A stretch of 64,000 bases of DNA. It comes from Diadema antillarum (lineage: Eukaryota). Numbering within the stretch: the first letter of the stretch is position 1; the number at the start of each line of letters is the position of its first letter. Both the position numbers and the translations under genes were made by a program. Of the stretch, positions 1 through 64,000 are shown in pieces. The stretch spans positions 1 through 64,000 of the forward strand of contig NW_027272988.1 in assembly GCF_040938485.1 (NCBI RefSeq), given 5' to 3'. The notes beneath the pieces are model-generated. The model ran no database searches. It had not been told where the DNA came from and was given only the letters and a program-made list of their open reading frames with translations.

Positions 1-732
1 CGCCCCCCCCCCCCCCCCCTGCAGATCTCGCCTATGGAAACGCGTGATCGCGCCGAAAATCGGCACACGCAACGCCCGCGACGTATACTATCAAAATGTA
101 TGGTTGCTTTCTCCGAAAAATTTTTCTTATATTTTATATCAATTAATTATTGTAATTTATGCATAAAATCAGTTTTGGGCTCTAAATCACTTATTAATGC
201 TCTAATTAAGCTAATTTCTTTTTAAAAATATTTCTTGTATCATTCTCCTGAGACATAGGATAAAAAGAAATCTGTATCGAAATTAATTTCTTATGGATTT
301 GATTGTTTTTTTGAATTTCTTATGTATTTCTTTGTTTTTCGACCTTTTGTTTTTGTTTGTTTTTTGGCCAAAATTTGTCACAGACATTTTTCGAAGCTTT
401 ATTATGCTAAAATGAATTAATTTCGTCCATTCTAAGTCAAGATATGAATTTTTATGTGAATTAATTGAAAAAACACAATTTTCATTGGATTTGTACACAA
501 AATCACGTTTTGGAGCAATTTTGGGGTTGACAAATTTTTTTCGAACGGGCGTCGCATCAAAACGGTACGCGCGGGTGCAACAATTTTGGTCTCAAAAGTT
601 GCGCGATACTTGAAAGAAAAAAGTCATGAAACATTGCGGCGGGAGCTTATCGCGCTGCGAAGATATTGCGCGAAACGTCGAGGGGGGGGGGGGGCGGATT
701 CCGCCCCCCCCCCCCAGCCTGATTAGGGTTAA
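1..732. mobile_element. piggyBac-like non-autonomous element (family A), right part; left end outside the window
   Basis: Ends GATTAGGG|TTAA. Internal sequence is similar to 63150-63670, whose element starts TTAA|CCCTAATC. Confidence 0.7.
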
Positions 733-1525
733 GGATCGAAAGTGGGAAACACCTAGTAGTATGCGTGGAACACATCATTAAGTCCACTAAATGTCCAAGG
801 TCCTTTCTCAGACTTGGCAGTTTCAGTTATGAAATAATGATATTTTACTTTCATCATAGACAAGAACGTGATAGGCTACATTTAGGGTGGCATCACACCG
901 TCCAGAAATTGGCATAAAAATGGTCATACGAATGTGGAATTTTCAGTTTCGTGCGAAGTTGGCCCCGAAGTTGATCAAAAGCCAATGAACAGCCGAAGCA
1001 AGCACGATAGCTACAGAAGGTCGTACAATGGCACTCGACCATACCCGAGGAGTAAGCGAAGATCTGAATCTGTATACAGTTTACCCGAAGGACACGCGAG
1101 GGATCAACAATGGCAACGTGATGATTTTGCCCTCGCACACAAAGTTGATGCTGGAGGACCCACAAAAACAAAATCAAAAACAAAAACAACAATACAAACA
1201 AAAACACGCTAAATTGAAAAGAACATTTTGTTCCCTATGTAAAAGGGAGAATACATTGGTACAGACACTCATACTGGATGTGGCAACAGAATCAAACGGA
1301 TGATTAAGGACGCAACTCTTCTGTGGTCGTGCTTTGCTTTATCTAAAATGAGATTGCAGAATTATAGTGAAGGCCGGTGTCGTCATTTTATCAAAAATTA
1401 ATATCGACGAATTCAAAGATGGGAATAGACGCTCGTCTGTAAATATTGTCCGCCTACTCACTGCACGTCGACGTAAATACGCGCAATACAATTTGATACC
1501 ATTTTTCCCTAAATCGCAAAAGCTA

Positions 1526-2060
1526 CACTGTAAAAACATCGGTGTTAGATTTAACACCATGGGTGTTAAATCTAACACCGATCAAACTTCAATAGAGGAC
1601 CACACCCACAGGTGTAGAAAATGCACTGTGATGGTGTTGAAAAGTGTTCACCTGACACTTCGTGGTGTTAATTTGACACTGTACCTGGTGTTATTTTGAC
1701 ACTGTACTGGTGTTAATTAAAAAATGACATCACATCGTGTTGATTTGATATTTGTTGGTGTTAATATCAATGGTTTAACACCCGTCCAGCTTCAATAAGA
1801 GACCACACCAGCTGGTGTTACTGTGGTGTAAATTTATTTTCACAGTTTTTCAAAAATGTAGTATTTTAATGTAAAATTCTTGATCGTCTTGTTTGAATTA
1901 AAAATCAACAAGAAGTGCACTTACTAAGAAACTCTTCAAAAAACAGTTTTATATTTGGAAATGACACCCGGAGGTGTTAATTTAACACCATAAATGAGCA
2001 CCGAAAATTTAACACCAGCTCGGCCGGTGTTCACTATCTAACACCGGACTTTTTGCAGTG
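1526..2060. mobile_element. MITE with CACTG...CAGTG termini, TA flanks and many internal AACACC/GGTGTT motifs
   Basis: ta|cactgtaaaaacatcggtgttaga ... tctaacaccggactttttgcagtg|ta. Confidence 0.75.
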
Positions 2061-2111
2061 TACAAAGACTTTAAAGACTCTTTCAAAGGTATGTCTGATT
2101 ACAAACACATA

Positions 2112-2670
2112 AGGGCTTTTTACACTTGTGTTTCTTAACCCCGGACTTTCTCTGACCCAGGACTATCGTTAGTCCCGTACCAATTTTTTCAGCTTTTTAC
2201 ACTCGCCAATTAGTCCCGTACTATCTCTTGTCCGGGGCTAAGGAGAAAACTTACCTTTTTACACTCGTATTTCTTAGCCCCGGACTTTCCAAACCACATG
2301 AATATTCATAATTACGATGTGTACTGTACACGTACACGCACGCATCGGCAGCACTTGATTACCTCGTTTCTGATTGGTCAGTGAGGGTCGGACTTCGTCT
2401 CCGTCGCTTAGCCCAGGATTATTTTTTCGTTCTGTTTACACTCACTTGCTTGGCACCGCAATTGCGGTGCTAACCCCTGCTATTTTGCAGGGCCAGATAG
2501 TACTGTACTATCGGTGGGGCTAGCCCACTTTGGCAAAAACGAGTGTAAACAGAAAGTGGGCTAAGGATAGTCCCGTACCAACGGTGGGGCTAAGGCCCCC
2601 CCCCCCCCCCCCCCCCTTAGCCCCACCGTTGGTCCGGGGCTAAGCAAAATTTACAAGTGTAAAAAGCCCT
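2112..2670. mobile_element. Harbinger-like MITE
   Basis: TIR agggctttttacacttgt / acaagtgtaaaaagccct; internal repeats of ttagccccgga and agtcccgtac. Confidence 0.75.
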
Positions 2671-3059
2671 TTAGTTGTGCAGGGAAATGCGTTCCTTTCA
2701 TGCGCGTTGGTGCGAGAAAAAAAAAATTTGGCTCCATGCGAGTTACGTATACCATGACCTTTGAAAAGTTTAATATCTGCGAAGACAAACTGCTATAGTT
2801 GGCTGCCTCTAGATCTCCATTCGTCTGTGTATGCACACGTTTGCTGAGTACTTCGTGTTGTGTTTACAATAACCTTTCTCTTGGGTGCGGTAACGTCATT
2901 CTGCTTGTGCATTGGCGAATTGCGATCCACGCTAGGACGGCGTGCGTCAGTGCTTGCGCGTGCAAAATGTACCTGCGTAAAATGTACACTCGCAGAGCTT
3001 AAAAGAGTTGATTACAGGTAGTAATAAAATCGATGATAATACGTTCTTAAAACCAAGAA

Positions 3060-3275
3060 AAGCCTCCCGAGTGTAAACATTCTTCTCCTAATATTGCCCT
3101 GTCACAATTTCCCGCGAGTCGCCAATTAACCATCCATTCATACACGTAGGTCGACGGGGACGTAGTGAGGGTGAAGCATCTTGTCAGACGACCAAAGGCC
3201 ATAAAGTAGGCCTACCAGACAGGATTCGAACTCCGAAACTCTACGTTAGGTGTTCACAGTCGTATCTACAGAACC
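3060..3275 (-). mobile_element. tRNA-derived SINE with conserved-core-like body
   Basis: B-box-like gagttcgaatcc on - strand followed by gacaagatgcttcaccctcac...gtgtatgaatgg, resembling metazoan SINE central domains. Confidence 0.5.
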
Positions 3276-4001
3276 ATGGCGGCACCCTTTTAAAATGGGT
3301 CACCTTTCTCACCCTGTATGATTTGGAGTCATTCATTCACCTTTTTTTTTTCTTTTTTTTGTACAGGCGCCCCCTCTTTACGGGATTCCTGGATCCGCCC
3401 CTGCTATCTGTATGGTCGATGCAAAAGCCTTTCGTCATTCTCGTCCCCTGCAACGTGACAGTCATTTTGGAGACACTCAAACTTCACTCGCTCTCAAGGT
3501 CTTTGTACAGACAATGTCTCAAAACTTTCGTTATTACTATTGTTTCGCAAACGACACGTTCGCACAAATTAGCATAATCAAGTTTAAAGGCATAGTATAC
3601 CATGTGGATGATGCATCACAATAGAATAAGCCAGTTCGGAGCTAGCTCAAGGGCATATTGATACAAATGACCTTTCTTTTTCTTTTTCTCAGTCGGTTTG
3701 AGGCACTTCACTCGTTTTCAGAGCGACATTATCATGCATAAGCTTTACGTAACAATTTATGGGATTCATCAATCCTGTTCAAACAGAGAATGAACTTGCG
3801 TAGACCAGATGACCAGAATGATCCGTCAATTAACACTTAAAAAAGCAATCATTGTTTTGCATCGAATGTATTAACAATCTCTTTTTATTGATGTTGCCAG
3901 CTGCCACTATTGCTGTCAGGTGGATGTGCTGGCAAGCAGCATTTACATGTATTTTGTATTACAATAATAATCATTACAACACAGATGCGTATCACAGTGA
4001 A

Positions 4002-7000
4002 TTAAAAACCAACACGCCTGTATACGAATAACCATTTTCTGCTCATGCGCAAAGTGGAACTCCGGACTGGCTTATTCATTATCTCGGGTCGTGTGAGATA
4101 GTAATCGTCTCTCACATTCTCACCTGTACTATTGCTGTATACCTCCATGTCTTCACTGGCACACAGCTCACATACCCATTTACCTGTAGCAAAGAAAAAA
4201 AAAAGAAAAAAGAAAGAAGAAGAAGAAGAAGCAGTATAAGAGTTTAATTCCCAGAATACTGTTACACCCAAACATACACAGCCATATTGACATCTGACGA
4301 CAATAAGACTTAGTGAGAGTGAGAGTGAGAGAAGGATCAGGGGCAGATGGAGGGAGAGAGAGGGAGAAATAGAGATGGGGGGGGGGGGAGGGAGAAAGAA
4401 CAAAAATGAAACCTGACAGGAGAGCAGATGACAGACAGACAGATAGACAGACATTTATCCTGAACCACAGTTCTTGGGGTGAAGTACGTGTCAAGTTGAC
4501 AACGATAACACCGAAAAGGCATAAAAATCACGCGACATGTATATCTAGACCTAATGTACATGCGAGAAGTCTTAATTGACAGTTCTCTTGTGCACGTGCT
4601 GTATTGGAAACCGTATAAATTTACAACTTCTTAAACCGTGCTCTGTGCTCTCAATTCATGATATAATATGATTATAAGAGAACATGGTAAATGCTTGGCA
4701 AATCTGCTTTCGTCCCCGGGTTTTGTCTCACAGGGCGTTTGGCACTATCTTACAGCAGTAACGTGCATTATCATAATCACATCTAAATGCTCTCTTTTAT
4801 ACATTGGAGAACGCCAACGTGTTTGCAAAGTTAAGTACAAAAATCAACACGCCATTTTTTCCCCCACACATTCGGCAGTTGATGTGCACATGAAAGCACT
4901 CAAAACATTGAGCATTTGGATGTTCGAACTTGCAAGAAACGTCAGGATTTACTAGTATGTTTCGTTGCTGTTGCGATTACATGGTTGTTTCATCGTAAAT
5001 TTCGGGCAGCAGCGAAGTTTGTTTATCATTCATACCATGCTAATCATTGTTAGATTAACTAGAAAGCGATCGCCCACGAACTTGCATCTGGTCCTTACGT
5101 CGTGAAGAGCTGCTGTGTGGACTGTGAGTGTGTCCCACTCACGTTTAGCACTAATGATTAACGATAGAAATCCATCTTTTCAGGGGCTTACAGTAAGTCA
5201 TGTGGTGAGGGCCTTGGAGAATGTATTATACATTGATAATGGCATACAATGTGAGAGATTATATTTGGCAGAACACCTCCTCGGCAAACACACATACTTT
5301 TTTTGTGTTCCCCATAATACAGGTGGCTGAAATGTAATTTGTATTATTTTTAATCCTATAAAAAATAGGTTTTTCAGTCGTATTACAACATGGAACATGT
5401 CATTAAAATAATGCAACAATCTACTGCATCTCATCTAATTCGTTTGGAAAATTAAGTTTTTCCTCAGAAAATCCAATTTTACAAAAATCACTGTTATTGT
5501 TCTCTTTTTACTCGTACTTTGTATTAAAACAAAAACAAAAACAAACAAAGTTGCAGAAAGAACTTGAAATTGAAAATGAAATTTATTTTTTTTTTCGCAG
5601 TGCCACTCACCGAAGAAATATGAAACCACAAAACAAATAAATATGAAATAAAATAAACGGCAAAACGGCAGCGGGATTTCCCCGTTGGCGCAACAGATAC
5701 ACAATCATTGCCACACACGCAATCAAGAATGTAAAAGTAGACACAACAACTGCATGCATCCTCATTGACTTCGTGCTTGGGCTTCCTTACCGCTGGGTTT
5801 CTCTTCGACGGTGGGATTGTGGCATGCCATGTGGTAGCCCTTGTCACACGAGTCGCAGAATAAAAGCGTGTCCTGAAGAAGAATTTGAATATCGATGATT
5901 ATCAAGACTGAAGTCGTAGAAAGTATACATCTACATAAGATTTAGAATTTGTACGTTAGATAGATAGTGTTAAACGACATGTCAATGTCTGTTTGTTGGG
6001 GGGGGGGGGGGGGTTTCTCGCCGTTTATATTTCATATGAATCGCGCATTTCTGCTTTGAATAAACAGTGATATCTCACTTGGTACATAACAAGAAATGTT
6101 TTTGAAGTTATGATGAAAAATCACATATTTTCTTATCACTTTCTTTGTCTTTTAGCCATTTTAATCGCAAACATCTCAAATTAACAAGAATGGAAATAAC
6201 TCATAATAAATAGTAAATTTGAATTTTTGAAGACTTGCGTGAATATCATTGGCACACTAAATGCGAAGCTGCCTCACATCATCTACTTTCTGCTATTGTA
6301 ATCAGGTGGTAACGACCAAGATTCTTATTTCATTAAACACCTGAAAATCAAAAATATACATATTATGTATAGTAATACAGCCTAGCCAGGATAATTGATT
6401 CGATTGTGTGTACGTGTGCGTTTTTTAATGAAAATTGAAGGAAACTGACTGCAACTATAGGTCGTACTATCCGTTTATATCTTTAATGTCAGTGTAGAAA
6501 AAAAGACTAAATAATATTTATAATCATGTTAATGTCTGCCTAGATGTAGAGTACATTGTATATATGCTTGCAATTATATCATGTCTATAGCAAAATTGAT
6601 ATTCACTCTTTTTTTTTTTCGACAAAGCACAAAATACATTTCACATGCACTAATTGGTGACAGAGATATTGACAGGGTAACAGAGAACAAACCATTAATC
6701 TCTGATATCTTATCAAGTCTGCGCAGTAACAGAATATCTTAAGTGTTTGCATGTTTAACTACTATAATATACTTATGTATTACGGGACCAACTGGCGCTT
6801 CTCTTTAAACAAAAGCACTTTGGCGGCTGGATTAACGAATACACAACATTGACTCACCGCATCGCCGGCGTCTTCGCATACGTGACACGTCTTGCAATCG
6901 ATACACTGCCAGGGCGATAGCCGCGATCGCTCAGCAAGCTGCTTGGAGTATTTCATGCAAGATGGATGAACTGAAAGGGTGAGGAAACGAATCGAATGAC

Positions 7001-7615
7001 GTCACAAAGTGATGGATCAAATGACGTCTAAACAGTCACCTGGGATTTGGGGGCAATAAGCGTGCTGTTGAATATTCAACAGCAGCCTGAAGTTGCCTGC
7101 CGCCGTTTCAACTTGCGAAAGCTCCATGAATATATTTACAGGCCACCGTGACTGCAATATTTTTTCTCGTATGTGAAGTGAAGAAACAACGCTGAGAACA
7201 GTATTTTGTAAGAACGCGTAATACCAGCGAAAAAAAGGAAAGAGTAACAATTGAACAACCGAGGATATATTGCATCTTCTTTAATGAAATCAAGGAAAGC
7301 ACTTCACGGATTTACGTTCAGTTTTAACATCTTACGTAACTTGAAAAGGGCTGATCTGATACGATATGTGTGTGTCATTACCTTGTCATAGTCCATGAAT
7401 ATTTTCTCATGCACCATATAAGAACATTATGATAACGTTACACCGAGCCTCTTTGACGCTGTCATGTAGTTTTTGGAATACAACTACAATTTTTCTTCTG
7501 AGATGTGGAAGATAACACTGACCCTCGACAGAAAGGGGATTAATCTTACATAATGATTCAGGTTGACGATTTCATCATTTCATGAAAGACAACGAAAACC
7601 ATTTAACACAATGCA

Positions 7616-7655
<40 letters not shown>

Positions 7656-7708
7656 TGCATTGTGTTAAATGGTTTTCGTTGTCTTTCATGAAATGATGAA
7701 TTCGTCAA

Positions 7709-7746
<38 letters not shown>

Positions 7747-7799
7747 TGCATTGTGTTAAATGGTTTTCGTTGTCTTTCATGAAATGATGAATTCGTCAA

Positions 7800-7840
<41 letters not shown>

Positions 7841-10800
7841 TATATCTTATATATCCTATGAATGCATATATCGTATATGTGTAAATACAATGCTTGATGA
7901 CTGATGAAGCTATGTGAATTCACAGATATTCTTCACTTCGTTAATTGCCTTCGACACGGAGACACACAGACAGAACGACCTAATTTAATATAGACACACC
8001 TCACTAGCTTACGCTTTCCTCGAAATGTAGATGTAGATGTTATTAGGAAAATAAGGGAGACGTGCCTTTTTGAAAAGATAGGAAAAATAGTGGCTGATAT
8101 GAAGTGCAAAAAGTTTGCCATATAAACCTTGACCGTTTCCAGAACTGACGTTGACATTTCTTTCCTCCTACTACTATGTACTATGGGGGAAACTCGGTGA
8201 AAAAGCGAAAAAAGATAATAAGAAATAAACAAATACAAATGAATGAAATATTGAAATAATTGCGATAACAAGTAACAGTGCCCCTGTTTTCCTATTATGA
8301 CAATACGGCTTGTTCAAATTCCCTACTCTCGTATCGATGTTCCGTCTTTCCTTTTGTTTTCTGATAAAACATCGTATTGAAATAATGAACAAAATATTTC
8401 CATCAATGGACCTTTTTATCAGTGACGGATCGAGGGAGGGGGGGCGCTTCGGGCTCGCGCACCCCCTTTAATTTTGTTTTCCTTTAAAAAAGAATAAATA
8501 AACAGGAACAAAGGGGATGGTGCGTGCCCCCTTTAATATTTTGTTCCTTTATATACAATGTATATAAGTATGCATGAAATCGCAATACAATGTATATAAG
8601 TATGCATGAAATCGCACGATGACCAATATAAATATTGCTAAAAAAATAATAGAATCTCCCTACCGTGGGAAGGACACCTCCCTTGTCACCCGATTGTGTC
8701 AGAAAGTTGCCTCAGCTGATTAAACCCGGAAGTGGTACCAGAAACATAATTATACTTCCTTGCGCCCCCCCCCCCTTACGGAATTCCTGGATCCGCCCTA
8801 TTAGTTTTTCATTTGTCTGTTTGTTTTTGTAACTGAGATGTGCATATACAGACCTTTCAGAGTGCAATCTTTGCAGACAAGCAGTTCTTCCTTGTTGCCG
8901 AACTTATTACAGCTGGCGGGCAGGGTGCAGTAGTCGCATTTTTGGTCCCAAACGGATATTTTCACCACTGGTTCCTGCTCGAAATCGGGACCGTGCGTCT
9001 TCTTGATTCGCTGTAAGACATGAAAAAGAGGAAGAGAAACGTGTATAGAATTAACCATTATTCGTTCGACTTGTGAGAGAGAGAGTCACAACCTAACGCA
9101 CGTAAAAGATCCCACTCCATTCATTCATTCATTCATTCATCCCATCGAGCAGTGTGCATTATACCCCGTGAAGTGTTGCTGTAAACGTCGGTATTTTCGC
9201 GTGATTAATTTTTCGCGCTGAGCGGCTCAAAAACATTATTATTCGCGGGTTGTTGAATTCGCGCTGAGCAATAGTGAACTCATTCAAAATGAGTAGAGAA
9301 AATTGTGAATATATTCTCGGAGTTTTTAGATTTCGTACTAGCCAGTAGTAGCGCGAATTACACGAAAATTAATGTAACGCGAAAATTTCCAAGTTTACAG
9401 CAACAACTGGGCCCCATGGAAGACCAGCTAGTGCAGCTGGACACATTATGGGATATCCAGCCATCTTATAAGATGGAAAGTGAAAATAAAGAAACAAAAA
9501 CAAAAGCAAACTTGCTATATATAGGGCATGGTGTATGATTAAAGAGAATTAAATCGCACAATGAATCTCATGATAAGAGGAGGATGGGAGTAAAAAAAAA
9601 GGCAGCTGTAATGACATTCGTTGTATCTCTCAAAAAAAATGTGTCACGTCATCCATCACTTATTGGAATGACAGCAACCTTGGAATGCTGAAATACTACT
9701 ACATAATTTCTGTCAGAATTATCATCGCATGCGGTGGACTATGTTACGTTACCAAATAATTCAGTCTAGCTCTTTATTCTCCACATAATATTATTTTCAA
9801 AACTGCATAACTTGCGGCAAAAAGATGCAGAAACAAATGAACCAAAAGAAACAACAAGGAAACTTATTAGCACGGAGATAAAAAATGATTATCAGACATA
9901 TACTCCTACGAGTATTTTCATAGAAATTTGCGACCTACCTTCAGTATTCAGTTGATTTTGTTTTGAATTTGTGGGATCATTTTTTATTTTGCAAGAGTTG
10001 TTTCTTGAAATCCGTATAGCATATGGCTTTTAATGTCGAAAGGAAAATGCGGCAAAAATGCGAGCAAGCACGTGCACGTGACAGGAAGATGACACCTTTC
10101 CGCTTACATTATATTCATTTTGATTTCATTCGTTCTCATAAAGGAAAATGATGTAGCGGCGAGCTAGTGATTAAGACAGAATGGGGTGCGTGCAATCTCA
10201 TCTCATTGTGATGGAAGGAGAATTCATTCGGAATACCTTATATAGCGCCTCCTCTCCACCTTCCAAGAAATAAACGATTGCATCAATTAAAACGCACAAT
10301 ACAACGTTAACCCCACGCGCACACACGCATAATGATTAGGCCTACAGCAATTAAGCGAGCCATGTGCACCGTTACGCCCGGGCATGTGTATTATTGATAC
10401 ACAGCAGTCAGATTTTTTTTTTAAAGGACAAGTTCACCTTCATAAACATAAGGATTGAGAGAATGCAACAATATCAGTAGAACACATCAGTGAAAGTTTG
10501 AGGAAAATTGGACAATCGATGCAAAAGTTATGAATTTTTAAAATTTTTGTGTTGGAACCGCTGGATGAGGAGACTACTACAGCTTGTGAGTCATATGCGT
10601 ACAACAGTGTAAAGAAAATGTAAAAGAAAATTCAACATATTTTCACTTTTTTCGCATAATAAAAGAGCTCTTGACTTGCCTCTTTCTAAAGGCAGGGGGA
10701 ATAATATTACCCATAACATTTGTCGGTAACGAGTCAGGGGAATGTGTACTTTTTTCAAAAGATGGCATTTTGTGAAATTCTCTTTATATTTTCCTTATAT

Positions 10801-13088
10801 TGTTGTACGCATGTGACATCTGAGTTATTCATACACTGCAGTAGTCTTCTCATCCAGCGGTTACTGCACAAAAACTTCAAAAATTCATAACTTTTGAACG
10901 GATTGTCTGATTTTCCTCAAACCTTCAATGACGTGTTCTACTAATATTGCTACATTCTCTCAATCCTTATGTTTATGAAGGTGAACTTGTCCTTTAAAGT
11001 AGTTTTCTTCACTATGGAAAAGGAGTAAATACGGCCGTTTAATCTTATACGCGGAAATCCATCTTGCTTTATCCAAAATATCCCAATCCCCAATGCCCCA
11101 TGCCCAATTCTTCGCTATGCTCATAAACAATTCTGGGCAGATCATCCGACACTAACTTCACTGCCGAGTCACACGATTTGCAACGTTAATTCATAGCCAA
11201 GTCCAATGAAACTAAAGGTCTCCCTATACCCTTAGAATTTTAGTCCAGGATGAAACTTCCGGGAAAGAGTATATACAGCATAGCAACTACAGCAAGGAGT
11301 CACACCTGTACACGAATTTTCCAAATGCAAAATCTCCGAAATGTCTCTTCTAATTTAAAAACGAACACTCTCTGACACAAACTAATGAATTCATCAATGA
11401 CGGATAGATGGAAGAATGAATTTCTGTTATGGACCCCCTTCCCCCTCCTGAAGCCGTAAATAATACAACAAAAAGTATACGCATATGATGGGACAAACAA
11501 AGATCCCCGCTCGTTACTATTACATGTATCAGCAAATTTGGGAGAAATGACCCGAGATATATTTGGAAAAAAAGTAGGTGTATCAATGGCGTTATGTAAG
11601 GAGAAATGCGCAGTCATGAGAATCTGAGGTTTGAAAGGAAAGCTCTAATGAGCTTTAGAATAGCTATAGGGTATACGGAAAAGCCTGATGAGGATACGCT
11701 TGAGATTAAAGGTCAAGTTCACCTTCATGAAAAAAATTGTGGATTGAATGAATGCAGCAATATTAGTAGAACACATAAGTGAAAGTTTGAGAATTTCACA
11801 AAATGTCCTTCTTTTTTTAAATTCAAAGTATATAGGCCTACATATTTTCTCGCACTTGTCACTGACGTATGTTAAGAGTAATTTTTATTCACCCTGCCTT
11901 CTGAAAGAGGCAAGTCAAGTGTTCCTTTTATCATGCCAAAAAGTGAAAGTATGATGCATTTTCTTCATATTTATGATCTTCGCATGTGACATCTTAGTCT
12001 TCTCATCGAGCGATGGCGGCACTGAAAATTCGAAAACTCGTAACGGATTATCCGATTTTCCTCAAACTTTCGCTAATAATGTGCTCTACCGGTATTGCTG
12101 CATTCACTCAATCCACACATGTTTATATCAAGATAAACTAGTCCTTTAAGGCGAACACAAAGACCCAAATTCACGAAGGTGGTTTAAATTTAGACCGTGG
12201 ATTAAGTCTAAACCATGGACTAATATAAGCGTGAAATAGGCGTACCTTTGACGTGCGCGTATAAACGCGTCCGTTCTATATACATGTACTGGACGTCTGT
12301 TGGCGTACGAAATCTGTCAATCGTATAGCCCACGCAGAAAAATTTTGCATAATCCATGGTTTAAATTTAAACCACCTTCATGAATTCAGGTCCAAAGAGG
12401 TTAACCAGAAGAGTGGTTACACGTGATCTTCGGACGTGATCTTGCTCGCATTATGCCATCTTATTTATAGCGTCGTGACGAAACAAATTGGCGCCGCGTG
12501 TCCATAGAAACGATGCGCACTCCACGAATAAGAAATGAAGAGACACGCGACGAGGACACTGTTTTGCACTTGGATCAATTTATTGACAGACAAACCATCA
12601 TGACAAAACAAACAAAACCGACAAAAAAGTCAAAGGGACAAAAAAAACAAAAAACCCAACAACATTCTGACGCATTTATCTTTTTTACAATCTGAATGTA
12701 GAAATGTTTCCTTCGATCTCTCTCTCCCTCCTTCACTAAATTCTCTTCTTACGTTTTGTCTCTCTACACACAAAAAAAGAATAACCAAAACATTTTTCTT
12801 ACCTGCATAGTCACCCTATATAAATTATCATCATACCTTGTTTTCAAGGAAACTCCATCGGTATTTACATGATGAAACAATTATTCCTCTGGAGCGTATA
12901 ACCATGTGGCCCAATCCTTATGCTTAGAAGGATATTATGAATGAATAACAATATAGGCTTCACCGGAACAAGAAATTGCTCCGAGTTGCTGTGAGAAACA
13001 TCATAAACTCTATACTTCACGATGCATCGCACGGAACACGTTCGAAAATAGTCCGTAATATACAGGCAAATGTGATTTAACCGTTTCA

Positions 13089-13123
<35 letters not shown>

Positions 13124-26407: not shown

Positions 26408-28482
26408 TGCTTGCTTGCTTGCTTGTTTAGCTGATGAAACCCGGAAGTGCCCCCCACCCACTTTGAAAATGTGGCGCCGGCCATGAGACAGGCACACATA
26501 CGCATAAACAGTATGTACTATACTATACTNNNNNNNNNNNNNNNNNNNNNNNNNNNNNNNNNNNNNNNNNNNNNNNNNNNNNNNNNNNNNNNNNNNNNNN
26601 NNNNNNNNNNNNNNNNNNNNNNNNNNNNNNNNNNNNNNNNNNNNNNNNNNNNNNNNNNNNNNNNNNNNNNNNNNNNNNNNNNNNNNNNNNNNNNNNNNAA
26701 AATAAGAACATTATAGGCCTGATGATATATGTCAATGTTATGTATTATACAATGTATATATTATATATGAATGTGCATGATCTAGCCAACACACCCAAGA
26801 GATTCATCGAAATAAGCGTAGCTGTACTCTTGCAACTTGACGCGCATGTTAAATGTGCCTCTATCTTATTGAATAGGCCTATATGCCCCACGTACATCGC
26901 TTTCACGGCGCTCGATCTGCAAAAGGCGATAGGTGCAGACGATAGAGATAGGTGATAATAATTATGTTTGACAATTTAACGCGCCGACTGAAGTTCTTGT
27001 CACTTTCGAAATTATGTCGCGAGGAAATGTGACGCAGGCGCACTTGTGTGTGAGCAGAAACCCAAACAAACGAAGAGAATGGTCAAGCATACCCAGAAGT
27101 ATAGTTAAGCGTGCGATAAGTCTTGCGGCCTGATTTCTGAATGTTGACAGTCTTGCGATGTTCGCCAGCATGCATAGCACGCACGGTTCTGATGCTGTCA
27201 TAAGAACGACTGAAGTTCATGTCGCCACGTGAAGTAGTAGGTCACGGCGCGAACTATAGTTCCCACCAGCACTGCTATTACTATGCGATCGACTATCAGA
27301 GCCACATAAGTTAATAACGTAGGCCTACCGATCACTGCGGACGAATCATGGCTCTGACATCAATACTGTTGACCTATCGCCCTTTAGTGAATCGGAAAAC
27401 TCACATGCCCCCCACCCCCCCCCCCCCCCCGTCACTCCATGTCATTATTACAGTAATCAAAATTACTATTACACTGTGTTATAATCTATCAAACGCGTAC
27501 GTTATCAATCCCTCGATCCGTCACCTCCATATAAGCACAATTTTTAATGTATGTCACTTCCGAGCTGTGGAGAATACTAGTAACCTTCGTCCGCGCTATT
27601 TGCCCCGGTGATTACACACGCAAAGGCAAGAGCGTGACGTAATGCGGGTCGTTCAACTATTGAATTGCATTTTTAAAGTTCATTATTGTCGCAGATAGAT
27701 GTTACGTGAGTTTATTATGATTGATCAATCTGCATCGGCATCCCTGGATGGCTTGTATAGTTCATTATGACCCAGCTCGCGCGCATTTGTGATATCAGTT
27801 TACAAAATGAAAAAAAAAAAACAGAACAAAACAAAGCAAAACAAAACAAAACGAAAAACACACAAACACCACGAACCTTCCGTTTCAAGGGCGGTCGCCC
27901 TCGCTTCACTTTCTGCGTGTTCTCGTTTTCATGGCTGTATACAATTTTTGCAAGGACATATCGACCCTCTTTGGCCGTGAAAATCCGTCCTGCACCAATT
28001 TCTCTCTTGATAGCCTCCTGCAGATAGCTTTGAGTGAATTTTGTGTCGGGGTCCTCATCAACGAAAAACTTCTCGATCTCCTCCAAAGTCGCTCCACCCT
28101 CTTCAGGCGCGCGGTCAGCTTTGCGAGGTTGAGGAAGACTTTGGGCCTGTCCCGAGCGAGTGGACTGATCGTCTTTGGCCGTTAGTTTCTCGATCGCAGC
28201 AAGAATAGCTCGCGTGGCATCGCTGGAATTGAGCTGAGATCCACTTAGGCGACTTCTGCACCATTTGGCGGCATTTCTGTAGCTGGTGTTACCTTTGTAA
28301 TCGACTTTGATGACGGTTTCCGCGTCCACCATTTGATTCAACTCCCGAATCACGTCCATGCTGCGAATGCCATTTTTACGCTCCACCATGTGACAAATTC
28401 GCTCCAAGTCGGGTCGAGCTTTGCGCTTTCGCAAAGAGTCAATGGCATCGAGAATCACAGCTTGGCTATTAACTGCAGCCAT
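4002..28482 (-). CDS. Inverted SAMD1/KAT6-N-terminus-like paralog: WH1 - WH2 - AT-hook - double PHD finger; exons 28482-27877, 9010-8854, 6970-6858, 5872-5791, 4183-4124 (or read-through to stop at 4002, 379 aa); no SAM seen
   Basis: Five GT-AG exons of 606, 157, 113, 82 and 60 nt, the same lengths and phases as the + gene, with open frames and all Cys/His ligands intact. The 3' end is uncertain. Confidence 0.85.
4124..4183 (-). CDS. Paralog exon 5 ([20 protein letters not shown]); may extend to stop at 4002
   Basis: ctacag| and |gtgaga, 60 nt. The frame stays open for about 40 more codons past the donor. Confidence 0.88.
5791..5872 (-). CDS. Paralog exon 4 ([27 protein letters not shown])
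   Basis: cttcag| and |gtaagg, 82 nt. Confidence 0.93.
6858..6970 (-). CDS. Paralog exon 3 ([38 protein letters not shown])
   Basis: ctttcag| and |gtgagt, 113 nt. Confidence 0.93.
7561..7838. repeat. (TA)n-centred palindrome with about 58-bp arms plus a third arm copy
   Basis: ggttgacga...aatgcatgca (TA)n tgcatgcatt...tcgtcaacc (TA)n, then the right arm again and (TA)n. Confidence 0.9.
8420..8800. mobile_element. hAT-like MITE (CAGTG[A/G]CGGATC...GGATCCGCCC family); related pieces at about 3270-3405 and 54886 onward
   Basis: Imperfect TIRs; the shared end ttacgg[a/g]attcctggatccgccc occurs at 3378-3402 and 8776-8798. Confidence 0.6.
8854..9010 (-). CDS. Paralog exon 2 ([52 protein letters not shown])
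   Basis: ttacag| and |gtctgt, 157 nt. Confidence 0.92.
9177..9402. mobile_element. Short MITE rich in TTTTCGCG/CGCGAAAA
   Basis: tgctgtaaac...ttttcgcg / cgcgaaaattt...gtttacagca. Confidence 0.65.
10421..10997. mobile_element. MITE with long TIRs (TTAAAGGACAAGTTCACCTTCAT...)
   Basis: Near-perfect inverted repeat over the first about 45 bp, imperfect beyond. Confidence 0.85.
11706..12149. mobile_element. Second, more decayed copy of the same MITE family
   Basis: ttaaaggtcaagttcaccttcat ... ctagtcctttaa; internal similarity to 10421-10997. Confidence 0.75.
12162..12392. mobile_element. Short MITE
   Basis: gacccaaattcacgaaggtggtttaaattta / taaatttaaaccaccttcatgaattcaggtc. Confidence 0.75.
19120..20086. 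mobile_element. Harbinger-like non-autonomous element, copy 1
   Basis: TIR gtgtcacacctttccgggcaag / cttgcccggaaaggtgtgacac, with a second internal left end near 19290. Confidence 0.75.
21343..22309. mobile_element. Harbinger-like non-autonomous element, copy 2 (made by the tandem duplication)
   Basis: Same TIRs at +2223. Confidence 0.75.
23799..24366. mobile_element. CACTCT...AGAGTG MITE nested in the piggyBac-like element
   Basis: After removing the inner MITE, cactct(t)aaatcatccgagtcagaactgacccggaa pairs with ttccgggtgagttctgaaccggatctttttagagtg. Confidence 0.7.
23804..24168. mobile_element. TTAAAGGGGATGGC MITE, innermost nested element
   Basis: Long near-perfect TIRs; a second copy lies at 45372-45804. 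Confidence 0.85.
26530..26698. other. Assembly gap (169 N) in intron 1 of the - paralog
   Basis: Run of N. Confidence 1.
27877..28482 (-). CDS. Paralog exon 1: WH1, WH2, AT-hook
   Basis: ATG at 28482 to AAG|GTTCGT, 202 codons; near-identical to + exon 1 over most of its length. Confidence 0.93.
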
Positions 28483-28625
28483 ATCAAATATTAGAATGTT
28501 TCAGAACTTGCCTGAAAGGACGTAAATTTGGGCGAAAATGATTATGCGTCTCTGTTTTTTTCTCTGAAAGCGCTTGTGTTCGGCCTAAGATCAGAACACG
28601 CACAGCACATGAAGCTGTTGCCTTT

Positions 28626-28753
28626 ACACACGCGTCCGCTCGTCATTGAATATATTACTCAAGCGGCGGCATGCGTGTAGTCAAACTGTAGTTGTATCGC
28701 AACGCTAAACATACACCAAAGTAGATCGAAGATTATTAGTGCGCATGCGTTGT
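28626..28753 (-). promoter_or_regulatory. Proximal promoter/5' region of - paralog, homologous to 34396-34547
   Basis: Shares ACAACGCATGCGCA, CTACTTTG, TTTAGCGT, GCCGCCGCT, TTCAATGACGAGC and CGCGTGTGT in the same order. Confidence 0.6.
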
Positions 28754-31700
28754 CTTCTGTTACTGCACGCTGAACTCCGAACACAGTGTATGCCCCGTTG
28801 CCCCAATAGCCTGAACTGTGTGTATGCCAGTAAATTCGTTTAGTTACATCGAGCTATATACTACACGGAACCTAAACGGCTTGACCAGGGTTCACGCAGG
28901 CTCTAACTTGACTATTGCGGAATCGATTTTCACCATAAAATTTGTTAGCGTAAAAACAGAGTAAATGCTCCCCACGTCAAAAACAAAACGGACAAAAGAA
29001 AATGTTGCATACAAGCGCGATTATCGCGAAACATTACAGGAACGTAAGCGAAAGCCATAGTCAGTGTCGAGAAAATATGTGATACTGAGGGATAACTCAT
29101 TACACACATGGGTCGATTCACCTATTTAATGATAATGTTGTGATATGTTTACATTTGAGAGCCCAACCAACCATTGGAAATACATATCTGTAACCTCTCA
29201 GATATTTTATGAACTAACGTGACGAGCAATTTGAAATTACGTCGTAGTGTATACGAGGCACAAGAGGTTTAGTGTTTCGGCTTTTGTTTTCCCTTCAACG
29301 CGCGCTTCGCACAAGCTCCTGAAACGGCAGACGACAGAGTACGGAATGTATGTAATTTACGAGATCGGTATTTTAACATATCTTGATATCGAGCCATTTA
29401 GACCCGCGCATCACCGCATGTGGATCAAACCAAAGAGCTTCAAACTCAATACATGTGTATCGTGAATGCCGTCTTCATGAGGCCATACGATGTGTGAGAG
29501 CCGCACGTTCCGTATGCAAGAATGCTTTTCTACGCCATACATCGTCACATTTAGGGTTATAGATGAATTGTATTGTTCATGAAAGTTTCACAGCCAATGC
29601 TGATACAGCATGCAGTAAATATGTTTCATAATGCCGTCATATGATGATGATGACACTGGTGATTATGAACGCTAAACTAACAGGCCTCATTATGTAGGCA
29701 TATAATATATTGAATTATGTCTTCAAGGGCGTGATAAAAAAGTTATCAACTGCTATTGCTATTGTAATTGAGTTAAATTCATATTTTGCTTGACGATTTA
29801 AACGGTAAGCACTTTTCATCGTTATCGGTAAGTGATGTATTTTTACACTTCACAATCAGTTACCCAACTTATTAAGACGGATAGTATTAAGTTCCCAGCA
29901 TAGGTGCCAATGTGCCTTTTTGTGCTATCGATTTTTCTCTCCATTACAAATAACCATGCATGATAGGAATTAGTTGCAGTGTGCGTATGTAGGATTTGAT
30001 CTGTGATTGGTCGAATTGCTACCACGTGATATTTATCAATACATTTGTATTTTTGAAGCGCACTATACAACCATAATTCGTACTTGTACAGAGCATCTCA
30101 TGTCAAAATGAGGAGGAACCGATGTCAAAGCATACACTTCATTTATCGCTATTTACTATAGCAGATGGTGCGCGGTCTGTTTCCAGTACATGTATATGCT
30201 TTATACATTAACGCATGGTAATACACATCGGATTCATAGAGTTATCTTTATGCGACTTCGTTTTTCACCGAGGCATGCAAATAATCTCGTACAGTGCATT
30301 CGAAAGGCATTATGACGTCAAGATGTGGTTGTGATTTTCATCACCGTCAAAGCCAATTTTGCAAACACCGTTCTGATGTCCATCAAGGCAAGGCGATAAA
30401 ACCTGCATGTTACGTAAGGACGCATGTAGGCATACAATGTCATGTAGGTATTAATGAAAGGTTAGTGAAGACTATAGCATACACCTATAGTCACACCAAT
30501 GTCCCGACCCAGACATGTTGCACCCAAGTTTGATGCTCCTAAATTGTATCATATACACATTGCAATAAGTCTATGTAAATCATTCATTGTACCTCTTTTA
30601 ATAGTATTTATGTGGTGTTGCGAAACAAAATGAGAAGCAGTGAATGATAACAAAACAACAGTAACAAAAATACAACTTTGATTTATTGCTTTGATTATAA
30701 TTTAGGTCTTACACGCCGTGGAATTCCAGTTGTATGAGTTTTCCGAATGGAAGAAGGATATTATTATGTTGATTTGGCCTTCAAAACTTTCAACAGGGCG
30801 AAAAATTCACATCTCTTGTTGTTACTAAAAAGTATACATGTCATGAACATTGTTAAGTCTTGTTGAGGTGGGTTTAACGATGTTCTGTTTCAACATATGT
30901 GAGTGCATATTGTGCCATGTAAAGAAGTTCATACAAAAATGACGCGTCAGAACTTGCTTTACACACGTATACATTATATATATAGAGAGGATAATAGCTA
31001 CTCTGATCACTATTCGATCTCTATTCACTGCTCGCATTTATTGCTTTGTTTAACAGTTTGATAATGTTTAATCTGATTTATTGTTTATGTTTGTTTTATA
31101 AACATTTATCTAAATCAACTGGAACATGGACTAAGTTTTCACGTCACTTGATAGTGGATATAAGCCTACTGCTCAGCAGTCATGCAAACATATAACAGAA
31201 AATTCCCATTGCGACACGAATTTTTTTTTTGATGACGAATGTTAGATGAGCATTGCCAGTTTTATAGGGTGTAAAAGACGGCTGTTTCAATGTAATGTTT
31301 TAAGTTGAATAGTTGGGAATTTTGAATGACATTAATTCATTAAAACGTAAGATCATGTTTATCACGATAAAGGCAATGGAATGGCAATTAAAGCAGCAAT
31401 GACTGATGTAATTCAACGATAACACCTTTCTGTGATTATAGATTGACCCATGGTGTGTGAGAAACCAAACAAAAATGAATATATTTTTAATTCAATTACA
31501 GGTTTTGCCAGTGTCAAACGCACTAAAAATGCAATGGAATAACGTACAATCGCAATTTAGACCCTATTACATGAATTCAAGTTTTTCAAAGCATACTTAA
31601 TAATTCCCAATTTGCCATTAAACTTGTAAAACAAAAGCAGAATAAGGAAAACAATTAAGATGCTAAGATAACACATTGTTTGATGTCTTCATGTCATTTA

Positions 31701-32553
31701 GCATTTGTTCTTTCGCTGTGCCTCAAAATAGTCGTTTTAATCTGTCATTTTTCTTTAATGCCTTGTATAAAAACCGCACGTTAGTTTTCTCTATTTATAG
31801 CGAAATTTTCGTGGCTATGATGATAATACTGCAAACTCATAGATTGTATGGTGCTTGCGACTTAGTAAGCCCGCTGAGCTTTTACTCATGGGGCAACATT
31901 CTATAGGTCATTATCTGACACTAAATTATGCAGCCTTCGCATTCTTGATTTGATCGCGTTAGCTTTGATTTTTACACCGATTGTGCGATTTCACTGAGCC
32001 GATTTCATTAAAAAAAAAACTTCTTGGCTTTCATTATACCTGTTCAGATTGATAGTATGCAATTACTCTTTTTTTTCTATGGCCGCTTGTTCATTTACTT
32101 TTCCATGAATTTCAAAATACTTCACGTAAAACGCGTTATTGCCTTCGAGAGATGTTCTGCCCAAACACTCTTGACGTCATAATGTTGTCTGCAATAAAGA
32201 CGCCGTTTGATATTGCCATGCTTATATGACATATAAACCGCGATCACTACGTGCTCTCTTGTTCCGCTTCGATTGCGCCGACGTGTAAATTCCCATGGCG
32301 CAACCCGCCTGATATTGCCTATCACGTGGAATAGTGTGGAAAGCCGTGGCGTGCTGTGTGTTCGTTTGTGTCGGCGTGGAAATGCACTTCGATATCATAG
32401 CGGATACCTTCCCCACTTGGACCGCAGGATGCCAGGCGACCCCGCGCGGGTTCACGTGGTTTGATGACGTAGACGCATAAGGATATGCGGGTCCAACGCA
32501 TGGACCACAAAGCAAGCCATCACACTTTGCGAGTATTGTGCTCGTGCCAGAAG

Positions 32554-32855
32554 CAGAGACTCCAACTCTCCCGTTTTCGACGGGAGATCTCCCGCCGAAA
32601 ACCCATTTTTGCAAAATCTCCCGTTCTCCCGTTTGAGATTTAATTTCTCCCGCCCTGGCTCAATGTCTCCAGTTGGAAAGGATTTCTTACTTATTGCTAT
32701 CATATGTTGCAAAAATAAGCCTTAGATAGCACCAGAGAGCATCTATAACCCAAGGAACTTCACGCTTCGCACACATAAACTTGGGTCTCCCGTTTGCTGG
32801 GGGTTTCAGGCGGGAGAATCTCCAGATCAGAAGGTGCTTGGGGTTGGAGTCTCTG
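32554..32855. mobile_element. hAT-like MITE with 6-bp target duplication CAGAAG
   Basis: cagaag|cagagactccaac ... gttggagtctctg|cagaag. Confidence 0.75.
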
Positions 32856-32973
32856 CAGAAGTGATTGTAACAAAAGACAATTAGGCCTACTACGTACCTT
32901 TCAGCTGTAGTTTATAGGAGTACAATAGCCTATGTAGTCTCAAAATGTGAGTTATTCTCGAAACAGAACCTCG

Positions 32974-33004
<31 letters not shown>

Positions 33005-34395
33005 GTTTTCCGTAAGATTAGCAAAGCACTTGAAAGAAACATCAACCTGGTTCAATTTGTGTAATTATACAAAACAATGTGCCTCCGTCCCTGTCCCCAC
33101 AAGGGGTTTGTATTACATACGAATGGTTTGTCAAAATGAATCGAAATTGAAATTGAAATTGAAGAATCCCGCCAATAATGAAAGGCCTTGGTCGAGGATT
33201 TGGCTCTCTAGATCATGAGCTTTCATCAAGGGAGGGGAAGTTATAATTATGTAATCAAGGTATTCGGTTGTTTGTGAGCATCGTCGAACAGAATGCTTAA
33301 TGAATTACGGGCACTGTTCAGTCATGCATGCACTGTAGTGTAGATCGTATGCTATAGCGGATGGTGAATTGGCAGGCCTAGGCCCCATAGGAATAACATG
33401 ACTGACTCGGCTTCCTCCTTGGTTTAACGTGGGGGTAGGCCCTTATATTGGTAGTTTTCGCCGGGAGTCGCAATGAAGTGACTAAAATAATGGTTATTGC
33501 TGCCGTTTTGACGATCGACCGCGCGTCCTCTGGCCACTATTGAGAATCGACCGTTACGAAGTGTTACTTATTGTCTGTTTAATTTTGCCATACTTGTCAC
33601 CGCTGAGAGCATGGAGTTAACAGGAAAATATAGCCCACATATAGGCTTCACCGTACACAAGACACCGTATTTGTAATAACAGTTACTGTTAGAAGCTGCG
33701 CAGAGCAGCTTAGTACAGCCTACTCGCCTGCGGAAAAAAAAGACAAAACAATCGGAACAGTACTAATATTGCCTCAAAGTACTGTTTTGACTAGGATGTA
33801 GAAAAGACAAAAATTATATTTCAGTGGTCATATCCCCACTCGAAAAAAAGACAACAATATCTCTGATATCCTGATGACTAACTGATCAGTCTATCGCCCC
33901 TGCTTGAAGCAATTCTGCATGGGAGATAAATCATATAAACTATAAGATAAGCATGGTAGTTTTCTTGCGTTGTGGAAATGAGCGAATGCTGTGGAGCTCA
34001 TTTGCAATGACGACAAAACGCAGTGAAGAACAAAAAAAAAAATGCACAGAGTTTACGATTTCGTTGTTCATAGCCTCTCACTCTCGCTTGGGTCGGGACA
34101 GTGTCCGCGTGTGATGTCGGGGAAGCTGAAAAATGAATGACCATCCACTCCTTTAGGGCCTATTACTATGTATAGTGGAGAACTTGACATTCTTTCGTCG
34201 TTTGGTAAAAGACTGGTGTATTTAGTGCATTCTTTATTTCTTGTTTTGCTCCGCAAGTGATAAAGTGAACGCAGATAGCAAGATTGCAGCTCCTCGCACT
34301 ACTACATTGTACTTAGTAATATTCGAGCGGCAAAACTCTTGTGATCCATGCCAGCTCACAGGCGATGAGCGTACACAGTTCAACGCCTGCAGTCC

Positions 34396-34547
34396 ACAAC
34401 GCATGCGCATTATTAATCTTCAAGCTACTTTGATGTATTTAGCGTGGAGGAGCGATCATGCAGTTTACAACACACGTACGCCGCCGCGTCGCGCCGCCGC
34501 TACAATAGTAATTTATTCAATTCAATGACGAGCTAGCCCGCGTGTGT
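34396..34547 (+). promoter_or_regulatory. Proximal promoter/5' region of + gene with NRF1-like GCATGCGCA and CRE-like TGACG
   Basis: CpG-rich; motif blocks are colinear with those upstream of the - paralog. Confidence 0.6.
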
Positions 34548-34699
34548 GTACTGAACCTTTAGCTAACATTATGGAACGCAACGACTATTACTATTAGGCG
34601 GCTTCGCGTGTTTACTTCATCTACAGAAAACAAGTATATAACTCAAGATTGACTTTTTGTCAACCTTAACTGTTGTTCTACTGGATTCTGATCGAAGAT

Positions 34700-35305
34700 A
34701 TGGCTGCGGTTGATCTTCAAGCTGTGATTCTCGATGCCATTGACTCTTTGCGAAAGCGCAAAGCTCGACCCGACTTGGAGCGAATTTGTCACATGGTGGA
34801 GCGTAAAAATGGCATTCGCAGCATGGATGTGATTCGGGAGTTGAATCAAATGGTGGACGCGGAAACCGTCATCAAAGTCGATTACAAAGGTAACACCAGC
34901 TACAGAAATGCCGCCAAATGGTGCAGAAGTCGCCTTAGTGGATCTCAGCTGAATTCTAGCGATGCCACGCGAGCTATTCTTGCTGCGATCGAGAAACTAA
35001 CGGCAAAAGACGAGTCTACTCGCTCGGGACAGGCCCAAAGTCTTCCTCAGCCTCGCAAAGCTGACCGCGCGCCTGAAGAGGGTGGAGCGACTTTGGAGGA
35101 GATCGAGAAGTTTTTCGTTGATGAGGACCCCGACACAAAATTCACCCACAGCTATCTGCAGGAGGCCATCAAACGAGAAGTCGGTGTAGGAAGTCTTCTT
35201 ATGTCTCAGAATGGCAATTACTTGCTGGCCAAATTGTCATCAAGAGATAAAATCGAGAACCACGTCCCAAAATCGAAACGAGGTCGCCCACCCTTGAAAC
35301 GAAAG
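34700..35305 (+). CDS. SAMD1: Exon 1: SAMD1-type winged helix WH1, KAT6-like WH2/H15 domain, AT-hook (KRGRPP)
   Basis: 606 nt = 202 codons from ATG to AAG|GTTGGT. The same donor position occurs in the - strand paralog. [11 protein letters not shown]...[15 protein letters not shown] resembles KAT6A WH2. Confidence 0.93.
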
Positions 35306-38300
35306 GTTGGTATGAAAAGTTGACTCTTAGCTGTGCTCTCATCTTGGGAGAGTATGTTAACTGCAAATGCGCATGCTGTGCGCGGAACTGTAGTGGTATA
35401 GCCGTCTTTAGATTTTTATTTTTTTTTTTGCACTACATTACCATTCTCATGGCATATGATGATAAAATAGTATATTTATTGCCTTTTGGGAAGGGTTCTT
35501 TGTCCTAAACTTTGCATATGAACGCGCCTCCTTGTTTGATCAACCGGAAAAGGCATAGATCTCCTCAAGATTCGCTTCTCACTATCGTCAGCAATTAAAG
35601 AAATAGATATTATCCATTTTGAATAACACATGATACATTCAGAATATCATTATAAGACAATAAAATTTAATGTGTGTCACCCGGCCCCATCTACATTTAG
35701 CCTAGGGCCTACATCTTATTGTTTCAATAGTAATTAACGAATATTGTAAAGTCTGATTTCTACCAACACGGGCTTTGCTCTCTAACATGAGGAGCAGCCA
35801 CATCTGTACGTATTATGTCAACATTATTTCTCTTGCCCTTTCGTTGTTCGTATGACGTCACAATTTGTGAAGGGAGACACGATGTGAGCTTCCCGAATGA
35901 GATGAAGGAAACTATCGGGGAACAATGTGTATAGTCGAGCGTTTGGCAGTAACACGAGTTACCATTTCGGGTTTTCTCAAATCCGCATGGCGTTTGCGCT
36001 GGTGCATGGCCGGAAATAAAATGAAAGTCTATTTAGCTGATGTAAAGGTGATTGAAGATAGAGATTATTGACATTTGAATTGAACCTGAAATCCTGTCAT
36101 TTCATTTTGAACTGTTAGCGATATTTTATTGCATGTCGGTCAGCCATAACGTCCGTTGTTCCCTAATCTGCCGCGACATGAATGCGGGGTGAATCCTTGA
36201 TTCGCTATACACTTCTTGGTTGAGGTGACAACAAGGCGCGCTGCGCGGGAAGCAATGGTGCATATCAAACCATGCTAAAAGCGCTTTGCTGTTTTTTTTT
36301 TTTTCTTGTTAGGACTATACACGCTTTACACACAATGTCTCGTCTTCTCAAACTTGTGTGACTTACAACAACAACAGCAGCAAAAGTGGATTTTAGAATT
36401 CAGGTCTGCTGGATAATCAAACCAGCAAGAAAGATTAACCACAATTCGTGTTTTCACCGCAAATTGCGGACATTGCAAGAACTAAGATGGCGGTAATACT
36501 GTATTACGCACATGATATGCGCGCTCCAAACACAACTGATTGCCTAATATCATTGTGATTTAGCGATGTAAATACTGGGATCTAGTCAACTCGTTGCTGT
36601 CATTTTACCCCGACCGCCTCTCACCTTTTTTTTTAGGTTGCCAGAGTGAATGCCTATTAGAAGTTTTCTCCATGCGTCCAACCATTTTTTGCGGCCACAC
36701 GACACACCCACTCCTGCACACGCACACGCACTTCCGCGTGGTCAGGCTAGTTAAAGTGTAAGCTTGCTTCTCAAAAAGGCTTATCCTTGGTACTTGTACA
36801 CAATAAAACGGAAGTAAATGATTTAAAGGCGCATGGTGTAGGTGATATTGTTTCGTTGTGGTTGCTCTATTCTTGCGTGACGCATTAGAGACACGTAGCT
36901 GAGATATATCCCCACATTGCTATTGTGTTATAATGGACAGAAAAAAGTAAGTCGCAGGAGGATAGTATATTGTTCAATACAAGAAGAAAATTTACATTGA
37001 ATTCAATGAGTAAATACGTAGTCGCAAGTCTTGTTTGTTTGTTTGTTTGTTTGTATGTGTGTGTGTATTTTGGGAAGCAGATTCTAGAATGACGTAACAA
37101 TCAGTTATGATTTGAAACCGAGGCCTTTATCATTAACGATCGACTGTATAATTTATCAGAGCGTTTCCCGCAAACAGCAAATATTATGGAAAGAAAGATA
37201 CGAGTGACCTCGCATTTTTTTTAAATTCAGCCTCCGTGTGAAAATAAAAATGTTTTAATTAGTGATGAACGTGATGGCAAATACCACCATTAATAGACGC
37301 CGTTGATTATATTAGTTATAACGAATGAGAGTTGGTTTGAAAATAAGATAATAGTGATCATGATTGGTCAGATGATTTATGGTAATAAAACATGATTTAT
37401 GCGCTAAGTAAATACCCATGCAGCACGTGATACTAACTCTGTTGTAATAATGACGCATGCAATAAAACAGCATGCAGGCATGTAATAAACGTGTTCCACG
37501 GGAATCTGGAAACTAAAGTATGCATGTATCTATATGGTGCTTTAGAAAGTATAAAGTCCCAGGTCAATTCGCAAAAAAAAAAAACGACGCAAATGCGAGT
37601 TTTTAACGCGTAGAGGGAGCTGAAAACCTCGGTGTTAGTGGAGGAAAAAACACCAAACGAAACTAGCAAACAAAGAAACCTTGTGACCCCATATCTATTC
37701 CGTGATAGCAGATTCGTCTGCCCGCGCGCCATACACTGTAATCGATGGAGATTTGGGCCTATTTCCCTTCCGCACAGATCGAAGTTTGTCGCACATTATT
37801 ATCCCACTCCAGCCACGATCGAACACTCGGTATATGTACATACAACAATAACGCGCCTGCTTCTCTCACGAGCGAGTCGGAGCTTTTCGATGACGTCATC
37901 AACCATTACGCGCTGGCGTTCACAAATCCTAGACACGTTCTACGAGTATTTCATCTTCCCCCCCCCCCCCCCCCCTTCTCTTCTACCGAGACACGTTATG
38001 AACACAAGAGAAACGCGCACTCTATATGAATGGCGGCTTGCCCGCGCTTTCTATGATGCCAAGATATCAATGTGAAGTACTGGTATGCAAAAATCGAGAG
38101 CAAGGAAGAAAAACAAAGTCACACCGAACACCCAGTATTGCAATAATTTCGCTCAAGATTTTGTCGAGACGATTAGTATAAACCCATATCACGAGTTACT
38201 GTCGCATTCCTCAATTCAACTCACATGTTAATATTACAAGGACGGTATTTTTATACCACTTCCAGTTCCATAATAAAAAAAAGAGGATATATTGAGTGTT

Positions 38301-41300
38301 GTGCCTTTTTATAGAGCTATCTAACGCAATACGCTATTCTCTTTGCGTTTCTCCGTCTGTCGGTAGCGCCTTTCGAATAACGATGTACGTGTATCATTCG
38401 TGCTATACAGGCAAGCAAACTTATTGTGTGTATAGTTTTAACGATGAGCGAAGCCATTATGATAGAAGGCACGCAGAATGAAATGGCGTCATTGGGCCTA
38501 AACGGTCATTTCGCCCAACGATAATTCAGGGTGCGCCCGGGGATTTTATTTTGTGCTTCTCTGCGTATGGAAGAATGGTTTATAAGTAGCCTTAACATAC
38601 GAACCATTTTGTTCACGGTGAGCTTTCTTTTCTTTACTGTGCAATGACACATGCACAGGAAAACCAGTAGCAGAAATAGCTAACGAACGAAGCGAATACA
38701 AATGTAACTAAATGACCGCGTAAAAACGCCCAGAGAATGGGTTTAGAGCGTATATTTGCGAACTGTGTAAAGAGAAGGATGATTATTTCCATTCTTCCTT
38801 TCAGATGAAGTGTAAATATTTGATTTGTTGCTCCATGTTTTACAGTCATACGAAAAGATGCGGAATACTCGGCCACATGTCGCCACAAAACACACTGATT
38901 AGCAGACGATCATTCAAAGTGGTAAATTAAGCCCCGTCTTAAAGGTTTATTCTCGATTAGCAAAGACACCGTGAATGAAATTAAGTTTCACTTCAATGCA
39001 ATACTAAGTTTTGCTAAGTTATCTACGTAGCATGAAATGGAAACAACGAATATAATCATATCAGAGTTAGAGAGTAACTAATGTATATGTGCATGGAATA
39101 TCAGTGATGATCATGGTGCACATAATTTAGATTGCCAAATAGACGCAAATAGATGATCCTTATCAAAAAGATTACGTCCGATTTTATGACGGATTTTGAT
39201 AAATGCGTAGTGAGTTAGCATCCATTGCGAATGAAATCCCAAACCAGCTTTTCATTTTTTTAACCTTCGTCATGGATGATGAGAGTGAAAAGTAGGAAAG
39301 TAATATAGCAATTCTTATTATGTAAATTAGTGAGTTTCGTAACTGTATACTCCTTATTCAAAGAGCACTCGTAGTGTATGAAACTCTGTTACATTTTTTC
39401 TTGTCGCAGACCAGTTTATTTTCCCCCTACAAATTAGAAGATAAAAAGCGCTTCTGTCTAAGTCTATACGATTTTCATAATTTTACATCATGTAGTAAAT
39501 AAATTGACAACTCCATGCATAGATTTGTTGAATGTATTGTGGTCCTTTAGAAGAGAAGCCAATACTCTAAAAACCCATTAACCAATTACAGTGCATGCGA
39601 AAGCCGCGGTCACACTGGCAAAAGATAGAGATCTCAAAAATCTTCGCGATCTTTTGCCAGTGTGACCGCGGATAAAGATGATGACATAGGAGGCTTACGT
39701 GGTTAAAGCCCCCGTTCACTATGCCGTTCTCGCTACGATTTGACAATTTTCTCAGATCGGGAAGGATCGGGTAAAACCTGAGCCGATCTGGACACAGTAC
39801 GATGTAAGAACGCTCTAAGAACGCTGCAGTTACGACTACCACGTGCTTGCCACGCTCTTACTACGATGATCGGGATTGAGACATTACAGTTTCTGCCGCT
39901 GCAGTTACGCTTTAGAACGATGTAGCTATCGCTGTCAGCGCGATGTTGCCGATGTTATCCGATCGATACACGCTGTTTTACGCTCTGAACGATCTATACG
40001 ATCTTATCATGCTGTTACCCCGTCCAGAGAGCTGAAAAGTGCCCGATGTGCCCTGATGTACCCCGATTCGACTGTCGATCCTCAGTCAGTCAACTTATTA
40101 GCATGCAGAACCAAAGAAATATACTCTGGACCTCGAAGAGGCTCCTCAACTCACTGTTCTTTTGCAGCAATGCATTGTCAATCAAAGACGTGCTGATCTT
40201 TCCAAGGTTTTTTCTTGATGTCCTTGCTTTTATAGTCCGTCTTCCTCCATTTGTAGATGATTTCATATTCTTCAAAATTCTATACTATGTCCTGTTCTTT
40301 CTCCTCTGTTAGCATCTCGTGCAGTCTCTCTGACTTTCTTCGCCTTTTGGGTAGCTGCTTCACTGCTTTCTTCTCTTCTTTTTCTTCATCTCTTCTTGTT
40401 CTTCTTCGAAAATTTGATGTCCTTCTTCTTCATATTCTGCCTCGACAGGTGCAGCGACAATGTCCTCCTCCTCAACAGTTTTGCCTCTCGATCTGTGTGA
40501 TCTTCTTCTGGCAGACATTTTGGCTGTGATTTTTCTGGCGTATCGGCTGCGTCCCTTTTAGAGCGGCGAGAGAGGAGGACGTGCGTAATTGAGTCTGGGA
40601 AGGCGTAGGAACAGCGTATACTGCGGAAACAGCGTAACTAAAGCGGGAATGAAGCGTACTGAGAGCGGCGTAGGAACGGGCCTTGATTCTATATACGAGA
40701 GTAGAGAACTAGTGAGAGCGGCGTTAAAGCGGGAAGATCGTGTTTTGATCCTGAAGGGAAGAGCGGCGCAGCAGCGGGACCACGTCGGTGTGTAACTTTA
40801 CTTCCCGTCCATTGCATTACCGCTTGCTTAACAAGTTCACCTGTGTAGAATTTATGCTTTCTTTTGTTCTGCTTCCTTGAACCCCTACTCATGCATTCCA
40901 TGGCAAAGCTGTCATGCATGTCATCATCCTTTCTCATTGTGATTTGTAACTAAATTTTGAAGACATGCTTTTTAATTCCTTATCCCAATCACTGTAAAGT
41001 CTGAAACTCTGAACCGAGTGACCGATTTATAGTTTTTCAAATGTAAAAGTCATTCGGAAGTTTTAAGCAGAGACGCAAGTTTGAAATCGCACTGGCATCA
41101 CTGTTTCGTATGAGCGAAAGCGCCATCAAGGATGAAAATCAATGATCGTGTGCACAACGCATCTGAGTTTTGTTGAAGGGTAGAATATATGCGATAAGAA
41201 ATATAACCTATTATAGGGATTGTGTGCAATTTTAGAATGGGAAAAGATGATTTTCGTGATTACGCTATAAAGATAAGAACAGCTTGAAATATGAAGCTTG

Positions 41301-44300
41301 GACTTAATTTCACAACGACCGATGTCAGTCGTCTATATATCCAAACATCTTTCTGTATGCTTTTTCTTTGCGATATACAATTGACAAATAAACGAGACAG
41401 CCTTGCTGTGATGAACGATGAATAAAAAAAAAATGATACCCTAATTTGATGCCATCTGACTTGATTTGGACTTCATACGGAACTACAGTGTTAATAACAA
41501 GCTTTCGCGCTGTTGTGTAACGTAGGTGTAAGCAGAATGATAATCGTTCATTAAACATGGTTGGTGATTGTATGAAAAATAAAAGACCTCGAAAAATTTC
41601 AGAATTTTATTGTTGCGCACAGTCGATTGGGATGCCTTCTCGTCTCATGCAATCACTGTTCTGCTCTGAGAACATGGTGCTTAATTTACCTTTTTTATTC
41701 CAGAGCTCACCGATCTCGACCATCGACTGAGGATTGAACTTAACCCTCTCAGAACCAAGCAGATGTTCGCCAGTATTTCTATCCCCTGTTATAAAACCCG
41801 TGACATTATTTCTGGACTTATACCTTGTCGATTTCGTGGCGAGGTAGTGACATTTTAGCTAGATTTTTTAATGATCTTTGTTCGTGATGTTTGACCTTTG
41901 ACTACTGTCATTTCAGGCGATGTCGATTTATTTCTACCCATCTTATTACTCAGTGTACCACCAGTGAACATTCCTTGCTGAAGTTAGGGCTCGAGAACGA
42001 TATTTTTACCAAGACTGCAGTGACCTTTAACCTTGACTTATTACCTTTGACCAGTACCATGTTCATGCATTCATTTATTTATATTGAATATTTATAATCA
42101 ATATATTCTCCATGTCCGACTTACATTGTCACTGAATATTTTCTGCAGCTGATGTAACGATATGAAATTCCTTTGTTTTCCAAAAAAAAAGTACAGTGAC
42201 TTTTGAGCGTGACTTATGACCTTTCGTCCCTATTATATCATTAATTTGAATGTAAATCTATTTGTATATGGACAAGTCCAAGCTATTTTGCACCAGTAAC
42301 GCGTGGGACATCACAAGAAGATTTAGCCCTATATTGCACTGTTAAGATTGAAACTTCATATGTTGGCCTGCTTTTGATATAGCTAGTAGGTATCTTCATT
42401 CAAAACAATAGAAATAATGAGAATCACGCGTTCAGTATTTAATTTATGCAAATTTATTCTCCAGTAACGCGTGGGACCAGAAAGATTGTCCTTTTTCTTC
42501 TTTTACTTTTTATCTCAATTATTGTGAAAATACTTGGTAGACTATTTTATACAAAATCATTACAAACATCTTTTCTACAACAATAACTGTACCTGAAACA
42601 AAATATTTAAGAAAAAAAATCATGAAACTGTTTTCTCTCAAGGTCAATTATAGAAAGATATGTATAGTAACGCGTGGGACAAGTAACGCGTGGGACACTT
42701 TTGTCACTATGAATATTGTGATGTGAATTGCACATTTACTCAGAGAAACTTTAATATGTGGTACTAATTATCTAAATAGATGTATTTCTAATAAATTCTT
42801 GCAAATTTCAATGATTTAGACCCACCAGAACAATAGATATAATAAAAAATATGAAATGCCTGTGTTATCCTTTATTTTTTGACATTTGACTTTGAATGTG
42901 ACCTTGAAAATAGCATGTAATGATCTTCTGTGAATTATTTACCCAAAGTGGAACTTTTCACCAAAGTTCAAGTCAGAATTCAGAAAATTACAAAAAATCC
43001 CTCAATAATGTACACATTTCCCATAGAAGACTAAGATTCAGTACACTTCCACTGACTTGTACACAAATCGTCCCACGCGTTACTAAATTTAATTAAAAAT
43101 TGCAAGTATGAGATTTATCAGACTAACTTTTTATCTCTTGGATATGATTAGGTCCATTGTGAATTGGGTCTTTTGAAAGTTTCAAGTCAATTAAATCATT
43201 AACTTTTATGCAAATGAGAAATAATGACCTAAAAAAGTAACGCGTGGGACATGCTAATTTTGGCCCATCCCTCATTTGCATATTTAATCAGTTGAGAATC
43301 TGAAAATCACAGTCATGATAACTTGTTATTCAGACTTAATAGACTCACCATACTTATTTTCATAAAAACGTTTAAAAATTAAAAGATGTATTTTAAAATG
43401 CAGAATTTTTGAATGTCCCACGCGTTACTCTAAATTTTGATTTATGCAGATTGATTAATTCATTGCTGGTTATGCGGAAGGATTTTTACTTTTTCTTTTT
43501 GAAATTCATGTATTTTAACTTCTTAGCTTTAAAATGATTCCAAGTTTATGCAGATTGACCCATTTTGAATTTTCAGTCTTGTGTGATCAAATAGCTTGGA
43601 CTTGCCCATATAGATGACGTTACAATAAGAAAATGCAATTTTTAGCCAAACAGAGGGAATTTGTCCAAACTAATCAGTGCAGCGCACCTACTGCTATACG
43701 CCCGTATATAGCGCACGCGGAACAGGTGCACTGAATACCAAGAAAATCCAGTCAGAGCATAGAGCTACGCCATGGTCAGATGTTACCATGGCATTATGAG
43801 ATGTAGGAAGGACAGACGGTCGGACGGCCGACCCGAAAACAGAATCCGGCACCCTCAGGGTCGAAGACATATAAAAAGAAGTGAATGCCTACTATTAAGG
43901 CTGTAGGCCCAAAATGGTTGGGACAGAAATAAGAGTAGCACTTCTTTAGCACTCGTGAATATGACAAATTAAATCAAAGCTATATATAAATACGTACGGA
44001 TGAGAATACTATGAATATTCTAAATGTTTAAAAAATAATGATATTTAACCCTTTCAGAAGATATCAAAATTCGTATGTCCAAGCAATATTCTACTTTTAG
44101 ACCTGAATGGCGTATAATTTTCATTTTTCTTTTTACACCCTATAGGAAAAAGGAATATGATGAGTGAACCAGAGCTGAACAAGAATGGATTGATGATGTA
44201 TATGTTTTCATTACGTTTATCACTATCATCATCTTATCATTATACCCAGTATTTTTACCCCCACCATGATTACATGGTTATTTCAGTGTAAAGTAGGGTT

Positions 44301-47300
44301 CAACGAGCGATGTTCGTTATTCCGAAGGTTTGTTTATCCGAAAATGACATATGGATTGGTGATATAAATGGGGTGGTTATTCCGGAGGTTCGTTAATCGG
44401 AAAATGAAAGAAGGGTCGCTAATATTTTGAAGGTTAATTCGTTATCCGATAATGAGGTACGGTTCTTTATTCTGAAGGATCGGCAATCCAAAAATAAGAT
44501 AAGGGTCGTTATTCCAAAGTTCCATTATTCCGAAGGTTCGTTCTTCCAAAGGCTCGTTCTTCCGCGAAGGTTCGTCAATCCGAAAATTAAATGTAATGTT
44601 CATTATGAATAATCTTTGGCGAAATTGTAGGTGGGGATCACCGTTTCTGGGGAGAAGTTAGGAGGATGGGAAGGGGCTGATCTAGCAGGACCAGGGAGCA
44701 CACATGATCCTTTTTAAGGGAGTGTCCCGCACACGGATGTGTGATTTTTTTTTTCTCCAATGCCTTTGAGTGGCCTCTTATAATACTTGTTTCTTTGTCA
44801 TGCATGGCCCATCCTCATGATGTACAAGAGGGGAAGGGTAAAGCATACGATGGAGGAGGAGGAGAAAATACTTCCTTATTTCAGCAATAATTTCACAATT
44901 ACAAATTACACTTCTGTTCATGTTGGTAAATACATACACCTATGTATATCGTTTGTGCTTGTGTTTTACGTGTATGCGTTTATGTGTGTGTATGTTTATG
45001 GGGGTGTGCTTGTTTCATTTCTTAATATCCTATCATTTTTATTAGATATAGATATAATATATTAACGTGTTCTGTCACTAAATGAAGTTTATTTCAGTTT
45101 TGAAATTGCGAACCTCTTATTTCATTTCCGGATTAACAAACCTTCGGAATAACGAACGTAATTTCATTTTCGGAATTACTAACCTTCGGAATAAGCATAA
45201 CAAACCTAATTATATCTCATTTTCGGACTAACGAACCTTCGGAATAAAAAACCTTAGAAATTACGAATTGTAACCAGATTAAAGTTTTATCATTATTATT
45301 ATTCAAATAAAAAATTAGCTTTCAAAAGAGGTGAATGAAATTCCGTTGCAGGTGAGATTTGAATTATGACTTTAAAGGGGATGGCTGTACGTAACTGATC
45401 GGTGGGAATCAGTGGAAATGCTATAGGGGATGGTTGTTCCAATCCTTGTGGGATTCATTTAAGAGTACATTATATATCTATTGTTGTGTTAAAATTATTC
45501 TTAACGATCGCCCCGTCACTGGATACAGGCATGCTATCCTGGAAACATTAAACTGCACATTACTTGAATATGAGACCATTCTGAAGCAAATAATTTTCAC
45601 ACAACAATAGATATATCGTCGGTTGAGAATGATAAAGGCGTTAAGTTGCCACAAAACCCATAGTGTTCGAGACAACTTAAAGCCCTTCTCATTCTCAACA
45701 GACGATATAATGTACTCTTAATGAATCCCACAAGGATTGGGACAGTCATCCCCCAGCATTCCCACTGATTCCCACTTATCAGTTATACTAACCATCCCCT
45801 TTAAGTAATTTCAGGTTCCATCTTAAAGAACGATATAGCCGCAGTCCAACACTTATCATTAACACTAAAGATAGAGCCGATCTACAAAATGCTAATATCA
45901 TGCAATGTGATCAGTACCATTGTTGTTTTGTTTTGTGCAGTCTTTTGTAAATGTTTGTATTTTCTCCATATTCTGTACAAACTTTTTCTCATTATGTGTG
46001 CTTATTTTTACCTTGTTCTTTCATTATTGTGCAGGGTTAATACTGTTAAATGGTGCGCAAGGACTAGCTTGCACAACAGCCACGGATTCAGCAAGTTCCT
46101 TCTATCACCTCGTTGAACGAAATTGAAATGAATTGACAAGAAATGAAATTAAAATTGCTATACCTGTCTAACTAGTGATTGAAATTGTAAGACATTATTG
46201 TATCCTTCTAATGTTTAAAGACACGTGAACTTCAAAACGGAAAAAAAAATCCAAGGGGACAAGTAGCTGGTGGATGCCATGGTGTGATTGAGTTCTTGGT
46301 ACAATTTATATTGGGAGTGCAGGTATTACCGAAGGTTTGTTCTCCGTTTGTTCAAGTGTTCCATTTGATAATGAACCACTTTGGTCCAGCAACATATCCT
46401 CCTTGGGGAATTTGGGTGCAACCAGTCATTCATACTAAATATCCATCTAGCTGCAATTAAGTTTGTTACTGTTTATCTCGTCTTTCTTTTGTATCAGAAA
46501 CTCTTCTGAAACATTCGCTTACCACCCTGCCGGTAACTGTAGCAGACTTCTTAATCTGCAGGTCTGAGTTTCAGGCAAGTGAGTATAGCGTGAAATCATA
46601 TTGTCCTTTTTCGCTACTAGTATATTGAAGTTGCCTCGCATTCTGTCGAATGTGCTATACTTTGTATACGTAGTGAGCCTTGACTGAATACTGTGGCGCT
46701 GAAGAGTCCAAATTCCGCTTGACATGACCCGAAAACCAGAACAACGACGTATACAAGTTGTATATAAGCGTGTATGCTTATTAAAATCAGAACCGGTGGA
46801 CGGACCCAGGTCCCTGAACGAGAGATTTAGCGGTGATAGGAAAGCTGAGAAGTACGAAGTGAATGATGAAGTATCTGCTCAATTTTCGTCGAGTGTCGGA
46901 TTAGTTCCGAAGTCGGGTATGGAGTCCTCAGAGTAATTCAGATCATTGCATAAAAACAACTTCAAAGACAACACCTATAACAAAAAGAACAAGAATGTAG
47001 AAAGGTAGAATCGTTAAAGCCGTGACAGCGACTTCATTTCCATTATCAGATTGTAGCCATAATCCAGTTGGCACACTCTCCAGAGTATCTGTACGGTGTT
47101 GTACATGACTGAAAATCAGGTTGTTGTTTTTTCACAGCCATTGATTCGCAAGTCGTAAATCACATCCCTATATCCCATCTCCTTATTTCGGCTCAATCCT
47201 CAGCCTTCATTAAATTCCTTTTAGTACCATCATGCAGGCAAAACACAAAATCTCGTTATCCTGATCACAGCTTAAAGGGGACCCCCATGCAGGCTTAAGA

Positions 47301-50108
47301 AGACTTGTTTATATGTTTTAGTGTTTTAGATCAATGTCAATAAGCGTTCTACATGACCCTCTTTTTGTGAAAAGAAAAACGAGAAATAATTGATGGCGTC
47401 TATTATCGGGTGTATATGAACTCCGTGTGCCACTTTATAGACTGTTTATGCGTTTTAATGCTGCGCGTACATTCAATGTTTATCAATTTTGAAATATCTT
47501 GTCCACAGAATCAACTTTTGTACTGTGCAAGGGAGTTTTTGCTTCAGAATGGAAGCGCTGTACAGGACAGAGAGTAGCAGCCGTGCTCCTACAACTCCGA
47601 CGACGACGGAGGCGAAACAATGGAAATATGATCTCGACATTCTATGAATAAACGATGGAATATAGTATATTTGCTCTACTCTCCTATAGCGAAGGATTCT
47701 TTTTACACGTTATGTCCATACATTCTCTCTTTTCTTTTCTTTTCTTTTTTTCTTGGGGGGGGGGGTCAAATTTTTCACTAATCAATGCATTTGGTTAATT
47801 ACTTATTCATGTGTTCCACATTGTTTTTGCGGAGCAGAAGCGAGGCATCGGCGTCATATTTCGTCGTCGTTGTTGTCGTCGGCGTCATCGGCGCTGTCAA
47901 CAAAGTAGTGTGCTCTCTCTAACTTTCCACAGCTTTGACCTATGACCACCAAACTCACACCACAGCTACATAACCTAAAAATGCCGGTCATTTTCGCACA
48001 TAGGTGAAGTTGGACAAGTTCAAAGGTCAAAAGGTCAATGAATTTGCCCTGATATGCAATCTACTCACAGGTTTGTCGTGTACTCCCAATGACTTTCCAT
48101 AGATTTAAGGCATGACTACCAAACTCACACCACAGGTGCCGGTATAGATGCCAACCAGGTGTGAATATGGGTGAAGTCCAACATGGTCAAAGTTCAAAAC
48201 GACAATGAACTTTCCTTGATAAGCTATATTCACAGCATCGTGGTATTTATGTACTCTCAATAACTTCCACAGATTTGAGCTATGGCCACCGAACTCACAC
48301 CAAATTAAGATGTCGGTCAAGGCCGAATATGAGTAGATTCGATGAGTAAGTTCAAAGGTCAAATGGTCAATGGTCGGTGAACTTTAAATGGTCAGCAATA
48401 TACACATAGTGCTGTGGTCTTTTCTCAATAACTTTCCACAGCCAGAGGTAGGACTGCATAACCTAAAGATGCCGGTCTGATCAAGTTCGAATATGGGTGC
48501 ATTCCAACAAAACTAAGTTCAAAGGTCAAAATAAACAATGAACTTTACCGGATAAGCACTTTACACATAGTGTGGTGTACTTTCAATAACTTTCCACATC
48601 TTTGAGCTATGACCACCTAATTCATACCACAGGTAGGCCTACATCATCTATAGAATATCAGTGAATTCCGATAAAAGGTCAAAAGGTCACTGAACTTATA
48701 AGGACTCTACTCACAGTATTGTGGTGTACTCTCAATTTCCACATCGTTGAGCTATAACGAATGAAAAATTCACACTACAGGTACATCACCGAAAGATCAT
48801 GTTGGTCGTAAGTACGAATATTGGTGAATGATTGTCAATGATAACAAGGTCAAAGGTCAAATTGTCACTGAACTTTCCCTGATAAGCACCATCCTTTGTT
48901 GTGTGCTCATACATGGTCAGGCTCAAATATTGGTGAAGTCGGACAAGGTCAAATGTAGAAAGGTCAATGAGCTTTCATTGAAAAACACTATAGAAATGCG
49001 ATATGCAGGCGAGACATCACTTGGCGTTTGCCTTGTTAGCCAAGTTGTACAGTGAAAAGCGGATTGTGTGAAGAATCTTGGAGATATATAAAATTGTGTT
49101 TCTATAAAGGAGTAGTAAAGCAAGTGTGATGCCGTAGTTATGCAATCGTCGTAAGAGACACCGCTCAAGAAATAAAGGTCGACAGTCCTTACTTCAAACG
49201 TTACGTGATTTCCCTCAATACCTCAAGGATAGGCCTAAGTTGAATTCATTCAGCCTCTTTGAAAATAACTTCTTTGGAAGCGTGTGTATAGGTTGGATTC
49301 CTCCAGACAAAAACATTTTCCTCTCACTTCACTGTAATTCACAAAAACCATACACTTTTTCAGTGTATGAGACGATTATACTTATTGCTTATAGAGACAA
49401 AAAGTAAGTTGACAGGATCTCACCCAGGGGCCACGGAACGTTTTTCAATGTGTGGCGGTTGTGGGCGGGATGAGAACAGGGGCAAGGCTCAATGGTGCCC
49501 CCAACACACACACACCTTTTCGGTTGGGGACGGAACCTTTGGAAAGTGTGGATATTATGTTTTTTTCCGCTATTATTTTACCGAACCCCCCCCCCCCCCA
49601 AAAAAAAAAAAAAAGAATGGGGGGGGGGGGGAGGGGCGTTGAGGGCTCAACCTTCTTCACGTATAAATCGTTACCAAACAAAAACATTCTTTTCGTGTAC
49701 GCCCGGCCTGTTTTCTGTCAATCTATATCTATATATCTATTGATCTATTTATACATTTATCTGTCTATGTTTCTCTGCATTATGATATTATCATACAGCG
49801 TCTCAAAAAGACACACGGACCCGACTTCGAGCAGGAACCGCTGGTGAAAACGCCGCCGTCTGATCTAAACTGCGATTACTGCTCACTTCCCTCAAGCTGT
49901 AACAAGTCAGGAAAGAGAGAAGAACTGCTCGTCTGCAAAGATTGCGGTCTGAAAGGTGGGTGTCTTCCCTATATAGAGATTCGTTGAACAATTCAGTCAC
50001 TATTATTTATTTGTCTGCTTGGCTTCTGTTTTCCATTCCTCGGTGTGCGCTTGGTAAGACAGAAGCGCCGACATGGTAGCGGTGCATTCAGTTCAATTCC
50101 ATTTTATA

Positions 50109-50155
<47 letters not shown>

Positions 50156-50522
50156 TTGTCATTGTTACCGGTGCATTTTTTTAAATGTGAGCTCAAATTG
50201 TAGCATTTTTTTTTCATTGTAAGCAAACAAAATACATGTGTATATACCTATACTCACAATAGTTGTGATGGTAATTGATCAATATCGAAATTACAGTTCA
50301 GGTTGTGCAAATATTAGAGGACCAGTATGACCGCGAAAGGGTGCTACATAAAAGTAAGCTTGTGTGGCTGCAAGTCACAAATAATTGGCGGTTATGACAA
50401 ACAAAACAAAACAAAATAAAACAAAGCAAAACAAATGACGAAGAGAAAATTAAAAGTTTAAACCAGATCGAATAATAACATCAAATAAGGAGAATGATAT
50501 ATGGCCTATATACGGTATACAT

Positions 50523-50574
<52 letters not shown>

Positions 50575-53500
50575 CAAAGATGAACCACAATTGTGACCTT
50601 ATAGTTTTCATTTACTTTCAGAATTGGACATGGTTATTGTTTATTTACGTGCTTTGGTGTTAGCGAGAATGTTTTTGCATTAGAACTATACTGGTATTTG
50701 TATTAGCTTATCATCAACCATGTGAGTAGATGGTAACATGCAATATAGGGCCTACTCGTATGTTGCATGGTTGATATGAATAACACCAGAAACTGAGATC
50801 AAAGTATGCGCTAGCAAATTAAATAGGAATGATAGTATGTCATACTTCGAAAGCATGATACGAGTACGAATGTCATAACATCAGAAGTTTGTGTGTATAG
50901 GCTCGTGGTAGGTGAGGAATCATTATCGTGCGAGTTTTTCCTACATGCACTATGTACAATATCGGTTCCTTCGTAAAAGTGAATACACGTGGTAGACGTC
51001 GCTTTCCATAATGATAGCTACTGATAAAGCTTCCGGCAAGAATAGATGACTTAAATTTTAGACCATGTAGGCCTATGAAACCAATTTAACATTAAACAAA
51101 TATGAATTGACAAATCGGGGTTCTTGGAGAAAGATCAATTTCATGTTGGTATGGGCCCAATTTGCAAAAATGTAATGTACTTCACAAGAGTTGCAGTTTC
51201 CAATACATGTATTTACAGTTACAAACTTGTCATTAGGCGACGACCAATCAGCCAACATCATTGATATTTGTCGCCGATGATTAATGCACCCCCTTCAATA
51301 TCTACACACGTCTTTAACAAATCAGCTCCAGTTTTTCTTTTTTATAAAAATTTCCAATTTGTAATCGCAGCTTGAAGATGGACATGGCAGCTGAAGATAT
51401 AGTGTAAATCAGTGTCTCGGTACAAGATCACAGTGAATGAAGAAATTGAAAATGACACAGCAAGGCTTTCTGAAGTTTATTTCAATTTAATATTATCATA
51501 AAAACACCATGATGAAGTCATGACCTGGAAGTTAATTGAGTTCGATATGCCGCGCCTGTGTGTATTTGTATATCAATTAATGAGGATGATTAATTAAATC
51601 TCACGTAATTTTCTCTGATATTAATGTTTTAATTACCTTTCAGTTCATCCGTCGTGCATGAAGTATTCCAAGGAACTTGCCGAGCGATCACGACTATCGC
51701 CGTGGCAGTGTATCGATTGCAAGACGTGTCACGTGTGTAAAGAAGCAGGAGACGCAGTAAGAATGCAAACTCAAATTTCCATTAAATTGATACATTAATT
51801 AAATGTACAATGTCTCTTTGAATATCTAATTCTATGATGTTGCTTCCGGAATTGAAAGTGACTGTATGTAAGTATAGTAACATAAATGTTCCCTTCACAG
51901 TCTTTGATAGTTTACTTAGTTTAGTTTTACGTAGGATTATATTTCCATGAAAATATTTGTCTTAAGCATTTATGCTCTTTAGGATATGCAAAAGGATCCA
52001 ACAATATCAAAACATTTTAAAACTCCCCACAATATTCGAAAATAAGCCAAAATACGTGGCAATGCCACTATCATTAAAGTTTGAATGGCTTTCGTGAGCA
52101 GTGGTCTCATGGAATGATTTCTATAAGACTTTGTCCATGACCAAGAAAAATGGTTTCTGGTGTGTATCCATGGAAATGTGATCTGATTTTCATAACTTGC
52201 AGGAGGTGTTCGAAAAAATAGAGATGGCACGCCGGACCGCGTCATTGTTGATTTTCCAATGATATCGGAATATTCGTACCAGTGAGGTACCTTGTTCGTA
52301 TGTATCATGAAGGTGTTTACCGCCATTAATTTCACTATGGGAAAAACATCTCTCTTTATACAACAGTTGAATAATGAAGAGTTTCCCCTCAATGATGCCA
52401 TACAGCATGTGTCTTTAGCTTCCTAAAGGGTATAGATTTATCAATAATGTGAAAATAGAATATATCACATCATTACCACGTGAGGTTTTGGGGCAAACAC
52501 AGAGAAAAAAGGATATACTTACAGATCTATCTTCCCATGTGAATATAGTGGATTGATAGTGACTTAAGGATTACGGTTCGATATTCGAGGTTCGAACGCC
52601 TGAAAATTAAGTAATGTTCGTTGACTTGGGTCACAGGTCGTTTCTCGAGGTCGATAGCCTTGAAAACGAAGTAAGATTCGTTATTCCGAAGGTTTGTTCG
52701 TCCGAAAAAGAAGTTAGTTTTGTTAATCTGAACCCTACTTCACTTTCGGACTATCGAAACTTAACTAACCTTATTTCATTTTTGGATTAGCAAACCTTCA
52801 GAATGACGAGCCTGGGATTTCATTTTCGGACTAACAAATCTTCGAAATGACGCCATAAATGTTCGAATTATTGAACCCCATTTCATTTTCGGACTAACGA
52901 AGATCTTGGTATATAGGCTTACGGAAATTGTGAGATTCGGAATAACGCACCTTTGGCCTTGGGAATAACGAATATCACCCCTGACTTGAACCAAGGAGGT
53001 ACTAGGCGAGCTCACCTATACAGTACCTCCTTGCTTGAACCAGCCTTTCACGTAGAACTTAAGAGATTTGTGGTTACAACTTCTACAATGTATATCATAC
53101 TTCTTGTTTGCATGTGTACTTTTCAAGGATACTCTACTTTTCTGTGATTCCTGCGACAAGGGATACCACATGGCGTGCCATACTCCGACTGTTGAAGAGA
53201 AACCGCACGGTAAGAGAATCCAATCTATTCTTGCTTTGGATTGAACAGGAAAACTGCGGCAGACAGTCCGCGTGTAGTATACTGCCATGACAATATTCAT
53301 GAAGGCAGAAGCGGGTGGCTTGATATAATGACCTCGAAGAATTATCGAATCACAGTAATTCAGAATTTGGCCGATCATGTTTTTAGTAATTAGGGAATCG
53401 CATAGTCGTACACAAATATACGTTTTTGTACGAGTTGAGATTACGCAGTTTAATTACAACAGTCAGTGACTAATGAGAATACTGAAGAGATCGAGCTATA

Positions 53501-54567
53501 CTGTGTGTAGATTCGTATAGTTTCTATACTATGGATAACGCGCCCGGCTAAGGTGAGTGGAGCATATAACTGTAATATCACGACTCGACATGCTTTATAA
53601 GCCGTTAATTGCAACTATTAGGCCTATTCAGTGAGAAGTTACAAAACTGTAGGCCTCCATGGCATGGCATCTTATGTGGTGAATTCGTAGGAACCCGTGA
53701 GCGTTCATCCTTCGGACTTTTGTCACTTGTAGTTTGTAATCTTGGCCGTGATGGCAGCTCTGGCTGTATGACAAAATGACTACTAGTAATATATCAGCCA
53801 CGGAAGTTATTTACGCAACGATGGGTAAATGTCTCGTTTTCATCGTTTGCAGGGACTTGGGTGTGTGAGCCTTGCGCCAGCGAAGACATGGAGGTCAAAA
53901 GTACAAGTACAGGTGAGAAAACTGCCAAAGGAATTCTTGAACCATGAGCATGCTAGCATGACAAATTTCTCTCGTCTGTATCTAAGCGCACGTTGTAGTG
54001 CGCTTCTTCTTTGGTCTGTATGTTTATGTTGTGTATAATTTGCGTGAGCGAGTAATTTAGTTACGGCCTCTCCTCGTAGTGTTTTCCCCTGGGATTATTT
54101 GTGTGACATGGGCGTGATATTCTGGAGGAGCAATTAACAGATCCTCTATTCATTTTGTGATCAAATGGAAGCGATAACATTAGATGAAATCCTGTTGTAT
54201 GCAGTATTACTCTCGAAGAAGTTATAATCAAATAAATGAACCTTTACGAATAATGTGCTGTCTACAGCATCATGGTTATTGTGATCAGTTTTCATTTTAA
54301 GAACTGGAAGTTAGAAATAAGCTGAATTAATTAGTACGAAATACTGGTAATTTCTCTGATCTCAGTTTTCAATGAAATTGCATTGATTTCATTAGCTCAT
54401 TTCAGATAAATATATCTGTACGGATTCTTTATTCATTCAGTTCGACCTATGCACGCCATTTTGCAAAGTTTGTTCCAAATTTCTTATTCATGGGACCCTA
54501 AACTCTTTCGTGTTGATCATTCGATTTATGTATCGGTAGACTTAGTTAGACTTAAGTGTGTGTGTTA

Positions 54568-54598
<31 letters not shown>

Positions 54599-57185
54599 TT
54601 CTTTTATGGTTGTACTCCATTGTTCAACCAGCCACGATGAAGTATCGATATAAAATTAATTCAACTCGACTCGATTCTCGTGTTTTTAATTGCAAACGTG
54701 GAAGTAGGCTATGTGTTCCATATACTGTAGACCTTCGTGGAAATTGATTGAATTGTTGTGATTTATTGACTGAAAATAGCAGCCCAGAGGCTGAAATACA
54801 TTCAATTTACAATAAAAGCTTAAAATTTACAATGCTTCACAATTAACTACATGAATTTATACATACGTCCGTCTAAACCAACTAGCAGTGGCGGATCCAG
54901 AGGGGGGGGGGGGGGGGGGGGGGGGGCAACCGGCGCACGCCCCCCCCCCCTTTATTTTCCGTTAAAAACTCCAATCATCTCTCTATCATTTCTATTGCCA
55001 GTTTAAGGAACAGTATAATTTTTAGCGATTTAGAGGCTTTGGTTATCCTGCCAGTGAAATGAACAATGGTTTACAATGTACCCCAAAAATAGGGCTCAAA
55101 TGAAACAGCAGGTTTTTATTCTACCTTGGGAAAAACTGACAAGAAAAGATAAAAATCTACAATGATAATAATAATAAAAAAACATACATCGAACCATAGA
55201 AATGCGGTTCTATGACTTGATGGCATAAAGTATCGGTTACAGCTCGTTATTCCGAAGGTTCGTTATTCCGAAGGCTCTTCAGTCCGAAGATTCGTTATTC
55301 CGAAGGTTCGTTATTCCGAATTTCATTTTCGGATCAACAAATCTTCGGAATAACGAACCTTCGGAATAACGCCACAAATGTTCGGATTAAAGAACCTTTT
55401 TTTCATTTTCGGATTAACAAACCACTAGGTATAGGGAATTTGTGTGTTTCGGAATAACGAACTTTCGGAATAACGAACAGCACCCAAAGTATCGTGCCCT
55501 TATTTCTCATTTATGCTGCATCATGTTACAGATGGAGATGGCTCACTCGTCTCATCAGCATCGAGCACCGACGGCTCGCCTAGCTACAAACCGACCAAGG
55601 AGCACGGGGAAGACGCACTACTACAAAACAAGTAAGATGACCCGTCGAGGTTTGTTGTCTGAACACGCCGAGGGCTTGGAATTCTGTCAATGCGCGCAAA
55701 AGTCAAACAGATTTGAGTCGAGTTGCAGGGCCTCTTATTGATTTCGTCAATAAAACGTGCAATCCAATCGTGTGATTTACACTCATTATAAGTGACCTCA
55801 TCACTTTCGTACGATAGCCGTATTTACTTTTGCCTAGAATTGTTTTACAAATATAATGTTTGAGAGCTAAAGAGGGTGTAATATTTATTTCAAAAATGTG
55901 ACTGAACAGTACGGAGTGACGTCAGTTATTTCATGATGAACCTATCATGAACAGAATTCTCAGAGCATACCCTGATCAGCGAAGGTGTATTTTGAGCCTC
56001 GATATGAACTACACACTTCATTAATATCGTGATTTGATATCAACTCACTGCACCATTTACTATATCAAGATATAATTTGTCTCTCCCGTTGTTATGCAAC
56101 AGACCCAATTCAACATCGGGTCAGGTATCTCCAGACGTGGCTACACCGAACCTGTCGATGCCAGCCAACCTCCCCGAGCAGTCGGCCCAGAGCCGAACTA
56201 GCAGTCCGACCAAAGACAGCCTCTCCACACACCCGTCCACATGGTCTCTGGAGGATGTTGTCAGTTACTTCAAGCAGAGGGGTTATGTAGAGCAGGCGGC
56301 TTCATTTAAAGATCAGGTATAGAACTTTGGGATGTGGCTGGAGCATTCTTAATCATTCATTATCCGTATAGTGGTTAAGTAACATTGCAGTGCGTCGCCA
56401 GTTTGACAAACACTTGCATGACTTGTGAGTGTTTCTCAATTTTGTATGGCCAACGTCGACAAGTTGCCTTAATTAACATGAAAGTGACAACCGAAAGTGC
56501 AGCGTTGAGCATTAAGGTATTGATAGTTTCGCTGATTAAGTTTGAACCACCTCTCCAAAGTGATTATATAGAAATGTGAATAAGTTTTATAACACTTTCA
56601 GAAAAAGTTCTTTTGACATTTCATCCTTTGTAATACACCTGTCTTACAGAGACCAACGTTGTTGAGTTTTCTTATTCCCAGTGAAAGTGATATTTAAAAA
56701 CGCTTGTGTATGGAAGTACCAGTGTTATAATAATTCTTCCCGTGATTTATTGCCAGTGTTCTTTATCACAATCACTCTTCCAAGCGTTTTGATTAAGGTG
56801 TAATAAAAAAGAAGGATGCCCTAATGGTGTTTAAAAAAAAAAAAACAAACAAAAAAAAAACCCTCTTTGGGCAGTTTGCGATAACGTCATGAACCGAGTC
56901 CTGATGTGTTTAATCTTTCAGGAAATTGATGGCAATGCACTCCTGCTTCTCCGAAGATCCGATGTGCTGACAGGACTATCATTCAAGCTAGGCCCCGCCC
57001 TCAAGATATACAAACAGGTCAGCGAGTTGCAACTTCATTACGCAAAGAAGTCTGCCTTCGACACGCCCACCACGCCGTCGCCCTCGCTCAACTCTGTGGA
57101 AACGACGTCCAGTAAAAAGCGGCGCACTGATTTCAGCAACTCTGTAACCATGGCTCCTGGTCACACTGAGCTCCTCGCCAACTGA
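34700..57185 (+). CDS. SAMD1: SAMD1/atherin-like chromatin reader, 8 coding exons (34700-35305, 49799-49955, 51644-51756, 53128-53209, 53853-53912, 55532-55631, 56103-56316, 56922-57185), 531 aa: WH1 - WH2(H15-like) - AT-hook - double PHD finger - SAM
   Basis: All introns are GT-AG and phases chain correctly (0,1,0,1,1,2,0) to 1596 nt ending in TGA. WH1 [21 protein letters not shown]...[11 protein letters not shown] and [13 protein letters not shown]...[30 protein letters not shown] closely match recalled vertebrate SAMD1 motifs. Confidence 0.9.
39707..40800 (-). mobile_element. Decayed PIF/Harbinger-type element with a pseudogenised MADF/Myb-like DNA-binding ORF (about 40020-40518)
   Basis: Left end ttaa|agcccccgttcac. 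The - strand translates to acidic/basic [19 protein letters not shown]... then [40 protein letters not shown], broken by stops and frameshifts. Confidence 0.6.
41750..43878 (+). mobile_element. Helentron/HINE-like repeat split by the TIR element; a related 3' end lies at about 15290-15355
   Basis: tgacctttgac motifs, gacagacggtcggacgg microsatellite-like stretch, and a ccggcaccct(t)caggg...cata(t)aaa terminus shared with 15330-15355. Confidence 0.5.
42265..43612. mobile_element. 1.35-kb TIR element with seven AGTAACGCGTGGGAC motifs
   Basis: tatatgg(a)caagtccaagctatt / aatagcttggacttgcccatata; inserted in a tgacctttga-type repeat. Confidence 0.75.
44310..45277. mobile_element. Foldback-like element built from TTCGTTATTCCGAAGG / TTCGGAATAACGAA units; related copies at about 15540-15650, 52565-52978 and 55240-55480
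   Basis: Left arm carries the motif forward and right arm reverse-complemented, around an unrelated spacer. Confidence 0.65.
45372..45804. mobile_element. TTAAAGGGGATGGC MITE, second copy
   Basis: Same TIRs as 23804-24168. Confidence 0.85.
47823..48990 (+). repeat. Helentron/HINE-like element with an internal array of at least six 150-170-bp units
   Basis: The actttccac...tatgaccaccaaactcacaccacag...aagttcaaaggtcaaa unit recurs near 47921, 48091, 48261, 48431, 48588 and 48735; head tttttgcggagcagaagcgaggc plus (gtc)n. Confidence 0.7.
49799..49955 (+). CDS. SAMD1: Exon 2: first half of PHD1 ([52 protein letters not shown])
   Basis: catacag| acceptor, |gtgggt donor, 157 nt. Not in the ORF track in this frame; found by translation and by match to paralog exon 8854-9010. 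Confidence 0.92.
50110..50154. repeat. (TA)n microsatellite; others: (CT)n about 13090-13120, (CA)n about 50525-50570, (GT)n about 54570-54594
   Basis: Read directly. Confidence 0.95.
51644..51756 (+). CDS. SAMD1: Exon 3: PHD1/PHD2 junction ([38 protein letters not shown])
   Basis: ctttcag| and |gtaaga, 113 nt. HPSC...WQCIDCKTC is the KAT6/DPF double-PHD signature. Confidence 0.93.
53128..53209 (+). CDS. SAMD1: Exon 4: PHD2 ([27 protein letters not shown])
   Basis: tttcaag| and |gtaaga, 82 nt, [10 protein letters not shown] motif. Confidence 0.93.
53853..53912 (+). CDS. SAMD1: Exon 5: end of PHD2 ([20 protein letters not shown])
   Basis: tttgcag| and |gtgaga, 60 nt, WxCxxC. Confidence 0.9.
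55532..55631 (+). CDS. SAMD1: Exon 6: Ser-rich linker ([34 protein letters not shown])
   Basis: gttacag| and |gtaaga, 100 nt. Supplies the phase 1 to phase 2 switch needed between exons 5 and 7; no domain signature. Confidence 0.75.
56103..56316 (+). CDS. SAMD1: Exon 7: linker and first half of SAM domain
   Basis: caacag| and |gtatag; [29 protein letters not shown]. Confidence 0.9.
56922..57185 (+). CDS. SAMD1: Exon 8: second half of SAM domain, C-terminal tail, stop
   Basis: ctttcag|GAAATTGAT; [37 protein letters not shown]; TGA ends at 57185. Confidence 0.92.
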
Positions 57186-60100
57186 ATTAGGGACGGAGAT
57201 AATCTCCACTCGCAGAAATAATAGATCCGCGCTCTCCATCATACGACAACTACGGAGAGCAAGCGCGTCTCGCTTTTCAAAAGGATAAGCCCGCCAGTTT
57301 ACGGCAGCAACGCCATCGGAAAGAGGACGTTGTTGGAGCGCCGACGCTCATCATGAACATGTTCCTTTTAGGCAATAACTTAGGAACGATAGCGACAAAC
57401 TATTTTTCCCTGCATGAAGTGAAACTGTTGCAAGAGACAGCCACCGTATTTTATGAAATTAGATCTGTGTATCTGCATTTCATTAAGACGGACTATCCGC
57501 CACTTCCATCGCCCAGTCATCACTAAAACCGTGGGATAATTTACCACGAGCCACCTCCGTGCAGTAAAAGAAGCAAAATATCTTTCAGGTTGTACTTTTC
57601 TTCTTTCAAATTTGACATCGCTCTTTTTTTTTTTTTTTTTCAAATGATAGAATTTATTGATTTCTCGAAGCAACATAATTTTACAGAGGATAAATGAATT
57701 ACAAAGTTATTACTTCAACACAAAAACATTTCTTTGATACAAACAATTTAAACACATATCTGTGTTTTTTATACTTTTTTTTCAAATATTTAAATATCTT
57801 CTTACTAAAAAACATATTATAAAGGGTCGTACATGCGAGAATGCGAAAATAGGATAAAATAACTTTTGGCAGTCCGAAAGCCCGCCCAGGCCCGCCCGAC
57901 ATGGCGACGACGAGTGCACATTGAATAACTTCCACAGGACCATTGCAATTGACTACACACAGCCCCGCCGCCGTACACAAGTGTAACACTTGAGCACAGC
58001 GACAGGGCCGCGCACAGCCACATTGCAATGCACAGCTAATAAAAGGAAATTCGTAAATACTAATAGGCCCCATGGACAGAAAATCTAGAAATTAGCAAAC
58101 AACATTCACCCGCCGACCCCACGCTCAGGCAGGCCCCCAGCGGACTTCCGGCAAGCCATTGGAACGCCAAGGATGCACCCTGCCCGAAAGTATGTACAGT
58201 GTATACATTTACATTACAGACGCCACACCCAGGTAGGCTCCTAGAAAGCCACCGGGTTGCCACGAACATACCCTGCCCGAAAGCATGCATAAATTAACTT
58301 ACATCATAACAACGTTAAAAGAAACATCGCTCTTACTTACTCGGAATAATTTCATATCAAGGGTGTCCAATTCTGCTAAGAACATAGCCCAGTTTCTTCC
58401 AGTCGTTTATTCAGGAGTTTGCGGTCACAGGGAGGGAGCGTTAATGTGCCCCTCTTCCTCACCTCAGATCACGGGGACAGATTGTTTGACTGAGAAGAAA
58501 TTTGTATGATTTCAATCAAAACGATTTGAATCATACCCATGTCATGAGGGAAGCATGTATTAACATAATTGATATTAAGTGAATGATCCATTCCATGATT
58601 CGAGATGAATTTTGTTATGTAGAATTGCAGGCCTTGCCTACCCTTCCAATCAAGAAGTGAAAGAAGCGCATGATGTTTATGATATAATAACATTTTTCAA
58701 TATCTCTGCTGGACTTGGTCCCTTCCCCCCACCCCCATCTGAGGTCGGATGAAGGTTGATAGATTGGCAGCTGTTACTGAAGATATGAGACGTTATCAAG
58801 ATCATTACAGAATTCGTTCAGATCTAATAAACGTTTGGTAATGCCTCAGTTTTTAGATATTGTTTACATCGTTATCGAACTGTTGCTTCCGTCAAAGACG
58901 TAGAACTACTATGTGATACATAACCTCTAATATCACTTCCACACAACTCAGTTATTTCTCATTTTGAAGAGAAAAATGGAGCATTCTTATGATTATAGAA
59001 ACAATGTCTCTCCTTGTATCAGTTCTTAAAGGTTGTGTTTTATCAACATGCTGAAGTATACATGTAGTGCCCGTTACATTCACAGTTGAACATAATGTGT
59101 GACGTACCTTCGGTAGTGGAGACAGTTTTGATCGTCGTAAGATTAGAAGCGCAGTACGTGTACCATAACATAGATGCAGTTACAAGTGTATTACAATAGA
59201 ACACAGCCGTATGCTTGAAAGATATAGCCATATGCTTGCTGTATTGCCTACCCGCGGCACATAATATCGAGTGTTGAAGATGCGATCTCTTTGGTGTGAA
59301 AAGTTGCTGCAATCGGTCTTCCATTTCATTCATAATCCAAAGTGGGATGAGAATAGCTATATTGTACCTCTCCGTCTTATTTTGAGATTACTGCCACTGC
59401 TGTACAGTAATACTTTGAACAGTACTCGATCTAAAGCACGCTGCACGTGAAAGATGTACTAATCAGGATTCATACAAGAAGGAAGAATGTGAAAGACTGA
59501 AACGTGCATAAATCAGCCACGTCGAGTACAAAGCATAATGATGTTGATTTGTGTGTGATGGTTATTGTAAAAGCGTACATGAGCCTGTCAGGCCGCAGTA
59601 GTGTTAAACAGCTACGAGATGAAACCTCATACAGATCATGAGGTATGTGACTTATCTTATTGCAAGTATATCATTTGCATAATGTCAATAACAGCAAGAC
59701 AAAATAGGGACATCCATATTAAGTGACTTTTGAAAATGTTTTCACACCCTTCTCAAACAACGTATCCCGCGTAAACCTGTGTTCTAGCTCATAAATATCC
59801 TTGTTGGATAATGTGGATTATCCATCACGTAGATTCGTCAAATTGCTTTCCCATCGGAATAGTAGTGAATAGGCAAACTTCGCCAAGAGTAAAGAACCTG
59901 TTAAGCTACTGAACTGTACGGCGACTTATATTCTTACACGCACCTTCCATAAGAACGGGTGCATAGTTTTGATGTACTACAATCAACATGATGACAACAT
60001 GTTTGATTACACAGAGAAGATAAACGAGATGTAGATTTAACACTCTCGATCCATCCCTATGGATGGCAATGACATCATGTTTAATATTTTTGCAGATGGT

Positions 60101-60959
60101 CATTAGGGAGTTCAACCACTTTCAGGCATCATGCTATACGAAGCTTTCCTTGAAGTCTCTATTTTCCGATCGTGATTTTGTATGAATTAATGTTCGTTCA
60201 AGAAGCGTTGCATTGCATTTTTTTTTCTGTCTTGCCGTTCAAGGTTTAGAAGAATGCTGATCTTTTATCTTTGTACAACATTTTCGTAAAGTGTTTACAT
60301 TGTAGCACACTGCCAGTATTAGATAAATAGTTGGTGAAGTAATGGAAAATTTTAACTCATCGTTACTTCGCGTCCCCTTCGTTTTGTTGTCCGATTGTTC
60401 GGAGATTATGATACTTGTGATATTTTGATATTTATTCTATACCCTTTTCATGGGGAATTGTTGCAAACAAACTTGTTATTCTTTGTGTGTATCATCGTAC
60501 TACAGTCGATTTAAGCGGAATCGATATACGCGGAATGACACAACGTTACAAATTATAGTTAAACAGTGTTAATTTTGTCGTCAGTTTAGTTTTCACTTTC
60601 TTCTCTTTAGCTGATGCGCGGAACGCATCAATATTGCGGTTTGATTGAGATACATTACACGACTGTATAGTTTTTCTTCTGTCGGCTTTCAAGAGCTGGC
60701 CGCACTGAGAAAAACGCAAGCAGACTCTACCTGTATGTGTGCTCTATTTCGTGGAATTAAACCGTCATCCAAGAAACTGTTTTGGTAATATTTTCGCTTG
60801 TTTGTCTGTCTGTCTGTTTATTTATTAGTTTGTTTTTAAAATTTCCATCTGAGAAGATGGCTGGATAGGCCATATTATACAGCTGCACTAGCTGGTCTTC
60901 CACGGCGTGCAATTTGGGGTGAGGCGGGACCACTTTAACGGGTTGTACATCCTGCTCTT

Positions 60960-61148
60960 TGAGATGAATGAATAGTGTGATCTTTTACGTGCATGAGTTG
61001 TGACTCTCCATTTTATGTCCTATTCGGCGGACAGAGGCTTGCCAGAGGGGACGGTATGATTACACATAACATTGTTCAGTTAGTCTCGGGAATCGAACCC
61101 GGGTCCTTTGGATCTGGAGGCAGACGCGCTACGCGACTAAGCCAAATC
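60960..61148 (-). mobile_element. tRNA-derived SINE
   Basis: A-box tggcttagtcg and B-box ggttcgattcc (61089-61099) on the - strand, without a clean cloverleaf. Confidence 0.6.
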
Positions 61149-62992
61149 AACATCCCGCTTCGTTGGTTTTTATTTCAGGCATTTGGTGATCTTCTCTATA
61201 AAGTTATCTAATTTACAAATTCTGTGAATCGTCTTCATCATCATCACTATCTAAAAAATAAAAAATAAATAAATAAAAAATAAAGCTGACAGGAATATCC
61301 TATTGAAGCGCAGTAGAATAGGCCTGTATGTATAGCAGCTGTGATACAGAAATACACCTTAGCTTTATTATTAAAGTAAAACGAAAATTTTGTCTGCCCG
61401 ACAGTCGCCTTAATTTGTTATGAAAAGCGAATTGATTTCATTTCAATTTAGTTTTCAGACAATGTAATTTCTCACTTTATCCATGAATTCAAATTCAAAC
61501 TTTATTTTCATTTTTTTTTCAACAGAATACAAACTAATGTGTGAAATTTGATTACACATGGGAAACAATGAAGAATAATAGCATGCTCATGTCAATGAAG
61601 ACACAAATATGCCAACGTAAGATGTCTTTAATCCAGAAGATGAAAATCTGAAAATGTATAAGTTCGGTTTATGAATGTAAAATATCTGAAATTGGATGGG
61701 GAAAGACAGGCCACCATCCTGAGCAATTGCTTGATCACGACGACAGCCTAATAGAATACATGTACAGCATATAAAAAAATTTATATTTGAACGAGTTCTC
61801 GCCTATCACTGAAGTATAGTGTAATTTGCATTTACGATACAATTTTTTTTACGCAGTTTAAAAAAATATATATATTTTGCTTCAAATACCCCCTCTCTCT
61901 TTCTATCTCCCTATATCCTATTGTATACTGTATTACATGCAAAAAACCATTGATACCTCTGCCACCATCTTCACACCTCAAATAGCGAGAATATAGTCTG
62001 CGTCATTTTGGACTAGGCAAACATAGAAGGCGAAGGAGAAAGAGCTCCAGCCCATCGTGTCTACAGTGGAGTGTAGCAAACATTTTCCAAGCCGGGGGAG
62101 GGGGGGGGGGGGGGGGGGGTATGACGAGAGAGCTAGACTGCCCTTGTACGCGCAAACTGACGTCACATTTCTTCTTTTCTTTCCTTGTTTTGTGTTTGCT
62201 CTCAGAACGTCACAATAGTTCCACAACAATCACATTGTGACATCATAATGACTTTTCTTTTTCTTTATTTCTCACAAGTAGGCATAAATGTAGCAAACTG
62301 TCGTGACGACGCGCGCGCGGAAGGCGTAATCAACGCTCTTTAACTTCCTCATGCGCGCAAGATGAAAGTGCGTTGACCGCAAACACTAATGCGTATATTT
62401 CATTAGGCCGGGGTCTCGCTTTGTGACCTCATACCAATGCAGTATGGACATTGTGACGTATAATTATTCCACTCGCCAGTATTTTGCATTCTGATACGGA
62501 TATATCTACGCACTTCGTGCATGTGTTTGTGCTTGTTTCTTTTTGTTCTGTGTCTGAAATGGCCAAGGAGTGATAGGCTCGGTCGTATGTAGGCAGTGTC
62601 AATTCGCAGCATGTACTGGATTGACCCCATCTCTGCCTTATTCGTAGTAAACCTTGCAATGAGTTGACGAAAGCAATAAGTTCCAATCTCTCTTTTTTTA
62701 AATTCCTGTTGCTTATATCATTTGTCATGAGATTCTTCGTGTAAATACACATTTAAGAGTTTACAAATTGCCTACATAGACCTGTACACGTATTGTGTTC
62801 ATTTGGTCATGGTAGATGGCCTCACTGGTCATTGTTTGTAAGAATAGAAAAGTGCAATACAGGGGAAGAAAGCATTAATTTCATATTATTTTCTGCAAGC
62901 AAGTTTGAAAGGTACGTTAAGTATTGTAGCGAGTGAAGTGCTGTACAAGACACGGATGGTCACTGGCTGCCTCTTTTTGGAAATTTGGCAAG

Positions 62993-63680
62993 TTAACCCT
63001 AATCCCACCGGGTTTTTTTGAGGGACTTGAAACCACGGTCGTGGATCGCGCGATCCTTGCGAAAATTTGCAGTAAGGTAGAGGCCAATGTAATCTACAAG
63101 ACTGTATAGTTAGATTTTTCAAATTTTAATTTATGTATTTTATATTAATTAATTTATGCTAATTCATGCAATTTTCTTTTTTGCCTATAAATAAAAAAAT
63201 AAAGCTCCAAGACTTCCAATTTTTTGGTGAACATATTCTTTTCAATATCCTCAACAATAATATTGAAGGAAAAATTCGGCTTCATTATTACTTCTTCTGT
63301 ATTTTCTTGTTTATTGAATTTCTTATGTATTTCTTTGTTTTTTACTTTTTGTTTTTTGTTTTTTTCAAAAAATCTGTCGCAGAAACTTTTTGAAGCATAA
63401 TCAGGCTAAAACAAATCATTATCAGCCATTGAAAGTAGAAATATTTATTTTTCTATGAATTACTTGCAAAAACACAATTTACATTGGATTTGTACACAAA
63501 ATCATGTTTTTGAGCAATTTTTAGGTCGACAAAGTTTTTTCAAAGGGGCATGGCTTCAAAACGGTCTGCCCGGGAGCAACAAATTTGGTCTCAAAAGTTG
63601 CGCGATACTTGAAAGAAAAAAGTCATAAAATGTCGCGGCAAGAGCATTACGCGTTGCGAAATAATCACGATAAACGTATT
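62993..63680. mobile_element. piggyBac-like element family A, second diverged copy lacking the right terminus
   Basis: TTAACCCTAATC start; colinear with 200-680 (e.g. ttggtctcaaaagttgcgcgatacttgaaagaaaaaagtcat). Confidence 0.7.
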
Positions 63681-64000
63681 ATACTTCGACGAATTCACGC
63701 CTATCTAGCTAGCTATATGCAACCAGGGAGGTGGAACTCACCTCCCTGATGCAACACTCACAGATAAATCCCCCCCCCCCCCCACACACACACACACAAT
63801 CGTCTTACACATTTAATCTTTGTTGAATGGAGAAGACCAAAGAAACGCGTCTTTACATGAACGTGATGATTTTACTGCAACTATCTCTATCAACTCACAG
63901 AGACGGACTTTAGTGTACACTTTTGTAGGAATTGACAATCGTGTACTGTTTCTTCTCTTGTTTACACAGCATTGCTTGCCCTGATCTCGTTTGCTTTGCT

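Follow-up and report, generated by a model that had tools for sequence, protein, structure and literature searches.

SAMD1 (atherin) is a CpG-island-binding repressor of vertebrates, and structures are available for its winged helix (WH; 6LUI) and its SAM domain (6LUJ and 6LUK). The locus considered here lies within the first 64,000 nucleotides of contig NW_027272988.1 of Diadema antillarum (assembly GCF_040938485.1); this whole stretch is referred to below as the window. It holds two genes in head-to-head orientation whose proteins share with SAMD1 an N-terminal SAMD1-type WH and a C-terminal SAM domain closest to that of SAMD1. However, the region that separates WH from SAM is disordered in vertebrate SAMD1, while in the Diadema proteins it contains a further WH-like domain followed by a double PHD finger (DPF); in addition, R56 of SAMD1 is replaced by His.

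The N-terminal order of WH1, a putative WH2, and DPF would be shared with KAT6A/KAT6B (MOZ/MORF) and Drosophila Enok, the structural match of the second WH-like domain being weak. The Diadema DPF is closest to that of KAT6A, and the RefSeq name of the proteins is derived from KAT6. Unlike KAT6A/KAT6B, the Diadema proteins have no MYST domain, comprise 531–584 aa instead of about 2,000, and end in a SAM domain, while their WH1 resembles SAMD1 much more closely than KAT6A. D. antillarum appears to have its KAT6-type gene elsewhere, on contig C1305. A tandem PHD (DPF) is also shared with the BAF45 subunits DPF1–3 and PHF10 (5e-27 to DPF3 and DPF2), but Pfam did not find Requiem, C2H2, or SAY domains in the Diadema proteins, which have WH and SAM instead. 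At the DNA level, the locus resembles inverted paralogue pairs subject to patch-wise gene conversion, in that a sharply bounded tract of low dS is embedded in otherwise old inverted copies. It differs from them in that the tract covers the DNA-binding domain of two paired chromatin readers and in that the exchange seems to have ended around the split of D. antillarum and D. setosum.

The reading we prefer, with a probability of roughly 0.88, is that of a divergent paralogue pair derived from an old inverted duplication, both members being intact chromatin readers that are also paired in D. setosum, evolve under purifying selection, and have undergone conversion in exon 1. The gene pair is real but ordinary: a conserved chromatin-reader gene, already annotated, with a lineage-specific inverted duplicate and a textbook gene-conversion patch. 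The features of the window are as follows (the copies are named after their strands).

4124..4183, minus strand: minus exon 5, 60 nt, end of PHD2; the final exon of the minus copy within the window
5791..5872, minus strand: minus exon 4, 82 nt, PHD2
6858..6970, minus strand: minus exon 3, 113 nt, last part of PHD1 and first part of PHD2
8854..9010, minus strand: minus exon 2, 157 nt, beginning of the first PHD finger; agrees with RefSeq models P0249 and P0248
23803-24173 and 45366-45805, no strand assigned: palindromic MITE-like element shared by the first introns (blastn of the window halves)
26530..26698, no strand assigned: assembly gap (N) in intron 1 of the minus copy; flanks colinear on C50
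27877..28482, minus strand: minus exon 1, 606 nt, ATG at 28482; SAMD1-type WH, second WH-like domain, and AT-hook-like motif (Pfam PF21524, 4.6e-28; AF2 model against 6LUI)
28007..28464, minus strand: minus arm of the gene-conversion tract, CDS nt 19-476, codons 7-159 (97.2% identity, low dS)
28483..34699, no strand assigned: spacer of 6,217 bp separating the start codons; D. setosum and the other haplotype have it in colinear, non-inverted form
28702..28753, minus strand: upstream block of 52 bp conserved between the paralogues, about 220-270 bp 5′ of the minus ATG, containing CGCATGCGCA
34396..34445, plus strand: partner of this block in the plus copy, likewise conserved between the paralogues
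34700..35305, plus strand: plus exon 1, 606 nt (Pfam PF21524, 2.4e-28; 100% match to RefSeq XP_071482446.1 = P0156)
34718..35172, plus strand: plus arm of the gene-conversion tract, on the same evidence as the minus arm
49799..49955, plus strand: plus exon 2, 157 nt (RefSeq exon match)
51644..51756, plus strand: plus exon 3, 113 nt (RefSeq exon match)
53128..53209, plus strand: plus exon 4, 82 nt (RefSeq exon match)
53853..53912, plus strand: plus exon 5, 60 nt (RefSeq exon match)
55532..55631, plus strand: plus exon 6, 100 nt, Ser-rich linker (phase logic, then RefSeq model)
56103..56316, plus strand: plus exon 7, 214 nt, linker and N-terminal half of SAM (RefSeq exon match)
56922..57185, plus strand: plus exon 8, 264 nt with the stop codon counted, C-terminal half of SAM and a short copy-specific tail (RefSeq exon match)

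A preliminary description of this DNA had proposed that exons 1–5 of the two genes agree in length and phase, and this is correct to the base (606/157/113/82/60 nt with start phases 0/0/1/0/1, every internal border being of the AG..GT type). The count given there for exon 3, 17 of 38 codons differing through 14 synonymous and 3 replacement changes (Q/E, E/K, and D/E), was reproduced exactly. The first introns, of 18,866 bp in the minus copy (169 N included) and 14,493 bp in the plus copy, had been said to lack homology beyond dispersed repeats; indeed, when one half of the window was compared with the other by blastn, they shared just the MITE-like element and microsatellites, and the non-repeat matches were the exons and the 52-bp block upstream of each ATG. 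For exon 6, tblastx and tblastn searches by paralogue similarity or with distant homologues gave noise only; its position was deduced from the exon phases and subsequently settled with the RefSeq models. Its minus-copy counterpart is 82 nt long and barely alignable.

The suggestion that the pair could escape automatic annotation proved unfounded, as both genes are already RefSeq models. The plus copy is XP_071482446.1 (531 aa, 8 exons, an exact match exon by exon), and the minus copy is represented in the window by the partial XP_071482447.1 and on C50, the allelic contig, by the 584-aa XP_071483171.1. Whole-protein searches used these RefSeq entries of the database itself. In the protein collection, the records for both copies are RefSeq models, with no transcript-derived fragment among them, and a word search of the same collection using the C-terminal half of the minus protein, which is specific to this copy, retrieved the partial RefSeq model on contig C124 only and no Logan transcript.

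Both proteins (531 and 584 aa) have the same domain order, namely a SAMD1-type WH, the second WH-like domain, the DPF, and a SAMD1-type SAM, and Pfam detects SAMD1_WH, PHD, and SAM in them. The first domain scores 97.6 and 98.5 bits with PF21524 against a curated cut-off of 24.5, and its AF2 model superimposes on the SAMD1 WH (6LUI) with a TM score of 0.91, an rmsd of 0.7 Å, and 55% identity. A PDB sequence search likewise places 6LUI closest (9e-17), with KAT6A at 5e-7. The SAMD1 residues that contact CpG DNA are R43, R45, K46, R48, R56, Y87, K88, and R94 (PMC8115922), and seven of the eight are kept in both copies, the exception being the phosphate contact R56, which is His in each. The second domain is predicted to fold as helix-helix-helix-hairpin (pLDDT about 86–93). 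Its structural matches, to tandem-WH proteins and histone H1x, are weak (E 0.002–0.03, H1x standing at rank 24 with E 0.03), and Pfam detects no domain here in the Diadema proteins, Linker_histone matches being confined to relatives. The translations of both copies contain all 16 zinc ligands of the DPF, whose closest PDB sequence is KAT6A (3e-28). For the C-terminal domain, the best PDB match is the SAMD1 SAM 6LUK (5e-19); L3MBTL3 is at 4e-10, and the SAMD1 match stands nine orders of magnitude above L3MBTL3 or PHC3. The Pfam SAM_1 and SAM_2 matches are themselves weak, and the sole one above the cut-off is SAM_2 in the plus copy (22.9 bits).

Membership of the KAT6/MYST histone acetyltransferases was considered and rejected, since PF01853 (MOZ_SAS) is absent from the complete RefSeq proteins. 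A whole-genome scan for the MYST domain gave 24 matches, of which none lies on contigs C2100 or C50. The name “histone acetyltransferase KAT6A-like” that RefSeq gives to the products is therefore a misnomer, and a misleading one, as the proteins have no catalytic domain and are SAMD1-like instead.

Apart from one KAT6-type locus, no other gene with a SAMD1-like WH was found in the genome. Proteins combining WH, WH2, double PHD, and SAM occur from cnidarians to amphioxus, and some of the mollusc members carry the NCBI name “atherin”. Judging by best matches, this family is probably the invertebrate counterpart of SAMD1/atherin; no description of a WH-DPF-SAM invertebrate family was found in the parts consulted of the literature on SAMD1 and KAT6 winged helices. 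The family architecture hints at a relationship between SAMD1 and the KAT6 N-terminus and may be of interest to the field of CpG-island readers. A broader scenario, which we put forward tentatively and regard as rather doubtful, is that the pair are the only SAMD1 orthologues of Diadema, that SAMD1 ancestrally possessed a KAT6-like WH1-WH2-DPF module which was replaced in vertebrates by the disordered region, and that conversion limited to the DNA-binding part kept both paralogues on the same CpG targets while linkers and tails diverged. If so, the two proteins would be readers able to co-polymerise via SAM, with a shared address and different effectors.

The assembly amounts to roughly double the haploid size, 84% of the BUSCOs being duplicated, and the window is a haplotig of the 3.77-Mb contig C50. 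The pair illustrates that alleles from both haplotypes are retained side by side in the D. antillarum assembly, where they may be taken in error for duplicated genes. One might accordingly regard the inverted pair as an artefact, formed from two haplotypes or by a misjoin across the run of N that separates minus exon 1 from exons 2–5. This is refuted, with next to no probability left to it, by the presence of the pair in identical order and orientation on C50 and in the chromosome-level assembly of D. setosum. Moreover, the preliminary description had held that the copies are not haplotigs of each other, and they do differ at 61% of synonymous sites, as against about 1–2% of such sites between haplotypes (about 5% in introns). 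The flanks of the gap are colinear on C50 with 96–99% identity and 167 bp between them; hence both sides are continuous, and minus exon 1 is correctly linked to exons 2–5. The gap lies in intron 1, 1,178 bp beyond the donor of minus exon 1, and therefore interrupts no reading frame. After exon 5, the minus copy is cut off by the beginning of the contig; its exons 6–8 are found on contig C124, and the gene is complete on C50. An inversion of the 6.2-kb spacer via the inverted identical tracts was also considered and rejected, since neither the other haplotype nor D. setosum departs from colinearity there.

The ancient inverted duplication proposed earlier from the sequence is supported. Synonymous sites outside exon 1 are saturated: over exons 2–5 and 7, pooled pS between the paralogues is 0.61 (JC dS about 1.26) and pN is 0.083. 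Examination of relatives and synteny, which the preliminary description had recommended, showed that D. setosum has orthologues of both copies in the head-to-head arrangement; their starts are 7,961 bp apart on chromosome OZ188198.1. How old the duplication is relative to other echinoid lineages can be read in two ways. In the best trees, the two Diadema paralogues group together whether exon 1 is included (support 99/99) or not (81/83), and one cluster only was found per camarodont species, both of which favour a duplication later than the diadematoid/camarodont split. The other possibility is that the duplication predates this split, the minus copy being the true orthologue of the single S. 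purpuratus/Lytechinus gene and a plus-type copy having been lost in camarodonts. Camarodont exons 2–5 are in fact nearer to the minus copy (72/90/89/74% against 64/85/81/68% for the plus copy), the lower support for the Diadema clade once exon 1 is left out and the saturation of synonymous sites point the same way, and without exon 1 the AU test does not reject a grouping of the minus copy with camarodonts (p 0.165). This closeness, however, is explained by a faster plus copy, whose linker and C-terminal tail differ from those of the minus copy. In Tajima relative-rate tests, the plus copy accumulated 28 changes against 9 in the minus copy with S. purpuratus as the outgroup (p 0.002) and 35 against 9 with L. 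pictus (p 9e-5). We consider the older duplication unlikely, though its probability is not negligible, and retain the lineage-specific one.

Exon 1 departs sharply from this picture of age. In D. antillarum, the paralogues are 97.2% identical over the 458-bp tract as against 63% at CDS nt 477–606, and their dS rises from 0.12 in the tract to 1.24 just downstream; in D. setosum, the corresponding values are 0.03 and 2.4. The paralogues share an uninterrupted identical stretch of up to 110 nt (permutation p < 5e-5), and no tract site separates them in both species. The likeness of codons 7–159 is thus attributable to recent gene conversion rather than to age and selection, and the tract, which encodes the DNA-binding part, was homogenised by interlocus conversion until about the split of D. 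antillarum and D. setosum. Extreme nucleotide constraint, for example, from an overlapping regulatory or RNA element, might produce a similar pattern, the tract being 98–99% conserved between the species and encoding the most conserved domain. Such constraint is very improbable, however, given that the paralogue dS in the tract (0.03–0.12) equals the level between orthologues of the two species (0.06–0.07) despite the more than 10-fold greater age of the duplication, and that its borders are abrupt, as seen at codon 160, where dS leaps to 1.2–2.4. In addition, the exon 3 peptide is equally conserved (3 of 38 residues differ) while its synonymous sites are saturated, and Diadema and camarodont proteins are only about 60% identical in the tract. 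Conversion continuing after the species split was rejected, as no site has a species-specific shared pattern. The tract contains 3 synonymous differences between the paralogues in D. setosum and 11 in D. antillarum, a count too small to argue from.

Under the preferred reading, an old inverted duplication generated head-to-head paralogues, each encoding a chromatin reader of about 530–580 aa. The SAMD1-type WH is predicted to bind unmethylated CpG, the KAT6/DPF-type double PHD finger to read the histone H3 tail, and the C-terminal SAMD1-type SAM to oligomerise; CpG binding, H3 reading, and SAM polymerisation are all proposed from homology. Gene conversion between the inverted copies homogenised the DNA-binding part of exon 1 until approximately the species split. 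Presumably, both copies are expressed and act on the same CpG-rich DNA, where their divergent tails may recruit different partners.

Purifying selection on both copies, also claimed beforehand, is evident from the comparison of D. antillarum with D. setosum, in which the whole in-frame codons of each exon were counted and then added up, with split codons excluded. Each copy has a dN/dS of 0.18 (18 nonsynonymous and 29 synonymous changes in the minus copy, binomial p 1e-8; 23.5 and 35.5 in the plus copy, p 2e-9), and hence neither is near 1, the value that had been named as speaking against such selection. Exon 7 of the plus copy gives a dN/dS of 0.075 against the other paralogue. As had been maintained, neither gene is a pseudogene, frames and splice sites being intact in two haplotypes and two species. 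One could still imagine a single working copy, the other one (the plus copy, with its higher rate, or else the minus copy) being silent or in decay, with conversion helping to keep its frame intact; the branch of the plus copy is 8-fold longer, and conversion is able to rescue part of a gene. Yet the tract covers 458 of about 1,600–1,750 coding bases, the value of 0.18 includes the never-converted exons 2–8, and the splice sites and zinc ligands are all kept in both species and both haplotypes, which makes a single working copy improbable and favours two functional paralogues. Between the haplotypes of D. antillarum, the minus copy shows 0 nonsynonymous and 4 synonymous differences, and the plus copy 1 and 3, respectively.

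The head-to-head pair in the window is a real but ordinary case: a SAMD1-like gene for a chromatin reader, duplicated long ago in inverted orientation, with both copies under constraint. An inverted-repeat scan and blastn of the reverse-complemented left half of the window against its right half yielded five colinear matches, which are exons; the borders of exons 1-5 were set by pairwise alignment and splice-site reading. The copies are named by strand.

27877-28482, 8854-9010, 6858-6970, 5791-5872, 4124-4183, minus strand: minus copy, exons 1-5
34700-35305, 49799-49955, 51644-51756, 53128-53209, 53853-53912, plus strand: plus copy, exons 1-5
55532-55631, 56103-56316, 56922-57185, plus strand: plus copy, exons 6-8

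As the preliminary description had stated, exons 1-5 have identical lengths (606/157/113/82/60 nt) and equal phases in both copies, and AG..GT is present at all internal borders; its codon count for exon 3 was also reproduced, 17 of 38 codons differing, 14 synonymously and three by replacement. The plus copy consists of eight exons, and their exon-wise translation, with split codons checked, equals the 531-aa model exactly. On C50, a 3.77-Mb contig with the allelic locus, the minus copy likewise has eight exons (606/157/113/82/60/82/214/441 nt, 584 aa). The first introns (18,866 bp in the minus copy and 14,493 bp in the plus copy) have in common a MITE-like element and microsatellites only, so the statement that they lack homology beyond repeats holds. 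The element is palindromic (arms of 166 nt, 94% complementary) and colinear in the two genes (23803-24173 and 45366-45805), representing either two independent dispersed-repeat insertions or the sole surviving intronic homology. Intron 1 of the minus copy also bears a tandem duplication of about 2.2 kb at 19158-22308 (19158-19699 again at 21381-21922), each unit of which has internal inverted repeats.

Upstream of each start codon, about 220-270 bp before the ATG, lies a 52-bp block (28702-28753, minus strand; 34396-34445, plus strand) whose identity is 83-87% from paralogue to paralogue and 92-98% from species to species; the remaining upstream sequence is unalignable. The block includes CGCATGCGCA, which we take to resemble an NRF1/P3A2-type site, and may be a core promoter kept by both copies. 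At 30 bp ahead of the minus-copy ATG, TCCTTTCAG could serve as an acceptor.

Selection was assessed by Nei-Gojobori counts exon by exon, using complete in-frame codons only. Between the paralogues, exons 2-5 and 7 pooled give a dS of about 1.26 (pS 0.61, saturated) and a pN of 0.083, with dN/dS of about 0.03-0.16 per exon. Between D. antillarum and D. setosum, the minus copy has dS 0.077 and dN 0.014 (18 nonsynonymous and 29 synonymous changes; binomial test against neutrality, p 1e-8), and the plus copy dS 0.106 and dN 0.019 (23.5 and 35.5, p 2e-9 by the same test). dN/dS is thus 0.18 in each copy, far from the value near 1 that would have spoken against function, and the purifying selection proposed for both genes is confirmed. 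Haplotype differences amount to zero nonsynonymous and four synonymous in the minus copy, and one and three in the plus copy.

The proposed antiquity of the inverted duplication is borne out as well: the tree and the dS comparison together place the duplication before the D. antillarum/D. setosum split, which it predates about 14-fold in dS. In the maximum-likelihood tree of deuterostome family members, the Diadema paralogues group together as sister to S. purpuratus and L. pictus, with support of 99/99 for the full alignment and 81/83 when exon 1 is left out. An alternative topology, where the minus copy groups with the camarodonts, is not rejected by the AU test (p 0.165). A duplication after the diadematoid-camarodont split is therefore the most likely timing, but the matter is not settled. 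The plus copy evolves faster, with a branch of 0.40 vs 0.05 for the minus copy and Tajima counts, with echinoid outgroups, of 28 vs 9 (p 0.002) and 35 vs 9 (p 9e-5). Between the copies, exon 6 and the tail past the SAM domain practically cannot be aligned.

Exon 1 has a different history. CDS nt 19-476 (window 28007-28464 and 34718-35172; codons 7-159, which encode the first winged helix, WH1, and the greater part of the second domain) share 97.2% identity between the copies, against 63% for exon 1 nt 477-606. Within this tract, the D. antillarum paralogues have a dS of 0.12 and those of D. setosum one of 0.03, rising directly downstream to 1.24 and 2.4, respectively; ortholog dS in the tract is 0.06-0.07. 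In a site-pattern check on a six-sequence alignment, no tract site has the paralogues consistently different in both species and none has the species consistently different, every difference being private to one lineage or one allele. The low dS and the exclusively private differences show full homogenisation by gene conversion until about the D. antillarum/D. setosum split, followed by independent divergence. Nucleotide-level constraint as the cause of the identity is ruled out because paralogue and ortholog divergence are equal in the tract, although the duplication is more than 10 times as old as the species split. The gene-conversion patch covers the predicted DNA-binding part of both constrained copies. 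Inversion of the spacer through the inverted identical tracts has not happened.

Pfam recognizes in the encoded proteins SAMD1_WH (about 96 bits, cut-off 24.5), two PHD fingers, and one SAM domain, with no match to MOZ_SAS. Among PDB sequences, the winged helix is closest to SAMD1 (6LUI, 9e-17; KAT6A, 5e-7), the double PHD finger (DPF) to KAT6A (3e-28), then DPF3 and DPF2, and the SAM domain to SAMD1 (6LUK, 5e-19; L3MBTL3, 4e-10). In an AlphaFold2 model of exon 1 (mean pLDDT 80), WH1 precedes another domain, built as helix-helix-helix-hairpin; Foldseek ranks the SAMD1 winged helix first (TM 0.91, rmsd 0.7 Å), then KAT6A WH1 and ZMYND11, and only weak matches (tandem winged-helix proteins, histone H1x) could cover the second domain. 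Eight SAMD1 residues contact DNA (PMC8115922), and seven are kept here (R43, R45, K46, R48, Y87, K88, R94), R56 being replaced by His. All 16 zinc ligands of the PHD fingers are present in the translations of both copies. By analogy with SAMD1 and KAT6 (PMC8115922, PMC9881136, PMC9908889), the protein is most likely a reader with three predicted activities: WH1 would bind unmethylated CpG-rich DNA, the DPF would read the H3 tail, and the SAM domain would mediate oligomerisation.

A whole-genome scan for the MYST domain gave 24 exon matches, none on the window contig or C50. The sole other SAMD1-like winged-helix match in the genome has 33% identity (G000:C1305:30177-30566), and a strong MYST-domain match follows it 120 kb downstream on the same strand (149911-152612). 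This locus, with an allele on contig C1563, probably represents the real KAT6 gene (MOZ/MORF/Enok) of the species.

A profile-free search with exon 1 retrieved a protein family whose members measure about 450-630 aa, and a word search with one of them led to named echinoderm entries. The architecture (winged helix, second winged-helix-like domain, DPF, SAM; P0002-P0265) is widespread among invertebrates, occurring in cnidarians, molluscs, annelids, chelicerates, hemichordates, and amphioxus under various automatic names ('KAT6B-like', 'atherin', 'ubi-d4', 'PHF10'). Independent duplicates exist in several lineages, for example as adjacent genes in Sinanodonta and as two genes each in Lingula, Patella, and Gigantopelta. 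There is no vertebrate member among the best 120 matches, and the literature search found no published description of the architecture. Since both the winged helix and the SAM domain are closest to vertebrate SAMD1, sequence similarity suggests that SAMD1 may have lost a KAT6-like DPF module.

On the window, tblastn aligned one D. antillarum RefSeq protein to the plus copy, with 100% identity in most exons, and one D. setosum protein to the minus copy, with 96.5-100%. The cluster look-up returned six RefSeq models, four from D. antillarum and two from D. setosum, and whole-protein analyses were run on RefSeq entries.

RefSeq models of the two genes.
XP_071482446.1, 531 aa: plus copy, window's own 73,896-bp contig
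XP_071482447.1, 342 aa, partial: minus copy, window's own 73,896-bp contig
XP_071483170.1, 531 aa: plus copy, 3.77-Mb contig C50
XP_071483171.1, 584 aa: minus copy, C50
XP_072173104.1, 529 aa: plus type, D. setosum
XP_072172577.1, 583 aa: minus type, D. setosum

The concern that automatic annotation could miss the pair proved unfounded: RefSeq already has models of both, although the name given to them misleads. In D. setosum, a related echinoderm, the genes also stand head-to-head, their starts 7,961 bp apart on chromosome OZ188198.1. Exon 7 of the D. setosum plus-type gene (L011:35267-35480) is 214 nt in the genome, the same as in D. antillarum; the RefSeq protein, 2 aa shorter, mismatches its straight translation, and the model may use a different acceptor.

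In agreement with the preliminary description, the two genes are not haplotigs of one another. The window contig as a whole (the window being G000:C2100:1-64000) is a haplotype copy of C50 (G000:C50:2278000-2346000, about 2.278-2.346 Mb): the entire arrangement recurs there, with identities of about 95% in introns and 98-100% in exons. This situation agrees with an assembly size of 1.73-1.75 Gb in which 84% of BUSCOs are duplicated (preprint 10.64898/2026.05.24.727502); for comparison, the D. setosum genome has 886 Mb (PMC11066563). The preprint takes such redundancy for past segmental duplication; at this locus, it looks like two haplotypes instead.

The sole N run in the window (26530-26698) falls in minus-copy intron 1, at a distance of 1,178 bp from the donor of exon 1. 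It therefore interrupts no reading frame; continuity across it matters because it separates exon 1 from exons 2-5. The right flank (26699-27876) maps to C50:2309256-2310431 at 99% and the left (to 26527) to C50:2310599-2312084 at 96%; since they lie on one strand 167 bp apart, these coordinates show unbroken sequence across the gap, whose written length is about right. The gap is not the source of the difference in this intron between C50 (25.4 kb) and the window (18.9 kb).

In the window, the minus copy ends after exon 5, the contig starting inside intron 5, where about 770 bp separate it from exon 6. For this haplotype, exons 7 and 8 map to the 2.69-Mb contig C124 (G000:C124:2518085-2520500, fetched as L008), which lacks exons 1-5 and carries a second partial RefSeq model of 246 aa; exon 6 should lie just beyond the fetched stretch. 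Thus, the two partial models (342 and 246 aa) represent one gene, the truncation is a matter of assembly and not of biology, and the window contig probably fits into C124 at a point where that contig is broken or misjoined. About 300 bp at 32554-32850, in the intergenic spacer, are present in the window haplotype and missing from C50, an indel polymorphism.

What the first reader, a model, noticed from the sequence alone, without database searches (positions are those of the whole stretch)
28013..35166. Gene-conversion tract homogenising the DNA-binding domains across the inverted pair
Seen: 34718-35166 (+) and 28013-28464 (-) differ by about 9 substitutions and one 3-bp indel in about 450 nt (about 98%). 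The first codons, the last about 45 codons of the same exon, and exons 2-5 are far more diverged (exon 3 is 84% identical; exon 2 is lower). Boundaries are sharp and lie inside the exon. Inference: recent or recurrent ectopic conversion between inverted repeats 6.2 kb apart keeps WH1 and most of WH2 the same, while the PHD fingers and C-termini evolve separately. The two proteins would target the same DNA sites with different effector ends.
Basis: partly seen in the sequence, partly recalled or inferred. Interest (0 to 1): 0.8.

Follow-up and report, generated by a model that had tools for sequence, protein, structure and literature searches.

The report
Gene-conversion patch between inverted SAMD1-like genes
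Two old, head-to-head copies of a SAMD1-like chromatin-reader gene share about 430 bases of their first exon that stay almost identical through DNA copying between them (gene conversion), which is a clean example of an ordinary, well-known process.

Summary
34718-35166 (+) and 28013-28464 (-) differ by 9 substitutions and one 3-bp indel. Inside the tract (codons 7-149 of a 202-codon first exon) dS is 0.09; everywhere else in the two genes it is about 1.4, which is saturated (0 of 1000 permutations match).

The pattern is not an assembly artefact:
- It recurs on a second, 1-8% diverged copy of the whole locus in the same assembly (contig C50), probably the other haplotype.
- It recurs in an independent individual.
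- It recurs in a closely related organism, where the 3' edge lies about 20 nt further on.

Interlocus gene conversion between inverted paralogs 6.2 kb apart is the best explanation, and it probably happened more than once.

- The tract covers the CpG-reading winged helix WH1 and the linker. It covers only the first part of WH2, and stops before WH2's last helix and wing.
- Both genes keep the same architecture: WH1, an H15-like WH2, an AT-hook, a double PHD finger and a SAMD1-type SAM domain.
- The minus gene's SAM exons exist, but lie beyond the window's left end.

No GC-biased signature was found. The scan has already noted similar patch-wise conversion in other gene clusters of this genome. 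This is a new member of a known kind, of modest interest.

The parts
34700..35305 (+). Exon 1 of the plus paralog (202 codons): SAMD1-type winged helix WH1 (residues 6-70), linker helix, H15-like WH2 (about 128-178), AT-hook-like [10 protein letters not shown]; GT donor at 35306
27877..28482 (-). Exon 1 of the minus paralog (202 codons), same layout; GT donor at 27876
34718..35145 (+). Converted tract in the plus copy (CDS nt 19-446, codons 7-149). In the related organism B the identity runs on to 35166
28034..28464 (-). Converted tract in the minus copy (CDS nt 19-449, with the 3-bp ATC insertion).
28483..34699 (.). 6.2-kb spacer between the two divergently transcribed genes. It is unalignable between the arms except for short conserved blocks, and has the same orientation on both haplotype contigs
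34396..34445 (+). Conserved upstream block with an NRF1/P3A2-like palindrome CGCATGCGCA, about 86% identical to 28702-28753 (-). Further shared blocks (GCCGCCGCT, ATTCAATGACGAGC) lie nearer the ATG. Probably promoter elements
28702..28753 (-). Counterpart of the conserved upstream block in the minus gene
49799..53912 (+). Exons 2-5 of the plus gene (49799-49955, 51644-51756, 53128-53209, 53853-53912) encoding the double PHD finger. They are 79-85% identical to the minus copy, with dS saturated
4124..9010 (-). Exons 2-5 of the minus gene (9010-8854, 6970-6858, 5872-5791, 4183-4124) encoding the double PHD finger
56125..57185 (+). Two SAM exons of the plus gene (56125-56316 and 56922-57185 including the stop). 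They match residues 2-29 and 30-61 of the SAMD1 SAM crystal structure. The link from exon 5 (phase 1) to 56125 (phase 0) is unresolved

Best explanation
Two old paralogs of a SAMD1-like chromatin reader sit head to head, with start codons 6.2 kb apart. Each encodes WH1, an H15-like WH2, an AT-hook, a double PHD finger and a SAM domain.

The duplication is ancient: synonymous sites are saturated and introns and flanks are unalignable. A stretch of about 430 nt in exon 1 (codons 7-149) has nevertheless been overwritten by non-reciprocal copying between the two copies. This is interlocus gene conversion during repair of a break, with the inverted paralog on the same chromatid or on the sister as template.

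At least part of the tract was homogenised very recently. There are no fixed differences in CDS nt 19-236 or 355-449. Four fixed substitutions and a 3-bp indel cluster in nt 237-354. The 3' edge differs between two closely related organisms. More than one event is therefore likely.

Inferred from what is generally known about recombination (my own knowledge):
- Exon 1 is converted because, at 606 nt and 6.2 kb from its partner beside the promoters, it is the only block of homology that is long and near enough.
- Exons 2-5 are 60-157 nt long, at least 40 kb apart, and embedded in unalignable introns.
- Once established, the identity perpetuates itself. The diverged flanks, and possibly selection on the diverged half of WH2, stop the tract from spreading.

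Consequence: both proteins carry an identical WH1. By homology to SAMD1 and KAT6A this domain reads unmethylated CpG. The proteins differ in the C-terminal half of WH2 and, moderately, in the PHD and SAM parts.
For: - Sixteen-fold dS contrast: 0.089 in the tract against about 1.4 outside. In the PHD exons the protein is conserved but synonymous sites are saturated, so protein constraint cannot explain the DNA identity.
- Permutation and Fisher tests are strongly significant.
- The genome holds only four copies of the tract: two paralogs on each of two collinear contigs that are 1-8% diverged. No third donor exists.
- Both contigs show the same tract and the same four fixed differences plus the indel. 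Their private polymorphisms differ: 34828 and 34951 in the window's plus copy, and the site equivalent to 35017 in its minus copy.
- Allelic synonymous diversity inside the tract (pS 0.010-0.021) is about the same as in the other exons (0-0.025). Synonymous sites in the tract are therefore not unusually constrained.
- Independently assembled contigs from four public runs place graph branch points exactly at 34718 and at 35146-35167. An independent individual (X2) keeps both variants at 35005, the ATC indel, 35017 and 35050.
- In organism B, 31-mers link plus-type C at 35146 and 35149 to minus-type sequence from 35167 onward. The identity therefore ends about 20 nt later there than in organism A.
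- The fixed differences cluster: p about 0.02 that five events fall within 118 of 431 nt.
Against: - No GC3 or CpG excess in the tract (GC3 0.53-0.55 against 0.50-0.62 elsewhere), so there is no GC-biased conversion signature.
- The classic test could not be run. That test asks whether the tract groups by species and the flanks by paralog in an outgroup carrying both genes. The closest proteins in the database are only 52% identical.
- Organism B was seen only through bubble-popped contigs. Whether its two copies differ inside the tract is unknown.
- The boundary shift rests on two sites 3 nt apart. A single multi-nucleotide mutation in organism A's minus copy could also produce it.
- Whether C2100 and C50 are haplotypes or a very recent segmental duplication is inferred, not shown.
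Confidence: 0.87

Rival explanations
1. A single conversion event some time ago, followed only by mutation. The central cluster of differences and the boundary shift would be chance or a multi-nucleotide mutation. Conversion would then be neither recurrent nor ongoing.
For: The tract-wide paralog pS (0.05-0.08) is 3-5 times the allelic pS, so the last tract-wide event is not extremely recent. All three polymorphic sites are derived singletons that need no conversion. The clustering p-value is only about 0.02.
Against: There are no fixed differences in 313 nt of the tract, but four plus an indel in the central 118 nt. The 3' edge differs between organisms A and B.
Confidence: 0.25
2. Assembly or polishing cross-talk: reads of one copy were used to correct the other, creating false identity.
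For: Inverted repeats with 98% identity are a known trap for polishing. Run X1 is probably the source sample, so it is not independent.
Against: The same tract, edges and diagnostic differences appear on a second contig of the assembly. They also appear in de Bruijn contigs of an independent individual from another study, and in two samples of a related organism. Both sets of flanks join the tract in every run. The differences retained inside the tract argue against wholesale overwriting.
Confidence: 0.02
3. Nucleotide-level purifying selection keeps both copies identical, for example through an embedded RNA element, an antisense transcript or extreme codon bias, without any copying between them.
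For: The tract lies at the 5' end of both genes next to conserved promoter blocks. No GC-biased conversion signature was found.
Against: Synonymous polymorphism between haplotypes is as high inside the tract as outside it. All 8 within-tract substitutions on the window haplotype but one are synonymous. Other strongly conserved protein parts of the same genes have saturated dS. No Rfam or structure search was run on the tract.
Confidence: 0.03

Closest known systems
Interlocus (ectopic) gene conversion between closely spaced inverted paralogs, as surveyed in Caenorhabditis, Drosophila and mammals (PMC3966223, PMC3924832, PMC2720389)
   Same: A patch with near-identical synonymous sites sits inside otherwise anciently diverged duplicates. 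It has sharp edges, the copies are a few kb apart, and conversion is confined to the longest homology block.
   Different: No GC-biased signature was detected. The tract ends inside a protein domain (WH2). Evidence for recurrence comes from two haplotype contigs and a sister organism, not from a phylogeny.
SAMD1 (atherin), the vertebrate reader of unmethylated CpG islands (PMC8115922; PDB 6LUI, 6LUJ, 6LUK)
   Same: - N-terminal WH: Pfam PF21524 E = 2.5e-28, 55% identity to 6LUI, TM-score 0.91.
- 8 of 9 DNA-contact residues are conserved.
- The C-terminal SAM domain matches the SAMD1 SAM structure across its two exons.
   Different: The genes here also carry an H15-like second winged helix, an AT-hook-like motif and a double PHD finger between WH and SAM. 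Arg56 of SAMD1 is His here, and His at this position is invariant in the invertebrate homologs. Two copies are present.
N-terminus of KAT6A/KAT6B (MOZ/MORF): WH1, WH2, double PHD finger (PMC9881136, PMC9908889)
   Same: The same order of WH1, H15-like WH2 and double PHD finger. WH1 belongs to the same subfamily (36% identity to 7Y43 and 8H7A).
   Different: No MYST acetyltransferase domain lies on this contig or its haplotype partner. The genome's KAT6-like gene is elsewhere: on C1305, a distant WH1 at about 30 kb and a MYST domain at about 150 kb. A SAM domain stands at the C-terminus instead.

Membership tests
Interlocus gene-conversion tract | A segment whose divergence, including synonymous sites, is far lower than in the flanking homologous sequence of the same paralogs | tested here: met
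   dS 0.089 against about 1.4. 98% identity against 64-85%.
Interlocus gene-conversion tract | The segment is longer or cleaner than chance allows (GENECONV-type permutation) | tested here: met
   0 of 1000 permutations reach the observed chi-square. Identical runs of 95-110 nt against at most 78 in 5000 permutations.
Interlocus gene-conversion tract | The tract groups by species while the flanks group by paralog in related species | tested here: inconclusive
   Only a very close relative (organism B, about 1.3-2% diverged) was reachable, and only as bubble-popped contigs. It shows the same tract with a shifted 3' edge. No outgroup carrying both paralogs was found.
Interlocus gene-conversion tract | Real in the DNA of the organism, not an assembly artefact | tested here: met
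   Seen on a second contig, in an independent individual and in a related organism.
Interlocus gene-conversion tract | GC-biased signature (frequent but not obligatory) | tested here: not met
   GC3 is 0.53-0.55 in the tract and 0.50-0.62 elsewhere.
SAMD1-like winged-helix proteins (Pfam PF21524) | Match to the family profile above the curated cut-off | tested here: met
   97.6 and 98.5 bits against a 24.5-bit cut-off, for both paralogs.
SAMD1-like winged-helix proteins (Pfam PF21524) | Fold and DNA-contact residues of the SAMD1 WH domain | tested here: met
   AF2 model against 6LUI: TM-score 0.91, rmsd 0.7 A. R18, R20, K21, R23, Y62, K63, S67 and R69 align with SAMD1 R43, R45, K46, R48, Y87, K88, S92 and R94. 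R56 is replaced by H31.
SAMD1-like winged-helix proteins (Pfam PF21524) | Binding to unmethylated CpG (GCGC) DNA | not testable with these tools
   Needs EMSA, protein-binding microarray or DAP-seq.
SAMD1 orthologs (WH plus SAM) | C-terminal SAMD1-type SAM domain in the same gene | tested here: inconclusive
   The SAM exons match SAMD1 SAM residues 2-29 and 30-61. They lie downstream on the same strand in both paralogs. The splice link from exon 5 has a phase mismatch and no RNA run was available.
KAT6 / MOZ-MORF acetyltransferases | MYST (MOZ_SAS, PF01853) catalytic domain | tested here: not met
   24 MYST exon matches in the genome, none on C2100 or C50.

The most novel reading that the evidence does not exclude
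The homogenisation may not be a passive by-product. Selection may keep the CpG-reading WH1 of the two paralogs identical while letting WH2's DNA-facing half diverge. The two proteins could co-polymerise through their SAMD1-type SAM domains. They would then read the same CpG sites with different secondary DNA contacts. Separately, the WH1, WH2, double PHD finger, SAM architecture would mark an ancestral form linking SAMD1 and the KAT6 N-terminus.
Probability: 0.12. Interest if true: 0.55.

Novelty: new member of a known kind. Interest (0 to 1): 0.3.

Why it matters
The case shows how conversion can hold one domain of an old duplicate pair in lockstep for a long time while the rest diverges. Anyone dating this duplication, or building trees of SAMD1/KAT6-type winged helices, would be misled by exon 1. 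The locus also documents an invertebrate SAMD1-like architecture with an H15-like domain and a double PHD finger, which bears on the shared origin of the SAMD1 and KAT6 CpG-reading modules. As a mechanism it is textbook, and the scan has already recorded comparable patches elsewhere in this genome.

Tried and rejected
- **GC-biased conversion signature.** Not found.
- **Cross-species tree test.** The word-based protein search with exon 1 gave nothing closer than 52% identity. Full-length relatives fall outside its length band.
- **DPF and SAM exons next to distant homologs.** I looked within 10 kb of them on contigs L016, L018 and L019 and found none. Their first introns are probably long.
- **A parallel case in another animal.** L016 against L017 shows only a weak dip in pS over WH1 (0.22-0.46 against 0.69). 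The two come from different samples, so this is not usable.
- **RNA evidence.** No RNA run holds the stretch. The gene model downstream of exon 5 stays open.
- **Pfam on single short exons.** Only the PHD exon 4 scored. Concatenated exons were used only inside local scripts, to count substitutions.
Rejected: its SAM exons lie beyond the window's left end on contig C50.
- **KAT6 membership.** Rejected: no MYST domain at the locus.
- **A second conversion tract in the SAM exon.** Rejected: 85.8% identity, similar to exon 3.
- **Inversion of the spacer between haplotypes.** Not seen.
- **N run 26530-26698.** Left untouched.
Full report
**1. Observation**

- Each arm is the first coding exon of a gene. 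The plus exon is 34700-35305 and the minus exon is 28482-27877. Each is 606 nt (202 codons) and ends at a GT donor.
- From CDS nt 19 to 449 the copies in the window differ by 7 substitutions and a 3-bp ATC indel.
This gives the reported 9 substitutions and about 98% identity.
- Codons 1-6 carry 5 differences.
- The last 157 nt of the exon carry 57 substitutions.
- The remaining exons were located by blastn of one half of the window against the other. They are 79-85% identical; exon 3 is 84.9%.

**2. Statistics**

| Region | dS | dN |
|---|---|---|
| Tract (codons 7-149) | 0.089 | 0.003 |
| Rest of exon 1 | 1.16 | 0.287 |
| PHD exons | 1.0 to unmeasurable | 0.03-0.16 |

- These are Nei-Gojobori estimates.
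- In the PHD exons the protein is conserved but the synonymous sites are saturated. Protein constraint therefore cannot explain the DNA identity of the tract.
- A maximum chi-square scan of third codon positions picks codons 7-148. Its chi-square is 66, against at most 27 in 1000 permutations. The Fisher test gives p = 5e-18.
- Identical runs of 95-110 nt exceed the maximum of 78 seen in 5000 permutations.

**3. The genes**

WH1 (residues 6-70):
- It is a SAMD1-type winged helix: Pfam PF21524 at 98 bits, 55% identity to the SAMD1 WH-DNA crystal structure 6LUI, and an AF2 model that superposes on 6LUI with TM-score 0.91.
- Eight of the nine SAMD1 residues reported to contact DNA (PMC8115922, read) are conserved. 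They are identical in both paralogs.

The rest of exon 1:
- A helix (71-108) and a disordered loop follow WH1.
- The second domain has helices at 132-142 and 150-163 and a beta hairpin at 166-176. It aligns with the stretch that Pfam calls Linker_histone in homologs P0003, P0004 and P0020.
- The exon ends in an AT-hook-like [10 protein letters not shown].

Downstream exons:
- Exons 2-5 encode a double PHD finger (exon 4 hits Pfam PHD).
- Two further exons of the plus gene (56125-56316 and 56922-57185) match residues 2-29 and 30-61 of the SAMD1 SAM domain structures 6LUJ, 6LUK and 8Y77.
- Exon 5 ends in phase 1 and the first SAM exon starts in phase 0. An intervening exon or an alternative donor is therefore missing from the model. 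No RNA run was available to resolve this.

Searches were done exon by exon, by reference. Concatenated exons were used only in local scripts to count substitutions.

No MYST domain lies at this locus. The genome's KAT6-like gene is on contig C1305, where a distant WH1 (34% identity) lies about 120 kb upstream of a MYST domain.

**4. Domain boundaries against the tract**

The tract covers all of WH1, the linker helix and loop, and the first helix of WH2. It ends at codon 149, just before WH2's last helix and wing. That C-terminal half of WH2 is the most diverged protein segment of the pair (29 non-synonymous differences in 54 codons). 'WH1 and most of WH2' is therefore an overstatement.

**5. 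A second copy of the locus**

- The assembly has 1.75 Gb in 2963 contigs. The window is C2100:1-64000.
- Contig C50 (3.77 Mb) holds the whole 64-kb region again, in reverse orientation. It is collinear, 92-99.8% identical and has many indels.
- Several other genes in the assembly also appear as contig pairs. I therefore read C2100 as the alternative haplotype of C50. This is an inference.
- Only four copies of the tract exist in the genome.
- The spacer has the same orientation on both contigs.

Variation across the four sequences:
- Fixed paralog differences inside the tract are confined to CDS nt 237-354: four substitutions and the indel.
- nt 19-236 and 355-449 carry only private singletons. 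These are 34828 T and 34951 G in the window's plus copy, and the C at the site equivalent to 35017 in the window's minus copy.
- The chance that five events fall within 118 of 431 nt is about 0.02.
- Allelic synonymous diversity is 0.010-0.021 inside the tract and 0-0.025 outside it. Synonymous sites in the tract are thus free to vary, which argues against nucleotide-level selection.

**6. The minus gene is not truncated**

On C50, beyond the point where the window begins, the minus gene has both SAM exons. They are 85.8% and 78.8% identical in DNA to the plus gene's SAM exons. The SAM exon's identity is in the range of exon 3, so it is not a second young tract.

**7. Public reads**

Nine of the 15 listed runs hold the 8-kb stretch or part of it, and two of them hold half or more of its words. 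X1 and X2 are organism A, from two studies. X3 to X7 are organism B and hold about 16% of the words. Contigs of X1-X4 were laid on 34300-35700.

- In every run, two different upstream contigs (plus-type and minus-type) end at 34747 with the shared overlap 34718-34747. The 5' edge of identity is therefore the same in both organisms.
- X2 is an independent individual of organism A. It keeps separate contigs for the plus and minus variants at 35005, the ATC indel and 35017. It also has a minus-type contig with T at 35146 and A at 35149 that runs on into the minus copy's own sequence. This excludes a polishing artefact.
- In organism B the tract is one 443-449-nt contig (34718-35160 or 35166). Its word depth is above that of either single-copy flank (114 against 60-70 in X3).
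- In organism B, the contig that continues into minus-type sequence carries the plus-type C at 35146 and 35149. Identity therefore extends about 20 nt further in B than in A.
- Caveat: these contigs pop bubbles. X1 shows none of the known paralog differences. The state of B's two copies inside the tract cannot be read, so I draw no conclusion from its apparent mosaic of letters.
- Plus-flank divergence between A and B is about 1.3-2%, similar to the divergence between haplotypes within A. A species-tree test would therefore have little power.

**8. Mechanism**

Shown:
- A patch of near-identity that includes synonymous sites lies inside anciently diverged inverted paralogs.
- It is real in several individuals.
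- It has an internal mosaic and an edge that differs between lineages.

Inferred:
- The patch arose by non-reciprocal repair (gene conversion) between the inverted first exons, and more than once.
- Exon 1 is the only homology block that is both long (606 nt) and near its partner (6.2 kb, beside the promoters). Exons 2-5 are 60-157 nt long and at least 40 kb apart, within unalignable introns.
- That conversion needs a minimal stretch of homology and falls off with distance is general knowledge about recombination, not something I tested here.
- No GC-biased signature was seen.
- Whether selection helps to keep WH1 identical, or keeps the diverged half of WH2 from being overwritten, is open.

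**9. Comparison with the known**

Patch-wise interlocus conversion in close, often inverted, duplicates is well documented (PMC3966223, PMC3924832, PMC2720389; found). Earlier notes of this scan describe similar patches in TLR, pmar1, MGST and IL-17 clusters of the same genome. They name the genome as the sea urchin Diadema antillarum, which I did not verify. The finding is a clean new instance of a known process in a gene family where it had not been noted.

**10. Verdict**

- The conversion reading is supported (confidence about 0.87); recurrence is probable.
- The functional gloss is only partly supported.
- Interest is modest.

Noticed in passing
window 34396-34445 (+) and 28702-28753 (-); further blocks up to about 150 nt upstream of each ATG: The otherwise unalignable upstream regions of the two genes share short conserved blocks. 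One is a roughly 60-nt block with the palindrome CGCATGCGCA (NRF1/P3A2-like). The others are GCCGCCGCT and ATTCAATGACGAGC. All are identical on both haplotype contigs. They are probably shared promoter elements kept by selection rather than by conversion (about 86% identity).
   Followed up: partly
G000:C50, about 2344600-2345400 (beyond the window's left end): The SAM exons of the minus paralog lie outside the window on the other haplotype contig. The window's contig C2100 starts inside this gene, so the window truncates it.
   Followed up: yes
window 53912 / 56125: There is a phase mismatch between exon 5 and the first SAM exon. Exon 5 has a strong conserved donor, CAG|GTGAGA, in phase 1; the SAM exon starts in phase 0. 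Either an undetected small exon or an alternative donor (GAG|GT, present in both paralogs) is needed. A short isoform without SAM is possible.
   Followed up: partly
window 23803-24173 and 45366-45805: A near-perfect 370-nt palindromic (foldback or MITE-like) element, 89% self-complementary, sits in intron 1 of the minus gene. A related copy sits in intron 1 of the plus gene.
   Followed up: partly
window 32553-32855: About 300 nt in the spacer have no collinear counterpart on C50. They match C50 at a site roughly equivalent to window 54.3 kb, at 92% identity. This looks like a haplotype-specific insertion of a repeat.
   Followed up: no
G000:C1305:30192-30563 and 149911-152612 (haplotype partner C1563): A distant SAMD1-type WH1 (34% identity) lies about 120 kb upstream of a MYST domain on the same strand. 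This is probably the genome's KAT6 (MOZ/MORF/Enok) ortholog.
   Followed up: partly
L016:1-189 and 5825-6403; L017:447-1253: In an unrelated marine metagenome contig, a homologous exon 1 has a second partial copy 5.8 kb upstream in direct orientation, 96.9% identical over 189 nt. A related exon from another sample shows lower pS over WH1 (0.22-0.46) than elsewhere (0.69). Local duplication of this gene may recur in other animals.
   Followed up: partly
window 26530-26698: A run of 169 N (assembly gap or masked stretch) in intron 1 of the minus gene. It was left untouched.
   Followed up: no

What the first reader, a model, noticed from the sequence alone, without database searches (positions are those of the whole stretch)
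34700..57185. SAMD1 orthologue with the full KAT6 targeting module: WH1-WH2-AT-hook-DPF fused to a SAM domain, no acetyltransferase
Seen: the spliced 531-aa protein has a SAMD1-type WH1 and SAMD1-type SAM, with an H15-like WH2 and a double PHD finger between them and no MYST domain. Established: vertebrate SAMD1 is WH plus SAM and acts as a repressor at unmethylated CpG islands; KAT6A/B are WH1-WH2-DPF-MYST activators recruited to the same islands, and their DPF reads acylated H3K14. Inference: this looks like the ancestral form linking the two families, a SAM-polymerising reader using the same DNA and histone address as KAT6, which could compete with it. Vertebrate SAMD1 would then have lost WH2 and DPF.
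Basis: partly seen in the sequence, partly recalled or inferred. Interest (0 to 1): 0.85.

Follow-up and report, generated by a model that had tools for sequence, protein, structure and literature searches.

The report
Sea-urchin SAMD1 orthologue carrying double PHD finger
This is a real sea-urchin gene for a chromatin-binding protein that is the invertebrate counterpart of vertebrate SAMD1 but still carries a histone-reading double PHD finger; databases hold it in many animals under the wrong name "KAT6-like", and the papers I could search do not describe it.

Summary
Eight GT-AG exons between 34700 and 57185 (+) splice into a 531-aa protein. It is letter-for-letter the RefSeq model "histone acetyltransferase KAT6A-like [Diadema antillarum]".

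The domain order is WH1, H15-like WH2, AT-hook, double PHD finger (DPF), SAM. No MYST domain occurs anywhere in the window.

WH1 and SAM are clearly SAMD1-type. In trees, vertebrate SAMD1 nests among the deuterostome members of this family and apart from true KAT6. So the orthology call is supported.

Three parts of the interpretation need correction:
- Vertebrate SAMD1 did not lose WH2. Its "small helical domain" is the WH2 homologue (hhalign 98%). Only the DPF and the AT-hook are gone.
- The AT-hook is not a KAT6 feature (1 of 119 KAT6 proteins).
- The DPF is as close to DPF2/DPF3 as to KAT6, and KAT6 is the older family. The protein is therefore better read as the ancestral SAMD1 form than as an ancestor of both families.

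The architecture is already catalogued: at least 136 proteins across Bilateria, some named atherin or SAMD1. Published papers nevertheless call SAMD1 vertebrate-specific. Drosophila Lint-O (two PHD fingers plus SAM, an L(3)mbt co-repressor) is probably the fly member; I could not test this.

No RNA run was listed, so the junctions are unconfirmed in this species. The scan had not found this on other DNA.

The parts
34700..35305 (+). Coding exon 1 (aa 1-202). It holds WH1 (about aa 6-78), WH2 (about aa 82-185, with a loop inserted at 110-130) and the AT-hook-like KRGRP motif (aa 193-197).
   Evidence: Pfam SAMD1_WH E 2.4e-28. Splice model. Model secondary structure and pLDDT. WH2 profile match to KAT6 WH2. 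AT-hook column conservation.
49799..49955 (+). Coding exon 2 (aa 203-254 plus 1 nt). Basic linker and first half of PHD1 (C227, C230, C248, C251).
51644..51756 (+). Coding exon 3 (aa 255-292). Second half of PHD1 (H256, C259, W275, C277, C280) and start of PHD2 (C283, C286).
53128..53209 (+). Coding exon 4 (aa 293-319). Core of PHD2 (C298, C301, H306, C309).
   Evidence: Pfam PHD E 5.9e-7 on the exon alone..
53853..53912 (+). Coding exon 5 (aa 320-339). End of PHD2 (W322, C324, C327).
55532..55631 (+). Coding exon 6 (aa 340-372). Ser/Thr-rich disordered linker.
   Evidence: pLDDT below 50 over residues 342-406.
56103..56316 (+). Coding exon 7 (aa 373-444). Linker and first half of the SAM domain.
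56922..57185 (+). Coding exon 8 (aa 445-531 plus stop). Second half of the SAM domain, including L453, L467 and L471, then a disordered tail.

Best explanation
The interval holds an intact 8-exon gene of the sea urchin Diadema antillarum. It encodes the invertebrate orthologue of SAMD1 (atherin): WH1, WH2, AT-hook, double PHD finger and SAM, with no catalytic domain. NCBI's name 'KAT6A-like' is a misnomer caused by the shared N-terminal module.

Shown: the gene model, the domain identities, the orthology with vertebrate SAMD1, and the conservation of the residues that in human SAMD1 contact CpG DNA and form the SAM interfaces.

Inferred mechanism: WH1 reads unmethylated CpG-containing DNA. WH2 and the AT-hook add nucleosome or linker-DNA contacts. 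The DPF reads the H3 tail, probably acylated K14. The SAM domain self-associates and binds the SAM domain of an L(3)mbt/L3MBTL-type protein. The protein would then be a multivalent, non-enzymatic scaffold that brings a repressor to unmethylated, acetylated promoters, as SAMD1 does with L3MBTL3 and as Drosophila Lint-O does with L(3)mbt.

Vertebrates later lost the DPF and AT-hook and kept a reduced WH2, the SHD.

I put identity and orthology at about 0.9 and the repressor-scaffold mechanism at about 0.5.
For: - Gene model: a unique GT-AG model equals the RefSeq protein.
- Domains: Pfam on the full protein and four confident domains in the model.
- WH1: SAMD1 6lui at 69.8 bits, Z 14.4, rmsd 0.9 A and 52 % identity, against KAT6A WH1 at 37.9 bits and 33 % identity.
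- SAM: SAMD1 6luk at 76.4 bits and 56 % identity, against PHC3 at 46 bits and L3MBTL3 at 44 bits.
- WH1 tree: KAT6 is split from (family + SAMD1) at 98/94*. Vertebrate SAMD1 (100/96*) lies inside a deuterostome clade at 95/80*.
- WH1+SAM tree: (deuterostome members + SAMD1) is split from protostome members at 93/93.
- True KAT6 with MYST coexists with this family in Owenia, Mya, Mercenaria, Limulus and Centruroides and in the genus Branchiostoma.
- DNA contacts: 8 of the 9 human SAMD1 DNA-contact residues (listed in PMC8115922) are kept and nearly invariant in 110 members: R18, R20, K21, R23, Y62, K63, S67, R69.
- SAM interfaces: L453, L467 and L471 correspond to human L495 (mid-loop surface) and L509/L513 (end-helix surface), as defined in PMC11969672.
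- DPF: all 16 zinc ligands are present. The acyl-K14 pocket residues of MOZ (PMC3902925) are mostly kept: Y229, M260, W275, C277, I278.
- Co-transcription in a relative: a 1917-nt contig carries one uninterrupted WH-PHD-SAM ORF.
- Function in a fly protein of like build: Lint-O needs its SAM domain to bind L(3)mbt and repress targets (PMC9535798).
Against: - No RNA evidence from this species: no run was listed.
- Every functional step is inferred from residue conservation and from relatives.
- One DNA-contact position differs: human R56 is His here and in most family members.
- Two acyl-pocket positions differ from MOZ: S210 is Asp and N235 is Leu.
- In Lint-O, mutating eight PHD cysteines did not abolish repression (PMC9535798). 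The role of the DPF is therefore uncertain even in the one studied relative, and the orthology of Lint-O was not tested here.
- This + copy has the longer DPF branch of the two Diadema sequences (0.19 against 0.015). It may be the more derived paralogue.
Confidence: 0.75

Rival explanations
1. It is what NCBI calls it: a KAT6 paralogue that lost its MYST domain and picked up an unrelated SAM domain. The resemblance to SAMD1 would then be superficial.
For: The WH1-WH2-DPF order is the same as in KAT6, and the WH2 domains are homologous. The best PDB hit for the whole protein is the KAT6A DPF.
Against: - WH1 groups with SAMD1 and is split from all 16 KAT6 sequences at 98/94*.
- The SAM domain scores 76 bits to SAMD1 against at most 46 bits to any other SAM.
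- Vertebrate SAMD1 nests within the deuterostome members.
- Vertebrate SAMD1 retains the WH2 homologue.
Confidence: 0.04
2. The 531-aa protein is a gene-model chimera. A WH-DPF gene and a separate SAM gene were merged by the predictor and by the first reader.
For: No RNA run for this species could be listed. Exon 6 and the linker are poorly conserved and disordered.
Against: - At least 136 proteins from many phyla share WH1, DPF and SAM in this order.
- Several sit on contigs of 1.5-3 kb, too short to hold introns of the size seen here.
- One such contig was inspected and has a single uninterrupted ORF.
- All splice sites are canonical and in phase.
- There is no stop and no alternative start between the PHD and SAM exons in the model.
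Confidence: 0.04
3. The identity is the same but the function is the opposite or different. The protein would be a positive reader that stabilises acetylated, unmethylated promoters (like BAF45/DPF subunits) or a structural chromatin protein. It would not be an L3MBTL-linked repressor or a competitor of KAT6.
For: - The DPF is as close to DPF2/DPF3, which are subunits of an activating remodeller, as it is to KAT6.
- It has the Asp that DPF2 carries at MOZ S210, as shown by the 5b78 S210D/N235R mutant.
- Nothing here measures repression.
Against: - The two studied proteins of like build, SAMD1 and Lint-O, are both repressors that work through SAM-SAM contact with L3MBTL3 or L(3)mbt (PMC8115922, PMC9535798).
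- The interface leucines are conserved.
- No Requiem (2/3) domain or C2H2 domain of the d4 family was found by Pfam.
Confidence: 0.15

Closest known systems
Vertebrate SAMD1 (atherin)
   Same: N-terminal CpG-type winged helix with 52 % identity and rmsd 0.9 A to 6lui. A WH2-derived helical domain (SHD). A C-terminal SAM domain with 56 % identity to 6luk and the same interface leucines. The phylogeny is that of an orthologue.
   Different: The sea-urchin protein has a complete double PHD finger and an AT-hook between WH2 and SAM. Vertebrate SAMD1 has only a disordered region there, which is Pro/Ala-rich in mammals. WH2 is a full three-helix winged helix here.
KAT6A/KAT6B/Enok (MOZ/MORF)
   Same: Collinear WH1-WH2-DPF module. 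WH2 is homologous at 95.8 % hhalign probability. The DPF is 44-47 % identical with Z about 15.
   Different: No MYST acetyltransferase domain. WH1 lies in a separate, well-supported clade. A SAM domain is at the C-terminus. An AT-hook is present here but is almost never present in KAT6.
Drosophila Lint-O (CG2662)
   Same: Described as two PHD fingers plus a C-terminal SAM domain. It is a nuclear co-repressor that binds L(3)mbt through SAM-SAM contact (PMC9535798). That matches the DPF-SAM half of this protein and the SAMD1-L3MBTL3 relationship.
   Different: No winged helix is reported for Lint-O. Its sequence could not be fetched, so orthology is a lead and not a result. The authors proposed SAMD13, not SAMD1, as the human counterpart.
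d4 family (DPF1-3 / BAF45) double PHD fingers
   Same: The DPF is 43 % identical with Z 14.5-15.9. It has the Asp that DPF2 carries at MOZ S210 (5b78 is the MOZ S210D/N235R mutant).
   Different: No N-terminal 2/3 (Requiem) domain and no C2H2 finger. WH domains and a SAM domain are present instead.

Membership tests
SAMD1 (atherin) family | N-terminal SAMD1-type winged helix that groups with SAMD1 rather than with KAT6 or ZMYND11 | tested here: met
   Pfam PF21524 at 95.7 bits. 6lui scores 69.8 bits against 37.9 for KAT6A. Tree split at 98/94*, with SAMD1 nested in the family. ZMYND11 is only 19 % identical.
SAMD1 (atherin) family | C-terminal SAM domain of the SAMD1 type | tested here: met
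   6luk scores 76.4 bits against at most 46 for PHC3, L3MBTL3, Ph, Scm and Sfmbt. Z 13.7, rmsd 0.6 A, 56 % identity.
SAMD1 (atherin) family | Residues that contact CpG DNA in 6LUI (R43, R45, K46, R48, R56, Y87, K88, S92, R94) | tested here: met
   8 of 9 are identical in an ungapped alignment. R56 is His (residue list from PMC8115922).
SAMD1 (atherin) family | Small helical domain (PF24971) between WH and SAM | tested here: met
   It is present as a full WH2. The vertebrate SHD region against the family WH2 profile gives 98.2 % probability and E 2.8e-14. PF24971 hits orthologues at 19-26 bits, below its 27-bit cut-off. It gives no hit in the Diadema protein itself.
SAMD1 (atherin) family | Architecture limited to WH, disordered region and SAM, as described for vertebrates | tested here: not met
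   A complete DPF (aa 222-335) and an AT-hook lie between WH2 and SAM.
SAMD1 (atherin) family | Binding to unmethylated GCGC DNA, SAM polymerisation and binding to L3MBTL3 | not testable with these tools
   Only the conservation of the contact residues and of L453/L467/L471 could be checked.
KAT6 (MOZ/MORF/Enok) | MYST acetyltransferase domain (PF01853/PF17772) | tested here: not met
   No Pfam hit in P0156. No tblastn match to the MYST part of four KAT6 proteins anywhere in the window.
KAT6 (MOZ/MORF/Enok) | N-terminal WH1-WH2-DPF module | tested here: met
   Same order. WH2 is homologous. DPF Z about 15. However, WH1 and DPF each form a clade separate from KAT6.
d4 / DPF1-3 | N-terminal 2/3 (Requiem) domain and C2H2 finger ahead of the DPF | tested here: not met
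   Pfam finds neither.
Lint-O (CG2662) type L(3)mbt co-repressors | Two PHD fingers plus a SAM domain, with SAM-dependent binding to L(3)mbt | not tested
   The domain content agrees with the published description (PMC9535798).

The most novel reading that the evidence does not exclude
The invertebrate SAMD1 is a built-in antagonist of KAT6. It uses a homologous WH1-WH2-DPF address to sit on the same unmethylated, H3K14-acylated promoters. There it polymerises through its SAM domain and recruits an L(3)mbt/KDM1A-type repressor, giving negative feedback on promoter acetylation. Lint-O/L(3)mbt in flies and SAMD1/L3MBTL3 in vertebrates would then be two reduced versions of one ancient bilaterian pathway.
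Probability: 0.2. Interest if true: 0.7.

Novelty: new member of a known kind. Interest (0 to 1): 0.42.

Why it matters
Three published statements would need revising:
- that SAMD1 is vertebrate-specific (PMC8115922);
- that double PHD fingers occur in only six proteins (PMC8538644);
- that the human counterpart of the fly L(3)mbt co-repressor Lint-O is unclear (PMC9535798).

The family described here offers one frame for all three. A bilaterian WH1-WH2-DPF-SAM reader lost its DPF in vertebrates and was probably further reduced in flies.

It also flags a systematic mis-annotation. Dozens of 450-750-aa proteins without a MYST domain are named 'histone acetyltransferase KAT6A/B-like'.

Finally, it identifies the unexplained 'small helical domain' of human SAMD1 as a degenerate linker-histone-like winged helix. 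That suggests a nucleosome-contact function which can be tested.

The gene itself is an ordinary, already-predicted member of this family.

Tried and rejected
- **Pfam exon by exon.** This missed the SAM domain and most of the DPF because both are split across exons. Finding the stored full-length protein P0156 solved it.
- **WH2 folded alone (aa 115-200).** This construct lacked helix 1 and gave only weak Foldseek E-values of 0.13-0.5. Linker histones and a MORF WH domain (8e4v) were still among the top hits. The full-length model showed the missing helix at aa 87-109.
- **Fetching KAT6 through a long flatworm family member.** This returned mostly flatworm relatives. A sponge KAT6 from that list then retrieved the KAT6 family.
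- **d4/DPF1-3, PHF10 (other than fly SAYP), PHC/SCM/L3MBTL SAM and Lint-O sequences.** None could be obtained as stored proteins. The DPF tree therefore has no d4 branch, and the SAM comparison rests on PDB scores.
- **Atlas searches.** They named no Lint-O cluster.
- **Rejected ideas.** A MYST exon elsewhere in the window. A chimeric gene model.
Full report
**What is in the sequence.** The window is animal DNA with long introns. Exon-sized ORFs between 34700 and 57185 on the + strand carry a SAMD1-type winged helix (Pfam E 2.4e-28 on exon 1 alone) and PHD-like and SAM-like pieces. A library search with exon 1 found 386 relatives, many of 450-650 aa with the same N-terminus. One protein returned by a follow-up search is P0156, 531 aa, named by NCBI 'histone acetyltransferase KAT6A-like [Diadema antillarum]'. 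It is 100 % identical to the window's exons. So the window comes from this long-spined sea urchin.

**Gene model.** I enumerated splice sites around each match. Exactly one chain translates to P0156. It has eight coding exons: 34700-35305, 49799-49955, 51644-51756, 53128-53209, 53853-53912, 55532-55631, 56103-56316 and 56922-57185. All have AG/GT boundaries and pyrimidine tracts.

**Domains.** Pfam on the whole protein gives SAMD1_WH (95.7 bits), two PHD fingers (60.9 bits) and SAM_2 (22.9 bits, above its cut-off), and no MYST domain. Four KAT6 proteins used as tblastn queries match the window only in their WH and PHD parts, never in the acetyltransferase part. An AlphaFold model built on 110 family members has four confident domains separated by disordered linkers:
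- WH1, aa 1-78
- WH2, aa 82-185, with a low-confidence loop at 110-130
- DPF, aa 222-335
- SAM, aa 410-490

Structural alignment to solved chains gave these matches:

| Domain | Best matches | Weaker matches |
|---|---|---|
| WH1 | SAMD1 WH 6lui: Z 14.4, rmsd 0.9 A, 52 % identity | KAT6A WH1: Z 13.1, 33 %; ZMYND11: 19 % |
| SAM | SAMD1 SAM 6luk: Z 13.7, rmsd 0.6 A, 56 % identity | PHC3, L3MBTL3: 35-38 % |
| DPF | DPF3 (Z 15.9), MORF (15.2), MOZ (15.1), DPF2 (14.5), all 43-47 % identity | - |

Sequence scores against the PDB tell the same story. WH1 and SAM are unambiguously SAMD1-type. The DPF does not discriminate between KAT6 and the d4 family.

**WH2.** This is the weakest domain by sequence in this species, with no Pfam hit. 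Several lines support it:
- The family's WH2 profile aligns to the KAT6 WH2 profile with 95.8 % probability, E 8e-9.
- Orthologues reach the Linker_histone cut-off: Lingula at 24.4 bits and Glandiceps at 25.0 bits.
- The profile weakly finds HP1BP3, H1.0 and a MORF WH domain (8e4v) in the PDB.
- A model of aa 115-200 has linker histones H5 and H1.0 and the same MORF WH domain among its top fold matches, at weak E-values.
- The full model shows the three helices and the hairpin of a winged helix, with the first helix at aa 87-109.

**Orthology.** In a WH1 tree of 56 sequences, the 16 true KAT6 proteins are split from everything else at 98/94*. They come from sponges, a ctenophore, a placozoan, amphioxus, molluscs, chelicerates and vertebrates. 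The five vertebrate SAMD1 sequences (100/96*) sit inside a starred clade with the hemichordate, amphioxus and echinoderm members of this family. A concatenated WH1+SAM tree splits (deuterostome members + vertebrate SAMD1) from protostome members at 93/93. That is the species tree, which is what orthology predicts. The family coexists with a separate MYST-bearing KAT6 in Owenia, Mya, Mercenaria, Limulus and Centruroides and in the genus Branchiostoma. It is therefore not a truncated KAT6.

**What vertebrates lost.** The fish and shark SAMD1 proteins have no DPF, so DPF loss is supported. WH2 was not lost:
- A jackhmmer search started from the Diadema WH2 reaches shark SAMD1 at E 1.5e-12.
- The region it hits is Pfam's 'SAMD1 small helical domain' (85.6 bits in P0132).
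- The SHD regions of three vertebrate-type proteins (shark P0082 and the unnamed P0132 and P0144) align to the family WH2 profile at 98.2 %, E 2.8e-14, and to KAT6 WH2 at 89.6 %.
- The Atlas cluster 'Atherin' of chordates carries the SHD in 97 % of members.

Some teleost copies do lack it. The AT-hook core [KR]GRP lies between WH2 and DPF in 81 of 136 family members, in 1 of 119 KAT6 proteins and in none of 5 vertebrate SAMD1. It is a family feature and not part of a KAT6 module.

**Direction of evolution.** KAT6 with WH1, WH2 and DPF is present in non-bilaterians. Every named member of this family that I saw is bilaterian. The groups are echinoderms, hemichordates, amphioxus, molluscs, an annelid, a brachiopod, nemerteans, flatworms, chelicerates, myriapods, a tardigrade and many insect orders. 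The lists were capped, so absence elsewhere is not shown. The simplest reading is that a KAT6-like N-terminus was duplicated and joined to a Polycomb-type SAM domain before the bilaterian radiation. This protein preserves the ancestral SAMD1 form. It is not a form ancestral to both families. The family's DPFs are one clade (98/100*) distinct from KAT6 DPFs. I could not obtain d4 sequences to place them.

**Mechanism (inferred).**
- The ungapped alignment to 6lui places R18, R20, K21, R23, Y62, K63, S67 and R69 at the positions of human R43, R45, K46, R48, Y87, K88, S92 and R94. [quoted passage not shown] They are nearly invariant in 110 members. Only R56 is replaced, by His.
- All 16 zinc ligands of the DPF are present.
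- Of the MOZ H3K14ac pocket (S210, F211, N235, L242, W257, C259, I260; PMC3902925), the hydrophobic core is kept as Y229, M260, W275, C277 and I278. S210 is Asp and N235 is Leu. The best sequence match is in fact the MOZ S210D/N235R mutant.
- In the SAM domain, L453, L467 and L471 correspond to human L495, L509 and L513. Mutating those abolishes self-association or L3MBTL3 binding (PMC11969672).
- Drosophila Lint-O is described as two PHD fingers plus a SAM domain. It binds L(3)mbt through the SAM domain and co-represses its targets (PMC9535798).

The most likely function is therefore a non-enzymatic, multivalent chromatin scaffold that recruits an L(3)mbt-type repressor to unmethylated promoters. 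Competition with KAT6 is possible and untested.

**Novelty.** The gene model is in RefSeq. The architecture is present in at least 136 stored proteins and in several Atlas clusters. A few members are already named atherin or SAMD1: Atta, Euwallacea, Biomphalaria and Aplysia. The papers I could search do not describe it:
- SAMD1 is called vertebrate-specific (PMC8115922).
- The KAT6 WH papers compare only KAT6, SAMD1 and ZMYND11.
- A DPF review lists six DPF proteins.
- The Lint-O paper proposes SAMD13 as the human counterpart.

The finding is a correct reading of a catalogued but undescribed and mis-named family. Its evolutionary interpretation is partly wrong in detail.

**Limits.** No RNA run could be listed. 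Transcript support comes only from a relative's 1917-nt contig with one uninterrupted WH-PHD-SAM ORF. The trees rest on short domains of 80-156 columns. Lint-O's membership and the absence of the family outside Bilateria were not tested.

Noticed in passing
window 28482-27877 (-), 9013-8810 (-), 6980-6858 (-), 5869-5786 (-), 4187-4116 (-): A head-to-head paralogue of the same gene lies on the - strand, with its start codon 6.2 kb from that of the + gene. Its exon 1 is 86.7 % identical in protein and all four PHD exons are present. The Diadema setosum protein P0154 is closer to this copy than to the + copy (96.5 % against 87.6 % in exon 1).
   Followed up: partly
window 1-4116 (-): No SAM exon of the - paralogue is detectable in the 4.1 kb left before the window edge. 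Its exon 5 keeps the same GT donor as the + gene, and its D. setosum orthologue has a SAM domain. The SAM exons may simply lie outside the window, so a 'SAM-less' reading is not established.
   Followed up: partly
window 34700-35179 (+) versus 28482-28003 (-): The first 480 nt of exon 1 (WH1 and most of WH2) are about 97 % identical in DNA between the two paralogues, silent sites included. Identity drops abruptly to about 55-65 % for the rest of the exon and is at background upstream of the ATG. This pattern fits a gene-conversion tract.
   Followed up: partly
proteins P0003, P0004, P0008-P0012 and about 80 others: 89 of the stored relatives are short proteins of 200-370 aa holding only WH1 and WH2. 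They may be single-exon fragments from short contigs or a real WH1-WH2-only form. One tick protein (P0001, 850 aa) has three tandem SAMD1_WH domains.
   Followed up: no
proteins P0236, P0243 (Centruroides and a Logan contig): These family relatives have a THAP-type domain (PF05485) ahead of the DPF and SAM in place of the winged helices. This suggests the DNA-binding head has been swapped in some chelicerates.
   Followed up: no
window 26530-26698: A run of 169 N lies inside intron 1 of the - paralogue.
   Followed up: no
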